This document shows, piece by piece, positions 1 through 64,000 of a stretch of DNA of 64,000 nt; within the stretch, counting starts at the first letter, position 1; each line of letters starts with the position of its first letter. The notes beneath the pieces were generated by a model. That model saw nothing but the letters and a program-made list of their open reading frames with translations. It did not search any database and had not been told where the DNA came from. This stretch comes from a virus (Duplodnaviria; Caudoviricetes): positions 32,001 through 96,000 of IMG/VR virus record IMGVR_UViG_3300012344_000011. The stretch is one strand, 5' to 3'. The position numbers and the translations under genes are program-made.

Positions 1-121
1 GGGTGCTAGTGAGAAGCACCAGCATTTTAGGAAACGAAGTGCTATAAACCGAAACAGGAGTTCTCGTTCATATAACGAGTAAGATATAGTCAGTTCTTAT
101 AAGAAATTATAAGAGTAAACG
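1..121 (+). mobile_element. 3' end of a group I intron interrupting the replicative helicase gene
   Basis: AAGATATAGTC (J8/7-P7 element) at 81-91, a P9-like hairpin TCTTATAA-GAAA-TTATAAGA, and a terminal G at 121 followed by in-frame helicase codons. The 3' end resembles that of dnaE intron 2. Confidence 0.8.
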
Positions 122-445
122 GATTGGAAAATGGATTCTATTCCAGATCAAAATTTACTTAGAGGTGCAAAAAGTATTGCAGATAAATGTGACTGGGGTT
201 CAATTCTTCTAAACGCAACAAGTGAAGATATTGAGAATGTCAGTCCAATAGCAAGTCAATTGAATTGTAAAGTGCCAAATATGAAATTATCAATTTATAA
301 AAATCGTGGTGGTAAATATACAAATATGTATCTTTGGATGTATGCAGATAAGAGTACGTGTAGGTATGACTCGATTTTTGCAACAGATTATCAATATAAT
401 TGGATAAATATCAAACAAACTGAGATTATAACGGAGGTGGATTAA
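122..445 (+). CDS. Replicative DnaB-like helicase, last exon (partial)
   Basis: Frame open from 122 (DWKMDS...). LRGAKSIADK and KNRGG are SF4-helicase C-terminal motifs. Lies directly upstream of the primase. Confidence 0.8.
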   Translation, partial: DWKMDSIPDQNLLRGAKSIADKCDWGSILLNATSEDIENVSPIASQLNCKVPNMKLSIYKNRGGKYTNMYLWMYADKSTCRYDSIFATDYQYNWINIKQTEIITEVD

Positions 446-1519
446 TTGTCTTTTGATAAAGATTTAGTCAAGCAACAACTTGATATTGAAGATATTAGTG
501 CGCTTCTTGAAGAACTTGGTGGTGAACCAGAAATATATGATGATAAAATTGTTTCTAAAACAATCTGTCATGATGGTAACAGCCGCAAGCTATATTATTA
601 TGATAATACTCAGTTGTTTCACTGCTGGACTCATTGCGGCGATTCATTTGATATTTTTGATTTAGTAAGTAAAGTCAAAGATATAGACCTAAATACTTCT
701 GTTTATTTTGTAGTAAATTTCTTCAATCTTCAACATAAAATAGATGAAGTAGAAGATGAAAATTTGACAGAAGATTGGAAGCTATTCAAGAAATATCAAA
801 ATATAAAAGATATAGCTATTGTAAATAATAAAATTGAATTGCCAGAGATTGATCCTTCTCTAATTGAGAATTATCCTCAACCAAGATATTCTAATTGGGA
901 AGAAGAATATATCTCAAAAGAAATTTGTGATTATATGAACATTAGATATAATCCTATCTCTGGTGGTATTCTGATTCCTCACTATGATGAAAATAATAGA
1001 ATAGTTGGTATCAGAGAAAGAACATTGGTCCAAGAGAATGAGAAGTATGGTAAATATAGACCTATAAAAATCGCGGGCAAGCTCCGCAATCATCCTTTAG
1101 GCTTCAATCTTTATGGATTGAATAAAGCTAAAGAAAGAATTAGTGAACTTGGTGTTGCTATGGTTTTTGAAAGTGAAAAAGCAGTACTTCAAACTATGTC
1201 ATATTTAGGAACTAAAAACAATATTGCGGTCGGTATGTGCGGCAGCTCGTTATCTAACTATCAATTCCATCTTCTCTTGGATGCTGGCGCAAAAGAAATT
1301 TGCATTGGCGTTGATAGAGACTTCAAAGAACTGTATGACGATGAATATTTCAAGGTACTAAAGAAAATGGAAAAAATGTATCAAAAATATTCTCCTTCGT
1401 GCAATATAAGTTTTATGTTTGATACTAAAGGATTGACTGGGTATAAAATGTCTCCAACTGACTGCGGAAAAAATATCTTTATGGACTTATGGCGAGAGAG
1501 GTTGATTCCAAATGGCTAA
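446..1519 (+). CDS. DNA primase (Zn-binding + TOPRIM)
   Basis: CH...CWTHC zinc motif; FESEK and DRD TOPRIM acidic motifs; TTG start after GGAGGTG. Confidence 0.85.
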   Translation: MSFDKDLVKQQLDIEDISALLEELGGEPEIYDDKIVSKTICHDGNSRKLYYYDNTQLFHCWTHCGDSFDIFDLVSKVKDIDLNTSVYFVVNFFNLQHKIDEVEDENLTEDWKLFKKYQNIKDIAIVNNKIELPEIDPSLIENYPQPRYSNWEEEYISKEICDYMNIRYNPISGGILIPHYDENNRIVGIRERTLVQENEKYGKYRPIKIAGKLRNHPLGFNLYGLNKAKERISELGVAMVFESEKAVLQTMSYLGTKNNIAVGMCGSSLSNYQFHLLLDAGAKEICIGVDRDFKELYDDEYFKVLKKMEKMYQKYSPSCNISFMFDTKGLTGYKMSPTDCGKNIFMDLWRERLIPNG

Positions 1520-1861
1520 CGTTTTATCTGCGCAAGAAGCAGTAAATATCTTATGTAATTATTTCTTAGGAGAAGATTGGTATATAGTTGATCCAGTGCG
1601 TAATGATCAAGCAAATGCAATTATTGTTGAAGAAATTAAGAATACTGTTCCGTCAAAATATAATAAAGATAAATTTTTATTATATAGAAAAAGCACCCTC
1701 GGTGCAAATATTGTAAATATTATAAGATAATTGAGGCTCCTAATAAAACTATTCTAAGATGTAGTTTAAAAGATATTTTTATTTCTAAAGTATGGTTTGA
1801 AGGAAGATTTTGTAAATGGTACGTGCCAAAGAATAGAGAGAAAAACAGCAATGAAATATAA
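1512..1861 (+). CDS. Small hypothetical protein, apparently frameshifted near 1690 (C-terminal Cys-rich part in the -1 frame)
   Basis: The 72-aa ORF ends at 1730. The -1 frame from 1688 reads KKHPRCKYCKYY...C...CKWY to TAA 1859-1861 and has no start of its own. Confidence 0.5.
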
Positions 1862-3587
1862 ATTATATACTACTGAATCATATAAATCTCCAATAGAGCA
1901 AGTATTAAAAGGTAGAAAAATTGATAATATTGAAAAATGGCTAAACGCAAATGAAGAAGATATTGAATCTTGGAGAGCATTAAAGAATATCGAAAAAGGT
2001 GTTTACAAAATGAAAGAGGTGATTGACAATGGAGATGATGCAACAGTTATTGTCGATTGTGATGTTGATGGATTCACTTCAGCGGCAATACTCTTCAATT
2101 ATTTGTATAGTTTGTATCCTTCTTGGTGCTGCGATCACCTTGGTTACCTACTTCACAAAGGGAAAGAACACGGACTTTCTGACTTGATTGAAGAGATTCC
2201 TGGAGGGACAAGACTAATTATTTGTCCAGACAGTGCTAGCAATGATTATGAGCAGCACGAATTTTTTGCTGGCAAGGCAGACATACTAATTCTTGATCAT
2301 CACGAAGCACCGCACGAATCAGAATCAAAGAATACTATTACAATCAATAATCAACTTTGTGATTATAAGAATAAAATGTTAAGTGGCGGTGGTGTTACTT
2401 GGCAATTCTGTAGAGCTTATAATGAAATTTTTGATTTACAAGGTGAAATAGATAATGATCTTTGTGCCCTCTCGTTAAGTGGTGATATGATGAGTTATCG
2501 CTCTATAGAAACAAAAGCTCTAGTTGATATTGGTTTTTCAAATATTACAAACCCTTTTTTCCATCAAATGACTTTAGATAATGAATATACCTTGAATAAG
2601 TATGGCGGTATAGGTTATAAGGCAGTAGCTTTCGCAGTAGTTCCTTTCATCAATGCAACAATTCGTTCTGGCACACAAGAAGAAAAAGAGTTGGTTTTCA
2701 AAGCAATGTGTAAACAATATTGTTTTGAAAATGTTCCTAATACCAAGAGAGGACATAAAGGAGAAGAGTGGTCACTTTATAAGCAAGCCGCATATGTAAC
2801 TGCAAGTGCTAAACGTAGACAAACAAATCTTGAAACGCAAGGTATAGAGCTATTAGAGAAGAAAATTGTTTCTGACAACCTATTGGACAATGCAGTTTTG
2901 ATCTTTAAATGTGAACCAGGAGAAGTTGAACCAAATATTCGAGGATTAGTAGCAAATAAATTTGCTTCTAAATATCAGCGTCCTTGTTTAGTGCTTACCA
3001 AGAGTAAGAGTAAAGATAATCAAGAATATTCTTATAGAGGTAGTTTGCGGAACTATGGTCAATCTGAAATTGAAAATCTAAAACAAATTTTTGAGGATAC
3101 TGGTTTGACAGAGTATGTTCAAGGACATGAGTCTGCGGCTGGTATTGGTATTGCAGAAAGTAATTTACAAAATTTTATCAATGTTACAAATGATTTACTA
3201 AAAGATAAGGTTGGAGAAGTTGTCTTTTGGGTTGATTATATTTGGAAGATGAATCAAGCAGATCCAAATAAACTTTTACAATTGGCAGAAATGAGTTCAT
3301 TTTGGGGACAAGATGTTCCCGCAAGCCAAGTTGCAATTACAGATATAGATTTATCTCAATGTAGATTGTCATTATGCGGGCAGAAGAACAATACTTTGAG
3401 AATGGTTCTTCCTAATGGACTCGTGTTAGTAAAATTTGGAATTGATGAAGAGATCTTTGATAGTCTGACTGGTCCAAATCTTTTTATGTCGTGTATTGTT
3501 ACGCCAACCCGCAATGAATGAATGGGAAAAGTTTCAGGAGAAGGTCTAATTGATGATTTTGAAATAAAAACTAAGTGGATATTCTAA
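1851..3587 (+). CDS. recJ: RecJ-like ssDNA exonuclease (DHH family), 1 TGA=Trp
   Basis: DCDVDG, ILDHH and QGHESAAG motifs. TGA 3519 read as Trp gives NEWMG (RecJ NEW/FxG motif) and runs to TAA 3585-3587. Confidence 0.9.
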
Positions 3588-3597
3588 GGAGAATAAT

Positions 3598-4125
3598 ATG
3601 CCTCTAAATATAGGTTATCTAAAAGCTAAGACCGATAAAGCTAGTGACGAAGTATTTACTCCTAAGTATGCAGTGTTGCCATTAGTGAAGTATATTCCTA
3701 ATGGTAGCACTATTTGGTGTCCTTTTGATACATTAGAAAGTGAATATGTAAAAGTTTTTATTAAAAATGGGCATAAAGTAATTCATAGTCATATTGATGA
3801 AGGGAAGAATTTCTTTGAATATGAACCTGAAGAATATGACGTAATTATTTCTAATCCTCCTTTTAGTATAAAAGATGATGTAATCAAACATTTGTACGAA
3901 TTAGACAAACCTTATGCAATGCTTTTACCAATTCCAACTTTACAAGGCCAAAAAAGATTTGAATATATGAAAGATGGTTTACAAATTTTATCTTTCAATA
4001 AAAGAATAAATTTTTATACGGATTCTTCTAGGAAAGAAGTACAAAAAGGCGTTTCTTTTGGATGTGCTTATTTTTGTAAAAATTTTCTTCCTAAAGATTT
4101 AATTTTAGAAGAATTAGAAGATTAA
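3598..4125 (+). CDS. Putative N6-adenine DNA methyltransferase
   Basis: DEVFTP, IWCPFD and ISNPPFS motifs. Confidence 0.75.
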   Translation: MPLNIGYLKAKTDKASDEVFTPKYAVLPLVKYIPNGSTIWCPFDTLESEYVKVFIKNGHKVIHSHIDEGKNFFEYEPEEYDVIISNPPFSIKDDVIKHLYELDKPYAMLLPIPTLQGQKRFEYMKDGLQILSFNKRINFYTDSSRKEVQKGVSFGCAYFCKNFLPKDLILEELED

Positions 4126-4137
4126 AAGGTTATAAAT

Positions 4138-4839
4138 ATGATATATAGAAACGAATCTTGCTTTACTTTTTTACCAACAATTAAAAGTAAAACAATAGAT
4201 TTGATTATTACAGACCCTCCTTATGAAATTTCAAAAATAACTAATTTTCAAAATGGAGAAGAGACTGGAAAAGATACAGACAGGTTTAGAATCTCTATGG
4301 ACTTTGGCGATTGAGATAATAATTTTAGTGGATTTGATATTGTTATCAAAGAATGTTATAGAATTTTGAAAGACGGAGGAACTCTAATTTGTTTTTATGA
4401 TTTGTGAAAAATTACTGTCCTAAAAGAATATTTTGAAAATGCTAAATTCAAACAAATTCGTTTTATTGAATGGCTAAAAACAAATCCTGTTCCTATCAAT
4501 TCAAAAATCAATTATCTAACCAATGCTAGAGAAGTTGCTGTTCTTGGAATAAAAAAATCTAAGCCAACATTTAACAGTAGTTATGATAAAGGGATCTATG
4601 AGTCTCCAATTTGTCACGACAAAGGAAGGTTTCACCCTACCCAAAAGCCAGTTGAATTGATTGAAGCCTTAATCGTTAAGCATTCAAATGAAAAAGATGT
4701 TGTGTTAGATTGTTTTAGTGGAAGTGAAACTACTGGTGTTGCCGCTCTAAAACAAAACAGAGATTTCATTGGGTGTGAAATTTCTAAGAAATACTATAAT
4801 AAATCATTAGAGAGATTGAATGAACAACTGTCAATGTAA
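4138..4839 (+). CDS. Beta-class N4-C/N6-A DNA methyltransferase, 2 TGA=Trp
   Basis: DLIITDPPY, HPTQKP and VLDCFSGSETT motifs. Frame open from ATG 4138 with TGA at 4312 (DFGDWD) and 4405 (FYDLWK). Confidence 0.88.
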
Positions 4840-4869
4840 TATATTTTATATTGACAGTTTTATTTTTTT
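4826..4869 (+). terminator. Intrinsic terminator hairpin overlapping the dnaE -35 box
   Basis: AACTGTCAATGTAA / TTATATTGACAGTT inverted repeat followed by a T-rich tract. Confidence 0.6.
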
Positions 4870-4879
4870 ATATTATAAT
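4851..4879 (+). promoter_or_regulatory. Sigma70/SigA-type promoter for dnaE
   Basis: TTGACA-17 nt-TATAAT, exact consensus. Confidence 0.85.
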
Positions 4880-4923
4880 ATTATTATAAAATGAGAAACT
4901 AGTAAATGAAAGGATAGATTTTA

Positions 4924-7900
4924 ATGAAGAGTTACTCCCGCTTCGAGTGCCATCTGCACACAATGTATAGTAATCTTCGTTTGCTCGACAGTATTAATCG
5001 TCCAAAAGAACTAGTAGAAAGGGCAATTGAACTTGGTCTTGCGGGAATCGCTATTACAGATCATGAATCATTATCATCGCATGTTGAGATAGATCGATTG
5101 ATGAGTCAATACGCAGAGTCTAATCCAGATTTTAAGATTGCAAGAGGTAATGAAATTTATCTGACTGATACAAGAGAAGTCGGTCAAAAATATTGGCACT
5201 TTATTCTAATTGCAAAAGATGCAATTGGTCATAAGATGTTAAGAGAATTATCATCAAATTCTTGGATTAATAGTTATTATGACAGAGGTATGGAAAGAGT
5301 TCCAACTTTAAAAACTGAACTTGCGGCAATTGTAGAAAAATATGGACAAGGACATCTTATTGGATCTACTGCTTGTTTAGGGTCGGAGATTGACAATTAT
5401 ATTTTAGAGCTAAACAATGCACGAATTGTTGGTGATAAACGGACAGAGCAAATTGCTTATCAAAATATTCTAGATTTTGTTCAATTTGGAAAAAGAATTT
5501 TCAAAGATGATTTTTATCTTGAGGTTCAACCAGCTAGATCAAAAGATCAATTAATTGTAAACAATATGATGGGTGGAATTGGAAAAGCAACTAATACTAA
5601 ACTTATTGTTACAACAGATGCGCATTATTTAAAAAAAGAAGATCGATGGGTTCATAAAGCTTTCCTAAATTCTAAATCTGGTGATAGAGAAGTTGATAGT
5701 TTTTATGAATATACATATTTACAATCAACAGAAGAGGTTATTGAGAATCTAAAAGGAACGAATCTTGATTATTATGAACTTGAAGCAAACACTATAGAAA
5801 TTTATAATAAAATTGAAAATTATAGTTTGTTAAGAAATCAGCACGTCCCGCAAATTCCTGTAAAAGAATATCCAAAAGTTGATTATAATAGTAAGTATGA
5901 AACTTTGAACTATTTGTATAATAGTGATAATGTCCAAGAAAGATATTGGGTTAATCAATGTATAGATAGAATGAAAGAACTTGATATTTATAATGATGAA
6001 TATCTTGAAAGATTAGAGTATGAAGCAGATATTAAGAAGCATGTCGGCGAAAGACTTGGAAGCTGTATTTTTTCTTATCCTATCTTCCTTCAACACTACA
6101 TTGATTTATTCTGGGAGTGCGGCAGTCCTACTGGGTGTGGTCGTGGTTCGAGCGGAGCTGGTCTTAATCATTATTTGTTGGGTGTTTCGCAAACAAATCC
6201 TGTAGAGTCTAGATCGCCTTTTTGGAGATACATGAATAAAGAACGTGTTGAATTGCCTAAACGATAAATATTGGGCAATTAAAAGCAGGTGAACCATTTC
6301 TCGTGGGTGTCGCAATTATGCGGCTAACGGGGGAAGCTAAAGCCAATTAGGTATGCCAATCCCGTGCTAAGTCTATTCTATATAAATATAAAAATAATTA
6401 TAAAATTAGATGTAAGAAAAGAGTATTCTAATGGAAAAAAGAATCAAAGATTTTTCTGATTATGCAATTACAGACAGTGGCAAAGTTATTAGTTATAAAT
6501 ATAAAACCCCAAAAGTTTTATCTACGTGATGTCAAAAAGCTGGATATGAAAATATTAAGCTGTCAAAAAATAATGAAACATATCATTTTTTAGTGCATAG
6601 ACTTGTTGCAGAAGCTTTTATTCCAAACCCAGAAAATCTTCCAGAGGTAAATCATAAAGATAATAACCCTAAAAATAATTGCATAGAAAATTTAGAGTGG
6701 TGTACTAGAAAATATAACTTAGATTTAAGTTATAAAACAATGTCTCCAACAAGAAATTACGTGGAAGTTTATCTGATAAGAGAAGATACAGAAGAGATAA
6801 TCAAAAGATTCAAAACAATTAAAAGTGCAGCAGAATATGCCAATAAAAATTTTAACTGTAGTGTTAGTGGAATGATAAGAAATTATCGTTCTAATGGATA
6901 TAGAATAGAAAAGTGTAACGACTAAATAAAGAACAGATGTTTTTTGAGAGAAGTAGAGATGAGAACTACTTCGTAGTGCCTGCCGCTATAAGCGATGATA
7001 TAGTCTAATCCCCTAAGAAATATCGGAAAACCGAGGGTGTAAATGGATATCGACCTTGATCTAGCTCCATCTAAGCGAGAGCTAATTTTTGAAAAGATTA
7101 GGGAAGAGCGTGGTGAGCTTGGTTGTATTCAAGTTTGTACTTTTGGAACAGCTTCAACAAAAAGTGCAATTCAAATTGCGTGTAGAGGATATAGAACAGA
7201 AGAATATAAAGATGGAATTGATAATGATACAAGTTTATACATTAGTTCACTTGTTCCATCTGAGCGTGGTTTTTTGTGGTCAATAAATGATGTAGTACAC
7301 GGAAACGAAGAAAAAGGGCGTAAACCAAATAAGACATTTATCAATGCTGTGAACCAATATCCAGGTTTGTTGGAAATCATCATTGGTATTGAAGGATTGG
7401 TTGTTTCTCGTGGTATTCATGCATCTGGTGTTGTTTTTTATGACGAAGATCCATTTGAAACGGCTTGTTTTATGAAAGCTACAAATGGTTCTATCATAAC
7501 GCAGTATTCGTTGCATGATGCAGAAGCTTGTGGTAAATAGTATTGCCACTAAACATCTAATCGTTTATCAGCGATGTGTTGTAGGCATCTCGATATTATA
7601 AACGAGAGTAAGTAAAAAATACCTACAATGCACCAGGGAAGCCTAAACCTTTATAAGGCACGGTAATCCTGGGCTAAAGTAAGTAATTTATATCTTTTCT
7701 AAACATTAAGAATAAAAAGGATAAAATAATGTATGTATATCTAATAACTAACAAGGTCAATAACAAAAAGTATGTAGGAATAACAAATAACTATAAGAAA
7801 AGATGAGCAAATCATAAAAGCAATAATAATCCTAGTATGGCTATAGCCAAAGCAATAAAAAAATATGGAGTAAAAAATTTTACGTTTGAAATTGTTGAAG

Positions 7901-10760
7901 AAAATGTTCCTCTTGATGATATAGATGCCAAAGAGCAATATTATATTGAATATTATAATACACACGTATCAACTAATAAAGGATATAATATTTCTAAAGG
8001 TGGGAGATATAATATTGCAAATAGCACTCATATAGGAGTAAAAAATGGCAGGGCGTTATTATCTAAAGAACAGGTAGAATATATAAAATCACATCGAAAC
8101 ATTCCTGAATATGTATTATATGATGAATTTTCTGAAATTCTTACATACACAGCATTTAGAGATATATATTTAGATAAAACGTATAAAGATATAACTCCAA
8201 CAGTAGATATATGTCCAAATAATTTTGAATTTTCTTGTCAATTTAATAGATCTAAAATTACATATGATGAAGTGGTAGAGCTAAGACAGAAATATAAAAA
8301 TAATATATTTTGAAAAGATGCATATACTGATTACTATAAAACGCTTTATGATGAAATGACTTTTTGAAACATATATGTTGGGAATAGATTCAAATTAGTT
8401 AATCCTGAAGTTTTTACGCCAGAAAGAAAACATTATCAATCAATGTTATCACATTCTGGAGAGAACAATGGAAGAGCCAAACTAAAAAAAGAAGATGTTC
8501 TTAGTATAAGATATTTATTTAAATCTAATCAAAAAACTAGAGCAGAACTTCAAGAAAAATATTCTTATGTTTCAAAAACGACTATTAAATAATGTTATAA
8601 ACTATAAAACTTGAAAAAACATATAAATTACTTATAAATGCCAATCGACTATCCCTCGGAAGGGGAGTACAACTACTATTGATACGTAGTTGGAAAAGGT
8701 GTTCTCAATATTGATTGAGTAAGATATAGTCAGGACTTGTGGAAACACAAGAATAACTGGATACAAAGTACGATTTCTTGGTTACAGAACAAATGGATAT
8801 TATGGCACAATGTATTCAACTTCTCCAAGAGAACGGATATATGGAAAAAAATTTGACGTTGCGGCAAGCATATGATAAATATGTTCATCCAGATAAATTA
8901 CCTCTAAATGATAGTAAATTGTGGGATGCAATAGATTCTGCGAATTTATTAGCTCTCTTTCAGTTTAATACCGCTGTAGGAGGCAACATTGTGCGACAAT
9001 TGAAGCCAAGGAACGTAGAAGAATTAACAGCTTGTAATGCATTGACAAGATTAGCAGGAGAACCTGGAAAAGAAAGACCTGCTGATAAGTATTATAGATT
9101 TAAGAATAATTTGTCTTTATGGTATGAAGAAATGAACGAATATGGATTGACGCAACACGAACAAAAAGTTCTTGAAAAATATATGTTGACAGATTATGGT
9201 GTACCATCTTCGCAAGAAATTCTTATGACAATCTTGATGGATAAAGAAACATGCGGTTTTAGTCTTGCAGAAGCAAATACTGCAAGAAAGATTGTTGCAA
9301 AGAAGCAGATGGATAAAGTTCAGGGATTGAAAGAAAAAATTCTTGAAAAAGCAAAAAGAAAAATTTTGGGACAGTATATATGGGATAATGTTATTATGCC
9401 GCAAGCATCTTATTCGTTCTCCAGGATTCACGGATATAGCTATTCGCTTATTGCATGTCAAGCCGCATATTTAGCAACTTATTTTCCTTCTATCTATTGG
9501 AATACTGCATATCTAAGGGTAATTAGTGGTCTTGATGCAGATGCAAGCTCTAATTATAGTAAGATTGCAAAAGGTGTTGGAGATATAATTGAACACGGTG
9601 TAAATGTTTCATTGATTGATATTAATGAGTCTGATTATATGTTTAAGCCTGATGAAAAGAATCACGCCATTCGTTATGGACTAAAAGCTTTGAATGGTGT
9701 TGGTGGAGAGATCATCGAAGAGATTGTTAATAATAGACCATATGAAGATATATATGATTTTATGGAGAAAGTCAAATGCAATAAAACAGTAATGATAGCA
9801 TTGATAAAATCTGGCGCATTTGATAGTTTTGATACTCGTGAAAACATTATGAAAGAATACATTGGAATTACATCTGAACCAAAAAGACGTATTACAATGC
9901 AAAATTTTAATGGTTTATTGGAAAAAGGACTTTTACCGCAAGAGTTAGATTTTCAAAAGAGACTTTTTGTTTTCAATAAAGCACTAAAAAAGAATTGTAA
10001 ATTAGATGGTTATTTGATCTTTGAAAATAATTATTATAATTTTTACGAAGAGTTCTTTGATATTGATTTATTAGAACCTAAAGGAAATGTATTAGTAATG
10101 TCTGAGGGTCAATGGAAGAAACTATATGATAAAAATATGCTTCCCGCAAAAGAATATATTACTAAACACAAAGAAGAACTTTTAAAACAACTCAATGATA
10201 AATTGTTCCAAGAGGAATGGAATAAATACGCGGCTGGATCATTAAGTTCTTGGGAAATGACAAGTCTTGGTTTTTATTATCACGAGCACGAACTAAAGAA
10301 TCTTGATAATGAATACTACAATATTTACAATTTTAATGACTTGCCAGAAGAGCCTATTATAGATTATATTTTTAGTAGAGGCGGTCACGATATTCCAATT
10401 TATAAAACTTGTCGATTAGCAGGTACAGTAATTGCGAAAGATGATCTGAAGAGTAGTATAAGTATTTTGACTGTAAATAGCGGTGTTGTAAATGTAAAGT
10501 TTACAAGAGACTATTATGCAAAATATAATGCTCAATTATCTGAAATTGGTGTTGATGGAAAGAAACATGTCCAAGAAAAATCTTGGTTCAAACGTGGAAC
10601 TTTAGTTATTGTAAACGGTTTCCGCAGAGGAAATATGTTTGTAACGAAGTCTTACAAAAAATCAAAGTCACATCAGTTATATAAGATAACAGAAGTTTTT
10701 GATTCAGGTTTAGTCAATATGACAAATGCAAGATATGGAGAAGAAGAAGTCTTACTATAG
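4924..10760 (+). CDS. dnaE: DNA polymerase III alpha subunit; exons 4924-6258, 7046-7534, 8760-10760 (~1274 aa)
   Basis: PHP motifs (HLHTMYS, AITDH, DAHY), GRGSSGA, HASG and YSFSRIH. Splicing restores ELP|DIDLD and EACG|DTKYDFL. Confidence 0.95.
6259..7045 (+). mobile_element. Group I intron 1 in dnaE
   Basis: P1 TTGCCT/GGGCAA with U.G at the splice site, P7 elements ACGACTA and GATATAGTC, terminal G 7045. Confidence 0.92.
6431..6925 (+). CDS. Intron-encoded HNH homing endonuclease, 1 TGA
   Basis: VHRLVAEAF...VNHKDNNPKNN...NLEW motif; frame open from ATG 6431 through TGA 6527. Confidence 0.88.
7535..8759 (+). mobile_element. Group I intron 2 in dnaE
   Basis: P1 GTGGT/GCCAC, P7 elements TCGACTA and AAGATATAGTC, terminal G 8759. 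Confidence 0.92.
7729..8592 (+). CDS. Intron-encoded GIY-YIG homing endonuclease, 3 TGA
   Basis: MYVYLITN...YVG...KR(TGA)ANH, E..YI and GYN motifs. TGA at 7804, 8311, 8365. The likely last residues lie in a shifted frame ending at 8626. Confidence 0.85.
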
Positions 10761-10775
10761 GCTTCTTCTTTTTTC
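10741..10775 (+). terminator. Intrinsic terminator after dnaE
   Basis: AAGAAGAAGTCT / AGGCTTCTTCTT stem plus T run. Confidence 0.65.
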
Positions 10776-10804
10776 TTGACACTTTGATATAAAAATGTTA
10801 TAAT
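10776..10804 (+). promoter_or_regulatory. Sigma70/SigA-type promoter (extended -10)
   Basis: TTGACA-17 nt-TATAAT with TG upstream of the -10. Confidence 0.85.
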
Positions 10805-10829
10805 ATATATATTGAAATAAGGTGATATA

Positions 10830-11507
10830 ATGACTAAAGTAATTTTTTCTCCTGCTATCGATCCATTCTCTGATGGGTCTTGGGGCGAAGGAGATTGCGG
10901 GCATAGCATCCGCATTGATTGGAATTATTGTCCTATTTGCGGTAGTCCAATAGAAGAAAGAATTAGAACAGAAAATAAACGACCAACTCTAATTGCGGTG
11001 TGCGGCAAATCGGCTAGCGGAAAAGATTATTTCGTAAAAAAAATATGCAAACGCTATGGAGATAAAATTCATAGAATGATTCCAGACACAACAAGACCTA
11101 TGCGCATCAATGAAACAAATTCTGTTGATTATAATTTTATTACAATACCAATTTTTGTGAAGAAGCATAGTCAAGGAAAATATCTAGAGTCATCTTGCTA
11201 TAACGGATGGCATTATGGAATGTCTGTTGATCAGATTATCTATGATAAAATCAATATTGGTGTTTTTGATAAACAAGGCTTAGAAGCTTTGACTAAATAT
11301 AAAGATAATTATAGTCTCGTTTTAATTTATTTGAAATGTGGTTTCTTCAAAAGACTCTTTAGGTATATCAAGAGAGAAAAGAAAATCAGCAGAGAAATGT
11401 TTAGACGATTCGCCGCAGATCGGAAAGACTTCTTCAATATGGAAAAAGAGATTTCTTATTATTATAAAAATAGTTTCAAGGAAGTCAGTATTCTTGAAAC
11501 TGACTAA
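10830..11507 (+). CDS. Guanylate kinase-like nucleotide kinase with N-terminal Cys-rich extension
   Basis: GKSASGKD P-loop, TTRPMR..E...VDYNF and YNGWHYG motifs. Confidence 0.85.
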   Translation: MTKVIFSPAIDPFSDGSWGEGDCGHSIRIDWNYCPICGSPIEERIRTENKRPTLIAVCGKSASGKDYFVKKICKRYGDKIHRMIPDTTRPMRINETNSVDYNFITIPIFVKKHSQGKYLESSCYNGWHYGMSVDQIIYDKINIGVFDKQGLEALTKYKDNYSLVLIYLKCGFFKRLFRYIKREKKISREMFRRFAADRKDFFNMEKEISYYYKNSFKEVSILETD

Positions 11508-11602
11508 AAAGTTGGGCAAAAATGAATAAAAACCAAATTCTTATTTTCATATATCTAAATAAGAAAATAAAATAGGTTATTTTGTTATTTTTATAATGAA
11601 AA

Positions 11603-11618
11603 ACACTATATATTGTGA
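11603..11618 (+). promoter_or_regulatory. NrdR box
   Basis: ACACTATATATTGTGA matches the acaCwAtATaTwGtg consensus and lies immediately upstream of the nrdD RBS. Confidence 0.7.
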
Positions 11619-11632
11619 AAAGGTGATAGTTT

Positions 11633-14600
11633 ATGAAAGTAATCAAACGAAACGGCGATTTAGTTGATTATGACTTAGAAAAAATTTCAATTGCTATTAG
11701 TGGTGCTTTTGAAGAACTGGGGTCGGTTTTTGAAGATGCTAAGATGCTAGATGAAATCAATTCTAAAATTGAATCAACAAAATCAAAACAAATTTCAGTA
11801 GAAGATATTCAAGATATAGTTGAAGAAGCGCTCTGTAAAAACGAATATGTCAATGAAGCAAGAGCCTATATCAGATATAGGTATAAAAGAGAATTAGTTA
11901 GAAAATCTAATACAACAGATCAGTCTATCAAAGAATTGCTTGATGGCAATAATGAATACTGGAACAAGGAAAATAGTAACAAGAATGCTAAATGGGTTAC
12001 AACACAAAGAGACTATATCGCAGGCATTACTTCCAAAGATATTGCTCGGAGATTTATTTTTCCAGAAGACGTTGTAAAAGCACACGATGAAGGTGTTATT
12101 CATATTCACGATATGGATTATGCTGCACAAAATACTCTTACCAATTGTTGCTTGATCAATCTAGATGATATGCTACAAAACGGAACAGTTGTTAATGGTA
12201 TTACTATTGATCGTCCACATAAACTTTTAACGGCGATGACAATTGCTACTCAAATTATTGCTGCTGTAGCATCTAGTCAATACGGTGGGACAACTATTAC
12301 ACTAACACATCTAGCTCCATTTGTTAGAGACAGCTATAATAGATATTTTGAAAAATATCAAGAATGGGGAATGGATAAAGAAAAAAGTATTGAGTATGCT
12401 GAAAAAGATGTAAAAAAAGAAATTACAGACGCAATTCAAACTCTTAATTATCAACTCAATTCACTTACAACAACTAACGGTTAATATATTGGCTGCTATA
12501 AACAGTAATGTTTATTAGAAAAGATGGTGAACTTACAAATGTAGGGTGTGCGAGAAATCGTGCTAACGGTGAAAGCTAAAATATAATGCTAATTTATAAA
12601 ATTACTAACAATATAAATAATAAAATTTATATTGGTCAAACTTCACAAACTTTTGAAAAAAGAATAAAACAATATAAAGATGATGTTCGTTCCAGACCAG
12701 AGTCAAGACCTATAATAATGGCAATAAAAAAATATGGCTTTGATAATTTTTCATTTGAAATTATTGAAGATAATATTCCAGACAGAGAAACTTTAGATAA
12801 TAAAGAAAAATACTATATAAAAATTTTTCAAAGTTTGGTTTCTCAACATGGTTATAATGTTGAGCTTGGAGGTAACGGTCCTGGAAAACATTCTGAAGAA
12901 ACAAAAAGAAAAATTGGAGAAGCTCAAAAAGGCTCTTTGAATCATATGTATGGTAAAAAAGGATTCGACAATTTCTCTTCAAAAGCTGTAATTGAAATTA
13001 CTACTAATAAAATATTTGGTTCTGCTTCTGTTGCAGCTGAAAAACTAGGCGTAAATTTTTCTCACGTTTGCGCTGTTGCAAGAGGAGACAGAGGGAGTAC
13101 AGGTGGATACGTATTTCGTTATTTAGACGAAAACAATAATCCAATTAGACCAGAGCGTCCAGCACATATAAAGTTTATGAAAGTTAGAGATAGCATTTTA
13201 GACGAATATAAATATTTATTATAAAAATTATACTATGCTAATACCGTGCTAAGTCTTGTAAAACAAGAAAAGTGTAACGACTATTCCGAGAGGAAGTAGC
13301 TTCAAGGTGAAAGTCCTTGTTGCGAAGCGCCATCCTCCTGTTTAACGCAGGATGAAGAGATAGTCTGGCTTCTACAGAAATATAGAAGGAGGCGCCGCAA
13401 GCGCCATTCGTAAGTGTAATGATGTATCTTGGAGAAACAGAAGAGTATAAGAAAGAACTATCAATGTTAATAGCAGAAATGCTTCATCAACGAATAAAAG
13501 GAATGAAAAATAAAGTTGGTGTTTATGTTGCTCCAGCTTTTCCAAAACTTCTTTATGTTCTTGAAGAAGATAATATTTCCCCTGGCACTAAATATTGGTG
13601 GTTAACAGAACTTGCAGCTGAATGTACTGCAAAAAGAATGGTGCCGGATTATATTTCAGAAAAGAAAATGAAAGAATTAAAAGTTTCTAAAGGTAAAATT
13701 TCTGGTGATGGAGATTGTTATCCTTGTATGGGTTGTAGAAGTTTTTTGACACCAGATCGTTCTGGAAATGGTTTCAATAATATTGCAAATGCAAAAAACT
13801 GGGATGGAAAACCAAAATACTATGGGCGGTTGACAGCCTAATTGTTAAGCCGCCGTTAAACTGTGTGAACGTAAGAAAAAACGGTGTGGGAAATATTCCT
13901 GCTAACGGTGAAAAACTTAATGTCAACACCGTGCCAAGTCTTATTATAACTAACTAATTGATTAATTGGAGTTGATTATAATGCAAAATATAATATATAT
14001 CAAAGATAAACAATTTAAACAATTTCGTAATACAAAATATTATTGTAGTCAGGATGGAGAAATTTATTCTGACTGGTCACAAAAAATATTAAAACACCTC
14101 TACCGTGAGAGCGGCAACAAAAAATATGCCTATGTAGATATTAATTTTGGGCAAGGACAAAAGCACGTACCCGTTCATAGGATTGTATATGAAACTTGGA
14201 TTAGACCTCTAAAAGAAAATGAACAAGTTAACCATTTAGACGACAATTCTTTGAATAACAATATTAATAATCTTTATGTTGGAGATCAAAAAGAAAATAT
14301 TCGTGATTGTTTCAAAAACGGGCATAGAATTGGTAATTGCTGGATACTAACAGTTTTTGATAAAAAAGAACAAAAAACAATTACTTTTTTTCCTGCGAAA
14401 GATTTTATTGAATATAGTGGTCACTCGTGTCAAAATGGTGGGGTGTCAAGAATGTTTACTCGAAATTGGTTCAAAAAAAGATATAATATTATAAGTTATT
14501 ATCTATGTAAAGATATTAACGAAAAGAAAGGTGTAACGACTATTCCTGATGAATGTAAGGAAGTAGGCTAGATTTTATCACTAGTCGAAGCGCACAGCTA

Positions 14601-16808
14601 CTATTTGAGATAGTAGAAGAGATAGTCTAAATTAAAATTTTAATTTGTTAACATTGGCGTATCAACAGTTAATTTAGCCTATATTGGCTTGAAAGTTTAT
14701 AATGATTTTCATAACAACACAAGAACCCAAAATATTGAAAATATGTTTTTCAAAGAACTTGATGCCGCTTGTGAACTTTGTCATAAGGCACAACAAGTTC
14801 GAGCAGATAGACTCTCGCATACAAAAGCAGAAGTTGCTCCAATTCTTTGGTGTGATGGAGCTTTAGCTAGACTCAAGCCAAATGACTCATTGGAGGTATT
14901 AATCCATAACGGTTATTGTACTTCTTCTCTTGGGTTAAAATAGCGGCCCAAGTAAAAATCTTTAAATTGCGGGGACACCCTTAGAGCTTTAGCAACCAAA
15001 CCAGTATAGGGATATGCTGGTGGCGAGGTCAGCGACCAAGGTAAGGTAATATCGCTAAGGATTGGGCAACCAGACGCAGCGAAGTCTCTAGAACAGAGAA
15101 ACGTTCAACGACTATAATAAGATTCTAAGCATCGTATTTTTTATTTTATAAAAAGGGAGGTGAAAAAATGGGACTGATTTATAAAATTACAAATCCTTTA
15201 GATAACAATCGAAGTTATATAGGTCAAACCAGAGGAACTCTTGAAAAAAGATGGTATAAGCATACTACAACTCATATAAATTATGATGATTATTTTCATA
15301 GAGCTATTAGAAAATATGGGTCTGAGAATTTCATTGTTGAAGTTTTAGAAGAGAATATTCCTGAAGAGTTATTAAATGAAAAAGAAGCTTATTATATTGA
15401 AAAATATAATACTTATATTAAAAATCTTAATAGTAATGGATATAACCTAACTAGAGGTGGAGACTTTCATTTTCAAGATATTCATTGTTCTCTATCTCCT
15501 CAACAAGTAAAAGAAATTAAAGAGTTATTGAAAAATACAGATTTAGCAGAAAAAGAAATTGGTGAGATGTATGACGTTACTATTTATGCGATATCAGATA
15601 TAAACAGAGGAAAAAGCTGGCATGATGATAATATAGAGTATCCTATTCAGTTATATCAAACTAGAGAAATCACATATCAAGAATTTTGTAGTGTAATAGA
15701 ACTTTTACAAACAAATATGTTTTCTAGTCAGTGGATTGCTCAGAAATTAGATATAGGAAGCAACATTGTTTCTAAAATAAATACAGGTAAATATAAAAAA
15801 TTTTCCTATCCTTCAAATATTGCTTTTCCTATTCAAAGATATAAAAATGTTAGCAATAAAACAAAAATTACGGTAAAACAAAAAATACAGCTGCTAATAT
15901 ATTTTTTAGAAAATAATTTATCTATTGATAAACAAAAAGTAAGTCAAGAGCTTTCTATTTCTAAATCTTATATAAATAATATTATTAGAAACCAAAACCA
16001 CCCTCATTATTTAGATGATATAGCTTTTCCATTAACATTACACAATAAAGACCAAAATTTACAACTATTATATAAAAAGATAGACATTCTAAATAAATAC
16101 GATGCTTAGAATGGTATAGTCTACTCCCTTAATAAATACTAGGAAACTAGGGGTATAAAGGATGCGGGATTGTATGAATGTGTCAAAGTTATGACGGGTG
16201 AAAGCCATACTCAATCATATGGAAAACAATTTGGCTTGAAGATTATGCAATTTCTAAATGATAAATGCGCAGAGTGGAAAGCGGCTGAAAATATTGATTA
16301 TTCAGTATACGGTTCTCCGATAGAATCAACAACTTATAAATTTGCTAAAGCACTAAAAAATCGTTTTGGCATTATCAAAGGAATAACTGATAGAGATTAT
16401 ATTTCAAATAGTTATCATATTCCTGTTTTTGAAAAAATAAATGCTTTTGACAAACTCCTTATTGAGAGCGAATTTCAGCAGCTAAGCCCAGGCGGCGCAA
16501 TAAGTTATGTTGAATTACCAGATATGAAAAAGAATATTCCTGCTGTAATTGAATTGATCAAATTCATTTATGATAATATTATGTATGCGGAATTAAATTT
16601 ACATATTGATTATTGTATGGTTTGTGGTTATGATGGAGACATTCAGATTGATGATAATTTAGATTGGTATTGTCCTAATTGCGGCAATAGGGATCAAGAC
16701 AAAATGAATGTTACAAGAAGGACCTGCGGCTACTTGGGAACTAATTTTTGGAACAAGGGTAGAACGCAAGAGATCAAAGAACGTGTATATCATTTAGGAT
16801 ATGAATAA
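11633..16808 (+). CDS. nrdD: Anaerobic (class III) ribonucleotide reductase; exons 11633-12481, 13398-13830, 14648-14935, 16162-16808 (738 aa)
   Basis: ATP cone (VIKRNG), IHIHD, NCC, MGCRS, two CxxC and RRTCGYL glycyl-radical motif. Splicing restores TNG|QAPF, YGRF/NIG and SLGY/AGLYE. Confidence 0.95.
12482..13397 (+). mobile_element. Group I intron 1 in nrdD
   Basis: 5' exon ends in U with P1 CGGT/GCTG; ACGACTA and GAGATAGTC elements; terminal G 13397. Confidence 0.92.
12586..13224 (+). CDS. Intron-encoded GIY-YIG homing endonuclease (NUMOD3/NUMOD1-like C-terminus)
   Basis: LIYKITN...YIGQT, GYN, HSEETKRKI and GGYVFRY motifs. Confidence 0.9.
   Translation: MLIYKITNNINNKIYIGQTSQTFEKRIKQYKDDVRSRPESRPIIMAIKKYGFDNFSFEIIEDNIPDRETLDNKEKYYIKIFQSLVSQHGYNVELGGNGPGKHSEETKRKIGEAQKGSLNHMYGKKGFDNFSSKAVIEITTNKIFGSASVAAEKLGVNFSHVCAVARGDRGSTGGYVFRYLDENNNPIRPERPAHIKFMKVRDSILDEYKYLL
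13831..14647 (+). mobile_element. Group I intron 2 in nrdD
   Basis: P1 GGCGGT/GCCGCC; ACGACTA and GAGATAGTC elements; terminal G 14647. Confidence 0.92.
13981..14571 (+). CDS. Intron-encoded HNH homing endonuclease
   Basis: VHRIV...VNHLDDNSLNN..NNL motif; the ORF runs into the intron core. Confidence 0.88.
   Translation: MQNIIYIKDKQFKQFRNTKYYCSQDGEIYSDWSQKILKHLYRESGNKKYAYVDINFGQGQKHVPVHRIVYETWIRPLKENEQVNHLDDNSLNNNINNLYVGDQKENIRDCFKNGHRIGNCWILTVFDKKEQKTITFFPAKDFIEYSGHSCQNGGVSRMFTRNWFKKRYNIISYYLCKDINEKKGVTTIPDECKEVG
14936..16161 (+). mobile_element. Group I intron 3 in nrdD
   Basis: P1 CTTGGGT/GCCCAAG; ACGACTA and GGTATAGTC elements; terminal G 16161. The ORF is looped out of an 18-bp stem. 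Confidence 0.92.
15168..16109 (+). CDS. Intron-encoded GIY-YIG homing endonuclease with repeated HTH-like modules
   Basis: GLIYKITN...YIGQT...RW..H and GYN motifs; RBS GGGAGGTG. Confidence 0.9.
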   Translation: MGLIYKITNPLDNNRSYIGQTRGTLEKRWYKHTTTHINYDDYFHRAIRKYGSENFIVEVLEENIPEELLNEKEAYYIEKYNTYIKNLNSNGYNLTRGGDFHFQDIHCSLSPQQVKEIKELLKNTDLAEKEIGEMYDVTIYAISDINRGKSWHDDNIEYPIQLYQTREITYQEFCSVIELLQTNMFSSQWIAQKLDIGSNIVSKINTGKYKKFSYPSNIAFPIQRYKNVSNKTKITVKQKIQLLIYFLENNLSIDKQKVSQELSISKSYINNIIRNQNHPHYLDDIAFPLTLHNKDQNLQLLYKKIDILNKYDA

Positions 16809-16811
16809 AAA

Positions 16812-17285
16812 ATGAATTATATGAAAATTAAAAATTATGATATAGCAAATGGTGATGGAGTAAGAACATCTTTGTTTGTGAGTGGATGTGATTTACATTG
16901 TCGAGGATGTTTCAATAAAGAAAGTTGGGAACTAAATGCAGGGCAATTCTTTAGCAGAAAAGTAAAGAAAGAATTACTCAAAAATTTAGAACCAGATTAT
17001 ATAAAAGGATTGTCTCTCTTGGGGGGCGATCCTTTTAACCCCAACAATGTAAAGGATATAGCATTCTTAGTAGAAGATACAAAAAGGTTATTTCCAGACA
17101 AAACAATTTGGGCGTGGAGTGGATATACTTTAGATGAATTGCTTGAACGAAAAGATCAATATACAAAAAAGATTCTTGATAATATTGATGTTTTAGTAGA
17201 TGGTCAATTTATCGAAGAAGAGAAAGACTTGTCTTTAAGATTTAGAGGTAGTAGAAATCAACGACTTATTTATTTTGCAAAATAA
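16812..17285 (+). CDS. nrdG: Anaerobic RNR activating enzyme (radical SAM)
   Basis: NGDGVR..LFVSGCDLHCRGCFN, LLGGDP and FRGSRNQR motifs. Confidence 0.95.
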   Translation: MNYMKIKNYDIANGDGVRTSLFVSGCDLHCRGCFNKESWELNAGQFFSRKVKKELLKNLEPDYIKGLSLLGGDPFNPNNVKDIAFLVEDTKRLFPDKTIWAWSGYTLDELLERKDQYTKKILDNIDVLVDGQFIEEEKDLSLRFRGSRNQRLIYFAK

Positions 17286-17291
17286 TTTTGT

Positions 17292-17320
17292 TTGACAGAG
17301 AAAAAAATATATTATATAAT
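17292..17320 (+). promoter_or_regulatory. Sigma70/SigA-type promoter
   Basis: TTGACA-17 nt-TATAAT. Confidence 0.85.
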
Positions 17321-17364
17321 ATAAATATAAAGAAAATGATAATGTTACTAGAAGGGAATAGCTT

Positions 17365-17778
17365 ATGAGTACAATTTCAAATGAAACTGAAATTTCTGAA
17401 AATGGCGATTTCTCAATGGGTACTTTGTATGATTTGAATAAAGAAGCATATAATAAAGTTATGCCATATACAAAGGAACAACAAAAAGAAAATCTAGGCT
17501 ATATTTATGACTGGATTGTCAATAAAGATTGTAAATATTTGATGCTCTTGTGCAAAGAACGTAGCGATTATACTATTTTCAATTTCCAAGAGCAAACAAA
17601 TGAAAAGTATAAACGTGGAATTATGACAGACTTAAAAGAATGCCTTAGCAATAGAGGTGTATTATTGGATATTCGATATGTCCAAGAGTCAGATGCTTGG
17701 GAAATTTGGTTGCGGGCACATAGTGAAAGTTTTATGTTTATGTTATTTGAATGTAATGATTTTGTAATTGAGGTATAA
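17365..17778 (+). CDS. Hypothetical phage protein
   Basis: 137-aa ORF after the promoter, with an RBS-like GAAGGG. Confidence 0.7.
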   Translation: MSTISNETEISENGDFSMGTLYDLNKEAYNKVMPYTKEQQKENLGYIYDWIVNKDCKYLMLLCKERSDYTIFNFQEQTNEKYKRGIMTDLKECLSNRGVLLDIRYVQESDAWEIWLRAHSESFMFMLFECNDFVIEV

Positions 17779-17779
17779 A

Positions 17780-18019
17780 ATGATTGTTTTGTGTGTATTA
17801 GCAGATCCAGTGCGGCAAACAGAGTTCAAAATTTTTGATGAAGGCACATTGATTTTTAAAGATAAGTGCTGGGCAAGAGACGTTGAACAAGTTGCTCAAA
17901 AAATTTATCTAAAATATGTAGTTGATAATGTTGTAGTCACTGGTGCGACTATTTTTTCTCGGAAAATTGAAAATACTCTCAAAGATATTTTTGGAACAAC
18001 TAAGGTAAGGCGAGCATAA
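17780..18019 (+). CDS. Hypothetical protein
   Basis: ATG 17780 after GAGGT; tightly packed in the operon. Confidence 0.6.
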   Translation: MIVLCVLADPVRQTEFKIFDEGTLIFKDKCWARDVEQVAQKIYLKYVVDNVVVTGATIFSRKIENTLKDIFGTTKVRRA

Positions 18020-18021
18020 GA

Positions 18022-18312
18022 ATGATTAAAGTTTTGATCAAATCTGTAAATGAAATCAGGGTAGAGACAAAAGCAGACTGCGATGAGCTGCGAAAAGAAG
18101 TATATGCTGCGGCAAATTCAAACCAGTATAAAGTGACTGGTTGGACAGAAACTCCTAAAAACCGCAAGGAAAAGGGAGAAATTGTTGAAGAGTGGTATGT
18201 ATGTAAATATACTTTAACCTTCAATGATCAAAAAGACCCTGAGACTTATCTTAGTTCAATTGAATATAAGATGATTGGACAGGACAATGTAGAGGAGGCT
18301 TTGCCTTGGTAG
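18022..18312 (+). CDS. Hypothetical protein
   Basis: 96-aa ORF, tightly packed. Confidence 0.65.
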   Translation: MIKVLIKSVNEIRVETKADCDELRKEVYAAANSNQYKVTGWTETPKNRKEKGEIVEEWYVCKYTLTFNDQKDPETYLSSIEYKMIGQDNVEEALPW

Positions 18313-18740
18313 AAGATTTAGATATTTTTATTCATTATTTGCCTGGTTCTCCTGCTTTAGAAGTGACCGATTATGGCGACTGGGTAGATTTATATTGCTA
18401 TGAAGATATTGATTTACGCAAAGGTGAATCTTGTTATATTTCGCAAGGTATCTCAATGGCTCTTCCAGAAGGATATGAAGCAATTATGGCATCACGTAGT
18501 TCTACTTTTAAGAGATATGGTATTCTTCAACAAAATGGAATCGGTGTGATTGACAATATGTATCGCGGGACTGATGATATTTGGATGTTCCCTGCGTATG
18601 CTACAAGAGATATTCATATCAATAAAGGAACGCGAATTTGCCAGTTTCGTGTTCAGAAAAAGCAGCCTAAACTAAATTTTATTTCTATGCAGTCTCTTGG
18701 AGAAACTAACAGAAATGGTTTCGGAAGCAGTGGTGTCTAA
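18306..18740 (+). CDS. dut: dUTPase (trimeric type)
   Basis: DWVDL, SRSS, GVIDNMYRG, RICQ and RNGFGSSG motifs. Confidence 0.92.
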   Translation: MVEDLDIFIHYLPGSPALEVTDYGDWVDLYCYEDIDLRKGESCYISQGISMALPEGYEAIMASRSSTFKRYGILQQNGIGVIDNMYRGTDDIWMFPAYATRDIHINKGTRICQFRVQKKQPKLNFISMQSLGETNRNGFGSSGV

Positions 18741-19219
18741 TGATTTTGCTTAGTTTAGATCAGGCATTAAATACTACAGGCTGAGCTATTTTTGATAATA
18801 ACAAACTAATTGAAAATGATTCTTTCAATATAAAAGCAACTGCTCCAATAGAAGTAAGACTTGGTAGTTTTTGAAAGACGCTAAATTCTTTATATGAAAA
18901 ATATAATTTTGATTATTTAGTCTTTGAAGATATTCAGAATCAGAATAATAATGAAACATATAAAAAGTTAGCTTACTGCCAAGCAACAATATATCTTTGG
19001 TGTTATTTTAAAGAAATAAAATGTTCTATTATGGCACCCAGTCATTGGCGATCAATTTTAGATTATAGTTTTGGTCGCAAAAGAGAAGAACAAAAAAAAG
19101 CCGCAATGAATCTTGTGAAAGAAAAATGCGGCTTGAGCGTTTCTTCAGATGAAGCAGATGCTATTTGTATAGGTCTTGCTTATTTGCAAGAAACATCTAA
19201 AAATAAAAGTGCTTTCTAA
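18740..19219 (+). CDS. RuvC-like Holliday junction resolvase, 2 TGA=Trp
   Basis: MILLSLDQALNTTG(TGA)AIF, VFED, PSHWR and DEADAI motifs; TGA at 18782 and 18872. Confidence 0.88.
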
Positions 19220-19245
19220 CAATAAAATATAGGAAGGAGGAATTG

Positions 19246-19413
19246 ATGGAGTGCTTTAGTTTATCTGCTCTAAAACAGATTGAGCAAATTCTCTTTTCAT
19301 ATGAATCCTCTTATGATCCAAAGATTCCTCCTTTTTGTATTAAGTATGGAAAAGATTATTACTTTTATGAAATAAAAGAAATATTTGGTAAGTATAGAGT
19401 TATTACTAGATAA
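19246..19413 (+). CDS. Small hypothetical protein (55 aa)
   Basis: Strong RBS AGGAGG, ATG 19246, TAA four nt before the tRNA. Confidence 0.55.
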   Translation: MECFSLSALKQIEQILFSYESSYDPKIPPFCIKYGKDYYFYEIKEIFGKYRVITR

Positions 19414-19417
19414 AAAT

Positions 19418-19514
19418 GTACCGCTCGCCTATTGGTATGGCCCTGGTCTTCAAAACCAAGAGTTGGTGGGGTCCAAACTCACCAAGCAGAGTTCGATTCT
19501 TTGGCGGTACGCCA
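19418..19514 (+). tRNA. Opal-decoding tRNA, anticodon UCA, long variable arm
   Basis: Acceptor GTACCGC/GCGGTAC, G73, encoded CCA; D stem GCC/GGC; anticodon loop CT-TCA-AA (TCA at 19450-19452); T arm CAGAG-TTCGATT-CTTTG. Confidence 0.92.
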
Positions 19515-19570
19515 AGCTAATATTTGGATAATAACGTAGGTTTGATGCTTTTTTTAGAAAGAATAGAAGA

Positions 19571-20524
19571 ATGAACATAAAAGATAGATTATTACTAACT
19601 TCGATTTTTGAAGATAATGAATGGTTAGATAAATATTGTGAATTAGTTGATAAGAAAGAAAAAAAGAGAAAAAATTTAGATGAAAGAATACAAATACACC
19701 ATATTCTTCCACGATATTATTATAAACAACTTGGTATTCCTATAGACAATTCTTTAGAAAATACCGTTGAGTTATCATTCAATCAACATATATTGGCGCA
19801 TTATTTTTTATATAATTGTTCTTTAGGAGGTATGAAGCAAGCAAATTTAGGTGCTTTTGCTCTTCTAACAGGTGGCAAGCGAATCAAAAATTTTGATGCA
19901 ATAGACCTGAAAGAACAAAAAGAAACTTATCAAAAATGGGTTGATAGTCTATCTAAAAGTGTAATTTGCTTAGAGACTAAAGAATTTTATTCAAGTGCAA
20001 AAGAAGCTTGTAGAAGAACAGGCATTGATTATTCTTCTATTTCAAAATGTTGTAAAGGAAGAAAACTTACCGCTGGTGGTTATCATTGGAAATTTTTTGA
20101 AGACTATAATAATAATATCGAAATAGAATATATAGGTGGATATAAAAAACGTAAAAAAACAAAAAGACAAGAACCAGCACTACCAATCAAAGTAATAAAT
20201 TTAGACACTAATAGAGTATATGATAATGTTCGCCAAGCTGGGAGAGAAACTAACACTAATGAGTCTTGCATAAGAGATGTTCTAAAGGGGAAATGTTGTA
20301 CTGCTGGTGGATACAGATGGCAAAGATATGAAGATTATCTTGCAGGAAAAACTGTTGATACATCACGTAAAAAAACCAAGCCAGTAAAAAATGTAGAAAC
20401 GAATGCCGCTTATCCTTCTATTGCAGAAGCGTCTAGACAAACGAAAATTGACAAAAGTCAAATAGCAAGATGCTGTAGAGGAGAAAGCAAAACAGCTGGT
20501 GATTATCATTGGGAATATGCTTAG
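19571..20524 (+). CDS. Free-standing HNH-type homing endonuclease with three NUMOD1-like repeats
   Basis: IHHILP...N.V.L....H..AH motif; three V.C/N.ET....S...A......I..CC.G...TAGGY.W repeats. Confidence 0.85.
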   Translation: MNIKDRLLLTSIFEDNEWLDKYCELVDKKEKKRKNLDERIQIHHILPRYYYKQLGIPIDNSLENTVELSFNQHILAHYFLYNCSLGGMKQANLGAFALLTGGKRIKNFDAIDLKEQKETYQKWVDSLSKSVICLETKEFYSSAKEACRRTGIDYSSISKCCKGRKLTAGGYHWKFFEDYNNNIEIEYIGGYKKRKKTKRQEPALPIKVINLDTNRVYDNVRQAGRETNTNESCIRDVLKGKCCTAGGYRWQRYEDYLAGKTVDTSRKKTKPVKNVETNAAYPSIAEASRQTKIDKSQIARCCRGESKTAGDYHWEYA

Positions 20525-20528
20525 ACAT

Positions 20529-20572
20529 AAAAAAATGGGGGAGTACACTTCAAAAGTGTACTCCCTTTTTTT
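20529..20572. terminator. Bidirectional intrinsic terminator between the convergent halves
   Basis: GGGAGTACACTT-CAA-AAGTGTACTCCC flanked by A and T tracts. Confidence 0.9.
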
Positions 20573-20577
20573 ATATT

Positions 20578-22218
20578 TTACTCAGTAATTTCACCCTCAT
20601 AAACTTTGATGAATTGAGCGGTAGCAGCTGCCGGTGCAACACTAACTGCTTCTGTGATAGTAATATCTTTTGAAATAGCAGTAATGTAACCTTCAGTCGC
20701 AGTGCATTTTGCTTTCGCTACAACAGAACCATCTGCTGTTGTTGCATTAGCATCAATCTTGATGAACTTACCAGTCGTTGCCTGTGCTTCTGTATATACG
20801 GCTGGTGTAACAAAGTTTTCACCTTTAGCGAAAGAAGTTGTTACTGTTGTTGAAGGAGCTGTAACAGCAGAAGGTTGCTTAGCAATGGTATGATCAGCAT
20901 CTTTGATCTTTACATAGTAAGAACCAGAAGCCTCAGAACCACCAGTAACAGTAGCAGCAGTACCAGTTGTACCTTCTAATGCATAACCAGTCTTACCAAT
21001 AGAAGGAGTTACAGTAGCAGTACTCTCAATCGCAGCAGCACTAACAACTACATAGTGACCATCAGCAGGTGCTTCTGTAGTAATAGCATCAGATAAAGCA
21101 GTGCTTGTATCTTCTTTCGCGATAACAGGCTTAACAGTAATGTTAGCTTTGTCCGCTGTGGCCTTAGCAGTAGCAGCGTCAACCTTCGCGGCAACAGTTG
21201 CAGTACCAGAGATAGCACCTGTACCAGTTAGTTCCTTCTTTGCATAACCAACTGTCTCAACACCAACATTGGCAGTACCAGAGATTGCGCCAGTACCAGC
21301 AACCACAAATTTACCATCTTCACCAAGAGTAAACGTTACAGCATCAACAGTAGCAGCAGCATCGTTAGCAACGATAGTACTAAGAGTTGCATCATCCATA
21401 GTACCAGCAACTAGCTTACCATCTTTGTCATAAACAGAAACGGTTTTGTAAATTAGATTACTATTACCACTTTCACCAGCAACAACAGTAGCTTCATCAG
21501 GAACTAAGTCTGCTAATGGAATGTAAGTATTCTTAATATAACCTTCATTGATATATAAACCACTACCAGAGATAAGAACAGGAGCATTCTTTTCTGTATA
21601 ATTCTTCTGTGCTTCCTCTGTTACCTTGTTGAGTAATGTTGCTTCAGCGATTGGATAGAAAGCATCGCCACTAATATTTACTGTCGCAGTGTTCTTTGGA
21701 TCAACCCAACCAGCAGTAGCTACACTGGCACTACCTGCGGCGCTAGCCTTAACATAGAAGCCAGCAGTTGGCGCAGCATCTACCTTCTCGCCAAGAACTA
21801 CTCCATGACCTTCTGCAGAAGCAGTACCGCTACTTGCTAGAGCACCTTCCTTGACGTAAATCTTCTTTGATGCTTGCTCTGCATCTGCCTTTGCAACTGT
21901 AACAACGTCAGTCTCAGCCGCAAAACCAGCTTTACCAGCCTTAATACCAACTTTTACTTCTGGCGCAGTTGCATCGGCTGTAATTGTAATAGGATATTTT
22001 GTTACAGTCTCACTAGCAAAGTCATTCTCTGCCATTGCGACTGTTGCGATTACTGAGTTAGCAGACTTGACTTCATACTCTGCTTTTGGAGTAGTAATAT
22101 CAAGTTTAATGTTTTTGTCAACGTAAGTACCCGCTGTGTTTAAGGTTTTAGTTACTGTGCCGGCCTTGGTAATATCAACAGGTAGCACAAATTGATTCTC
22201 TACAACCTCAAGTGACAT
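20578..22218 (-). CDS. Ala/Thr/Val/Gly-rich probable virion surface or fibre protein
   Basis: 546-aa ORF, RBS AAGGAGG, repeated AGW/EGY-type beta motifs, last gene of the late half. Confidence 0.65.
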   Translation of the reverse strand: MSLEVVENQFVLPVDITKAGTVTKTLNTAGTYVDKNIKLDITTPKAEYEVKSANSVIATVAMAENDFASETVTKYPITITADATAPEVKVGIKAGKAGFAAETDVVTVAKADAEQASKKIYVKEGALASSGTASAEGHGVVLGEKVDAAPTAGFYVKASAAGSASVATAGWVDPKNTATVNISGDAFYPIAEATLLNKVTEEAQKNYTEKNAPVLISGSGLYINEGYIKNTYIPLADLVPDEATVVAGESGNSNLIYKTVSVYDKDGKLVAGTMDDATLSTIVANDAAATVDAVTFTLGEDGKFVVAGTGAISGTANVGVETVGYAKKELTGTGAISGTATVAAKVDAATAKATADKANITVKPVIAKEDTSTALSDAITTEAPADGHYVVVSAAAIESTATVTPSIGKTGYALEGTTGTAATVTGGSEASGSYYVKIKDADHTIAKQPSAVTAPSTTVTTSFAKGENFVTPAVYTEAQATTGKFIKIDANATTADGSVVAKAKCTATEGYITAISKDITITEAVSVAPAAATAQFIKVYEGEITE

Positions 22219-22248
22219 ATAGTCCTCCTTTATTTTTGCTTTGTTCTT

Positions 22249-22476
22249 TTATTCTCCATTATACACTTTGACGGTCACATCTTGTGAGCCGTCAAAGACA
22301 TAAGGACCAAGAGTTAGTTTTCCAGAATAAAAAGTTTTTCTTTGTAACTCATTATTCTCGTCATAATAATCAAGATGAATTTTTCCATCGTCCATAGTAA
22401 AAGAAAGTAGTCCATCTTGTTTTGGTGTATTTTTTAGTTTAGAGGAAGTTCCTCTTTTAAAAAAGACCTCTGCCAT
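22249..22476 (-). CDS. Small virion-associated protein
   Basis: MAEVFFKRG...DGLLSFTMDDGKIHLD, typical of fibre N-terminal modules; RBS AAGGAG. Confidence 0.6.
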   Translation of the reverse strand: MAEVFFKRGTSSKLKNTPKQDGLLSFTMDDGKIHLDYYDENNELQRKTFYSGKLTLGPYVFDGSQDVTVKVYNGE

Positions 22477-22490
22477 ACTACTCCTTTCTT

Positions 22491-22748
22491 TTACCCTAAT
22501 CTGCCCCATTCTAATTTAGCCGTTTGACCAGAAGTAGATGCGGCATATAAACGATATTTTCCAGTTTTTTCATCTATAGAATTAGATTTATTATAAACAT
22601 ATAACTGTCCATCATCAAGACAAATTGTAAAATAAACTTGCGGCATTAGCGTATCTTTTGTAGCAATCATTTGCTCTTTTGTTAAGACTAATCGCGCATC
22701 AATAGGGTCTTTACTAGTAATCTTAAAACCCTGCGGTAAAGTAATCAT
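22491..22748 (-). CDS. Hypothetical virion-associated protein
   Basis: 85-aa ORF with PIDAR motif; RBS GAGGAGG. Confidence 0.6.
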   Translation of the reverse strand: MITLPQGFKITSKDPIDARLVLTKEQMIATKDTLMPQVYFTICLDDGQLYVYNKSNSIDEKTGKYRLYAASTSGQTAKLEWGRLG

Positions 22749-22750
22749 TA

Positions 22751-23596
22751 TTATGCCTCCTCAAATTTATAAGTATATCTTTGTGGAGTTTCAAATGTAC
22801 TTGGAGTATCATCATAATAATAATAATAATCTGCATCTTCATTATAAGCAAAACCAATGCCAAATCCATTTACTATAATTGTATAACACGTAACGCCAAA
22901 AGCTTTTGGTAAAGCTAAAACAACGTACTCGTCATTAGTGAGAATATTTTTATATACATAACCCGCATCACTAAGCAAAGTCTGCTTTGTTACACCTGAA
23001 ACAGGTTTTAGACCAGCTAAACTTGTTGGCTTTACTTTTGATACACCTACATAGAGAGGTTTAGTTTCATCAACAGATACATTGAGTATTTTCTTTATAA
23101 TATCTGCTACAGAAGTATCAGCAGGAAATGTTGTTCCAGCTGGTACGCCACCAACTGCTGCGCCGCTAACAATTTGTTCTCCAATAGTAGTGTCAATATC
23201 ACCCAAGGAAATATCAGCTACGCCATTTTGTAAAATAGATTTTCCATTTACTTTTACATCACTAACTGCATTTTCTGTCAAAAAATTAGAGTCGTTTACA
23301 AGTTCAGATGTTTTTTTAGGCACATCAACTTGCTTGGCGATCTCAGAATAATCTTTTGACGTAATTACATAATCATTGCCTTGCGGACCGCGTAGTTCTT
23401 CTTTTTCATCTTGCGTCAAATCGTTGAATGTTAATGCATCGCCTTTAGGACCTTTTAGCGCGGCAAGCTGCTCAGGAGTAAAGTCATCATAAGTAAAGGC
23501 TTTACCAGGATCGCCTTTTTCTCCCTTTAATGCTCCTGCGCCTTTAAGAGATTCATTAACATATTTTTTTGCCAAGGCATAAGTTGCAATATCCAT
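22751..23596 (-). CDS. Collagen-like repeat protein
   Basis: GALKGEKGDPGK, GPKGD and GPQG triplets with FTYDDFTPEQL spacers. Confidence 0.7.
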   Translation of the reverse strand: MDIATYALAKKYVNESLKGAGALKGEKGDPGKAFTYDDFTPEQLAALKGPKGDALTFNDLTQDEKEELRGPQGNDYVITSKDYSEIAKQVDVPKKTSELVNDSNFLTENAVSDVKVNGKSILQNGVADISLGDIDTTIGEQIVSGAAVGGVPAGTTFPADTSVADIIKKILNVSVDETKPLYVGVSKVKPTSLAGLKPVSGVTKQTLLSDAGYVYKNILTNDEYVVLALPKAFGVTCYTIIVNGFGIGFAYNEDADYYYYYDDTPSTFETPQRYTYKFEEA

Positions 23597-23599
23597 ATG

Positions 23600-23776
23600 T
23601 TAGACCTCTTTTCATTCACCTTGGCTGTTCATCATATAGACAGAACCAGTACTGATGCAGATTGCTATTGATCCCATAGTGGCAGTTTGAGGAAGATTTT
23701 TGAAATCTTCCTCACTATCAAAAGCAAACTCTGCAACATCATAGTTTCTGTCGTATTGAGTTTGTTTAATTGCCAT
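23600..23776 (-). CDS. Small protein (58 aa), 1 TGA=Trp; missing from the ORF track
   Basis: MAIKQTQY...YMMNSQGE(TGA)KEV-TAA; RBS GGAGGT. Confidence 0.7.
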
Positions 23777-23779
23777 TGA

Positions 23780-24748
23780 TTACCTCCAAATTCTAATTGC
23801 ATCAATTGGCTCTCCATTGCCAGCATAATCATCACTTGATCCGCCTGTATCATAAGAACCAATCATTTCAGGTAACCATTCACCAGTAGTTCTAGTATGT
23901 ACTTGATAATGAACGTCAGAGTCGGGAATCCAAAGTTTTGTAATTGGACTATCGCCTACACCAGCTGCTCCATTTACAAAATCATCAGGATTATACTCGT
24001 AAACCCAATCAGGCTCTTCCCCTGATTCAACACCAACTCTATATTGACTTACATTACCAATAGAAATGTAGTAAATATCATTACCATAGATACCAGCGTA
24101 ATCATCATCAGTTGCGGTGCAGCTAGTACCAATTACTTTGTCTCGCCATTCTGTATCGTAGGTTTTATAATATGGTTGTGAAACCTCTTCTTCTTCCTCG
24201 TCGCTATCATCAGAGCCATCTGACTCTTCTGTTGGACCAATATAATGAAGGATTCCATCCCAGGGATAGTCATAATACCAGTGAATATAAGACTCATAGC
24301 TAGTTTGATCACCTGTTTGACCATAGATAGTTCCGTTCTCAGAAATGCAGAACTCACCAAGAATATCATTGCTAGGAGAACCATCAAGACACATTGCAGT
24401 ATGATTTACTTCGTTGAGGTAAACGTCTCCTCTAGAAGCACTAAAACTCATATCGTGCCATTCAAATAATCCTGAATCAACAAAGACAGAACGCATATTG
24501 CCTGTGTAAGTAGCTCCATCTAACAAGCCTTCGTACGAACTACCTTTTAATGCTTCTTGCCAACAATCAATTACAGCAGAAGAGCAATCTCTATCACCAA
24601 TATAGAACTCACTTGTATGCCCTTCACATTCGACATAAATAGAACCTAGTGAAGCGTCTCCCCATCTACTACCCTGCGAATAGCCAAACCTTTCATCGTT
24701 ACAAAGAGCTTCCATATTTGTAGCAGCAATATTTGCATAATTTGCCAT
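23780..24748 (-). CDS. Endolysin (NlpC/P60-CHAP-like cysteine peptidoglycan hydrolase)
   Basis: GYSQ..RWG, DCSS, YTGNM and GDVYLN...HTAM motifs; acidic linker; two DDYAG-type C-terminal repeats; follows holin-like genes. Confidence 0.8.
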   Translation of the reverse strand: MANYANIAATNMEALCNDERFGYSQGSRWGDASLGSIYVECEGHTSEFYIGDRDCSSAVIDCWQEALKGSSYEGLLDGATYTGNMRSVFVDSGLFEWHDMSFSASRGDVYLNEVNHTAMCLDGSPSNDILGEFCISENGTIYGQTGDQTSYESYIHWYYDYPWDGILHYIGPTEESDGSDDSDEEEEEVSQPYYKTYDTEWRDKVIGTSCTATDDDYAGIYGNDIYYISIGNVSQYRVGVESGEEPDWVYEYNPDDFVNGAAGVGDSPITKLWIPDSDVHYQVHTRTTGEWLPEMIGSYDTGGSSDDYAGNGEPIDAIRIWR

Positions 24749-24760
24749 TTTCTTTGCCTC

Positions 24761-25288
24761 CTATTTTTCTTGTGGTTTTTTATTTCTCGCTTTTGGATTG
24801 ATAGTTTGTTTTTCTTTTTCGTCATCTTTCTCTTCAAGATAATTATCTAAAGCAGTAGCTACAGAATCAATAGAGTTACCACTACCTTTATTAGCCACTG
24901 CATTAGCAACAGCAGTAATTAACTTTACGCCATCAATAGATTTATCGTGGCTGTTTTGATAATTCCATTTTGCGGCAGGGCTTATAGGGCAATCTTTGAT
25001 CATTAAGCATCATAGCAAAATTATTACAAAGATTGTTCCTACAACATATCCAATAGCAACAAGATCTTTGAAGAAGGCGGAGAGTCCTGCTGGTGTAGAT
25101 ACGTCTGGGTTAAAGGCTATTGTTGCTGTAGATAACATAAAGATACAACCAAAAATTAAAAGAAAAGTTCCTATTAGAGCCATAGAAATTCTAAATTTAG
25201 CTTTTGGGTGTAAGTTAGAAGGTTTAAAATCTGACAGTTTTATTTTTCCACGCATAGCATCGTGCGTATGTTTCGCTTCTTCTGTCAT
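24761..25288 (-). CDS. Two-TM membrane protein in the lysis cassette, 1 TGA
   Basis: ORFs 25010-25297 and 24761-25003 are in one frame, joined by TGA 25010 (VIILL-W-CLMIKD). Likely start is ATG 25288 after AAGGTGA. Confidence 0.7.
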
Positions 25289-25300
25289 TACATTCACCTT

Positions 25301-25600
25301 CTATTCTGATTGAGAATTACTAGATGGTAATAATTTTTCTACTGTTTCCTTTGAAGTGGTGCTTGCGGTGATTGTTGTTGCAGTAGAATTAGTATTGCTA
25401 CCTTCTCTTGCGGCATCTACATAAGCTTCGGCCGCAGCATAAATTGCAGTAGAAAGTGCGGTACAAATGATACCCGCTACCATTACTGTCTCATTACCAG
25501 TTGCAAAACCAGCGCAAGTTCCTCCAATAGAAGCTAGAAAAGCGGCGATTGCCATCCAGAATTTACGACTACCAAATTTTTGTAAAAAATTAGTGTTCAT
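25301..25600 (-). CDS. Holin
   Basis: KFGSRKFW, two hydrophobic helices and EAYVDAAR motif. Confidence 0.8.
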   Translation of the reverse strand: MNTNFLQKFGSRKFWMAIAAFLASIGGTCAGFATGNETVMVAGIICTALSTAIYAAAEAYVDAAREGSNTNSTATTITASTTSKETVEKLLPSSNSQSE

Positions 25601-25622
25601 AAGTTTCTTCTCCTTTCTAAAC

Positions 25623-25659
25623 AAAAAGAAAGACCGCACTCGGTGTAAAGTGCGGTCTT
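25623..25659 (-). terminator. Terminator-like hairpin directly upstream of the holin RBS
   Basis: AAGACCGCACT / AGTGCGGTCTT 11-bp stem with a T-rich tail on the - strand. Confidence 0.7.
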
Positions 25660-25670
25660 AGCCTGACCTC

Positions 25671-25946
25671 TTATAAATTAAGACGGTCGATTCTATCATT
25701 AGCACGTTTGGCTTCGTTCTCCGCAGAAATTGCAATTGTTCTAACGTCTTGAAGATCTCTATTAAATGCTCTAACATCAACCTTTAAATCTTTAATGTCA
25801 TTAGAAATAAAGTCAAGACTTGTTTTTATCTCTGACGTTTCGCCTTTTTTTTCTTCTACATCAGACCGCATATTTCTGATCCAACCAGAGACACCAACAA
25901 GACAACCAATGATAGCAATTATAATAGAAATTGTTGCAATATCCAC
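25671..25946 (-). CDS. Single-TM coiled-coil protein (holin-associated type)
   Basis: N-terminal hydrophobic helix, heptad repeats, AKRANDRID C-terminus. Confidence 0.65.
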   Translation of the reverse strand: MDIATISIIIAIIGCLVGVSGWIRNMRSDVEEKKGETSEIKTSLDFISNDIKDLKVDVRAFNRDLQDVRTIAISAENEAKRANDRIDRLNL

Positions 25947-26009
25947 GTTCTTTCCTTTCTATGGTTATGCTATCTATTCTATTATTATATATTTTTTTGA
26001 AGGCGATAA

Positions 26010-26321
26010 TTATTCTAATTTGTCCATTTCTTTTGGGCAGTTTTCGCCGCATCTAATCAAATCTAATCTATCGTGTGCGGCATCTGCTTTTGCTTTGGTT
26101 TTTAGAGTTATTTCAAAACCTTCTTTGATATTTCCACGTATATCTTCTATTTGGCATTTCATGTCTTCAACATCAATAATCAAATGATTAATTCTTGCTT
26201 CTAGTGTTTGTAATTTATATGAAAGATTGCTTGCATTATTTTTTCTACTTTGTTTTAGACCAAAAAGACCAGCCACACAACCGATTAAGGCAACTGCTAT
26301 ATATATTATATCAAAATTCAT
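26010..26321 (-). CDS. Single-TM coiled-coil protein, probable paralog of the neighbouring gene
   Basis: IGCVAGLFG helix and ADAAHDRLD C-terminus. Confidence 0.6.
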   Translation of the reverse strand: MNFDIIYIAVALIGCVAGLFGLKQSRKNNASNLSYKLQTLEARINHLIIDVEDMKCQIEDIRGNIKEGFEITLKTKAKADAAHDRLDLIRCGENCPKEMDKLE

Positions 26322-26322
26322 A

Positions 26323-29300
26323 TTATGAAGTCACCTTCCAAGTTCCAAGCGCGCGATATGAATATTTACCAGTAACATCACCAGATGTAGCTCGAAGCAA
26401 AAACACTTGTGGTGTTTGTAGATTACTCAAACCACTTCCAGTTTCAACTATAAATGCATTGTCTGAGGATATAAAATTACAATCGCAATGTTTAATCGAA
26501 GTAAATAGTTTAGTATATTTTGTTCCTCTAATTGTTACACTAAATTTTAATGAAGACGACAATGAAGTATTACCAGGAAATCCGTTAGTATGTCCAGTAC
26601 CGCTATCATATAACGATCCCCATGAAGATGATACTGAAACTGTTGTTGAAGAAGTCTGTCCCCAACATTCAGCCACTCCGCTTGCTCACATTCTATATGT
26701 CCAAAAATCACATTTGCCTTGAGCAACAATATAGTCTGCTATTGGAGTAGTCCAAGCAACTGGTGTTCCGTTACTAAAATAAACTGGCTGTTTATTATTA
26801 ACACCAACAGTGGAAATACTCAATTTATTAGCAGTTTTAGCATTTGTTGCGCTCTCAGCAGTTTTAGCATTTGTTGCGCTCTTAGCGGTCTCAGCACTTA
26901 CAGCACTCGTTGCAATAATTTGTGCCCCAGAATTTTCTTTAATTTTTAAAACACCGCTAGCCAATGTAACATCACCATTTAGCGTAGCTCCCATATTACA
27001 ATTCAAAGAAATAGAATTTTTATAATTTAATGCAATTTCTTTGTGATAATCTAATGCAACAATATTATTGTCTTTTCTTATAACAATATCACTATTCAAT
27101 AGATTGATTTGATCTTTATCTACAAAGAATGTTGCACCATCTCCTGGCGCAGGCGTATAAGCAGAACAAGATGGTCCTTTCTCTACCTTTAAGGTATCTT
27201 TAAAATTTTGTTCATCTGCGCTTGATGCAGAAGATATTGTAATTGTTCCCTCAAGAGATAAAAAAGTATATTTCGTAGTATCTTTTCCTATATCTGGTGT
27301 CAAAGGAATTTCATCTTTTTTAACGATAAATTCTACATCACTTGAAATAGAATACGTTCCAGTCTCAGGTATCTCTACTGTTGCAACATAGCCCACAAAA
27401 TCTTTTTGTTTGACGAGATTTCTTCCTCCTGTTACAACAATATCCCTACCATCATTTTTCTTCTGCGGAGGATAGATTGCAAATCCTTGTGTGCAGCTTG
27501 TTTCCATATTGTTTATAAAACCAGAAGATGAACTTGGTGCACCAATAGAAAGACCAGTTCCTCCTGCAAGGAAGTCAATAGTAAAAAATGATTGAGTCAA
27601 GTAATCTGTCGCAGAAACAGACCAAATATTGTCACTACCACTAAGTACAAGCTCAACCTTATATTGTGAATCAACTAAAAAACCTCCTTTTGGAAGCTCT
27701 AGGCAATAACTAAAAGATTGCGATTTTTCCCCATAATCAAATAATGGAGGGGTGTTATTTGAAAGACGGTAAAAGGTAACACCGCTCTTTTCACTATCTT
27801 CGTCATTGATTTTTACTTTTAGGGTAACCACTTTTGGTTTTATAGAGCTATCTGCATAAGGCTGTGTCTGAACCAATGCTCCTGTAATTTTTGCATACAC
27901 ACCGTCATCATCTAAAGAACCATCTTTCTTACATCTCATCAAAGTAAAATTTAGTATTTGCGGTTGAAAGATAACGGGTGTCAATTTTACTGTTAATTTA
28001 GGACTTTCTTTACTTCCAAGGATATAAGAATTTTCTGTATTTGAATCTTTAGTCATTTCAGAAGTAGACAAATAATATTCAGTACCAGATTCAATTAGTT
28101 TTCCACTATAAATCCAGCCACTAAACTTATTTGTTTTTGTGCTTTCACCTTGAGGTGTCAAGTAAATTCCTAAAAGTTCTTCTGAATTATCCTTGTATAT
28201 TGGCGTTTCTGGCTCTTCAATGCGAATATTTATCTCAACAGGTTTTGTAAAGACTTTCTCTGACTGTCTTACGTAAAAAGTTTTATTGCTTTCATTGTCT
28301 ACTTTACAAATTGTTTTAGGCGATAAATACTTAATAATCGAAGAAAAATCTTCATTTTCAGAAACTTCCCATTTACGTTCTTTTGCTTCTTTATATATTT
28401 TCGTAAAATTTGTTATAGTAATTTTTCTTTTTATTTTTGTCAAAGTGTATGGAGTTGCTTCTTGTTCTCCTTTAAACCAAAGAGAAAGCGTATATTTGTT
28501 AGACTCATTGTTATGTGTTTCTTCAACCTCTTCTAAGAAAGAAGTCTTTATGTCATCAGACGTTATTATTTGTGTTTCTGGCAATGTAATTGATTCATCT
28601 ACAATAGCAGTTTTAAGGTTTGTTCAAATTGGCTTAGTGAATGTTATGTCTTTTGTTACTATATATGCACCATTCTTTGTTTGCTCTTTTTCATCTTTGG
28701 TTTTCCAGTCAATAAAATTTTTGGTAGTAGTTATTGTTCTTGTTGCTATTTTAGTCTCTGTTAGAGAAGAATTGTTTGGATCTGTCTGTGTTATATATGT
28801 ATGCTTTATTATTTCTGACGTTATTTTAGATTGAACACCAAACTCTTTGTTAAGATCAATTTTATTGCCAGCAGTAAGATGAAAAGTCTTATTAATATTA
28901 ATTTTATCTTTATCATCATAAACAAAAGTAATGTCATAGATTTTGTCCCATTGAGCATAAATACTAATAACATTATCTGGATTTGTTACAGAAAAATATT
29001 TATCTTTAGCATAAATTGTATTTCCTATTTTTCATCCTGCAAATTTATATCCATCTTTTGTTGGTTTTATTTCTGGAAAATATACATTAGTTGTTACATT
29101 AGAAAGAATTTTTTTTGATTCTGTTTTCCAAAGTTTATCTCCATTATAATATTTTAGCGTGATAGTTTTCTTTTCTTTGGCTGGAATTGTGATCCAAAAG
29201 TCTAAAGAATCCGCTGAGATACTATGAAAACTTCCATTATAAGCAGTGCCAGTTGAACTGTCCCAACTTATTGTAAGATATATAGCATAACTAGAATCTT

Positions 29301-29568
29301 TTCTAGTATAAGTATAAGTAGCAAAAGTATCTATAGAACGTTCACCAGATCCAGACCCCCAAGAATAAGGCCCTCACTCATTCGTTGTACCATCATTCTT
29401 GTATAATGTCTCTCAATAATTACCACCAAAATTGTCAGTATAATAATAATCATAACGATAAATCTCTGGGGAAATAAAGTAATTATCATCATTTTGACTC
29501 TCATGCCAGTCTACACCAATTCGTAAATTGTCATTTGTACCAGGCACAACTTTCCAATCAATACCCAT
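26323..29568 (-). CDS. Tail fibre / receptor-binding protein (~1081 aa), 5 TGA=Trp
   Basis: Single frame from ATG 29568 with TGA at 29413, 29374, 29032 (PTKDGYKFAGW), 28624 and 26686 (WTYRMWASGVAECWG). Also an FTIDFLAGGTGLSIG motif. Confidence 0.85.
26831..26886. repeat. Tandem 27-bp repeat (2 copies) encoding an AKTAESATN-type fibre linker
   Basis: GCAGTTTTAGCATTTGTTGCGCTCT(C/T)A occurs twice in tandem. Confidence 0.9.
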
Positions 29569-29569
29569 C

Positions 29570-32260
29570 TTATCCCTCCTTCTTATTGACTAGCCATTTT
29601 AGACCAATATTTTTTTCGCCAGTTCTTAAATAATCAGACCCTTCTCTTTTTTGCCATATGAAAGAACTTATTTGTTGTCTATCTAAGATCTGAGTTCTTT
29701 TGACATATAGTTTATCTTTTGTAAAATAAGCAATAGGTATTTGCGGCGATCCATCAGAAAAAAATCCAAGACCTTTATCTGTCGCAATTAGATTAACATT
29801 TTTTTGATCAGATGTATCGTCTTGTGTGATCCATCCTAGATATGTACTTATATCTTGATTGCCCTTATTTTCAATAATATCGTCTAAAGTTTTCTTCCCG
29901 CTAGCAGAGGTAAGAAGAAAACCAATTTTACTATTATAAACAAATTTATCATTTAGACTAAAACAAGCGGGAGTTCCAGTTGTTTCCTTTGTGTTTACAG
30001 AAAAGTCAGTTCCACTCAAAGTCATTTTTCCATTTCCAGGAGTTTCAATATCAACTTGAGAGGATGAAATACTAATATGACTACCTTCAATTGAATTTCC
30101 TATAATAATATTTGGAATATTACCTTCTGTAGATAGCTTTATTAATTCAAGCTCTTTACTATCAACGGTTTCAGACATTATAATACCAGAACTATTCATT
30201 TTTAAGTTATTACCATTTGAAGTTAATTGAATTGGAAAATCACCATTGTTAATTTCTACTGCTTTATTTTTAGTAGCCAAAGAAGATATAACTGTTTCTG
30301 AATTAATAGATAACTTTTGATCCTTATAAACAATAGCATCTTTACCAAGAGAAAAAGTTCCGTTATTGTTAAAATAAAAACTAGGAGTTGAGCCGCCTTC
30401 CACGGAAGAAGAAAGACCAGTTTCAGTTATTATAAGTCCACCAATAATTCCTTTTGTAGCAGAAACAGACCCGCTTTTACTTATTGAAAAAATAGGTTCA
30501 CCATTAACATTTTGTTTACAAGTTAGAAAATCTTCTTCAGATGAAATTGTAACCATAGACCCATCTGCTCCAATAGAAGAAAGACTATTAGTATTGATAG
30601 CAAAACCACCAATTTTTCCGCTAAAGGCTTCAATATTTCCCTTTACTGATAATAAAGATGTCGTTTTTTTCGTCTCTTCATTTTTTTCATTGATTAAAAA
30701 TAAAGTAGGTGACTTTATATTGCCAGAATTTAAATCAATAGAAAGTCCGTTAGTAGAAAAAAGTTCATCTTTGTCTTCTTCATAATTAAGAGATTTCAGT
30801 ACACCAGCTTTGATGATATTAGCACTTAAAAAATTTGTTACCAATGAATAATTATTATTACTATCTTTTTCAACACCCCAGCAGCCACTATATTTTTCCC
30901 AGTTTACTTTAGAGATTTCTTCCTCGTTAAAACCTAGCAAGTACTTTGTGACAGCTAATTGATCTTTTAATGTCTGAGAAGAATCTATTGCTTTATTTGT
31001 TGAATCTATTGGAAAACACCAATCTGTCGATGCATCTCCTTCTTCTAATTTTAAAGTTTTTGCCTCTATTCTTACACTAGTAAAAGTGGTAGCAGATGTA
31101 TCTTCACTTTCTGTAAATGAAAAACAAACAGCTCAAACATACTCATTTGTTTTTAAATCTTCTATTTGAAGGCATTTTTTAAAAATAACACTTTCTGTTT
31201 TTATATTTATGTTTTCTACAGAAATTCTTCTCTCTTCTTTTGTCTGTCTAGATCCGATTATTATAGAGACATTTAATACAACCGTTCTATTTGCAGTTGC
31301 CCTGAAAGATAATGTATAAAACCCTTTATTCATAATTTTTTCAACATTTGTAACAAGAATAGATCTGGTAATAACATTATTATTTTTTTCACATTCTTTT
31401 TCTTCTTCATTAATAATTATATCTTTTTCAGTATCTTTCAATAAATTTTCATTAGATCCATTCATTGTAGATTTAGAAATAGAGAGATCGTCGTTGAGCA
31501 ATCCTAGCCTTCCTGCTTTTGAAATACCAAACCAACTATTATCATTAGTTTTAAAAGCGAGGGCGTTGCGATTAACTCTAAAATATTCTGATATATTTTC
31601 ATCTTCATTAGATACCATATCATCGTGCATCGAAAGAAAGTCTTTACCAGCCTCTAAACGTGAACTTTTTGCATAACCAAGCGTTGTTGTAGTTCCAAAT
31701 TGTGCATAAGGTTCATTCGTTTTATCATTCGCTGCACTATATAAAGAAACACCATTAACACCATACTGTGCTATTACTTTGTCATTAGTATCACCTTTAT
31801 TTTTATACTTAAAAGCTAAAGAAGTATTTCCAAGACTAGCTTTAAAACCACTTTTTTTACTATTGTATATATCTAATGTAGCACCCTCTCCATCTTTAGA
31901 AGAGAACTCCATAATATCTGCGGAGCTAATAGAAGTCATATACCATTTTTCGTGAGAACACATAAAGTTCACTGTTTGATTATCTGCCCAGCCATTTACA
32001 CTTGTATTTGTCAAAGGCTTGCTTCCTGCATAAACTGGGAACTCACTTTTGCCTACCCGCAAAGAAACATTTGCTGCGGTGTTTGCATAACTAAAAGTAA
32101 TTGAAATTTGAACACCGTCCAAAGGTGCGACTTCCTTGTCAAACGTACATACTTTGATAGAAGCATTTCCCTCTGTAGCACAGCTACCAGTATAAACGCC
32201 AATACCTTGAGCATCTAATTTTCCTTTTGTTACTACTAATGAATTTGACACACTAGCCAT
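29570..32260 (-). CDS. Tail spike/fibre-like protein (~896 aa), 1 TGA
   Basis: Two track ORFs in one frame joined by TGA 31133; KLEEGDASTDW and GKIGGF/GIIGGL repeats. Confidence 0.8.
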
Positions 32261-33125
32261 TAGCAAACACCTCCTTTTCTAATGATTCTACTGGGATATT
32301 ATCAACAACACAAGAGAATTGTGTAACATCCGATAAAGCACTTTTCAAAAAGCTAAATACTCCAGTTGCATTAGAACTATTTGACATATTCCCATCAATA
32401 TTATTTCAAGAAAGTGTATATAATAAAGAAATACTATATTTATTCAAAAAATCTGTTACTTCTTCTTTTATTGATTGACCGTTCCGCAAAAGAGTACATA
32501 CTATAGTGATAGTACCATCATCATCTTTGACAAAGCTTCCTTCGTTGCAAACAATATCCACACTATATATACCTTGCGGCACAGTCGCAATATTTATTGT
32601 ATTTGTAGCAACTAATTCTTTATAGTCTTTTGAATTATAAATATTGCATAAAATAGAGTCAACATCTGCGGTATAAGAAAAATTCAATGTTCCGTCCTCT
32701 TGAAGTAAATTTCCTAAGTCTTCGTTCAGTCTAAAAGATGTTCCATTCTTTATACCAAAAATAACAACATAATAACTGACTGAATCTGTCGCTAACTGTC
32801 CATCTTTATATAATTTGATAGAAACAGTTTTCTTTTCTTCTCCTTGACTTAAACTTAACACATATACTGGTTTTTCTATTTTTACAGAGAAGCCTTCTGG
32901 TGTTTGCTCAAGAATAGAAGCACTTTTTAAACTTTTCACAAGAGCTGTATAACCATTCTTAGTTTCTGTCAAACTCGTTTGTATATCTTCTAATTGAGAA
33001 TTTAATTCAGCGATAATTTTATTTTGAGAATTAACAGTTGCTTCTAAATCTTGTTTTATAGATGCGCCAGCGATCGGCCGCACTTCACCATTAAGATTGA
33101 TATAAGAAATCTCTCCTGTCGCCAA
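32253..33125 (-). CDS. Tail-region protein (290 aa), 1 TGA
   Basis: TTG start after AAGGAG; reads through TGA 32406 to TAG 32253, overlapping the next start. Confidence 0.75.
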
Positions 33126-33143
33126 AATATCACTCTCCTTTAC

Positions 33144-33181
33144 AAAAAAATAAAGGCGGCTAGGAATAAACCTAACCGCCT
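33144..33181 (-). terminator. Intrinsic terminator-like hairpin
   Basis: AGGCGGTTAGG / CCTAGCCGCCT stem plus T tract on the - strand. Confidence 0.7.
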
Positions 33182-33251
33182 ATCTCATTTTAATCATATT
33201 CCTAATTATATTATAAAAAAGAAATAATATAATTATACAAAATTGTCAAAA

Positions 33252-36200
33252 CTATATTCTTCTAGTTGCTTTCGCCGCAGTAATAGACATTTGCTGATTG
33301 ACCGCAAGTGGCAAAGAAATAGTTTTTATTTCATACTTTCCAATAATCCCAGATACAGGTTCTCTAATTTCTACCAAAGTATTTGGCTTTAGATAGAAAA
33401 TAGGTTTAGCAAGAGACATATTTATTTGTTCTTGATAATCTGTATGCGTCATCAGATTATATCTCAAAGTATCATAAGCACCCTTGCTTCCACCGCCAGT
33501 TGAGAAATGAGAATAAATATCACTATTAACTCTTAATGGACTACTATAGCCGTTCGCTTTTAGTAATTCTTCTTCCTCTTGGATGCGGATTCTTTCATCT
33601 TCGTCAACGCTATTTGATACAAAAACAAAACCGAAATCAGGAGGATCTTGCGCAAATAAACAGTTCACTTCATCATCTTTTACAACGATTCTACGGCAGC
33701 CTATATTAGACACACTATATTCCCCCCATTTACTGGTAGACGCATCAAGTATATCTAAGAAATAAGAACCTACAATTCTATTATCAACATATCCTGTGTT
33801 AATAATAAGAGTATCATTTTCATTTTCTGTTTTTCCTTGCGATAAAACCGCACCATCTTTATCTTCTGCAACAAGCTCTACACTTTCTCCATCAATATTT
33901 TTATAAGAAATAACGCTAGAACTTAGACTATTTAGTACAACTTGATCATTAGAATAATAATCATCACTTGTTTTGGTTGCTGTCTTAAAAATTTGTTTCT
34001 TGAGATCATAAATCACAGGCCAATTTGCTAACAGCTCTGCGTAATATTGACTTTGTTCATTACCAACAAAACCACTCTGTAATCCTTCAAGAATGATTTC
34101 TGTTCTTCAATCTTTTGGAATATAGGCATCTAATTCAGTTTGTTGGACTATTGGATTAGCTTCATCTACTGGGAGCTGTTCCATAAGTTTTTTATATGGA
34201 CCTGTGTACCAAGTTGAGTTACAGTTCATAGAAGCTCTGTTTTCATTAGTAGTCTGCTTCATAATTGGAGCAATATTGTCTTTTAAGAAATCAATATAAT
34301 CATATCCGCCCTTCTTATTATCCCCGTCTCCATTATGATAATAATAATGTGTTCATTCAACATCAACAAATTGTTTTTTATTCATGTCCCAGATATAAAA
34401 TTCAGGTTGTTGAACAAAGTAAGTATCTTGAATATAATAAAAATTTGTTCCAGGAACTATTTCAATATTTTCTGCTACACCTATTTTTTCTAACATTTTA
34501 TATCTATCGTATAGCATAGCTAAAAGTAAATCTCTTTGCTGGATAAGACACTCTTTTATTTTTTGTCTTTCTGTCTTAGCTGCTCCAGCTTCATAAAATT
34601 TATCAATATATTTATTTATATATTCAATATATTTTCTAAGTTTTGATAGTGTTTCTTTTACCAAATTAGAAAAATTTCTGTATCCGTCTAAAGTAATTTG
34701 ATGGGTAGGAACAATATAAATATGATCAAAACTGTCTAAACATTTAGATAAATCAACTTGATTCCAATATATGTCTCCAATAGAAGAGGTGAAAGAAGAC
34801 TCATATTCACTATATTTCTTTTTATCAATAATATATAAAACAACTTTATAAGACTCTTTTAGTTCTTGACTCAAAGAAGTATTCTCAATTTGACCAGTTA
34901 ATTTATTAATAAAAGATTCTTCCCACGTAGGGCTTCCATTGAAAAACCTTATTGGATTGCTTATATTGTTTTTATAAAGTTCTAAGAAGAAAGCCTTTAT
35001 TGTTTCTACCAATAAGGTTTCTTTTGAAGCATAAGGATTATCTATAAAAGTATCAATATCACTTCTAATAGATTTTAGTTCACTAGAGCTTGCGGGAGTG
35101 AGGCTATCATATATTGTAGTATTATCTTCTACTGTTATTGATTCTTTGATAGCTCCATCTGCATTTCTAAAGTCAGCAGAAGAGCTTGCTTTTCTTGTTA
35201 CCTTAAGTTCTTTATTAACATCAAGCCTGCCATAGATAACACCAATGTCTCCAACGATTGGAAGTGTTTCAGTGCTTGTTAAGATTTGCGGCGCAGCTAA
35301 AGTATAATTATTAGTAACCGTATCTTTATAAACAAGTATATTTGAATACCCTTTTTCATTTAGTCGCGGTTTATTATCAATTGCAAAATGATAAATAATA
35401 TTGCCGCCATTATTACCACTCTTACCAATTATAACATAATCATTTTTTATATTCTGATATTGAGGAGAGACTGAAAAACTAGTTATATTAGAAGAATCAC
35501 TAAATAAATAAACAACGTCTCCACCAACAGGATCATAAGAATAATCTTCGTCTGAAAAATTTTTTGTCCATTCATAAGTAGACTTAGAAGTATTCAAATA
35601 ATTTTTTATTTCTTGAAAATGAAAAACACCAAACTCATCATAGAAATATTCATAGTTACCTAGCCACTGCTTCAAGGTATCTAGTAATTGCGTGACAGTG
35701 CTACCTGCGTCTAAAGTAAGTTCTTTATCATAAACAAAATCTTCATAAACATATCCTACGTCATATCCACTTTTGAAGCATCTTCCACCATATCTTCCTG
35801 GATTGACTGTCGCTAAATCATCTTGGCGCCGCACTTCATATTGTCTCTCAACTTGATTATTGATAATTACGTCTTGCCAAATTATCCATAAAGGAGTAGA
35901 ATCGCTTCATTTCAAGGCTCGTCTAGCTTTTTCAGGAACGTCATCAACCAAAATATTTGAATATTGTTCACCACCGAAATGATTCACCGCCTCTTGGATA
36001 ATTTGTCTAACAGGAACTTTCTTTTCAACTTGTTGTCCTTTTACAATATCTAGAGTTTGATCAAATCTTGTTGTAGCAGGTAGCATTCCTCCAATAGTAC
36101 CATCTAATAATGAAATTTTATCTTTCAATTTTATAGAAATACTTAGTGCACCAGTGCTAGCAGCTGACATAGAAAATTCAGTTATAATCATTACCCCTTG

Positions 36201-36536
36201 CGGAAACCATAAGATAGGATAATCTTTATAGTTGCCAGTATCGTTCTTTACACCAATTTCTAGGAAAATTTTTTTCCCAATAGAATAGTCAGCTTTTGTT
36301 GTATACATATCATACTCAAAGCCATTTACAGTACAATTCAAAGAACAACTAACGCGGGCAGCGGATGAGCCGTCTTTTGATAACGACCCACCCGTAATAA
36401 CGCCTTCTAAATTTTTTATTTTCTTTTCTGTCTGAAAATCTAATAAAGTAATTTTTACATATCTCTCTTGGAGAAAAATTTTATCAATTTCTTTCAAGAA
36501 ATCTTTATCTTGTAAATATGGATAATGTACTATCAT
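33252..36536 (-). CDS. Tail/baseplate hub-like protein (~1094 aa), 3 TGA
   Basis: Three track ORFs in one frame; TGA at 35907, 34353 and 34107 (KDWRTE). ILWFPQG, GNYEYFYD and PIFYLKPN motifs are typical of phage tail proteins. Confidence 0.8.
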
Positions 36537-39500
36537 TTCCATTCCCCTCCTTGTAAATTCCAAGAGAAACAAGATTGTTATAGTTACAATCTGCAATTTC
36601 ATACATTGTTGCAGAGAACTCATATAATCTTCTGCTAAGCCGCGCTTCCGCGGATAGAGAAACATTGTTTAAGATAACGACTAGGTTACCCTCAGTTCCA
36701 CTTCTAAATAGTTTAGGTTGACCATCATTTAGCCAAGCTAAAACCTGCTCTCTAAATTCTCTTTCAATTGCCCATCTATCTTCCATAGGAACAACATTAT
36801 AGTCAAGATGTTTAGCAGCGTCGTCAAGTGAAATATAAGGATAATGCGGCGAGTGGTCCTCTTTTGTGCAATTGTTTATTTTTGAAATTAGTGTTTTGCA
36901 GTATCCTTCTCCTAGTAAATCACTAATAGATAAGAATTTATTTGATAAGTTATCGTCAAAAGAAATTAGTCCAGTAATACCAATTTGTTTATATTTTAGA
37001 GTTCCATTTTTAGTAAACACTGGATATTTACCACCAATTGTTTCAACCATTGATCGTCCGACTTTACTTGTAAAGTTGTTTATCTTGAAGTTATAACTTA
37101 GTTTCAAAATTCTATTTCCTCTAAGCAAAGTAGCATTATAAAAATTATTTGAAACATTATTTATCTGCTTTACTTCGCCCGCTTCTTGCGCTCCAGAAGA
37201 AAGTTGAACAGCATATGTATAATCAATACCACTTTTTAGAATAGGATCAAAGAAATAATAGTCTTGATTTCCATCCTCTTTCTTAGGAACAATAGATCTT
37301 TTGTTCACTTTCAACCATGTGCTATAATTATCTTCAGAGCTTGCTTTGAAAACATCAAAGCTAATAGTTTTATTCTCATCTATCAAATTAGAACCATTGA
37401 TAGAAACTCTTAAAGTATTGTAGCCATATTCTTCTTCAACTTCATCTATTGAAAATCCATTAACGAATAATTCATTGAAACCAGCATTGTTTGACGGATG
37501 ATAATAATCATTGATATGAATTTGATCTACTTGTTCACCAGAGTACCCATTCTTTGTTGTGTATCTCCAACGAACAGAACAATCTGAATTAGGAAGTCCG
37601 TCTTTTGTAAAATCAAAATACTGCATTAGTCCATTGACTTTATATCCAGACAAAAGATTGTCTTTAGGATTTTTATCAGCGTCACCCGCAAGAACAACTT
37701 TATTATTTTTCAATATATCAATAGTAAAACTTTCTACATAATCATCAACTTCATTTTCGTTGATGGTCTTTCCAGTGAGAATGTCATAGAAAGTTAGTTT
37801 GCCACCAATGAAACTATTTATTTTAGGTCCAAAACCATCTGAAGGAAAGCTAGTAATTACGCGGCAAGGTGGAATTGGTTTGATAAGTGTAGCACTTGAC
37901 CATTCACTAAAATTATCTCTACTTGAAACCAAATATTTATTCAATTCTTCTATATCTGTTAGAGTTGAAAATTGATCATTTGTAAGAACAGTCGCGTCAA
38001 ATCTTAATTGAATTTTATAAAGCTTATGTTGGAATTGCTTATCGACAATTTTATTTACTGGTAAAGTAACAGTGCCAATATAAGTATTTTCATCAAAGCT
38101 AGTGTTCTCCCAGGGAACAAGAAGAACCTTCGCTCCATCCACAAGAACAGACTCGTTGGTTAGTTGATCAACAACAGACATTTGAATATACTTGATATTT
38201 TTTATTTTATCATCATTATATTCTGGCATAGTATATTCAATCACAGCATCTTCATTCCATATATTAGACTTTTGATATGTCTCAACTAAAGGAGGATATA
38301 ACTTATCGTGTTCTGCTGCATTATTATTTTCCCAAACAGCATAAAGAACTAAATCTTCATTTTTTGTATATTCTTTTGCACCGTCAGCATATTTATAGAA
38401 TGTTCCTTCTCCATATAGATTTGTTGTCCATCCTAAGAAAGTATACCCAAGTCTCTTGGGAATTTCTTTATCTTTATTAAAAATTGTATAGGTTTCATTT
38501 CTGTTCTTGAGATCAACTAGTGTTGTAAGACCATATCCACCATTTAGTATATATGTGATAGTGTTTACTTGTTTTTCCCAAATTGGGTAAAAGATTATAT
38601 TTTTATTAGTACCTTCGTCAAGTTGAATTTTTTGGCTACTATCTAGTGGAATCAAAAACTTCTTATCAGTATTGTCACTCTCTCTCAAATTATTAGTAAT
38701 CCAACCTGTGAAAACATAGCCCTCTTTTGTTGCCCAATCTTCGGGGAGAGTTGTTCTTATTGCATAAACAGTGCCAGTGTGTTTTTTGTCAGTTACAGAC
38801 TTTGCGGAGCTGCTTCTATTTTCTCTATAAGTAATATTGAATCCAACGTGTTCAAGTATTAGAGGAATTTCTTGTAAGAAAGCACTATAGTTTTCTGTCT
38901 CAGGCTGAGATGCAATTATTGTAATTTCTTTAGAATCTGTAGAAGTTGAGCCTGCTGGATGTGGATTATTCCATATACATCTAATCTCATTTAGATTATA
39001 AGTATTTTGCGTAGATCCAAGAACTTTTTCAATAGAGATATTTTCTTTGTCATTATTCTCTTCTGTGTCATCATTCTTGGCTGCAAAAGTTAGTTTATCA
39101 ATGTCTCCTACATATGTAAAAAAGAAAGTTTCTTCACACGGATTATTACTACAAGGAATAACCCACCTACTTTGATTTAGAGTTAGTGAAGGCTGTTTCT
39201 TTACAACATTTACACGGTAAACAATTGACTTGTGAGTTGGATCGTTGTCAGGAATATCATTTCTACTTATATAGTTACCATTTGGGTCTTCAGGAATTTT
39301 AATTTTTAAGTAGTGATTGTCTCCAAGTTTTCTTCCAAGTATATAAAATTTCTTTTCGTTAGTAATACCTCCAAGTTTATATTCTATATACTTGTCTTGC
39401 GATCAAGTGGTTTCTCCTTTTTCATTTATTTCTTTTGTAACGAGTCCTATCCGATCTATTTTAACAGGAGAATCTAAAAGATATTTGAAACTTACCCAAT

Positions 39501-41244
39501 TTTCTTCAGTACCTAAACTAATCGGAACAGTTAGTCTATTTTTATCATCTAAACGTCCGCTTGTTTCATCTGTATTATCAATACGAAAGTTTGGATCTTT
39601 AATTCCAGTATATTTTGCAACTAACTTAATATTTGATTCTGTAAAGAAATATTCATCTACATCTCAGCATAAGCAAGGTTTTCCAGCAATACTGGCTTTC
39701 TTTGATACACAAACTTCACTATCACCATTTTTATAATAGAAACCATTGAACTTATATCCCTTTTTATAAACATCATCAAATGTAATAGCTTGTCCATTAG
39801 CTTGGATCTCTGTATCTTTGCCACCAAAGCACCAGGTGCTATCTCCATTAGGAGGATTTTTTTGTAAATTCAAAAGTTCTTCAGGCTTTACGTTTGAATA
39901 AGTCTCAGGAAGTTTATATCCTTTGAGTCCATAAAAGAGAGTGCACTTACGATCATTCTTTTGTTCATCATATAATGGAGTACCATTATCTTTATAAAAA
40001 GAAATAGTAATTTTTATTGGTTCAAATAATGCGGAGAAAGTAAGTTCTGTAGAACCAACTTTTCCAGGCTCATTACATTTTTTTAACTCTTCACTAAAAG
40101 TTCCAAAGCCTTTTAGTGCAATAGATTTGTTTGTAGCATTAGGATCAAACCACCAAGGATCAAAAAAATTCCTCTTTATTTCTGGTTTGACATTTGTCCA
40201 GCCTTCTCCATTTTCAAGTTTTTCCGCAAGAAAACCCTCACCTTTACTATAAACATTATTATAAAAATTCTTTGCTATCGTTTTATCATATGGGGGAGTA
40301 AAAGGAAGACGAGGATCTATTTCTTTTTTCTTACCTTCTGGTGCGTGAGCAGGAGCAACATCAGTAAACATACCTGCTCCATAAGAATAGACTCTTCAAC
40401 CAACTAAATTATGTCCAGGTTTTCTATAAATATTTCCTCTACAAATATAGATATTATTTTCAGGATGGTCTTTATTTGTGTCCCAATATGAGTCTTGAAC
40501 AGGATATTCTTTGTTTGCAGTTAAATTTTCCCAGCTTGACGTTTCTTTTACACGATAATCAATGATGCCAGAAGATTTTGTATTATATTTTAGTCCAAAA
40601 GTCCAGTTGAAATCTATATTATCTATTTTTTCTTCTTTTTGTGCACCGTAATAAACTTCCATCCCAGTTCAATCTATGTGCAATAATAAAACACCAAGTT
40701 CAGAATAATCTTTTAATGCTTCTTCTGTTCAGCCTTCGTGATACTTGTTCTTAATAGTATTAACTACTCTAGAATATTCTCTCTGATAAAAGCCATCAAC
40801 AATATTCCACCCACTATAACTATTTGCACCAATATAATCTCCACTCCAAGGAACATCACCTTTTACTGAATCAAAAATTTCAGTACCTCTTCTATCATTA
40901 TACCGATGAAATAATTTATCTTCATAGTCTGGATCATAAGATAATACTTCATTTAGCATTCCAGTATCCGCTTGAGAATAAAATTTATTATATCTATAAA
41001 TTCTTAAATTGACGGATATTTTTTTCTTAGATAAATAGGTACAATTCCAAGTAACTTTTATCTTTATAAGATCATCTTTATCTTTTTCTGTTTCTGAAGA
41101 TAATACTCATTTATATTCCGGACTCGCATTTGGTTGTCGTTTGCAGCCAATTATAATGCTATTATCTTTGGAAAGGGTATAATGACCCTTTCCAATATCA
41201 TCAAGTATTCTTTCTTTTGGATCTAACTCTGTTTGATCTGCCAA
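36505..41244 (-). CDS. Large tail protein with Listeria/Bacteroides (InlB B-type) repeats (~1579 aa), 6 TGA
   Basis: TTG 41244 after AGGAGGT; TGA at 41107, 40729, 40669, 40396, 39664, 39403. KEGYVFTGW and RLGYTFLGW...LYAVW repeats; TIGGKYP and LFRSGTEGN motifs. Confidence 0.8.
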
Positions 41245-41258
41245 TTCAATACCTCCTT

Positions 41259-44200
41259 TTAACTCTCTGTTTTCACTAAATTGATCAATTTAGTAATTTG
41301 TTCTTTTGTCAAACTGCTAAAAAGACTATCCATTTTAGATAACAGTTCAACATCAAAAACAAAATGATAATTTTCAACTGTAAATTTTATTTGATTCTGT
41401 TCAATATCAATTCCAGTCCAGGTAGGAGGAATTGGTGAAAGTTGATCTATTATTTTGTTGGTGTTGAATAGAGAAAGCTTTATTTCTTTGCCACTCAATA
41501 AGTGTAAAGCATTTTCTTCATTCTTCCCACCAGTAATATAAGTTGTGCCTTCATTTCCAAATATTTTTCCAATAGCAACTTGATCTGAATCAATCTCAAT
41601 ACCATTGCCATAAAAATAATTGAATGCAGAAATTGGTCCAATTTTACTCAAAGTCTTTTTCTGTGAGGCACCACTTGTATAAAAGCGTCCTTTTTCATCT
41701 AGACCAACTTTTATATATTCTTTACTTGCACTATATTCAGAAAATTCGCTTAAAAGAATTTCTTTAGTTCCAGTTATTTTTGAATAATCAAAACCTCTTA
41801 AATATTTTACATAAGTTAGTTCTTCACTATCTAGCTTTTCTAAATCAATTACAGGAATAACTGTTTTATTTTTTAAGTCCTCATACTTATAAATCTTTAA
41901 GCTTGGAATTTTATTTCCATTCAAAAAAGTTTCTGTAATAGGTTCTGCTTGAATCGTTCCAAGAGAACCATAAGTGCAGCATAGAGTGTCTGCATCTTGC
42001 GGGACTGACGTATAAGAATTTCCAGGCATGTCTATAACTATTTTTAAAAGAGTATCATTCAAAGGTTTAAAATAATAATCAGTAATTATGTATTGCGGGT
42101 TTGCTGAAAATTTTAAAGATTCAACCGTTGCCGCATTATCATAAAAAACAAAATTCCAATTATAACCTGCATTAGCATAATTTTGTGTGCTAAACTCAAC
42201 TGTTTCAATACCGCCTGCTGCGACTTGACAAATTTGAGAATTTTTTACTACTTGATTATTTACTACACAGTAGCCAACAACAGAGAAGCTCTTTGTTGGA
42301 CTAGTATTTGTAATAATCATTCTCTGTCCGCCAAAAGATATTTTGTATTGTAAACCATTATCTTTATTGGCGTAGAGTATAGATTTTCTAAAATCACCAT
42401 ACTGACCAACTTCTTGATAGTTCAATATTTCTGAAAGTATTTCTGGTAAAATAGTATCTCTATAGATTTTTCCTTTTATGCAATAAGCACATTTATATTT
42501 ATAAGAATAATTTTCTGAGAAGAGTGGCTGAATATAAAGTCCTATAGTCTTATCTTTTGGAATTGTTTTTCCACCACTAAAAACAATTTGATTGATTGGA
42601 CCATCTGATAGCTTGTAAACTTTTGATGTAACTAAAAGCTCAGAAGGCTCTTTTTCAGTTGGTTCGGTCATCAAAGAAAATTCAAAATTTATATCACTAA
42701 TCAGAGAAGAAATAGTAAGCGGTTGAGAAATAGTAAGTTCCGTTGTTTCATCTGACAAACTAAACTTGTATAATAAAATTTGTTTATTATTATTATTTGC
42801 TTCCCAAGTTTTTGGTGTATTACTTTCAGCATAACCTATTTTACAATCAAAGAAGTTATCTGTATTTTCTGCTTTTATTGTAGAAACAAGGCTAGAACCA
42901 TCTTCACTCGTTTCAGAATAAGTTACATTCTCAGTACCTTCAATAGTATAGTTTGATAAAGTAACTTCACCAGTTAGATGATTCAATGAAATTGTTGGAG
43001 AAGGAGCAGTTCATTGTTCACTTTCTGCTTTGATAATTTTTGCACCATCTTCGCCAAAAGAATTTATAGTATCATTTTTTATAACAAAATTCTTGTTGGT
43101 ATAATATGGTACATAATTATTTTCAGAGCCTTTCTTGATTCTATAAACAACAAAAACTCTATTACTTTCACCTTTGTCATTTCCATTTTCATCTGTATCA
43201 TTTGGCTCATAAAGTTTATTAATATCAAAGTTACCATAAGCAACTTTCTTAACACCATCAGAGGTTTTCATATAAGTGCCGCAATATAAACCATCCATAT
43301 CATCAGCATCAATACTATCAGTATATTGAACAATCGAGAAAAGAGATTTATTATTTGGGTCAAGCTTCAATTCTAAACTATCTCCAATAGCAATAGGATC
43401 ATAGCCATCTGCGGTTCTATGATTAATCGTACTAAGATATTTTGCATCAATTGGTTGTCCTTTGATATGAATATAAGGATTATTTGAACTCAAGATAATG
43501 CCGCAATCTTCATTTGCTATTGACATTCTTTTCTTATTGTCAGAGAATCGTGAATCAGAATCTTCTTTAAGATGTAATACACCAGAAGTTGTATTGTATA
43601 ATAAATTCTCACCTATATGCCAATTTGCAATAGTGCTAGTTCCATTTGGAATCAACTCAATTTTAGCACCATCACGAGTACCAAGAATTGTATTGCCAGT
43701 TTTAGCATCCATAAAAATTGATTGCTTACCTTTACTGAAACCCATCAAGCCAATTTTATCTTCTTTTTCTGAATCACTTGATAAAGTTCCCATAACCAAA
43801 CCAGTAAAAGTATTCGTTACATCATCTTTTTTACCAGCACCTATTTGCGGCGATAGTATATATCCACCATCTTCATTAATATCTATTCCAACTCCATCTC
43901 AACCATTGATAGAAGCTAAAGAATAAACATTAGAAGTGAAACAAATTGGAACAACAAGCTCCGCAATTTGTTCATTTTTATCATCTAAGATTTTTATACT
44001 GATATTATTATTTGAATAATTAGCATCAAAAATTTCGTTAGGAATAACGTATATTTCTGATATAACCTCTTCATTATTTTCTTCTTTGAAAAACTGTGAT
44101 AATACTCCAATATCAGCTAAACCTAAGTTATATTGCTCAGTTTTTTCTATGAAATAGAAAGCACAATTCTTAATCAATACATCGTGCTCGTTTAATAGTT

Positions 44201-47200
44201 CTAATAAAGACTTTTCTTTTTCATCATCTTTTTTTAACTGACTTTTTATATTTTCTATCTTTGCTCGATAATAATCTAACTGTTGTTTTACAATAGGATA
44301 ATTATTCTCATTATCGTTATTCTCTTCTACTATTCCATTAAATTTTTCAAAAAGTTCTGTGCAAAGAAAATAACTTTTTATTTTTTCTATAACAACTTTT
44401 TCTCCATAAGCAAGTTCATCCTTACCAATGTTGACAGCTAACAGAGAAGTCTGTCCATTATTGATATATTTTCTTAGTTGATCTATACTATCAACACTTG
44501 CCCTGTTATAAGAAATACCTAATTTACCTATATATTCAGAGCTTTCTTTATAGCTTGTCATCGTAGTAGAAAATTGATTTCTAATATTCTGTAATATATT
44601 ATTTATTTTTTCAATTTCATTATATTCTGTCTCAATTTCATTTATCAAATCATTATATTGATTGTATATATCTGAAACAGAAATGTTTGACCATTTGAAA
44701 GCATTTTGTAAATAGAACTCTTGATATATCTTCTGAAGAAGGTCTCTTACAGTAGAAATCAAATCAGAAATATTTTTCTTTGAAGACAATAATTCTTTGA
44801 ATTGTTCATTTATTCTTTCACAATTTTGACTATCATCTTTCGCGATAATATTCTTGATACTGTTAATAAAATTATTGGCATTCTCTGCAATGTTGTCTAA
44901 TTGAAGTTTTGTCCCGCCTTGTTTGCTATTTTTTGTAAAAGATATAGTAAAGTTTGGTCTTAAATAGCTTCCAGATTCTATTGGACCACTTTCAACGCTC
45001 CAAATAATTTTACTATTATTGAATAAATTTTTATTCATTTTTAGCGCAACTCCAATAGAACTGTTGAATTGCGGGTTAGCATTGTCCGCATCATAAATAA
45101 TATAATTTAGTGTTTTAGAATTTACTAAATTGATTGGAGTACTCGAATAATTATAACCAAGGGAATATTTCAAAACAGGAATATTATAATAATTATAATA
45201 TTTCTTTCCATCAAATTTTATTTCACCTTTTACTGTTTGATAATTATAGAAAGCTCCACTTGCATTGTTCTTTGTAATTGCACCGGTTTCTTTCTTAATA
45301 TCAAATTCTTTTACAGTTTGCGGCGAACCTTTTCCAAGAAAAGACCAAGTTTTAGAAAAATTCTCTGAAATGGGCTGAGTGTTTTGATATAAAGACATTT
45401 TTAGTGAAGTAAAATCAATAGAAGCATTTACATATAAACCATTGTTATCTTTTATATTCCATATGTCGCCATCTTCTTGTTCGATGAAGCATAATTTGTT
45501 ATCATCTTCAGGAGAAAAGATTGGACTAATTTTTGCAACAAAGTTTGTTCCATTTGTGCCAGGCTCACCAACTTTGCCAAAATAAAAATTAGTATCAGCT
45601 TTATAAATACTATCTTTGTAAACTACTGTTGCAGTAATAACATTGTCAGTAGCTTCCATGTCATATTTTTCTTCAATTTGAAGAGGAAGAATTTTTCCAT
45701 AGAATCTATTTTCATTTATGTTGTAGTCTGGTTTTTTGATCAAGCTTTTTCCTTGCGGCAGCTCCCAATAGTAAGTGACATCATCTAGAGACATTGGCTC
45801 ATTAGTAGTAGGATCTCTAAATTCAATTTCAAGATTCTTTATTTCGAGTGGAGTCTTTTTCTTATCACTCGCGGGAGACATACCATTTTCATCATATTGA
45901 AAAACTTGATTTCCATTCTTAATAAAGACATAAGAATTTATTGATAGATTTGCCAAATTATTTGTTAGTGTAATTGAAGCAGAACCCCGCAAGCTATCAT
46001 TCCTATAAACTTGACAACAATATTCTACATTTTCAGGTTTGACTTTTAAAATATTTCCATTTACACCTTTTATAAAACTAATTCCTTCTACCTGAGAAAT
46101 TAGTCTTGCATAATCTGCTCTAATAAGACTTTTATCTGAAACAGTTGTAGCTGCATCTAATTTAACTTTTTGTTCATTTTCTAGCTCTTCTTTTGTTTTT
46201 TCTAAGAGACAATATTCACCATTATCGTCTCTCTTGGACCACACAAAACTAAATTCTGTGTCAGAGACATTATCTTCAAAAGAAGAGTCTTTGTCATTAA
46301 TATAACAAGTCAGTATTGGAGAACCATTACTTATATAGAAATTAGTGCCTTGACTACTTTTAATAGTAATATTATAACTATTAAAATTATTATAAACATT
46401 TATTGTATTAGCAATAGCTTTATTTTCATCGCAGACACAAACACACTTAATAGTATTTGTATTACTCTTACAATCATCAATGTTTAGAATAATTGTTTTT
46501 TCTTCTTGATTAATTTTTCTATAACCAGAGCCAAGCCGCCCATTATAATCTACACTCTTGGAATTTATAGATACATCATTGATTCCCCAAATATATTGAT
46601 TACAATTAGTTTCTTTATGATCTTTGAAAACATTTGCGGTCAATGTAATTTTATCATCTATTTTTTCAAAGGAATTTCCATTAGGAGAAGTAATTGAAAC
46701 ACAATATCCATCTTGATCAGAAGTCATCTTTGATAAAGCATATAATTCTAAATTATTGAATTTGACATATCCATAATCATCTTTTGTATCTTTTGTTACA
46801 AATCCAGAAGTATAAAGTAAAATACTTTGAATATAATTGAACTTAACACCTTCAAAATTAAAAATTGCATATTGAGAAGAGCCATTATAGAATTTCATTG
46901 GATTACCAAGCATCTTTTCAGTGTTTAGAATATATGAAACATTAGATGTATTTTCTCCAATAGAGACATTCATAGTAATGATAATACCATAATCACCACT
47001 TGCGTTTGTTGCTAGATTTGTTAAGAAATTTGCTTTTATCAAAATAGAATCTGCATCATTCAAATTGTTTGTAAAAGACTTTTCATCTACGTCTACCCAA
47101 ATAGGATTAGTATCTTCTTCGTCTCTATCTTTTTTATAACAAAAATTATAATTAGAAACTTTGTTACAATATAAAATTGAAGGGAAAGCAGTATAACTTC

Positions 47201-47573
47201 TATTGTCTGCGTCACTTCAAGTTTCTTTATTTATAATTATATTTCCACCAACTTTAGTATAATTTGATAGAATATTTGCGTTTGTTCGCTCTTCTTCTTG
47301 ATCAAGAGGTGCAATCTCAGCTAAACCGAGGATATATTTTACATTATCAAAATTACCTTGCGGGACTTGCACATAAACAAGATCGCCAATATTATATTTT
47401 TCAGAATTATTACTATAAGCTGCGATTTGTCCGCCATTATAAGAAGCTGTATATTGATTGTCGCTTTGAACAGAAACAATTGATGCTTTGACCGTTTTAT
47501 CACTGTTTGTGCCAGAGCTGTTTTCGCTAATAATTGACATAGCTTTTAATAGTGCTCCTGTATAATCTGCCAT
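41259..47573 (-). CDS. Large tail protein (~2104 aa), 3 TGA
   Basis: Four track ORFs in one frame joined by TGA at 47217, 43899 (SINGWDG) and 43011. Confidence 0.82.
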
Positions 47574-47661
47574 TAAATCACCCCTTTTATCTCCTATAAT
47601 TTTTTATATTTCTCTATATAATTAAAAAACAAATTATACTAATTACTGTCTTTCGCCCAAT

Positions 47662-47690
47662 AAAAAAGGAGGACTCATAAGAGTCCTCCT
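47662..47690 (-). terminator. Intrinsic terminator after the tape measure gene
   Basis: AGGAGGACTC-4 nt-GAGTCCTCCT plus T run. Confidence 0.85.
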
Positions 47691-47695
47691 AGATT

Positions 47696-50600
47696 TTAAT
47701 AGTTGCGGTGTGCTGATTGATAAGCCATATCTGCGATATTAAGTAGAGCGTTTTCAATTTCAATAGAAGAAGTGACATTGGGGAAGTCAGCTTTTATTTC
47801 AACTCTTTGCTCAATAGTATCGCCACCATTTGCTGCAAATAATTTGCTGTAGTCAGTAATATTATTACCTAGAATATTCTGCATTTGCCGCACTTGACTT
47901 ACTATATCTAATAAGTTCTTAGTGTCAGTTGCGTTAAGAACAAGTTCTTTTTGGTGAAGAATTGCTAAACGACCTTCTTTTTCATCAATGCCGCCATTCC
48001 AAGAGCCAGTGTAACCGCCAGAGTCATATCTCTTAAATCTTGTATAATAATCAGTATCGTGCTTTCAATTATTCATTTTTATGAAGTATCTTACCAAGTC
48101 AACAAAACCAGAATAATTACCCCACCATTCTGCGGAAGCAACACCAGCTAACCTATTTTCATAATCAGGATCATCATCATCATTACCATATGACGAATAG
48201 TTGCCCGCATTAACAATTGAACCTGCAATTGCTTCTGCCCATTCATAGTTAGATAATGAAGCAAGATCTTTATCACTAGACCATACTCTACCAGAAGCAT
48301 AATTCTTGATTTCGCCAGGCATTTTATCTAAGCCACTTACAGAATTTAGCGCATCATTCGCAGTTTGAGATAATGTTTTGAACTCATTATTCAAATTATT
48401 GACAATTGTTGAGGCTTTGTTGAACTGCGTCTGTAGCTGTTTAACAATTTCTTGAGCAGCCTTGGCCATCTCACTAGTGATTTCTATGCAAACTTCGTCA
48501 ATGCTTTTCTTAAGAGAAATCAAATCAGCTTCAAATTTTGGTGATTCAAAACTTAGATTGTTTATTTTACTCTGTAAAGAGAAGATGGAAGCTTCAATAG
48601 CTTTGACCTGTTGACTGCTAATATTTGCATTACCACCAAGATCACCATAGATTGTATCTAATGTTTCCTTCATTTTAGTAGAATAATCAGTTAGGCTATT
48701 TTCTAAGGCATTTAACAAATCTCCACTATATTTGTTATATTCATCTAATACACCTGTAGTACTTTGTTTGACCTGTCCCGCAAGATCGGTCATCTTAGTT
48801 GTTACTTCACCAATTTTAGTATTTGTATCATTTGCAAATAGCTGGAATCTTGAATCAATTTCATTGATAGTTTCAGTAGAATCAGTTTGCATTTGTTTAT
48901 AAATACCAGTAAGTGATTCTGCATTTTCATTGGAAATTGTTTCTGTAGACTGAGCAACCTGTTGTAAAATTTCTAAACTATAAGTTTTTATGTTTTCAGA
49001 TTGACCAGCACTATACTCTCCAAGAGAAGCCATAACTTCTTGGATGCGGGCTTTGCGCTCTTCCGCATCAAGATTTGCATCTGTCCATATTTCAATAATT
49101 TTATCTCTTGCATTGGTAATTTCAGAAATTGTATTATTCTCTGAATCAAGGAGAGCTTGCTTAGCGATGTTATATGCATTAATTTGTGCATCTAATAAAT
49201 CTTGTTGCTTTTGAGCTACATCTGATTCATCTGCTGTATAAACATAACTATAGTTGCCACTAGCATCTCTTTGTAATCGCATTTTTGTTTTCGCAGATTG
49301 AGCATCTTGTAAAGCAATTTGTTTCTCTAGAACGCTTAGTTGTGCATTAGCATAATCTATGTCGGCTTGCGTTAACTTATCTTTTTCTCTTAGATAATCT
49401 AATTGATCGTTCATTTGAGCAGAGATTTGTTGCTGAATGCCAGTATTTTTCTGCGCCGCATCATTCAACATCTTTTGATAAGAGAACTGCAACTTTTGAA
49501 TGTTATAAGCTTTATTCATATCATCTAAATGAGCTTCTTCATTGCGTTGCCGCATTTCCCACTGACTCTGCATCCAATCTACATCACCACCAAGAAGAGA
49601 ATTGGCAAATTCATTAGCAGCTTTGTTAGCTTGAATTTCAAGCCTTTCAGATATTTTTTCCAAGAGAGATTGTTCAGTATCCATCTGCTCAGATTGGAGA
49701 TCTGTAATTTTATCTTTTGCATCTTGTAGTGCCTCTTCGTTCTCTTGACTCCAATGAATATTAGCTTGTTTTGTTTCTTCTAATTTATCAACTATAGATT
49801 GCCAATAATTGATTCCAGAAGATAAAGCATCTAGTTGTCCGTTGTATGCGGAAACGGCCAAATCATTAGCTGACAATTGATAATCATAACCTTTTTCACC
49901 GTAGAAAAGAGAAATTTGTTCAGATAGACTATCTATAGAATCAATCAATCTATCATAAGAATCAAAGCGTCTTGAAATAATATCTTCCGCAGTATCTATT
50001 GCATCAGAAATTACTTCGTTTAAACTCTCAAAACTGTTTATAATAGATTCTGATACAGTCTGAACTCTATCCATTGCATCTTTAAGATTATCATATGCGG
50101 CTTGCGCGGTAACCTCAGAATATTCATCTGTACCTTGCTTGGCAATTGCTTCTTGCATTTGTTTTTGCGCTTCTTCAAGTTGCTGCAAAGCTATTAGCTG
50201 TGGAGAACTATAAGAAGCAGATTTATACTCTGCATTATCTTTTTCTTGCGCAGCAACAGAACCAATCGCTCGCATAACCGCATCTACGAAATCATTATAC
50301 CCAGCAAAATCTCGTAGAACGTATTCTTTGTCTCTATCAGGGTTTGCAGTTAAGATACTTTTTACAGCTGCGTCATAAAGAGCTTGCGCTTCATCTTTTT
50401 TACCTTCTTTTAATAAGTCAACCATTGTGTGGAAGTTACCTTTATCAAAGACAGGACCTATGTCTCCGCCGCCAATAGTGCTCCAATCTACATTTGGATC
50501 TTCTCTTGGACCTAATTGATTATAGATTTGATTTGCACCAGATTGCTCAAGAGCACTATCGAGTAATTTATCACGAGAAACTTGTTTATCAAGGCCAAGC

Positions 50601-53600
50601 ATTTTCTTTACATCATCTTCTGTAATGTTAGAGAATGTTTTTGTCTTACCGTTTCAATCTGTCATTTTTGCAGTAACACCAATAAGGTCTTTTATTGTGC
50701 CAGAAGCAGATTCTATTGCTGGTGTAAATCTTGTTGAGAGATTAGCTCCATTGTTTAAGAATTCAAATACTTTTTGATTAAACTCTCTAGAGTCTTTTAT
50801 GGCATTGATCCATTCGTTTAGCATATCAGACAATGTATCAAATATTTTGTCATTTGTATCTTGAATATTGTCTACACCTTCACGAATTTCTTTCTCATAA
50901 CCTTCTTGTTTATCAAGAAGATCTTGATAATTTTCCCAAGCTTCTTTGGCTTTATCCATATTATCTTTTGCATCAGACAAAGCATCATCAAATTCAGTTG
51001 TATCTTCATCATCTTTATGCTCGTTATAGGTGTCAACAGCGTCATTATAAGCCGCAACAAAAGCATCATAAATATCTTTTGCATTAATTATATTACCATC
51101 AATATCATATTGAAGTTCAATACCAACCATATCTGCATAGCCACGAATAGTTTTATTACCATACTCGTCTTCAGCTTGATTCTTTTGGATCTCTATTTGT
51201 TCTTTGGCGAGGTCAACTTCTTGTTGCTTTAACTTTAAATACTCTTCATAACTTTTCTTTAGTTTTTCAAGATTTTTTACTTTCTTTGAACCATATAATT
51301 CATCATCATATTCAGAAAGTACGTCTTGTTTTGCGGTGAGACGAGAAATTTTATTTTCTATCGGCTTAAATGGATCTCATTTACCTTTTTCAGCCTTTTT
51401 AGGTTTAGCAGCTTTTTTAGAACCGCCACCTCCGCCGCCGCCGCCACCTCCGCCGCCACCTTTATTAGATGAACCAACAGAACCGTTACCTGTGAATTTT
51501 ATGCCGCCAGTGCCTTCACCAGTTTTAATCGCAGCTACTTTTATTGTTTCGTCAGGTACGGGTTCTTGTCTTGAGGTTACTTCTTCTTCAATATCATATG
51601 TGTCTGGATCAGATCCCGTCTTTTTAACTGTTTGATGCTTGTACGTAACTGTTTTGGTCTGTGGGAGGTGTGTATCTACTTCTTCAACCTCTGCTTCCAT
51701 ACCAACAGATGCAAGGAGGGCATTCATTTGATCAACACTCATACCTGTTGCTAAAGCTAGTTGATTTAATGAGTTTACCCAATTATTATACGCTTCTTGT
51801 GATTCAAATGCGCTTGAAACATCGTCTCCCGCTTGCAAACCAGCGGCAGCTATTTGATTAAATCCATCTATAACAGTTTGTTTATTTGAATCAAAATTTT
51901 GTAATGCAGTGTTCATTTCTGATAGACCTGGGTCTAATTGAATATCATCGTTTACTTTAAGACTTTCTTTAACGGAAGCAGCTATAGTTGAAGATTTTTC
52001 TAAATTTCCAACGACATCTTTTCCAACAGCAAATCCAAGTTGATTGATAGCTTCTTCAGACCCATCTGCGGCTTCTTGCAATAATTCCATATTTTTAGCA
52101 GAATCAAAGAATTCTTTTGATAAATCTAAATCTTCAGATGTACCAACCAACTTAGCAATAGTTTTTTCTAATTGTTTCGTTACTTTAACATAATCTAAAT
52201 CATATTTATTACTTTTTTTGAGAATATCGCTTCATTCTTCTCAGTTTTTAGATAATTCTTCAACGCCTTGATTCATACGCTGGTTTTGAATCGCCAGGTT
52301 CCTCGCAGAAGTTGCATCTAAATCATAGGCTTCTGCTAGAGCTTCGGCTTGCTCTACTACTTCATCATAGTTTAATTCATATTTTTCTGATTCAGATTTT
52401 GTAATTGTTTCGAGCTGCTTATTATATTCTTGTTCAGTTGCTGCTTTTTGTTCTTCTGTTTCATCACCAGCGTCTGCTTCACGCTTTGCTGCTTTTAATT
52501 CATTGAAAGAATTGGCTTCAGAAATTTTATCTGTTGCATCAGCAAATCCTCTGACATTTTCTGTTCCATTTTGTAAGGCAGCTATAAATTCATCTATTGT
52601 AGGATAAGTTTCAATCATTTTTGCTTGGAACCCATCAATATTGTTCACATAAGCTTGAAGCGCTGCCATTTTATCGTCAGCAGTTCCAGTCTCAGTATCT
52701 TTAAAACTTGAAATTTTAGAACTTAAGTCTTCAGCATATGGCTTTGATAAATCAACCATTTTAGAAGCAATAAGTTTATCCTTCATATAATCTGAAGAAT
52801 AACCATCTTCTACAAGAGTTCTTTTACCATCTTCACCAATTTCATAGAATTCACCGTCAACGTATTCAATAGCATCGTCTAATTCTGCAAATTTTTCTTT
52901 TAAAACTTCATCTGAATAAGCATCAACTTCTTTCTCTGCTTCTTTGCGATACTCTCCTCCTTCTACCATCTTCTTAGCAACTGCACTTTGCACAATTTCT
53001 TGCCCAGTCGTACCAATGTTAGTATAATTTTTATCATTACTCATCATTGAACCAACTTGAGCTTTTTGAATATTTTTTATTTGATTGTCTGTAGAAATGT
53101 AGTTTGCCCCAATTTTTTGTAGATCGGAAAGGTCTTGACTAGAAAGCTCAGAATACATTTTGTTAAGTTTTTCTTTTGATATATCATAAGTTTTAGAACT
53201 ATTCGCTTCTTTAAAAGCTTCAAGAGCTTCCTCGGTAGAAGTAAAACCTGTTTTTGACTCAGCAATAAATTTAGAAAAATCTTTAGTTATTTCATCTGCC
53301 GCTCTTTTATCTGATTGCTTTGAATTTGATTCTCCATATCCGTGATTTACTGAGTCGTATAATGAATTAGAAATTTCATCGCCTTGCACTTTTGCTTTGC
53401 TCTCTAAGACTTTTATTTGTTCAAAAGCTACAGCGGCCTGAGCTTTCTGAAAATTATCGTTTGCTTTATTTGAAGCATATTTTTGAGCAGCAGTTGTGAT
53501 TGATAACTCACCATTTTCGCCTGTTTCAAAAATTTCACCATCAAAATCTTCTAACAAATTTTTATAGTTATTATAAAAATCTCATGCATTCTTATTAGCT

Positions 53601-56600
53601 TTCTGAATCGCTTCAGAAAATTCTTCAGTACCTTTCGTTAACCCCTTAAAGGTGTCTTTACTATTTTTTAATGTATCAATTGAAGATTTCAAGTTTTCTA
53701 CTTGAGTTTTGGCGTCGTCAAGAGTAGCTGAATAGTCAGAAAGATTACTTTTTGCTTTATCTAAGGCATCTGAATTTTTATTCAAAGCAGCATTTGTAGA
53801 TTCTATATTTTTAGCAATCGCAACGACTACGCCCGCAACAAGTGCAATAGCAGCAGCAGCAATGGCTATTTCTGGTAAAATGCCAAGTAGCACTGCTCCA
53901 AAATTAGAAAAAGCTGCTGTTAAAACACTTATCGTTGTTCCAGCCGCACTACCGCCTGCTGCAATATTTCTCAAAGCAGTCCCTGTTGTAGTAACTGCTG
54001 CTGATACTCCGCCATTTGCTTTACTAACAGCTTGGACGCTCTTTACATAAAGTCAATTTGCTACAGTTGCAGCTCCAGTGATAGCGACATCAGCCGCTTT
54101 TGCATCTCGTAAAGCTTTAAAAGCATCAATAACAATGGGAAAGATCATAGATATAGCCATTAACGTTGGAAGAATTGCATCCCCAATATTTCCTTCTTGG
54201 ATAGAAGAAATTGCTTCACCTATTGTGTCAAAAGCAAAAGCTAAAGAAATTGCATGTCCAACAGCTCTTGACAAAGAGTTTATCATAGACTCAAGCTTCA
54301 TTCTTTCAACTTCAGCAGCAGACCTTGCTGTTGCTTGTTCTATTTCTTGCCAAGCTATACCAGCTTTTTCAGCAGCCTGCATGAACGCTGTTGTTAAAGC
54401 TTCGCTATTAGAAATTTCAGATTTTATCTTTGACATTATCTGTAAGTCTTCTGCATCTAATTGTTGCTTTTGTTTTATTTTTTGAACAATTGTCGCGAAG
54501 CCACCTGAGATTTTTTCTAATTGTGCATTTTGCATTTTTAGATTGTTTGCATTTTTTGACGAATTATAAGCTTCTTTAACAGCTTTAGCAATTTTCTTTC
54601 TTGCAGCCAACTCTTCTTCCGCAAATGCAAGAGCAGTTTTATTTCTATTAAGCTCATCTTTATTTTGAATTGACGCAATTTTATTTTCATGAATTTGAGT
54701 TGCTTTTGCTTGTAATGCCGCATCAATTTTATCTGTATTCTGTCCTTTCGATCTAGCATCTTTCCTTTGCTGCTTAAGAACATTGGCTTCTTCGACAAGA
54801 AGCTGTCCTTCATTGATTAGAGTATCACGCTTATCTGTTAAAACCTTTCTATTATCTTTTAAATCTTTAACCTTTTTTTCTTTTCTGCTAACACTAGAAG
54901 CTTCTGCTCCAACAGTTTGTGCAACGATTTTCCCGCCACGCTCTTTTTCTGCGGCTTTTACTCTTTGTTCTTCAATCTTAATAGCTTCTTTATTTTCTTT
55001 GATTTGATTTTGAATTGCATCTGTTATATCGCCCTCTGCCACTTCAAGTTGACGAACACTTTCATATCTTTTTTGCTCTAATTGATATAGTTCATTTGCC
55101 ATTTCTCTTGCACGGGTTTGAGATTTCTCTGAAAGATTTGAATATACAGGAGCAACTCCAGACATAAACCTAGATGTTAAGCTGTTATTTATTTCGTCTA
55201 TATTCTTAAAGCCAAGCATATCTGTAACAGCATTTAATCTTTTGGCGCTACTTGAATATGTTATAATACTAGAAATTGAATTTGCAATAGAAGAAATTTG
55301 AGAACTAATTTGTGAACTAAAAACTCTAAAGAAACTTGCTCCAAGAATCTTTATGACACCATCTAATCCACCAGCTGCTTCAATCAATGCATTCAAACCA
55401 TTCACAAGTTTTGTAACATCCTCAAGAACTGGTTCAACAGCATCTTGATTAAAAAGAGTCGTCATTACTTGTTCACCAGCAGCTTGCAAAGTTTTCATAC
55501 GACCTTCAATACCAGATGCAAACTCTTCTTGCATAGCATCCATCATACCATCTGCACCCTGTGTAGCTTCTAAAGCTTTATCATAATACTCTTGATTATT
55601 CATCAAAGCGGCAAAACGATTATATTGGAATTTACCAGCAACTTTTTCACCTACAGCAACCTTTTGAGTTTCACTTAAACCTTTCCAAGTATCTTGCAAG
55701 TCATGAAGAATCGCATCAAAACCACGGAATTCACCCTGTGCATCTCTTACTTGAACTCCAATAGAACTCAATGCTTGAGCATATTCACCCTCAGCAATAC
55801 CATCATCTGTTTTTCCGCTAGTCTTAATGTCTGCGAAACGTTGCATAATGGTTTTCATACCATTACCAATCTCTTCGGCACTCTGACGAGTAACAGATTG
55901 AATAGTGGCAACAGATGCAAGGAACGTATCTTCAGTCGCTCCAACAGCAGAGGCAACAGATGCAGAACGCTGAGCTGCGGTCATTAGCTCACTGACATTA
56001 GAAGCAGTACTATTTGCTACATTTGCTAACTTATCTAGAGATTGGCTCATTTCATCAATTGAGAGTCCAAAAGCATTACGATATGCAGTAATTTGGTCTG
56101 AAGTTGTAGCACTATCTTGCTCAGAAACATTCGCTAATTTAATTGCTAAATCAGCCTGTAATTTTGAGTCAGAAAGAGAGAAGCCTTCTTGCGTGAAAAC
56201 TTTAATTGCATTTGTATAATCAACAGTCGTCGTCGCAAGTCCTTGAGCAGCTTTGTTCGCGTACTGGGCTAATTCTCGCATATTTTTCGCAGATGCTTGT
56301 GAAACCATCTGGATTTGCGTTAAGGATTCATCTAGTTTTTCCATATATCGAACTGCACCAGAAATACTACTAACTACTTCCTGAAAGATTCCAGCAGTAA
56401 TGCCCCAACGAACAGTGTTTGAAAAAGTTGTAAAGACTTTTGACATAGTGGAATTTACAGTAACAGCATTTTTATTAATTGACATTAAGCTATTTGCTAG
56501 TGCAGCATTTGCTCTTTGTCCTTGTTCACCCATTTTTGATCATCTTGCTGCAATACCCTGTAAATTAGTGTCAGTCATTTTTAATGATGTATTCAACTTA

Positions 56601-56836
56601 GTCAAGTCTAAAGAATTTATTTTTGGGTTAAAAGCTTTCTTTAAAGCTACTTCAAGTTGATTGATTTCTTTAATTGACTGTTTTATTTCAGCTGGTTGCA
56701 AGCCAGTTATTTTAGTAGCATTATTTGCGGTTAGAGTCGTTTTTAATTTAGTTAACTCATTTCGTAGTTGAGTAACACCACTTGCATCTAGAGTCGTTTT
56801 AATATTGTATACGATCTCATTAGAATATTTGGAAAT
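47696..56836 (-). CDS. Tail tape measure protein (~3046 aa), 8 TGA, probable ATT start
   Basis: Seven track ORFs share one frame; TGA at 56540, 54053, 53582, 52241, 52232, 51377, 50654, 48065. TP901-type core (TRQSAEEIGNGMKTI, AGKFQYNRF), poly-Gly linker, YDSGGYTG...LHQKELVLN C-terminus. Confidence 0.92.
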
Positions 56837-56853
56837 AAGTCATCACCACCGAT

Positions 56854-57651
56854 CTAACAGAATTGCCAGTGATATCCACCAGCAGTTTTTTGTTCATTAA
56901 TACAACACTTAGAAACTCCTGCGCTTGATTTTAAGCCAATTGCTTTTGCAGCTTTGCACGCAGAAGAATAAACCATATTTGTTTCTATACATTTAACAGG
57001 CTTTGCTCAAGCACTATTTTGACTTAATTTTTCCTTATGCTCTTCAGAGAATTTTTTCCCATACATGGGATTATTTTCGCCACAATATTTTCCCATTTTA
57101 CTTTCAGACAACTTCTGTCTATGTTCTTGAGATAATTTCTTCCCCTTTAAAGATTTGCCAAGTTTACGTATTTGTTCTCTCTGATTTTCTCTTAAACCAG
57201 AATCTCACTGCATTTTTGTGGTAGAACCACTTGGAAGAATCTCTATATTATTAGATTCACATGCTTTCTGAACGGTAATTGGAGCACAACGAAATTTTTC
57301 ACAAACTGCTCTTTCAGATCCTAGCTCAATATAAGCTTGTGCCAGTTCCTGATACCTATATTTTAACCTTCCTTCTCCGCCGAGGGTCATATTATAGCCA
57401 TTGTTACAACTATCTAAAAGAGAAATTCAATAGCGTTCTTTCTTATTTAGCTCAGAATCATCGCAATGCTCTAATTCTTGAATTTCAAAATTTTCTTCGC
57501 CATATTTTCTCATGGCCTTGTAGAGATAGTATGGAACTCCATTTTTGGCGTTTCTTTTGTGCTCTTTAAATCTATGTTCTATAGTTCCCGCAGTTTGGCC
57601 AATATAAATTTTTCCTGTAAGAACATTTGTTATTTTATAGATACAGCCCAA
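56854..57651 (-). CDS. Free-standing GIY-YIG homing endonuclease (265 aa), 3 TGA
   Basis: GCIYKITN...YIGQT, ERY(TGA)I...GYN, NUMOD3-like LSQEHRQKLS/FSEEHKEKLS and NUMOD1-like TAGGYHW; TGA at 57427, 57205, 57007. Confidence 0.88.
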
Positions 57652-57700
57652 AATATCACCATCCTCTCCTTGTTATCCTTTAATATGCATATTACAAGAT

Positions 57701-57740
57701 AAAAAAAATACCTCTATGACTTTTTAAAATCATAGAGGTA
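57701..57740 (-). terminator. Intrinsic terminator
   Basis: TACCTCTATGA / TCATAGAGGTA stem plus T8 on the - strand. Confidence 0.8.
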
Positions 57741-57764
57741 AAATTATTATAAAATGTCCAAATG

Positions 57765-58244
57765 TTAGCCCGCATTATTCATGCCATATTTATCAGCTAC
57801 ATCCAATGCAGCTTGAATATCAACATCATTTTTTAGCATTTCTAATGATTGACCCATATTATCAGCAATGCTACTTGTAAACACTTGAAGAACGTCAACA
57901 ATGCCACGTGCGGAATTACGATAAGTCATAAAATCTTCCAACCAAATACGTCCTTCTTCTGCTAGCGCATTTAGTTCATCACCATAGTCTTTAATCATAG
58001 TATCTACAACATCATCTTCAAGCATTCTATCCCAAGCAACCATTGGTGAACCAGTGACTAGATCTTCGTCAATTTGCTCCCACATTTCAGGATATAATGC
58101 ACGTGCCGCAAATACATATAAGGATCTCACAAAGATAAATTGATTAACAAAGCCATCGTCTTCAGCCGCATCCATTGCATGACTAATAATATCATAACGC
58201 TCTTGGCTAGAGAGTTTATAAGCCTTTTCTTTATTAATATTCAT
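57765..58244 (-). CDS. Acidic helical protein, possibly a tail assembly chaperone
   Basis: ATG 58244 after AAGGAG; positioned upstream of the tape measure gene. Confidence 0.55.
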   Translation of the reverse strand: MNINKEKAYKLSSQERYDIISHAMDAAEDDGFVNQFIFVRSLYVFAARALYPEMWEQIDEDLVTGSPMVAWDRMLEDDVVDTMIKDYGDELNALAEEGRIWLEDFMTYRNSARGIVDVLQVFTSSIADNMGQSLEMLKNDVDIQAALDVADKYGMNNAG

Positions 58245-58278
58245 TTTAACTCCTTTATAATCGTTCCGGAACAATTAT

Positions 58279-58307
58279 ATTATATATAAAAAACATTTGG
58301 CTGTCAA
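58279..58307 (-). promoter_or_regulatory. Sigma70/SigA-type promoter inside the tail module
   Basis: TTGACA-17 nt-TATAAT on the - strand. Confidence 0.75.
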
Positions 58308-58315
58308 GAAAAATT

Positions 58316-59770
58316 TTAGACATTGTTAAACAAAGAAGCTAATTTTAAATTTATTTTAACTTCTGAAGCATAAACTTTTTCAATAGCAGGAATCGTTTTC
58401 GCAAGTCGATCTTCTATTACAATATCTTTTTTTCTAAGGTTGCTATTTCCAACAGAAAGCTTGACCTGCTCTCTTAAAGAATAAAAATCAGTCTTAATTC
58501 CATTGATTGACATATAGGTTTTAAAATCATTCGTCATTTTTTTCAACAAATCATACAAAGAATAAATTTTATTATTGACTATAATAAGAGCTGCAAAATC
58601 AAGTTCTGCACCGCTACCAGATAATGCGCGTAATGCAGCACTATATTTTCCATATTCAACCATTGTTCTTCAAGACTCTAAAGCTTTCCTATAAATAGAA
58701 GAGGCATTTCCTGTATCTCTTGCACCCCAAACTGCTTCCCAATGTCTCTTGGAAGAATCTGATTTTTTTCCTGCTAAAGAGAATGCATCAGCAATATATC
58801 TACCAATATTATATCTTGAATGTAAATTATTAATATATCCTTTACCAGACAAAACTTCTTCTCGTTGAGCTAATTTTATAGATGCACCAAATCTATAACT
58901 AATTTCATTTTGGGTCCAAGTAAGTTCAATGTCTTCTTTTGCATCGTGACCATATAATTCTTTACCTTTTTGTCCTGTTTGTTGTGCGCTTACTATACCA
59001 CCACTTGCGGAAAAAGCAGCGTCAATTGCTTTTTTTCCTTCTGTGTCAAATTTATCTCTTGCTAGATTGATAGCGTGAGCCGCAACTGGTTCATACATTA
59101 CACCCATAATAGCACTAAAACATCCTTGCACACTTTTTATTATACTATCAATTTCATCTTGTGAAGAGGGTTTCTCTCCTTTAGATATATTATCTAACTT
59201 ATTAATATTTTCTCTAAGTCTAGACACACTTTTTTTAACATTAACATCACTTATCTCAGATTCTAATCCAGAAATATAATAAGTATCTTTTTTAGTTTTT
59301 AGTATTTTTGAAATATTTGATGGAACGCCAGTATATGCTTCTTTTAATGCGGCTATAGTAATATCTTTACTAAATTTACCTAAAACATCAATTGAAGATT
59401 GTAAATTTTCTCTAATGGTTCTATTTATTTTTGCAGCTTGTTCAGGGATTTTTACTTCAATTTCTCCATCAGTCCTAAACCTAGAATTACCAAGACCTGC
59501 GCCAGTGTATAAACCAGTACTTTTATTGCCACCATCTTTAAAATTCAAATTATTAATTTGTTCTATAATACTAGAACCAACTTGACCATTGGTAGAAAAT
59601 GCTTCTAACAAACTTATTATTTTTTCATCCTTAATTCCAGTATTCTTATTATAAGCTCTAAACCTATTCAAAAATTCTTCTAGTATCTTTGTTTTAGCAG
59701 AATTTATGTCAAATATATAGGCATTTGGTCCATCATAATTTTTTAAACTCCAGTGTATATAAGTAGTCAC
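58316..59770 (-). CDS. Hypothetical tail-module protein (484 aa), 1 TGA
   Basis: Two track ORFs in one frame joined by TGA 58670; GTG start after GGAGGT. Confidence 0.75.
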
Positions 59771-59792
59771 GTTACCTCCTTTCCCCGCATAT

Positions 59793-59823
59793 AAAAAAAA
59801 GAGGAACTCACAAGAGTTCCTCT
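59793..59823 (-). terminator. Intrinsic terminator after the major tail gene
   Basis: AGAGGAACTC-4 nt-GAGTTCCTCT plus T8. Confidence 0.85.
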
Positions 59824-59842
59824 CCTTTCTTGGATAAAATTA

Positions 59843-61854
59843 TTAAGCTTGATTCCATCCACTAACTTTAGTCTCATCAGCACCAGCGCCTTCACGACCA
59901 TCTTCTGTTGTCTTAGCATCAGTATGTCCTGAAGCACTTGAAATAGTATCAATAATATCAATGGCATAGAGAACCTTACCAGACTCACCACGGACCTTAC
60001 CAAGAGTACAATCAATAGTAAAGTCAAATGTGGAGGGATCGCCAGTTGCAGCCATATTGAATGTAAAGTTACCCTGAATCTTACCTTTTGGAATAATGAA
60101 TGTCGCAGGGAAGTCTTTACCAGTACCTTCATCACGGAATAGGGTTTCAGCTTCAATATAGAAAGTACCACCAAAGTTTTCTGCATCAACAGTAAGAGTT
60201 GTTACAGGCATATCTGTTGTTGCATAGCAGTCAACTAAGCAAGTACGTCCATTATATTTGGCAATATCTTTAACATTAGCGGGAGCAAGAGTTATTACTA
60301 AACCATCGGTAGTATTAGCAGTAACATCATCAATTTCACCTTTACTAATATATTCAACAACGCCACTACCGTTATTATCTAAAATCATAGCATAAATTTG
60401 ATACTCTTCTGAAGTACCAATAGTTAAATCTCCGCCTTCTACTTTAGCAGAATCAGCTACATAGATCTCATATCCAGTAAAATCGTCTGCTTTAACAGTA
60501 ATTTTAGCACTTGTCACACCGCTATCTCCAGAAGTAACATCTACAGTGCCCTCAAGCGTTAGGTGAACCTTCTTAGCCTTCTTTTCTTGGTTAACAACAC
60601 CAGCGCCAGAAAGCATTGAGAAAGAAATTGGAGATAAAAGTGCTTCTGTAATTGTAAACGTTGCCGTTTTTTCACCTCGTTGTATTCCAATAAGTTCGTT
60701 ACTCTCATTGCGTTCTCTCATGAACTGCTGCACCTTTATTTATACGTGCAGATTAGACTATATCTTCATCCTGCTTTGCAGGAGTTTCGCACTTCGACCG
60801 CACTTGCGGCCTACGTCCCTGTGGACTAGTCGTTGAACCTTCTTTGTTTTAAACAATTCTCTCGTTGAGTTATTTTTTGTAAATTATTCAAATGATTATT
60901 AGATGGGTTTCCATCAATATGATCAATGACAAAGCCATCTAAATCAAAATCATTATGAAAAGTACAATAAACAAGTCTATGCACATAGTAATGTTTTTTA
61001 TTATTAAAACTTACTCTAACATATTTTTGGTTTTTATCTAAATATAACAACCTATTGGTTTTATTATTTTTTACTCTACCAAAAGATGAAACCGAGTACA
61101 TATTGTTCTCTTGGAAAACCATTCATTCTTCACCTTCTAAGTTTTCTAGGTGATACCTAGGAGGTCTTGGGTTATGCTTTTTTATAGCTTTATGTTCTGC
61201 GCAATTCTCTTGCGCATCAACCCATTTTAGGTTTTCTTTCTTATTATTCAATTTATTTTCATCTATATGATGAACATATGGTAAATTTTTTAGGTTTGGA
61301 ATAAAATATTCAGCAACAAGTCTATGAGCATAAACCATTTTAGATAATTTCCTTTTAGATGTTGAAACCTTATCTTGAATAGCTAATGCATACACTTTAT
61401 AACCTGTATTATCTATTTTTCCTTTTAAAAATCTAGATGTTTTTTTACTATATAATCTACCATCAGAATAAATCAAATAATCTGAATCTTCTTTTAATTG
61501 TTTAAAATCAAAGCTTGGCTGCTGATTGTCTTGCATAAAACCTCCTTTATTTCATACTCAATATAATATAACATAAAAAAGTCTTTTGTCAAGAGTTCCC
61601 AGCAATTCACGAAATTTTTCTATAGCGTATTACTACGCTACCTGAGCTAGTGTAAAACAATCCCAGGCAATTAGACGAGCATTACCACGCCCACCTTGCG
61701 CGTAGACTGTGGTAGTTGCGACTTCCATATTAGAAGCTGTTGCTGTATCAATATAAAGGCAAGGCTGATATGGCTCAAAGTGTTGAGAGCCAATGTCCAT
61801 CGCTGCTAAAGGACGAAAAGTAACATTAGCAATATCGCGTACACCAAATCGCAT
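59843..61854 (-). CDS. Major tail (tube) protein; exons 61854-61661 and 60677-59843 (342 aa; junction uncertain by 1-2 nt)
   Basis: YAQGGRGNARLIAW joined to GEKTATFTITEALLSP; FYIEAETLFR and ATGDPSTFDF motifs; strong RBS and a downstream terminator. Confidence 0.78.
60826..61536 (-). CDS. Intron-encoded tandem HNH endonuclease (236 aa), 1 TGA
   Basis: Two HRLV...H.D.N..NN...NL units joined by EGEE(TGA)MVF at 61123; RBS AAGGAGG. Confidence 0.85.
61563..61592 (-). promoter_or_regulatory. Possible SigA-type promoter inside the tail-gene intron
   Basis: TTGACA, then TG-N-TATATT (16-nt spacer) or TATTAT (18-nt spacer), upstream of the HNH RBS. Confidence 0.5.
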
Positions 61855-61998
61855 ATTTTTTCCTCCTTAAAAGAAAATAAATTATAACTTATTTTTTAAG
61901 ATTTTTAATATTATAATATCCTTGTAATCAAACAGACACGCGCTATCCATTTGACTCTTATATATATAAACTAGATTAAGGCACATCTAGATTATAAA

Positions 61999-62748
61999 CT
62001 AATAAATGTTTGCAGACCAATCGTCAGGTTCTTCCATTTTTGAAACATCCATCATTGGAGTAGTAGAAACCTTCTGATATAAATCACTGCTAACTTTTTT
62101 CCAATAACGATTAAAAGCATTCTGTAATTGAAAAGGAGTATAATTATAAAGTATGTTTATATCCATATTCATTCCAATAGAAAGAATAGAAGTATAAGAA
62201 CCAAATAAAGTTGCTTTCTCTGACTCTTGCGGTCCAGATTTCATAGCCTGGATCTTTTCGTGAGCTTTCTGAAACTTTTTAGCCAACTCCGCAGCTTTAC
62301 CATTTACAGGATTATAATCTTTGCCACCTGAGCCAATTAAAAATAAATTCTTAATAACTTCTTTAAAAGCTTCAACATTGAATGGATTGATCATACCGAC
62401 CCGTTTATCTTCTTGTTTAAATTCAATATCCTCTTCAATATTTACTTCGTAATTAGGAAAAACTAAAATAAAAAATTTATCGATACTTTCTTTTAAAAAA
62501 CCATCTTGTCGCATCAAAGCAACATAAATCTGATAATCTGTATAATTATTCAAATCAGGATTACCTTCTTTGATTTTTTCAATATGTGATTCTGGTTTTC
62601 CAAGAAAGTTCGCAGCTAATAAAAAATCACTTTCTCCAAAAGCAACAATCTGTTTTATAGAAGGCTGAATTGCAATAATATTGCAAGCCTTAATAGGAAC
62701 AGGCTGTCCACTCAAATATAAAGCAATATCGTCTCCTTTTAACGCCAT
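61999..62748 (-). CDS. Hypothetical morphogenesis-module protein
   Basis: 249-aa ORF with RBS GAGGTG; YNP and YTPFQL motifs; between the neck and tube genes. Confidence 0.65.
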   Translation of the reverse strand: MALKGDDIALYLSGQPVPIKACNIIAIQPSIKQIVAFGESDFLLAANFLGKPESHIEKIKEGNPDLNNYTDYQIYVALMRQDGFLKESIDKFFILVFPNYEVNIEEDIEFKQEDKRVGMINPFNVEAFKEVIKNLFLIGSGGKDYNPVNGKAAELAKKFQKAHEKIQAMKSGPQESEKATLFGSYTSILSIGMNMDINILYNYTPFQLQNAFNRYWKKVSSDLYQKVSTTPMMDVSKMEEPDDWSANIY

Positions 62749-62759
62749 TTATCTCACCT

Positions 62760-63356
62760 CTATTGGGGAGTGTAAATGTCTTCAAATTTTTCTTCATCAT
62801 CAGAGCCATGTGTGGCAATGTATCTTAATATCATACCACCCCAGTTTTCATCAAGTACAACTTGTGAAGCGCCCATAAATTGAAGTGTTCCAATTCCACT
62901 TAGCCGACTTTCATTGAGAATACCATCAATGTATCCAGCAATTTGATGCGGCCGCAGCTTATAATCATCTAGCTCCCATTCATCAAGATGACATAGAATT
63001 GTAAAATTAATAGTACAATCACGATACTGCGCATTAGAAGTTGGAATAAAATCGTCAAATTCTAGGAGAATAGAAGATTTAATATATTCATGATTTCCAA
63101 ATTGAAATCTTGGAACAGTGCTAATATATTGTTCTTCTTTTAGTTTTTTAAGATTAAAATTATCAATAATCTTTTGATATTCAGGATTATCGCCTAAACA
63201 ATCAGGTTTATTAATAATCAATAATCTTTTTAACATATCGCTGTAAGGACGACTTTCAATAAACAGCTTCCTTAAAATTGTTTCAGTATCTTTCTCGCAA
63301 GAGAGGAAACTTGCTTTAAAATCTTTAGGAAGCATTCTACTTCTTATAGTTGGCAT
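62760..63356 (-). CDS. Probable tail completion/terminator-type protein
   Basis: 198-aa ORF with LRPHQIAGYIDGILN..LSGIG.LQF motif; function inferred from synteny. Confidence 0.55.
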   Translation of the reverse strand: MPTIRSRMLPKDFKASFLSCEKDTETILRKLFIESRPYSDMLKRLLIINKPDCLGDNPEYQKIIDNFNLKKLKEEQYISTVPRFQFGNHEYIKSSILLEFDDFIPTSNAQYRDCTINFTILCHLDEWELDDYKLRPHQIAGYIDGILNESRLSGIGTLQFMGASQVVLDENWGGMILRYIATHGSDDEEKFEDIYTPQ

Positions 63357-63365
63357 AATCCCTCC

Positions 63366-63998
63366 TTACAAAGATAATATATTAATAGGAAGAGTAAATT
63401 TCTCTTCGCCTACAGAATAAACTAAGCTAAAAGAACCTGTGCGGCCAGTGATAATCTCAAGTCTACAAGTTCCATTTTCTTGCTTCAAAATTTCTGCGCA
63501 AGAAGGATCACTAATGGAATACTCTCCGCCCGCAATATCAATAGTGTAAGCTTGAATATCATATGGATATACATTAGTTTCTCCTTTGATATCATAGGTT
63601 GGAGGAGCAACTTCAATGATTTCTGGTATATCCTCTGTAATACTATCAAAATATTCATTTACTTCTAATTCAATTATGCCCGGAACAGTAATAGAATCTA
63701 CAACTTTTATTTGCCAATTATGTCCGTTAAGTTTGATTATAGTAAATCTATTAAAGTAGTCTAAGGTCTCTTGGGTTCTTTTTATATATACAGTACCAGA
63801 GTAGTTCAAATCATTCCAATTTACATTTTGCTTCAAATTTCATCTAATAGCAGTCTCTATTGGACCTTGAAAATAAACCCAATAGGCATTGTCATTGATA
63901 GTTAGCTGATATCGACAACGAATAATTTCTGCTCTTAGATAAGCAATCTCTGTTAGAATTGGTAAATATACCATCCAAGTCGTATCATCATCAATACA
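63366..63998 (-). CDS. Head-tail region structural protein (5' truncated by window), at least 1 TGA
   Basis: Frame open from the window end through TGA 63840 (ETAIRWNLK); Ig-like C-terminus. Confidence 0.65.
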
Positions 63999-64000
63999 TC

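Follow-up and report, generated by a model that had tools for sequence, protein, structure and literature searches.

Comparison with related phages shows that this phage uses UGA as a codon for tryptophan and apparently never to end a gene. The phage is tailed, comes from an animal gut and has a genome of 139.8 kb with a GC content of 34%; the window analyzed here is a 64,000-nucleotide stretch from the middle of that genome. The explanation that best accounts for the whole, and in which we have high confidence, is that of a long-tailed gut phage, most likely of a Bacillota host, that uses UGA for tryptophan and carries its own tRNA(UCA). Recoding of TGA to tryptophan had been proposed in a preliminary description of this DNA. 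The tRNA(UCA), which did not enter into that argument, is the more unusual part of the case.

Reading of UGA as tryptophan

When only TAA and TAG count as stops, there are 51 ORFs in the window, with 20,010 codons in all, taken from the + strand up to position 20524 and from the - strand from 20578. A rightward replication module on the + strand meets a leftward late module on the - strand near 20537-20567, where a two-way terminator hairpin is found (Table 1). TAA closes 35 of the 51 genes and TAG the other 16, in agreement with the preliminary description, which had reported only these two codons at the gene ends it considered. In-frame TGA codons are found in 18 of the 51 genes, the first at 3519-3521 and the last at 63840-63842; the number of genes and the span are those given previously, but the codon count is 46 instead of 44. 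This count is an upper bound because some N-terminal TGAs, those at 61558, 61552, 6527, 56540 and 63840, may precede the true start codon. Two TGAs near gene ends are still ambiguous, one at 3519, which lies 21 codons before the next stop, and one at 23612, which lies three codons before it. It is uncertain whether the latter, in the 58-aa ORF at 23600..23776, is read.

Table 1. Features of the window that contain or bear on in-frame TGA codons
Feature	In-frame TGA	Position	Strand	Basis
RecJ-like exonuclease	1 (codon 575)	1797..3587	+	Pfam DHH, DHHA1, RecJ_OB
N6/N4 DNA methylase	2 (codons 59, 90)	4138..4839	+	Pfam, 1.1e-38
HNH homing endonuclease	1	6431..6925	+	Pfam HNH_3
GIY-YIG homing endonuclease	3 (no TGG)	7729..8592	+	Pfam
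RuvC-like resolvase, directly upstream of tRNA	2	18740..19219	+	Pfam RuvC
tRNA(UCA), 97 nt		19418..19514	+	ARAGORN; Rfam tRNA RF00005, 36.2 bits
Extra (variable) arm of tRNA(UCA)		19463..19485	+	Folding: 8-bp stem, 7-nt loop
Two-way terminator hairpin		20537..20567	.	14 pairs (+ strand), 12 pairs (- strand), T run after each
ORF, 58 aa	1 (three codons before end)	23600..23776	-	No family match
ORF, 178 aa, lysis region	1	24761..25297	-	No family match
Tail fibre, 1081 aa	5	26323..29568	-	1168 homologues
Tail-region protein, 898 aa	1	29570..32266	-	Orthologues in related phages L001 and L004
Tail-region protein, 290 aa	1	32253..33125	-	TGG in L001 at same column
Tail-region protein, ~1100 aa	3	33252..36665	-	phrog_32343
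Tail protein, 1579 aa, Listeria-Bacteroides repeats	6	36505..41244	-	Pfam Flg_new
Tail protein, 2104 aa	3	41259..47573	-	phrog_3267, tail protein
Tape-measure protein, 3001 aa	8	47696..56701	-	Pfam PhageMin_Tail
GIY-YIG/NUMOD3 homing endonuclease	3	56854..57651	-	Pfam
ORF, 484 aa	1	58316..59770	-	No family match
HNH/NUMOD4 homing endonuclease	3 (two near N-terminus)	60826..61605	-	Pfam
ORF leaving window (311 aa in whole genome)	1 (at 63840)	63366..64000	-

When TGA is counted as sense, the longest frames grow from 1105 codons to 3066, 2114, 1594, 1138, 1088 and 902 codons; when TAG or TAA is counted as sense, the longest frame in the window is still 1105 codons. Adjacent ORFs join in frame across TGA, as had been noted: six successive code-11 ORFs between 48065 and 56533 share one frame, and joined they make up the 3001-aa tape-measure protein, a length that makes this a phage with a very long tail. 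Every tryptophan motif quoted in the preliminary description could be located, namely N-E-TGA in the RecJ-like protein (3519), T-G-TGA in RuvC (18782), K-R-TGA (7804) and R-Y-TGA-I (57427) in the GIY-YIG proteins, GYKFAG-TGA (29032), WTYRM-TGA (26686), N-G-TGA-D-G (43899) and N-TGA-E-E-TGA (52241/52232). The RecJ_OB match of the exonuclease spans its TGA. TGA use is highest in the tail genes and homing endonucleases, two of which interrupt other genes: the HNH endonuclease at 6431..6925 separates two pieces of a DnaE-like gene, and the HNH/NUMOD4 endonuclease at 60826..61605 splits a virion structural gene (phrog_2729) in two.

The identity of the encoded residue is indicated by alignments. 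In three divergent related phages, 49 of the 65 codons that stand opposite a TGA are TGG; three are Gly codons, and none encodes Ser or Cys. The log-likelihood of the meaning of TGA is -94 for tryptophan and -318 for the next residue, which is more than 200 units behind. The relatives keep the frame with 67-100% identity on either side of the TGAs, TGA and TGG swap freely, and their full-length orthologues translate only when TGA is read as tryptophan. The relatives' versions of the tail protein at 36505..41244 are full-length at 62-98% identity, those of 41259..47573 keep all three TGAs and those of the tape-measure protein are called at 3003-3089 aa. The protein at 33252..36665 starts ∼40 codons later in relatives, which have TGG at two of its three TGA sites and TGA at the third. 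Among homologues of the tail fibre, sites 65, 179 and 961 are tryptophan columns, and the standard-code (table 11) homologue P0010 has TGG at all three. Codon 59 of the methylase aligns with a tryptophan of DpnA (PDB 5hek), and codon 26 of the GIY-YIG protein at 7729..8592 aligns with the tryptophan in the RW motif of I-TevI (PDB 1mk0). Homologue columns at TGA sites are therefore enriched for tryptophan, as judged from the TGG partners, P0010, DpnA and I-TevI, and the proposed assignment of TGA to tryptophan holds. Conservation is lower in TGA columns than in TGG columns (non-Trp partners at 16 of 65 versus 5 of 235), so that TGA could be decoded more loosely than a clean reassignment would imply.

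The tRNA(UCA) and its extra arm

The tRNA with anticodon TCA (19450-19452) is the only UCA tRNA among the seven tRNAs of the whole genome. Its acceptor stem is 7 bp long, its T stem 5 bp and its D stem 3 bp. The CCA end is encoded, and just 5' of it stands the discriminator G73 (tRNA position 94), invariant in the class. Judged from its sequence, this tRNA very probably competes with host release factor 2 and reads UGA. No RF-1 domain protein or other release factor and no gene of the TrpRS/TyrRS family is encoded in the genome, and the tRNA would therefore have to be charged by the host enzyme. It shares G73 with canonical bacterial tRNA-Trp, but lacks the short class-I variable loop, the A1-U72/G5-C68 acceptor and the CCA anticodon. 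The acceptor stem (GUACCGC/GCGGUAC) is not Trp-like, whereas most members of the class have a Trp-like stem and start AGGGGC.

An extra arm of 23 nt separates the anticodon arm from the T arm. Its loop, GUCCAAA (19471-19477), fits a 7-nt N-U-CCA-A-N pattern and copies the anticodon loop of tRNA-Trp (N-U-CCA-A-A). In an alignment of 27 distinct phage tRNAs of the same type, UCCA is invariant in all 27, and pairing in a 5-bp arm stem amounts to 91.9%, all five pairs showing double changes; the covariation score of the stem is reached by none of 500 shuffles. We also compared tRNAs that share the anticodon stem, where UCA goes with a Trp-type loop by 32:3 and CUA (amber) with a Gln-type loop by 50:1, although a Fisher p-value for this pairing overstates independence because the sequences behind it are related. 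We found no published description of an extra hairpin that copies the cognate anticodon loop in a phage suppressor tRNA. The arm may give host TrpRS the CCA that was lost when the anticodon became UCA, a proposal for and against which we find the case evenly balanced.

It is quite possible that the arm serves something other than TrpRS. It could be the leftover of a duplicated anticodon arm, or it could serve a tRNA-modifying enzyme, some factor of the phage or, in the host T-box leaders that control trpS, the UGG specifier. The variable arm of known class-II tRNAs is directed away from the anticodon, and it is not obvious how one enzyme would reach both. A leftover would drift, however, whereas UCCA is invariant while the stem around it covaries. 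The type of loop also tracks the amino acid, UCA having the Trp type and CUA the Gln type, and this fits recognition tied to amino-acid identity.

SerRS recognizes long variable arms and G73, and the class-II shape and G73 of the tRNA(UCA) could attract this enzyme. Charging wholly or partly by SerRS would make UGA serine or a Ser/Trp mixture, and both the acceptor stem that is not Trp-like and the lower conservation of the TGA columns are in keeping with it. We nevertheless consider it improbable because serine is absent from the 65 TGA partners in relatives, tryptophan dominates sites 65, 179 and 961 even in distant tail-fibre homologues, and the invariant arm loop is that of the Trp anticodon.

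Host code and the use of TGA

The host of the phage is most likely a walled, standard-code member of the Bacillota. Phages related to it by the portal infect Enterococcus, Bacillus, Brevibacillus and Clostridioides, and the window contains an endolysin-like and a holin-like gene, which imply a walled host. If the host itself used code 4 and the phage merely followed it, there would be no code conflict, and the AT-rich genome is in keeping with such a host. We regard this as quite improbable: TGA makes up only 46 of the 243 tryptophan codons in the window (19%), TGG still accounting for 81%; 33 of the 51 genes have no TGA; the phage has its own tRNA(UCA); and the portal relatives infect standard-code Bacillota. 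Known code-4 Mollicutes lack a cell wall, in contrast to what the lysis genes indicate for this host.

It is very improbable that the TGAs are real stops, whether in fragmented or decaying genes or with occasional readthrough by host tRNA-Trp and no reassignment. The TGAs at 3519 and 23612, so near the next stop, would suit this reading, but frames of up to 3066 codons are open only with TGA as sense, relatives hold the frame on both sides while TGA and TGG interchange, and a dedicated tRNA(UCA) is present. Finally, glycine (code 25) or selenocysteine is hardly credible as the meaning of TGA: phages with code 25 have been described (Borges et al.) and ARAGORN labels the tRNA(UCA) 'SeC' from its UCA anticodon and long arm, but Gly and Cys partners number three and zero of 65, leaving code 25 unsupported, the 7/5 stems and 3-bp D stem do not fit a bacterial tRNA-Sec (8/5 layout, 6-bp D stem), Rfam matches the RNA to tRNA (RF00005) only and not to tRNA-Sec, and 46 sites in 18 genes are far too many for selenocysteine.

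In the rightward module, which serves replication and nucleotide metabolism, the tRNA(UCA) stands at the end, ∼1 kb upstream of the two-way terminator. Full-length tail proteins might therefore be made only after this module has been transcribed, so that the position of the tRNA would hold back the synthesis of late proteins, a delay of the kind proposed by Borges et al. The TGA share of tryptophan codons, 23% in the - module and 11% in the + module, also favors this idea. We consider it doubtful, since five genes of the + module contain TGA, including RuvC immediately upstream of the tRNA, and since TGA is absent from the endolysin-like and holin-like genes.

Relation to known recoded phages and suppressor tRNAs

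Large gut phages that recode TGA to Trp are already known, above all those of the Agate clade (Borges et al., bioRxiv 10.1101/2021.08.26.457843), and the preliminary description was right to place this phage among known code-4 gut phages. Agate phages are AT-rich, have genomes of roughly 127-154 kb and come from the guts of cattle, pigs and other animals; their in-frame TGAs align with tryptophan, mostly in structural genes, whereas most of their replication genes keep to the standard code. They end genes with TAA far more often than TAG and rarely or never with TGA, and they encode a tRNA(UCA) (Borges et al.). Likened by this published description, our phage resembles them in AT content, genome size, habitat and stop-codon usage, in having TGAs aligned with tryptophan and in encoding a tRNA(UCA). 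The phages of Borges et al. are reported to show a recoding bias towards lysis genes, in contrast to the TGA-free endolysin-like and holin-like genes of the window. The structure of the suppressor tRNA is not described in that work.

A second comparison is phAss-1, of the proposed Phassvirus (PMC10607447; OQ749652.1), a gut siphovirus whose genome is 136 kb and whose tape measure is 3149 aa long. The portals of the two phages are 37% identical. Like our phage, phAss-1 recodes a stop codon and encodes its own suppressor tRNAs, and it has no aminoacyl-tRNA synthetase of its own. In both, the extra arm of one suppressor carries a cognate-type loop; in phAss-1 this is a 91-nt CUA suppressor with a CUG loop. 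The two differ in that phAss-1 reads TAG as glutamine (code 15) rather than TGA as tryptophan and has 37 tRNAs rather than seven.

The tRNA-Trp(UCA) of Mycoplasma and Spiroplasma, like laboratory opal suppressors, reads UGA as tryptophan through ordinary TrpRS. These tRNAs have the UCA anticodon and G73 in common with that of the window. All of them, however, are ordinary class-I tRNAs with a short variable loop, whereas that of the window has an acceptor stem that is not Trp-like and a 23-nt arm with a CCA-bearing, anticodon-like loop. Charging of tRNA-Trp-derived opal suppressors in E. coli is cited by Borges et al. (10.1101/2021.08.26.457843). A long variable arm, in some cases with a UCA anticodon, is also found in the tRNA-Sec and allo-tRNAs of metagenomes and phages, which have acceptor/T layouts of 8/5, 8/4 or 9/3 and Ser-type identity (Mukai et al., PMC5389517). 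The tRNA of the window shares the long arm and the software label 'SeC' with them, but differs in its 7/5 layout and its conserved copy of the Trp anticodon loop.

Taken with the amber suppressors, the tRNA(UCA) suggests to us, somewhat tentatively, a modular form of charging. A change in the anticodon of the suppressor would allow it to read a stop codon, and the added hairpin would display the original anticodon to the host synthetase, CCA to TrpRS in the tRNA(UCA) and CUG or UUG to GlnRS in the amber suppressors. If this is true, the extra arm would be a natural, portable identity element, and a single small RNA would be enough for a phage to change the genetic code of a cell that uses the standard one.

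TGA as a tryptophan codon

If only TAA and TAG are counted as stops, the window holds 51 genes and 20,010 codons, among them 197 TGG codons and 46 in-frame TGA codons, the latter distributed over 18 genes between positions 3519 and 63840. Genes end in TAA (35) or TAG (16). The longest frame under code 11, the standard code, is 1105 codons. When TGA is read as sense, the longest frames become 3066, 2114, 1594, 1138, 1088 and 902 codons, whereas reading TAG or TAA as sense leaves the maximum at 1105. Frames of at least 300 codons likewise make up 0.72 of the window when TGA is sense, up from 0.51, compared with 0.52 for TAG and 0.60 for TAA. A cruder measure, whole-genome coding density from greedily picked ORFs, could not tell the codes apart (code 11, 0.796; TGA, TAG and TAA as sense, 0.854, 0.838 and 0.888, respectively), and we therefore relied on ORF length and frame joining instead. 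The preliminary description had proposed, from sequence alone, that TGA is recoded throughout the window and that genes end in TAA or TAG. Both observations hold, and all of the motifs it quoted are present at TGA sites; of the density comparison it suggested, the greedy whole-genome measure is uninformative and the long-frame share favors TGA as sense.

The identity of the inserted residue is indicated by the codons that stand opposite TGA in related phages. In codon-level alignments of seven orthologous genes, a TGA in one phage is nearly always matched by TGG or TGA in the others. In divergent pairs TGG is the partner in 49 of 65 comparisons; the other partners are Tyr (4), Gly (3), Ala (2) and seven residues seen once each. 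With substitution frequencies derived from these alignments, the log-likelihood for TGA meaning Trp is −94, compared with −318 for the next residue. Because TGG encodes Trp in every known genetic code, this partner test is not circular. Readings of TGA as glycine, cysteine/selenocysteine or serine are unsupported by the partner residues. Three full-length relatives of the 1579-aa tail protein (62–98% identity) lie on contigs that can be translated only with TGA as Trp and that share synteny over ∼24 kb.

More distant homologues lead to the same residue. Among hits of <50% identity, drawn from 1168 homologues of the 1081-aa tail fiber, Trp occupies the column at site 65 in 39 of 53, at site 179 in 37 of 43 and at site 961 in 55 of 56; sites 52 and 315 fall in variable columns. 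This tally is partly circular for at least one hit (P0012, from another TGA-recoded phage with TGA at the same columns), so we give weight instead to TGG codons and to homologue P0010, which translates under table 11 and has TGG at sites 65, 179 and 961. Site 59 of a methylase lies opposite a Trp of Helicobacter DpnA, and site 26 of a GIY-YIG endonuclease opposite the RW-motif Trp of T4 I-TevI. At the level of sequence comparison, these results show that UGA occupies Trp positions, as the preliminary description had held; it had named a lack of Trp enrichment in homologue columns as counterevidence, and the columns at tail-fiber sites 65, 179 and 961 are enriched.

The base following TGA is a purine at 41 of 46 sites, compared with 68% after TGG (chi-square p = 0.015). 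A, G and C follow TGA in 54%, 35% and one case, and follow TGG in 34%, 34% and 12%, a modest hint of context selection. In a 34%-identical tail-fiber homologue from another phage (contig L168, 1001–4147), TGA (21) outnumbers TGG (8); that lineage is far more heavily recoded.

Gene layout and homing endonucleases

The whole virus record is 139,824 bp long with 34% GC, and CheckV estimates it to be 96% complete; the window spans its bases 32001–96000. Within the window, a rightward block of replication and nucleotide metabolism genes meets a leftward block at a terminator. Among GenBank phages, neither 24 kb of the window nor tRNA(UCA), the presumed UGA reader, has a near-identical record. An IMG/VR search with the 898-aa tail protein retrieved no relative, and a PDB search with the RuvC-like protein was empty.

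Features of the window (positions in window coordinates)
Feature	Position	Description
Rightward block	up to 20524	RecJ-like exonuclease, DNA methylases, guanylate kinase, NrdG, dUTPase, RuvC, DnaE-like polymerase in 3 pieces, NrdD in 4 pieces, six homing endonucleases
DnaE-like polymerase	4924–10760	ORFs 4924–6267, 7043–7540, 8778–10760
NrdD (anaerobic ribonucleotide reductase)	11633–16808	four ORFs matching profile positions 1–154, 168–279, 295–361, 364–562
NrdG	16812–17285	after NrdD
Promoter	17292–17320	sigma-70-type, perfect match
tRNA(UCA)	19418–19514 (+)	
Extra hairpin of tRNA(UCA)	19463–19485	23 nt, between anticodon arm and T arm
NUMOD endonuclease gene	19645–20502	
Terminator	20537–20567	strong, two-way
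Leftward block	from 20578	endolysin-like, holin-like and LPP-like proteins, six very large tail proteins, 3001-aa tape measure, two homing endonucleases, virion structural proteins
Virion structural protein phrog_2729	59843–61854	73-aa piece and 296-aa piece

The DnaE-like ORFs are interrupted by an HNH and a GIY-YIG endonuclease gene, the NrdD pieces by two GIY-YIG genes and one HNH gene, and the phrog_2729 pieces by an HNH/NUMOD4 endonuclease gene in which TGA codons also occur. An Rfam search of the interrupted DnaE and NrdD regions returned no group I intron at E-values up to 0.1, and the DnaE-like gene may therefore either contain introns or be genuinely divided.

Parts of 18700–20600 have counterparts at ∼90–95% identity in metagenome contigs of pig, manure and gut origin; among the public runs listed as containing such sequence, none was an RNA run. 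In one pig-gut contig, a stretch with the tRNA and the NUMOD endonuclease gene (within 19415–20530) is swapped for 852 other letters, and in a manure contig the endonuclease gene alone is absent. The endonuclease gene looks mobile and the tRNA slot variable; among the differences listed for these contigs, none lies inside tRNA(UCA).

The UCA tRNA and its extra arm

Only one of the seven tRNAs in the genome has a UCA anticodon. In this tRNA the acceptor stem measures 7 bp and the T stem 5 bp, position 73 is G and CCA is encoded; its Rfam match is to the general tRNA model, not to tRNA-Sec. The 7-nt loop of its extra hairpin, GUCCAAA, follows the layout of a tRNA-Trp anticodon loop (U33, CCA, A37, A38). 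The genome contains no release-factor domain and no gene of the TrpRS/TyrRS family, so charging must come from the host. Elsewhere in the same genome, an 86-nt tRNA with a CAU anticodon and A73 (L073, 6950–7035, minus strand, genome coordinates outside the window) bears an extra arm that is short, with a stem of 4 bp and the loop GAAA, and that is not an anticodon copy; its identity could be Met, Ile2 or other.

We scanned IMG/VR for tRNAs that share this anticodon stem, have a UCA anticodon and are long in the variable region, which yielded 67 loci and 55 ARAGORN tRNAs (42 distinct). Of the two groups they form, the first resembles genuine tRNA-Sec and varies in its loops. The second comprises 28 distinct sequences besides that of the window, all with the hairpin loop N-U-CCA-A-N, and the window tRNA is a member of this class. 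It differs from the class in its 8-bp arm stem and in its acceptor stem (GUACCGC, whereas most members have the Trp-like AGGGGC), and a metagenome scan for its own lineage returned no match. In an alignment of 27 second-group hairpins, UCCA is invariant, 91.9% of cells in the 5-bp arm stem are paired, and both-side changes occur in all five pairs. The covariation score was reached by none of 500 shuffles, and pairing was lost when partners were slid. As judged from these sequence patterns, the extra arm is shown to be under selection.

A parallel case comes from phAss-1, which reads TAG as Gln (PMC10607447) and has three CUA tRNAs, one of them 91 nt long with the Gln anticodon CUG in its extra-arm loop. 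A second IMG/VR scan, with CUA in place of UCA on the same anticodon stem, gave 61 distinct sequences, of which 50 carry the motif U-(C/U)UG-(A/C) in the variable region and one carries the Trp-type motif. The UCA set contains 32 Trp-type and three Gln-type loops, and shuffled variable regions show motif rates of 2% and 9%. The association between loop type and anticodon is nearly complete (Fisher p 5e-19, a value inflated because the sequences are related to one another). The sole exception to the CUA/Gln-type rule is a CUA tRNA with the Trp-type loop GUCCAAA on another IMG/VR contig (L167, 7827–7879). This match between loop and amino acid is what would be expected if the arm presents a cognate anticodon to the synthetase, although it is not proof. 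We found no description of such an arm in Borges et al. (bioRxiv 10.1101/2021.08.26.457843), the phAss-1 paper, Mukai et al. (PMC5389517) or the full-text literature searched; a suppressor tRNA with a hairpin copy of the Trp anticodon is a variant undescribed in the searchable literature.

Host, decoding and implications

The portal protein, encoded just outside the window, is 57% identical to that of a human-fecal phage contig, 37% identical to that of phAss-1 and 25–33% identical to those of large siphoviruses of Enterococcus, Brevibacillus, Bacillus and Staphylococcus. Together with the anaerobic ribonucleotide reductase and the lysis genes, these relatives point to an anaerobic, walled member of the Bacillota as the predicted host. 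To our knowledge, Bacillota hosts of this kind use the standard code. Recoding of TGA to Trp with a phage tRNA(UCA) has been described in large gut phages by Borges et al., who left open how host synthetases charge phage suppressor tRNAs. By their description, the Agate clade resembles the window phage in genome size, in habitat (cattle/pig), in stop-codon usage and in having recoded structural genes beside standard-code replication genes. The recoding seen here is one more clear case of that phenomenon.

UGA is absent from gene ends and a dedicated UCA tRNA is present. Host TrpRS would charge this tRNA, aided by G73 and the CCA-bearing arm, and the charged tRNA would compete with release factor 2 at UGA. 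If the tRNA and the rightward module are transcribed together, between the sigma-70-type promoter and the two-way terminator, full-length tail proteins would appear later, only after that module has been expressed. The case for such timing is weak because RuvC, methylase and RecJ genes of the same module also contain TGA, and because the endolysin-like and holin-like genes do not. Outside the window, a 358-aa protein (L072, 12463–13539, minus strand) matches a PHROG 'sigma factor' family (E 1.4e-34) with two TGA codons inside the match; Pfam gives no match in support of this label. Were it a late transcription factor, late transcription would also depend on the suppressor tRNA.

The recoding matters chiefly for annotation, as code 11 fragments the tape measure along with five other tail genes. 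More useful than the recoding itself is the tRNA. Its extra arm holds a conserved copy of an anticodon loop, the one cognate to the inserted amino acid, which provides a concrete, bench-testable hypothesis for how hosts charge phage suppressors and could also guide the design of engineered suppressor tRNAs.

Follow-up and report, generated by a model that had tools for sequence, protein, structure and literature searches.

A tRNA(UCA) from a TGA-recoded gut phage carries a second anticodon-type hairpin that may present the tryptophan anticodon to the host synthetase

Phages that read TGA as tryptophan have been described in several studies (Borges et al., 10.1101/2021.08.26.457843; Yutin et al., PMC7886860; Seki et al., PMC12636597), and the phage analysed here resembles them in combining a gut host of standard code with TGA-to-Trp recoding that is found mostly in structural genes. 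As in the present case, those phages have close relatives that use the standard code, and they encode their own tRNA with a UCA anticodon, which is presumed to be charged by the tryptophanyl-tRNA synthetase (TrpRS) of the host. How the suppressor tRNAs of recoded phages come to be charged in standard-code hosts was raised explicitly as a question by Borges et al. (10.1101/2021.08.26.457843). In E. coli extract, 13 of 13 analysed phage tRNA(UCA) inserted Trp (PMC12636597), and many phage UGA suppressors were inactive there (Seki et al., PMC12636597). The identity of bacterial tRNA-Trp, as established in E. coli and B. subtilis, lies in G73, C34-C35-A36, A1-U72, G2-C71, G3-C70, and G4-C69, and for TrpRS, GlnRS, and IleRS alike the anticodon bases are major determinants (PMC9976931).

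Codon use in the phage genome and the locus of the UGA-reading tRNA

The window, by which we mean the whole 64,000-nucleotide stretch analysed, corresponds to bases 32001-96000 of one 139,824-bp phage contig, which has a G+C content of 34%, is estimated to be ~96% complete, and comes from a phage of the pig gut. Reading TGA as sense gave minus-strand open reading frames (ORFs) of up to 3001 aa. In the four closest IMG/VR relatives, whose RuvC proteins are 52-60% identical to that of the window, the giant orthologue is ~2,790 aa long in the standard code, and none of these four complete relatives has a UCA tRNA.

The meaning of TGA was assessed by placing X at each TGA and aligning the resulting proteins, restricted to real genes, to the four standard-code relatives, which gave 39 sites. 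Trp accounted for 41 of the 104 residues aligned at these sites, against a background of 1.2%, and the remainder were chiefly Tyr, Val, Asn, Leu, and Met, with Ser at two and Cys at none of the 104. A likelihood taken over all 20 residues was highest for Trp, by 20.9 log units over Tyr and more than 40 over Cys, and this advantage of 21 units at 39 sites bears out the claim of a first-pass annotation, made from the letters of the window alone, that UGA means Trp. The TGA of the RecJ-like gene corresponds to Trp in all four relatives, and that at residue 25 of RuvC to Trp in three of four. When RecJ was compared with PDB entries, the X at its TGA lay outside the informative part of the alignment. 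The 37 genes of the window end in TAA or TAG in every case and hold 45 in-frame TGA and 177 TGG, TGA making up ~20% of Trp codons. The phage shares with the recoded phages described to date the combination of in-frame TGA at Trp positions, TAA or TAG gene ends, and close relatives of standard code, and TGA is, to judge from these alignments, a Trp codon in it. The code of the window is settled in this respect, as is needed for annotating its genes of 1,000-3,000 aa.

In-frame TGA codons were divided between a plus-strand replication module, with nine, and a minus-strand virion module, with 36. The latter (24761-63974), with genes of up to 3001 aa, is the main client of the tRNA, and its TGA-containing genes lie at 47696-56701, 41259-47573, 36505-41244, 33252-36665, and 26323-29568, among others. 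Clients in the replication module (1797-8592) comprise the RecJ-like gene (1797-3587, one TGA), a DNA methylase gene (4138-4839, two), a gene at 6431-6925 (one), and a GIY-YIG gene (7729-8592, three).

Seven tRNAs are encoded in the phage genome, and just one of them, at 19418-19514 on the plus strand, reads UGA, which removes the earlier concern that another tRNA-Trp(UCA) elsewhere might do the decoding. The first-pass annotation had also entertained a dedicated phage synthetase outside the window and had proposed a search of the rest of the genome for TrpRS and release factor genes; neither family is present, as TrpRS (PF00579) and release factor (PF00472) models gave no match in the 139.8-kb genome (~96% complete) in searches whose positive controls worked, and the idea of a dedicated enzyme finds no support. 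With no TrpRS of the phage's own, a host enzyme must charge tRNA(UCA). Taken together with the codon alignments, the tRNA is very probably a UGA suppressor that inserts Trp.

The gene order of the relatives is the same as that of the window up to a RuvC-like resolvase gene (18740-19219, plus strand; PF02075), which contains two in-frame TGA and is, by synteny, the last gene collinear with the standard-code relatives. After it come a 55-aa ORF (19247-19414, plus strand) ending 3 nt before the tRNA, the tRNA gene itself, a free-standing homing-endonuclease-like gene just downstream of it (19571-20524, plus strand; I-HmuI NUMOD-like, with NUMOD1 by Pfam), and a bidirectional terminator-like hairpin (20537-20567), which separates the plus-strand replication module, ending with the tRNA and endonuclease genes, from the minus-strand genes. 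Because collinearity with the relatives stops at RuvC, the tRNA looks acquired, perhaps along with the endonuclease gene. The latter is missing at the equivalent position of the relatives, and tblastn returned paralogue-type matches elsewhere only. No tRNA was present within 10 kb of RuvC in 80 relatives of that gene, the tRNA region had no blastn match among GenBank phages, and the related-locus search yielded no relatives of a 484-aa minus-strand protein.

DNA close to that of the window was present in pig-gut and manure metagenomes from ~11 studies, and the public runs with close DNA included no RNA datasets. Contigs from four pig-gut or manure studies showed 11-26 differences over 19100-19665, with flanks 2-5% diverged, and zero differences within 19379-19525 except for a 1-nt indel at 19412, ahead of the tRNA gene; this distribution suggests that the tRNA(UCA) gene is under purifying selection.

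Two hairpins in one tRNA, and relatives that share them

The tRNA(UCA) gene (19418-19514, plus strand) is 97 nt long, folds as 7/5 with its CCA end encoded, and is without substitution in the four wild variants. ARAGORN found it as the single tRNA of the window, with anticodon UCA and the label 'tRNA-SeC'. Its sole match in Rfam was the generic tRNA model, RF00005, at 36.2 bits over a cut-off of 29, with model positions 1-71 all matched and the long arm treated as an insertion. In RNAfold, the minimum-energy and centroid structures were the same five-helix cloverleaf. The acceptor stem has 7 bp (GUACCGC/GCGGUAC) and is followed by G73 (19511, plus strand) and the encoded CCA, the D stem has 3 bp (GCC/GGC) with U.U at the site of a fourth pair, and the T stem has 5 bp; standard numbering gives U15 and G48.

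The decoding arm, hairpin 1 (19443-19459, plus strand; delimited by sequence, Rfam, and RNAfold), starts one nucleotide after the D arm, like a canonical anticodon arm, and consists of a C.A apposition followed by UGGU/ACCA and the loop CUUCAAA, with the anticodon UCA at 19450-19452. The C.A apposition is the mismatch C27.A43, which leaves four pairs in the anticodon stem. The 27-nt variable region forms hairpin 2 (19463-19485, plus strand; delimited by sequence and family alignment), an 8-bp stem UUGGUGGG/CUCACCAA with one G.U pair, capped by the 7-nt loop GUCCAAA (19471-19477), in which CCA (19473-19475) occupies the register of positions 34-36. The first-pass annotation had described this anatomy (97 nt, 7/5 fold, G73, 3-bp D stem, C27.A43, 27-nt region with an 8-bp stem, U15/G48) correctly in all details, as checked by sequence, ARAGORN, and RNAfold. 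It had overlooked that the hairpin 2 loop equals the anticodon loop of tRNA-Trp (U33-C34-C35-A36-A37-A38). The 'class II-like body' that it named is better accounted for by a CCA pseudo-anticodon hairpin than by the SerRS identity set.

Two scans of IMG/VR, in which the UCA anticodon loop, a long spacer, and the T loop were fixed and the arm was left unspecified, gave 42 distinct long-armed UCA tRNAs without bias as to the arm. Eleven were selC-like, with an 8/5 fold, a long D stem, and unrelated arm loops, and 31 had a 7/5 fold. TCCA was present in the arm of all 31 of the latter, versus one of ~80 other long-armed tRNAs from the same contigs. When anchored on the triplet, with no folding program involved, the hairpin 2 loop of the 31 relatives read N-U100-C100-C100-A100-A96-A90; stem pairs 2-5 were paired in 29-30 of the 31 members, with 4-6 pair types, and sliding the 3' strand abolished the pairing. 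In a MAFFT alignment of 30 members, seven of which came from a scan that contained the motif, the pseudo-anticodon T-C-C-A and G73 were invariant. Cells expected to pair did so in 90.1% of cases, versus 64.8% in shuffles and 39-49% in slid registers, and the covariation score was 0.681 versus 0.196 in shuffles, with none of 500 shuffles as high. Up to 15 double changes occurred among the 30 sequences in the inner five pairs of the stem, and the outer three pairs were confined to a small subfamily formed by the window tRNA, L144, and L560.

Given that compensatory changes keep the fold in 30 relatives and that the gene is invariant in wild variants with diverged flanks, the fold of tRNA(UCA) is more than chance. 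The window tRNA shows the features that delimit the double-arm tRNA(UCA) family, namely an N-U-C-C-A-A-A loop on a covarying stem with its centre 12-14 nt before the T stem. Hairpin 2 is almost certainly a selected pseudo-anticodon arm, and its loop is, as far as conservation speaks, under strong selection to display the cognate anticodon. A reciprocal scan, with the D loop, a TCCAAA second loop, and the T loop fixed and the insert free, returned CUUCAAA in 11 of 11 simple 7-nt-loop hairpin inserts; some of what it returned was ordinary tRNA-Trp in which TGGTAG occurs a second time upstream. In bacterial genomes, a motif-containing pattern hit mostly ordinary selC (with TCC in the stem), along with ~8 true members on gut or rumen MAG contigs. 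As a possible origin of the two arms, tandem duplication was considered and rejected: stem identity within one tRNA (4.45/10) equalled that between different tRNAs (4.43), and leaves no signal of such an event.

The short anticodon stem of the window tRNA turned out not to be a general feature. The 27-43 pair is formed in 23 of 30 family members and unpaired in seven, and the mismatch of the window tRNA is shared within the family only with its closest relatives, L144 and L560. The comparison here is with Blastocrithidia, in which the shortened 4-bp anticodon stem of tRNA-Trp(CCA) gives near-cognate reading of UGA by CCA. UGA means Trp in both cases; however, the anticodon of the window tRNA is the cognate UCA, and its mismatch is limited to a small subfamily, so the logic of Blastocrithidia is not needed here.

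Spacing also sets hairpin 2 apart from other long arms. The distance from the centre of its loop to the T stem is 13 nt in the window tRNA (19474 to 19487) and 12-14 nt in 29 of 31 members, 13 nt being the canonical spacing from position 35 to 49. In contrast, a distance of 8-10 nt and loops of 3-6 nt characterize the arms in 258 phage tRNA-Ser, -Leu, and -Tyr; for 133 phage tRNA-Ser, most loops have 4 nt, at the same 8-10 nt. Of the two hairpins, the first keeps canonical spacing from the D arm and the second from the T arm.

At the acceptor end, G73, a bacterial TrpRS determinant (PMC9976931), was present in 29 of 30 double-arm UCA tRNAs versus 26% in the background, and in all 60 ordinary phage tRNA-Trp(CCA). 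By the published rule (PMC9976931), the consensus of the family, AGGGGC...GCCCCUGCCA, contains the full B. subtilis-type Trp acceptor set, with A1-U72 in 23 of 30 aligned members. The window tRNA has G1-C72, U2-A71, A3-U70, and C4-G69, and of this set has kept G73 alone. Since the 1-72 pair is A-U, G-U, or G-C both in double-arm UCA tRNAs and in ordinary phage tRNA-Trp (G1-C72 in 19 of 60 of the latter), the G1-C72 of the window tRNA is within the normal range. As for the CCA of the Trp identity set, the decoding loop has UCA in its place, and CCA stands in register in hairpin 2. With both arms removed, the body was most similar to tRNA-Trp(CCA) at a score of only 0.40, near Glu, Val, and Ser, so that body comparison does not decide the isotype.

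Two further families came to light when long-armed tRNAs with other off-cognate anticodons were scanned for, again with the arm unspecified. Among 83 distinct long-armed phage tRNA-Ile(UAU), GAU stood in register in the second loop of 79, which read C67-A93-G100-A100-U100-U70-A73, with all three closing pairs in 79 of 79 and A73 in 78 of 79. Among 25 distinct amber tRNA(CUA), CUG or UUG was present in the second loop of 24, which read C-U-C/U-U100-G100-A95-A; most have G73 and a weak 1-72 pair, and these Gln pseudo-stems are only ~3 bp long. In a matrix of motifs against families, GAU, YUG, and CCA were each confined to their own family, bar a trivial C-CAGAU overlap. The UCA, CUA, and UAU tRNAs are each one position away from the cognate anticodon, and E. 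coli IleRS charges a UAU tRNA poorly until one residue of the enzyme is changed (Taniguchi et al., PMC3575796). As read from these second loops, the same logic recurs for Gln and Ile. One contig, L111, carries UCA and UAU double-arm tRNAs together, and a close relative of the phage, G002, carries one UAU double-arm tRNA.

Candidate readers of the second hairpin

Our favoured reading, in which we place moderate confidence, is that tRNA(UCA) is a working opal suppressor that inserts Trp and whose second arm shows the cognate anticodon to the TrpRS of the host. Hairpin 1 (CUUCAAA) would read UGA on the ribosome, and hairpin 2 (GUCCAAA), together with G73, would restore to the host TrpRS the identity signal that was lost in the UCA anticodon, the enzyme reading C34-C35-A36 and G73 via hairpin 2. 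If hairpin 2 and G73 supply the TrpRS identity, the phage can do without a synthetase gene. The canonical spacing of both hairpins hints that either of them may stack under the D stem, with enzyme and ribosome each choosing their own arrangement; in the window tRNA, such a swap would need the three outer pairs of the 8-bp stem to be opened. On the narrower point of whether the role of hairpin 2 is that of a TrpRS handle, we are evenly divided. The second stem has 8 bp rather than 5, and the acceptor is without the A1-U72 and G2-G4 determinants that most members have. GlnRS and IleRS are monomers with one anticodon-binding site, which a variable-arm position is not known to reach, and with a single site, hairpin 2 could be read only after a so far hypothetical rearrangement. 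Moreover, the engineered version of such a tRNA required an extra anticodon-binding domain fused to the enzyme (Mukai et al. 2020, PMC7590224).

That hairpin 2 is instead selected for a partner other than a synthetase, with G73 and the UCA loop sufficing for TrpRS to charge the tRNA, strikes us as unlikely, although conservation makes the selection on the loop clear and does not indicate the molecule that reads it. E. coli TrpRS is able to load Trp onto class I phage tRNA(UCA) in which a second arm is lacking (PMC12636597; Borges preprint, 10.1101/2021.08.26.457843), so an arm of this kind is not a strict necessity in all cases. A partner of this kind might be a host T-box leader (specifier UGG), through which uncharged phage tRNA would turn on host trpS or trp genes, an enzyme that modifies the anticodon loop, or an anticodon nuclease, with the arm serving as its sponge or as a shield. 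The canonical spacing to the T stem also suits T-box stem I, which measures the distance from anticodon to elbow; however, T-box control is largely found in Firmicutes, many of which have no GlnRS. Against modification enzymes as a common reader stand the pseudo-loops of the Ile family, with A33 in 93% and U37 in 70%, in which the U at position 37 means that t6A cannot form, and we know of no anticodon nuclease that targets Trp, Ile, and Gln together, which speaks against a nuclease. The cognate anticodon triplet is the sole property common to the Trp, Ile, and Gln families, which makes a synthetase the most economical reader, and we infer that the host synthetase reads the hairpin 2 loop. Far less probable is a two-headed decoder, in which either hairpin would enter the A site, UGA being read via UCA and UGG via CCA. 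In its favour, the hairpin 2 loop of the Trp family has all the parts of an anticodon-type loop, U33 and A37 included, and each hairpin has canonical placing, to the T stem for hairpin 2 and to the D arm for hairpin 1. However, the host already supplies tRNA-Trp(CCA), the A33 and U37 of the Ile pseudo-loops are unsuited to decoding, and the second stem is 8 bp in the window tRNA and ~3 bp in the Gln family.

Two other readings deny hairpin 2 any role as an anticodon mimic. The first-pass annotation had kept open a Ser or ambiguous decoding, and a reading of the molecule as a SerRS substrate of class II or as a Sec-type tRNA, with UGA meaning Ser, Sec, Cys, or a mixture, could draw on the long arm and G73, which resemble the SerRS identity set, on the ARAGORN label, and on the presence of C11-G24. 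We regard it as very improbable, given the near absence of Ser (2/104) and the absence of Cys (0/104) at TGA sites, a 7/5 fold and a 3-bp D stem where bacterial tRNA-Sec has an 8/5 fold and 6 bp, and U2-A71 in place of the SerRS determinant G2-C71 (rule from PMC9976931). In the IMG/VR scans, the selC-like tRNAs made up a class apart, which has no CCA loop, and in both loop size and position, the arm of the window tRNA (7 nt, 13 nt from the T stem) differs from Ser arms (4 nt, 8-10 nt from it). The unusual tRNA-Trp architecture that was the main proposal of the first-pass annotation has fared better, the tRNA being neither a Sec nor a Ser tRNA. Finally, hairpin 2 might be a functionless leftover, either the anticodon arm of a tRNA-Trp into which another hairpin was inserted or a tandem duplicate, as the 3' two-thirds of the molecule are like ordinary tRNA-Trp, in which an anticodon arm stands as far from the T arm as usual. 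This we hold to be the least probable of all, since the loop is invariant in 30 relatives in which its stem and the acceptor stem have fully turned over, the same pattern occurs in three unrelated isoacceptor families, and the arms within one tRNA are no more alike than those of different tRNAs.

Extended to the three families, the reading that we favour for the window, with hairpin 2 shown to the host synthetase, becomes a phage design of 'split identity', in which one hairpin (UCA, CUA, or UAU) would face the ribosome and the other (CCA, YUG, or GAU) would face TrpRS, GlnRS, or IleRS. We advance this general form tentatively, with somewhat less than even confidence. If true, it would amount to a natural separation of the codon that a tRNA reads from its identity as set by the anticodon, and would explain how suppressor tRNAs are charged in recoded phages that have no synthetase of their own.

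Relation to described systems

The suppressor tRNAs of TGA-to-Trp recoded gut phages are already known, and the double-arm architecture is apparently new. Borges et al., Yutin et al., and Seki et al. treat the phage tRNA(UCA) as anticodon variants, whereas the second anticodon-type arm is the defining feature of the window tRNA, and we found no description of such an arm in the text of those three papers. Nor was a natural tRNA with a pseudo-anticodon arm described in the sources reached by our full-text literature searches, which covered a minority of subscription journals, and the architecture is absent from the allo-tRNA paper (PMC5389517) and from the 2023 identity review (PMC9976931). A built-in cognate pseudo-anticodon, if true, would be a simple answer to the charging of suppressors in standard-code hosts, and would represent a new kind of tRNA identity element, since mRNAs and viral tRNA-like structures are the only places for which the identity review lists such mimics (PMC9976931). 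In practical terms, tRNA finders label double-arm genes tRNA-SeC or 'Pyl', or misjudge their isotype, and the design suggests a way to suppressor tRNAs, or tRNAs that reassign sense codons, without an engineered synthetase.

Bacterial tRNA-Sec (selC) and the allo-tRNAs (Mukai et al., PMC5389517) share with the window tRNA the UCA anticodon, a long extra arm, G73, and the label given by ARAGORN. However, they have 8/5, 8/4, or 9/3 folds, a 6-bp D stem, and Ser identity at first charging, whereas the window tRNA has a 7/5 fold, a 3-bp D stem, and Trp as its probable amino acid. The thrS operator and viral tRNA-like structures (PMC9976931) are alike in that a hairpin mimics a cognate anticodon loop, there read by the matching synthetase. 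Those mimics reside in mRNAs or at genome ends and serve in regulation or 3'-end charging, whereas the mimic of the window lies inside a decoding tRNA, beside a functional anticodon. Closest in logic is the construct of Mukai et al. 2020 (PMC7590224), in which a hairpin in the variable arm shows the cognate anticodon (GUG) for a synthetase and the real anticodon reads a stop codon; the natural precedents named there are mRNA mimics only. That system is synthetic and pairs a 9/3 allo-tRNA chassis with a HisRS that carries an extra anticodon-binding domain, whereas the tRNA of the window is natural, has a 7/5 fold, and is accompanied by no modified enzyme.

Endonuclease genes and a giant reading frame in the window

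Directly 3′ of tRNA(UCA), the suppressor that very probably reads UGA as tryptophan, lies a free-standing endonuclease gene of the I-HmuI/NUMOD type (window positions 19571-20524), which is followed by a bidirectional terminator (20537-20567) and sits where the gene order shared with relatives breaks. The tRNA may have arrived together with this mobile gene, or may be spread by it. Two other genes of homing-endonuclease type, one GIY-YIG (7729-8592) and one combining HNH_3 with NUMOD4 (60826-61605), each contain three in-frame TGA codons, and therefore the mobile endonuclease genes of this phage too rely on the suppressor.

Eight in-frame TGA codons were also present in a 3001-aa ORF on the minus strand (47696-56701); its orthologue in relatives, of ~2,790 aa, forms an uninterrupted frame under the standard code. 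Pfam gave no match for the large ORFs adjoining it, save a Listeria-Bacteroides repeat in 36505-41244.

Unusual tRNAs and tRNA-like genes

The genome of this phage encodes a second odd tRNA outside the window, an 86-nt tRNA(CAU) on the minus strand (G000:C1:6950-7035) with A73 and an encoded CCA, which may be of Met or Ile2 type. Its long extra arm has a UCAU/AUGA stem and a GAAA loop, the latter lacking an anticodon mimic. A mimic was likewise absent from the long extra arms of three 87-nt tRNA-Asn(GUU) genes on IMG/VR contigs (L189:4717-4803, L189:9473-9559, and L213:8042-8128); class II is not the normal form of tRNA-Asn. Additionally, genuine selC-like tRNAs with the 8/5 fold were observed on 11 IMG/VR 'viral' contigs (L115, L120, L123, L124, L125, L126, L130, L134, L143, L156, and L257), which may be host fragments or may represent phage-borne selC.

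In tRNA-Trp(CCA)-like genes on L632, L641, L649, L655, and L658, an insert of ~28 nt, read by ARAGORN as an intron, separates the D arm from the CCA arm; it forms no simple hairpin and contains a conserved AAGUCCGAGA, which is replaced by AAAUCCGAAC in the variant form on L634 and L637. The second arm is CCA in tRNA-like genes at L630:1533-1606 and L644:11189-11261, at which ARAGORN called no tRNA, and the loop of their first hairpin comprises 10 nt (GGUAAGCAAA) instead of the 7 nt of an anticodon loop.

Second-loop anticodons in isoleucine and amber tRNAs

Our scan for long-armed phage tRNA-Ile(UAU) recovered at least 83 tRNAs, and many more exist. Among the matches listed, 79 of 83 displayed the usual Ile anticodon, GAU, in register within the loop of the second hairpin (most commonly CAGAUUA), with A73 in 78 of these 79 and 13-14 nt from the second loop to the T stem. 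Members include G002, a close relative of this phage (IMGVR_UViG_3300045988_066310, c[2578-2667]), L111:11311-11401, and others, among them L279-L394.

Long-armed amber suppressor tRNA(CUA), labeled 'Pyl' by ARAGORN, were located on L396-L492 (e.g., L403, L418, L438, and L492). The Gln anticodons CUG or UUG occupied the second loop in 24/25, as in CUCUGAA, and in the majority G73 was combined with positions 1 and 72 that were either paired (U1-A72) or mismatched (A1.C72), the same features that are found in tRNA-Gln.
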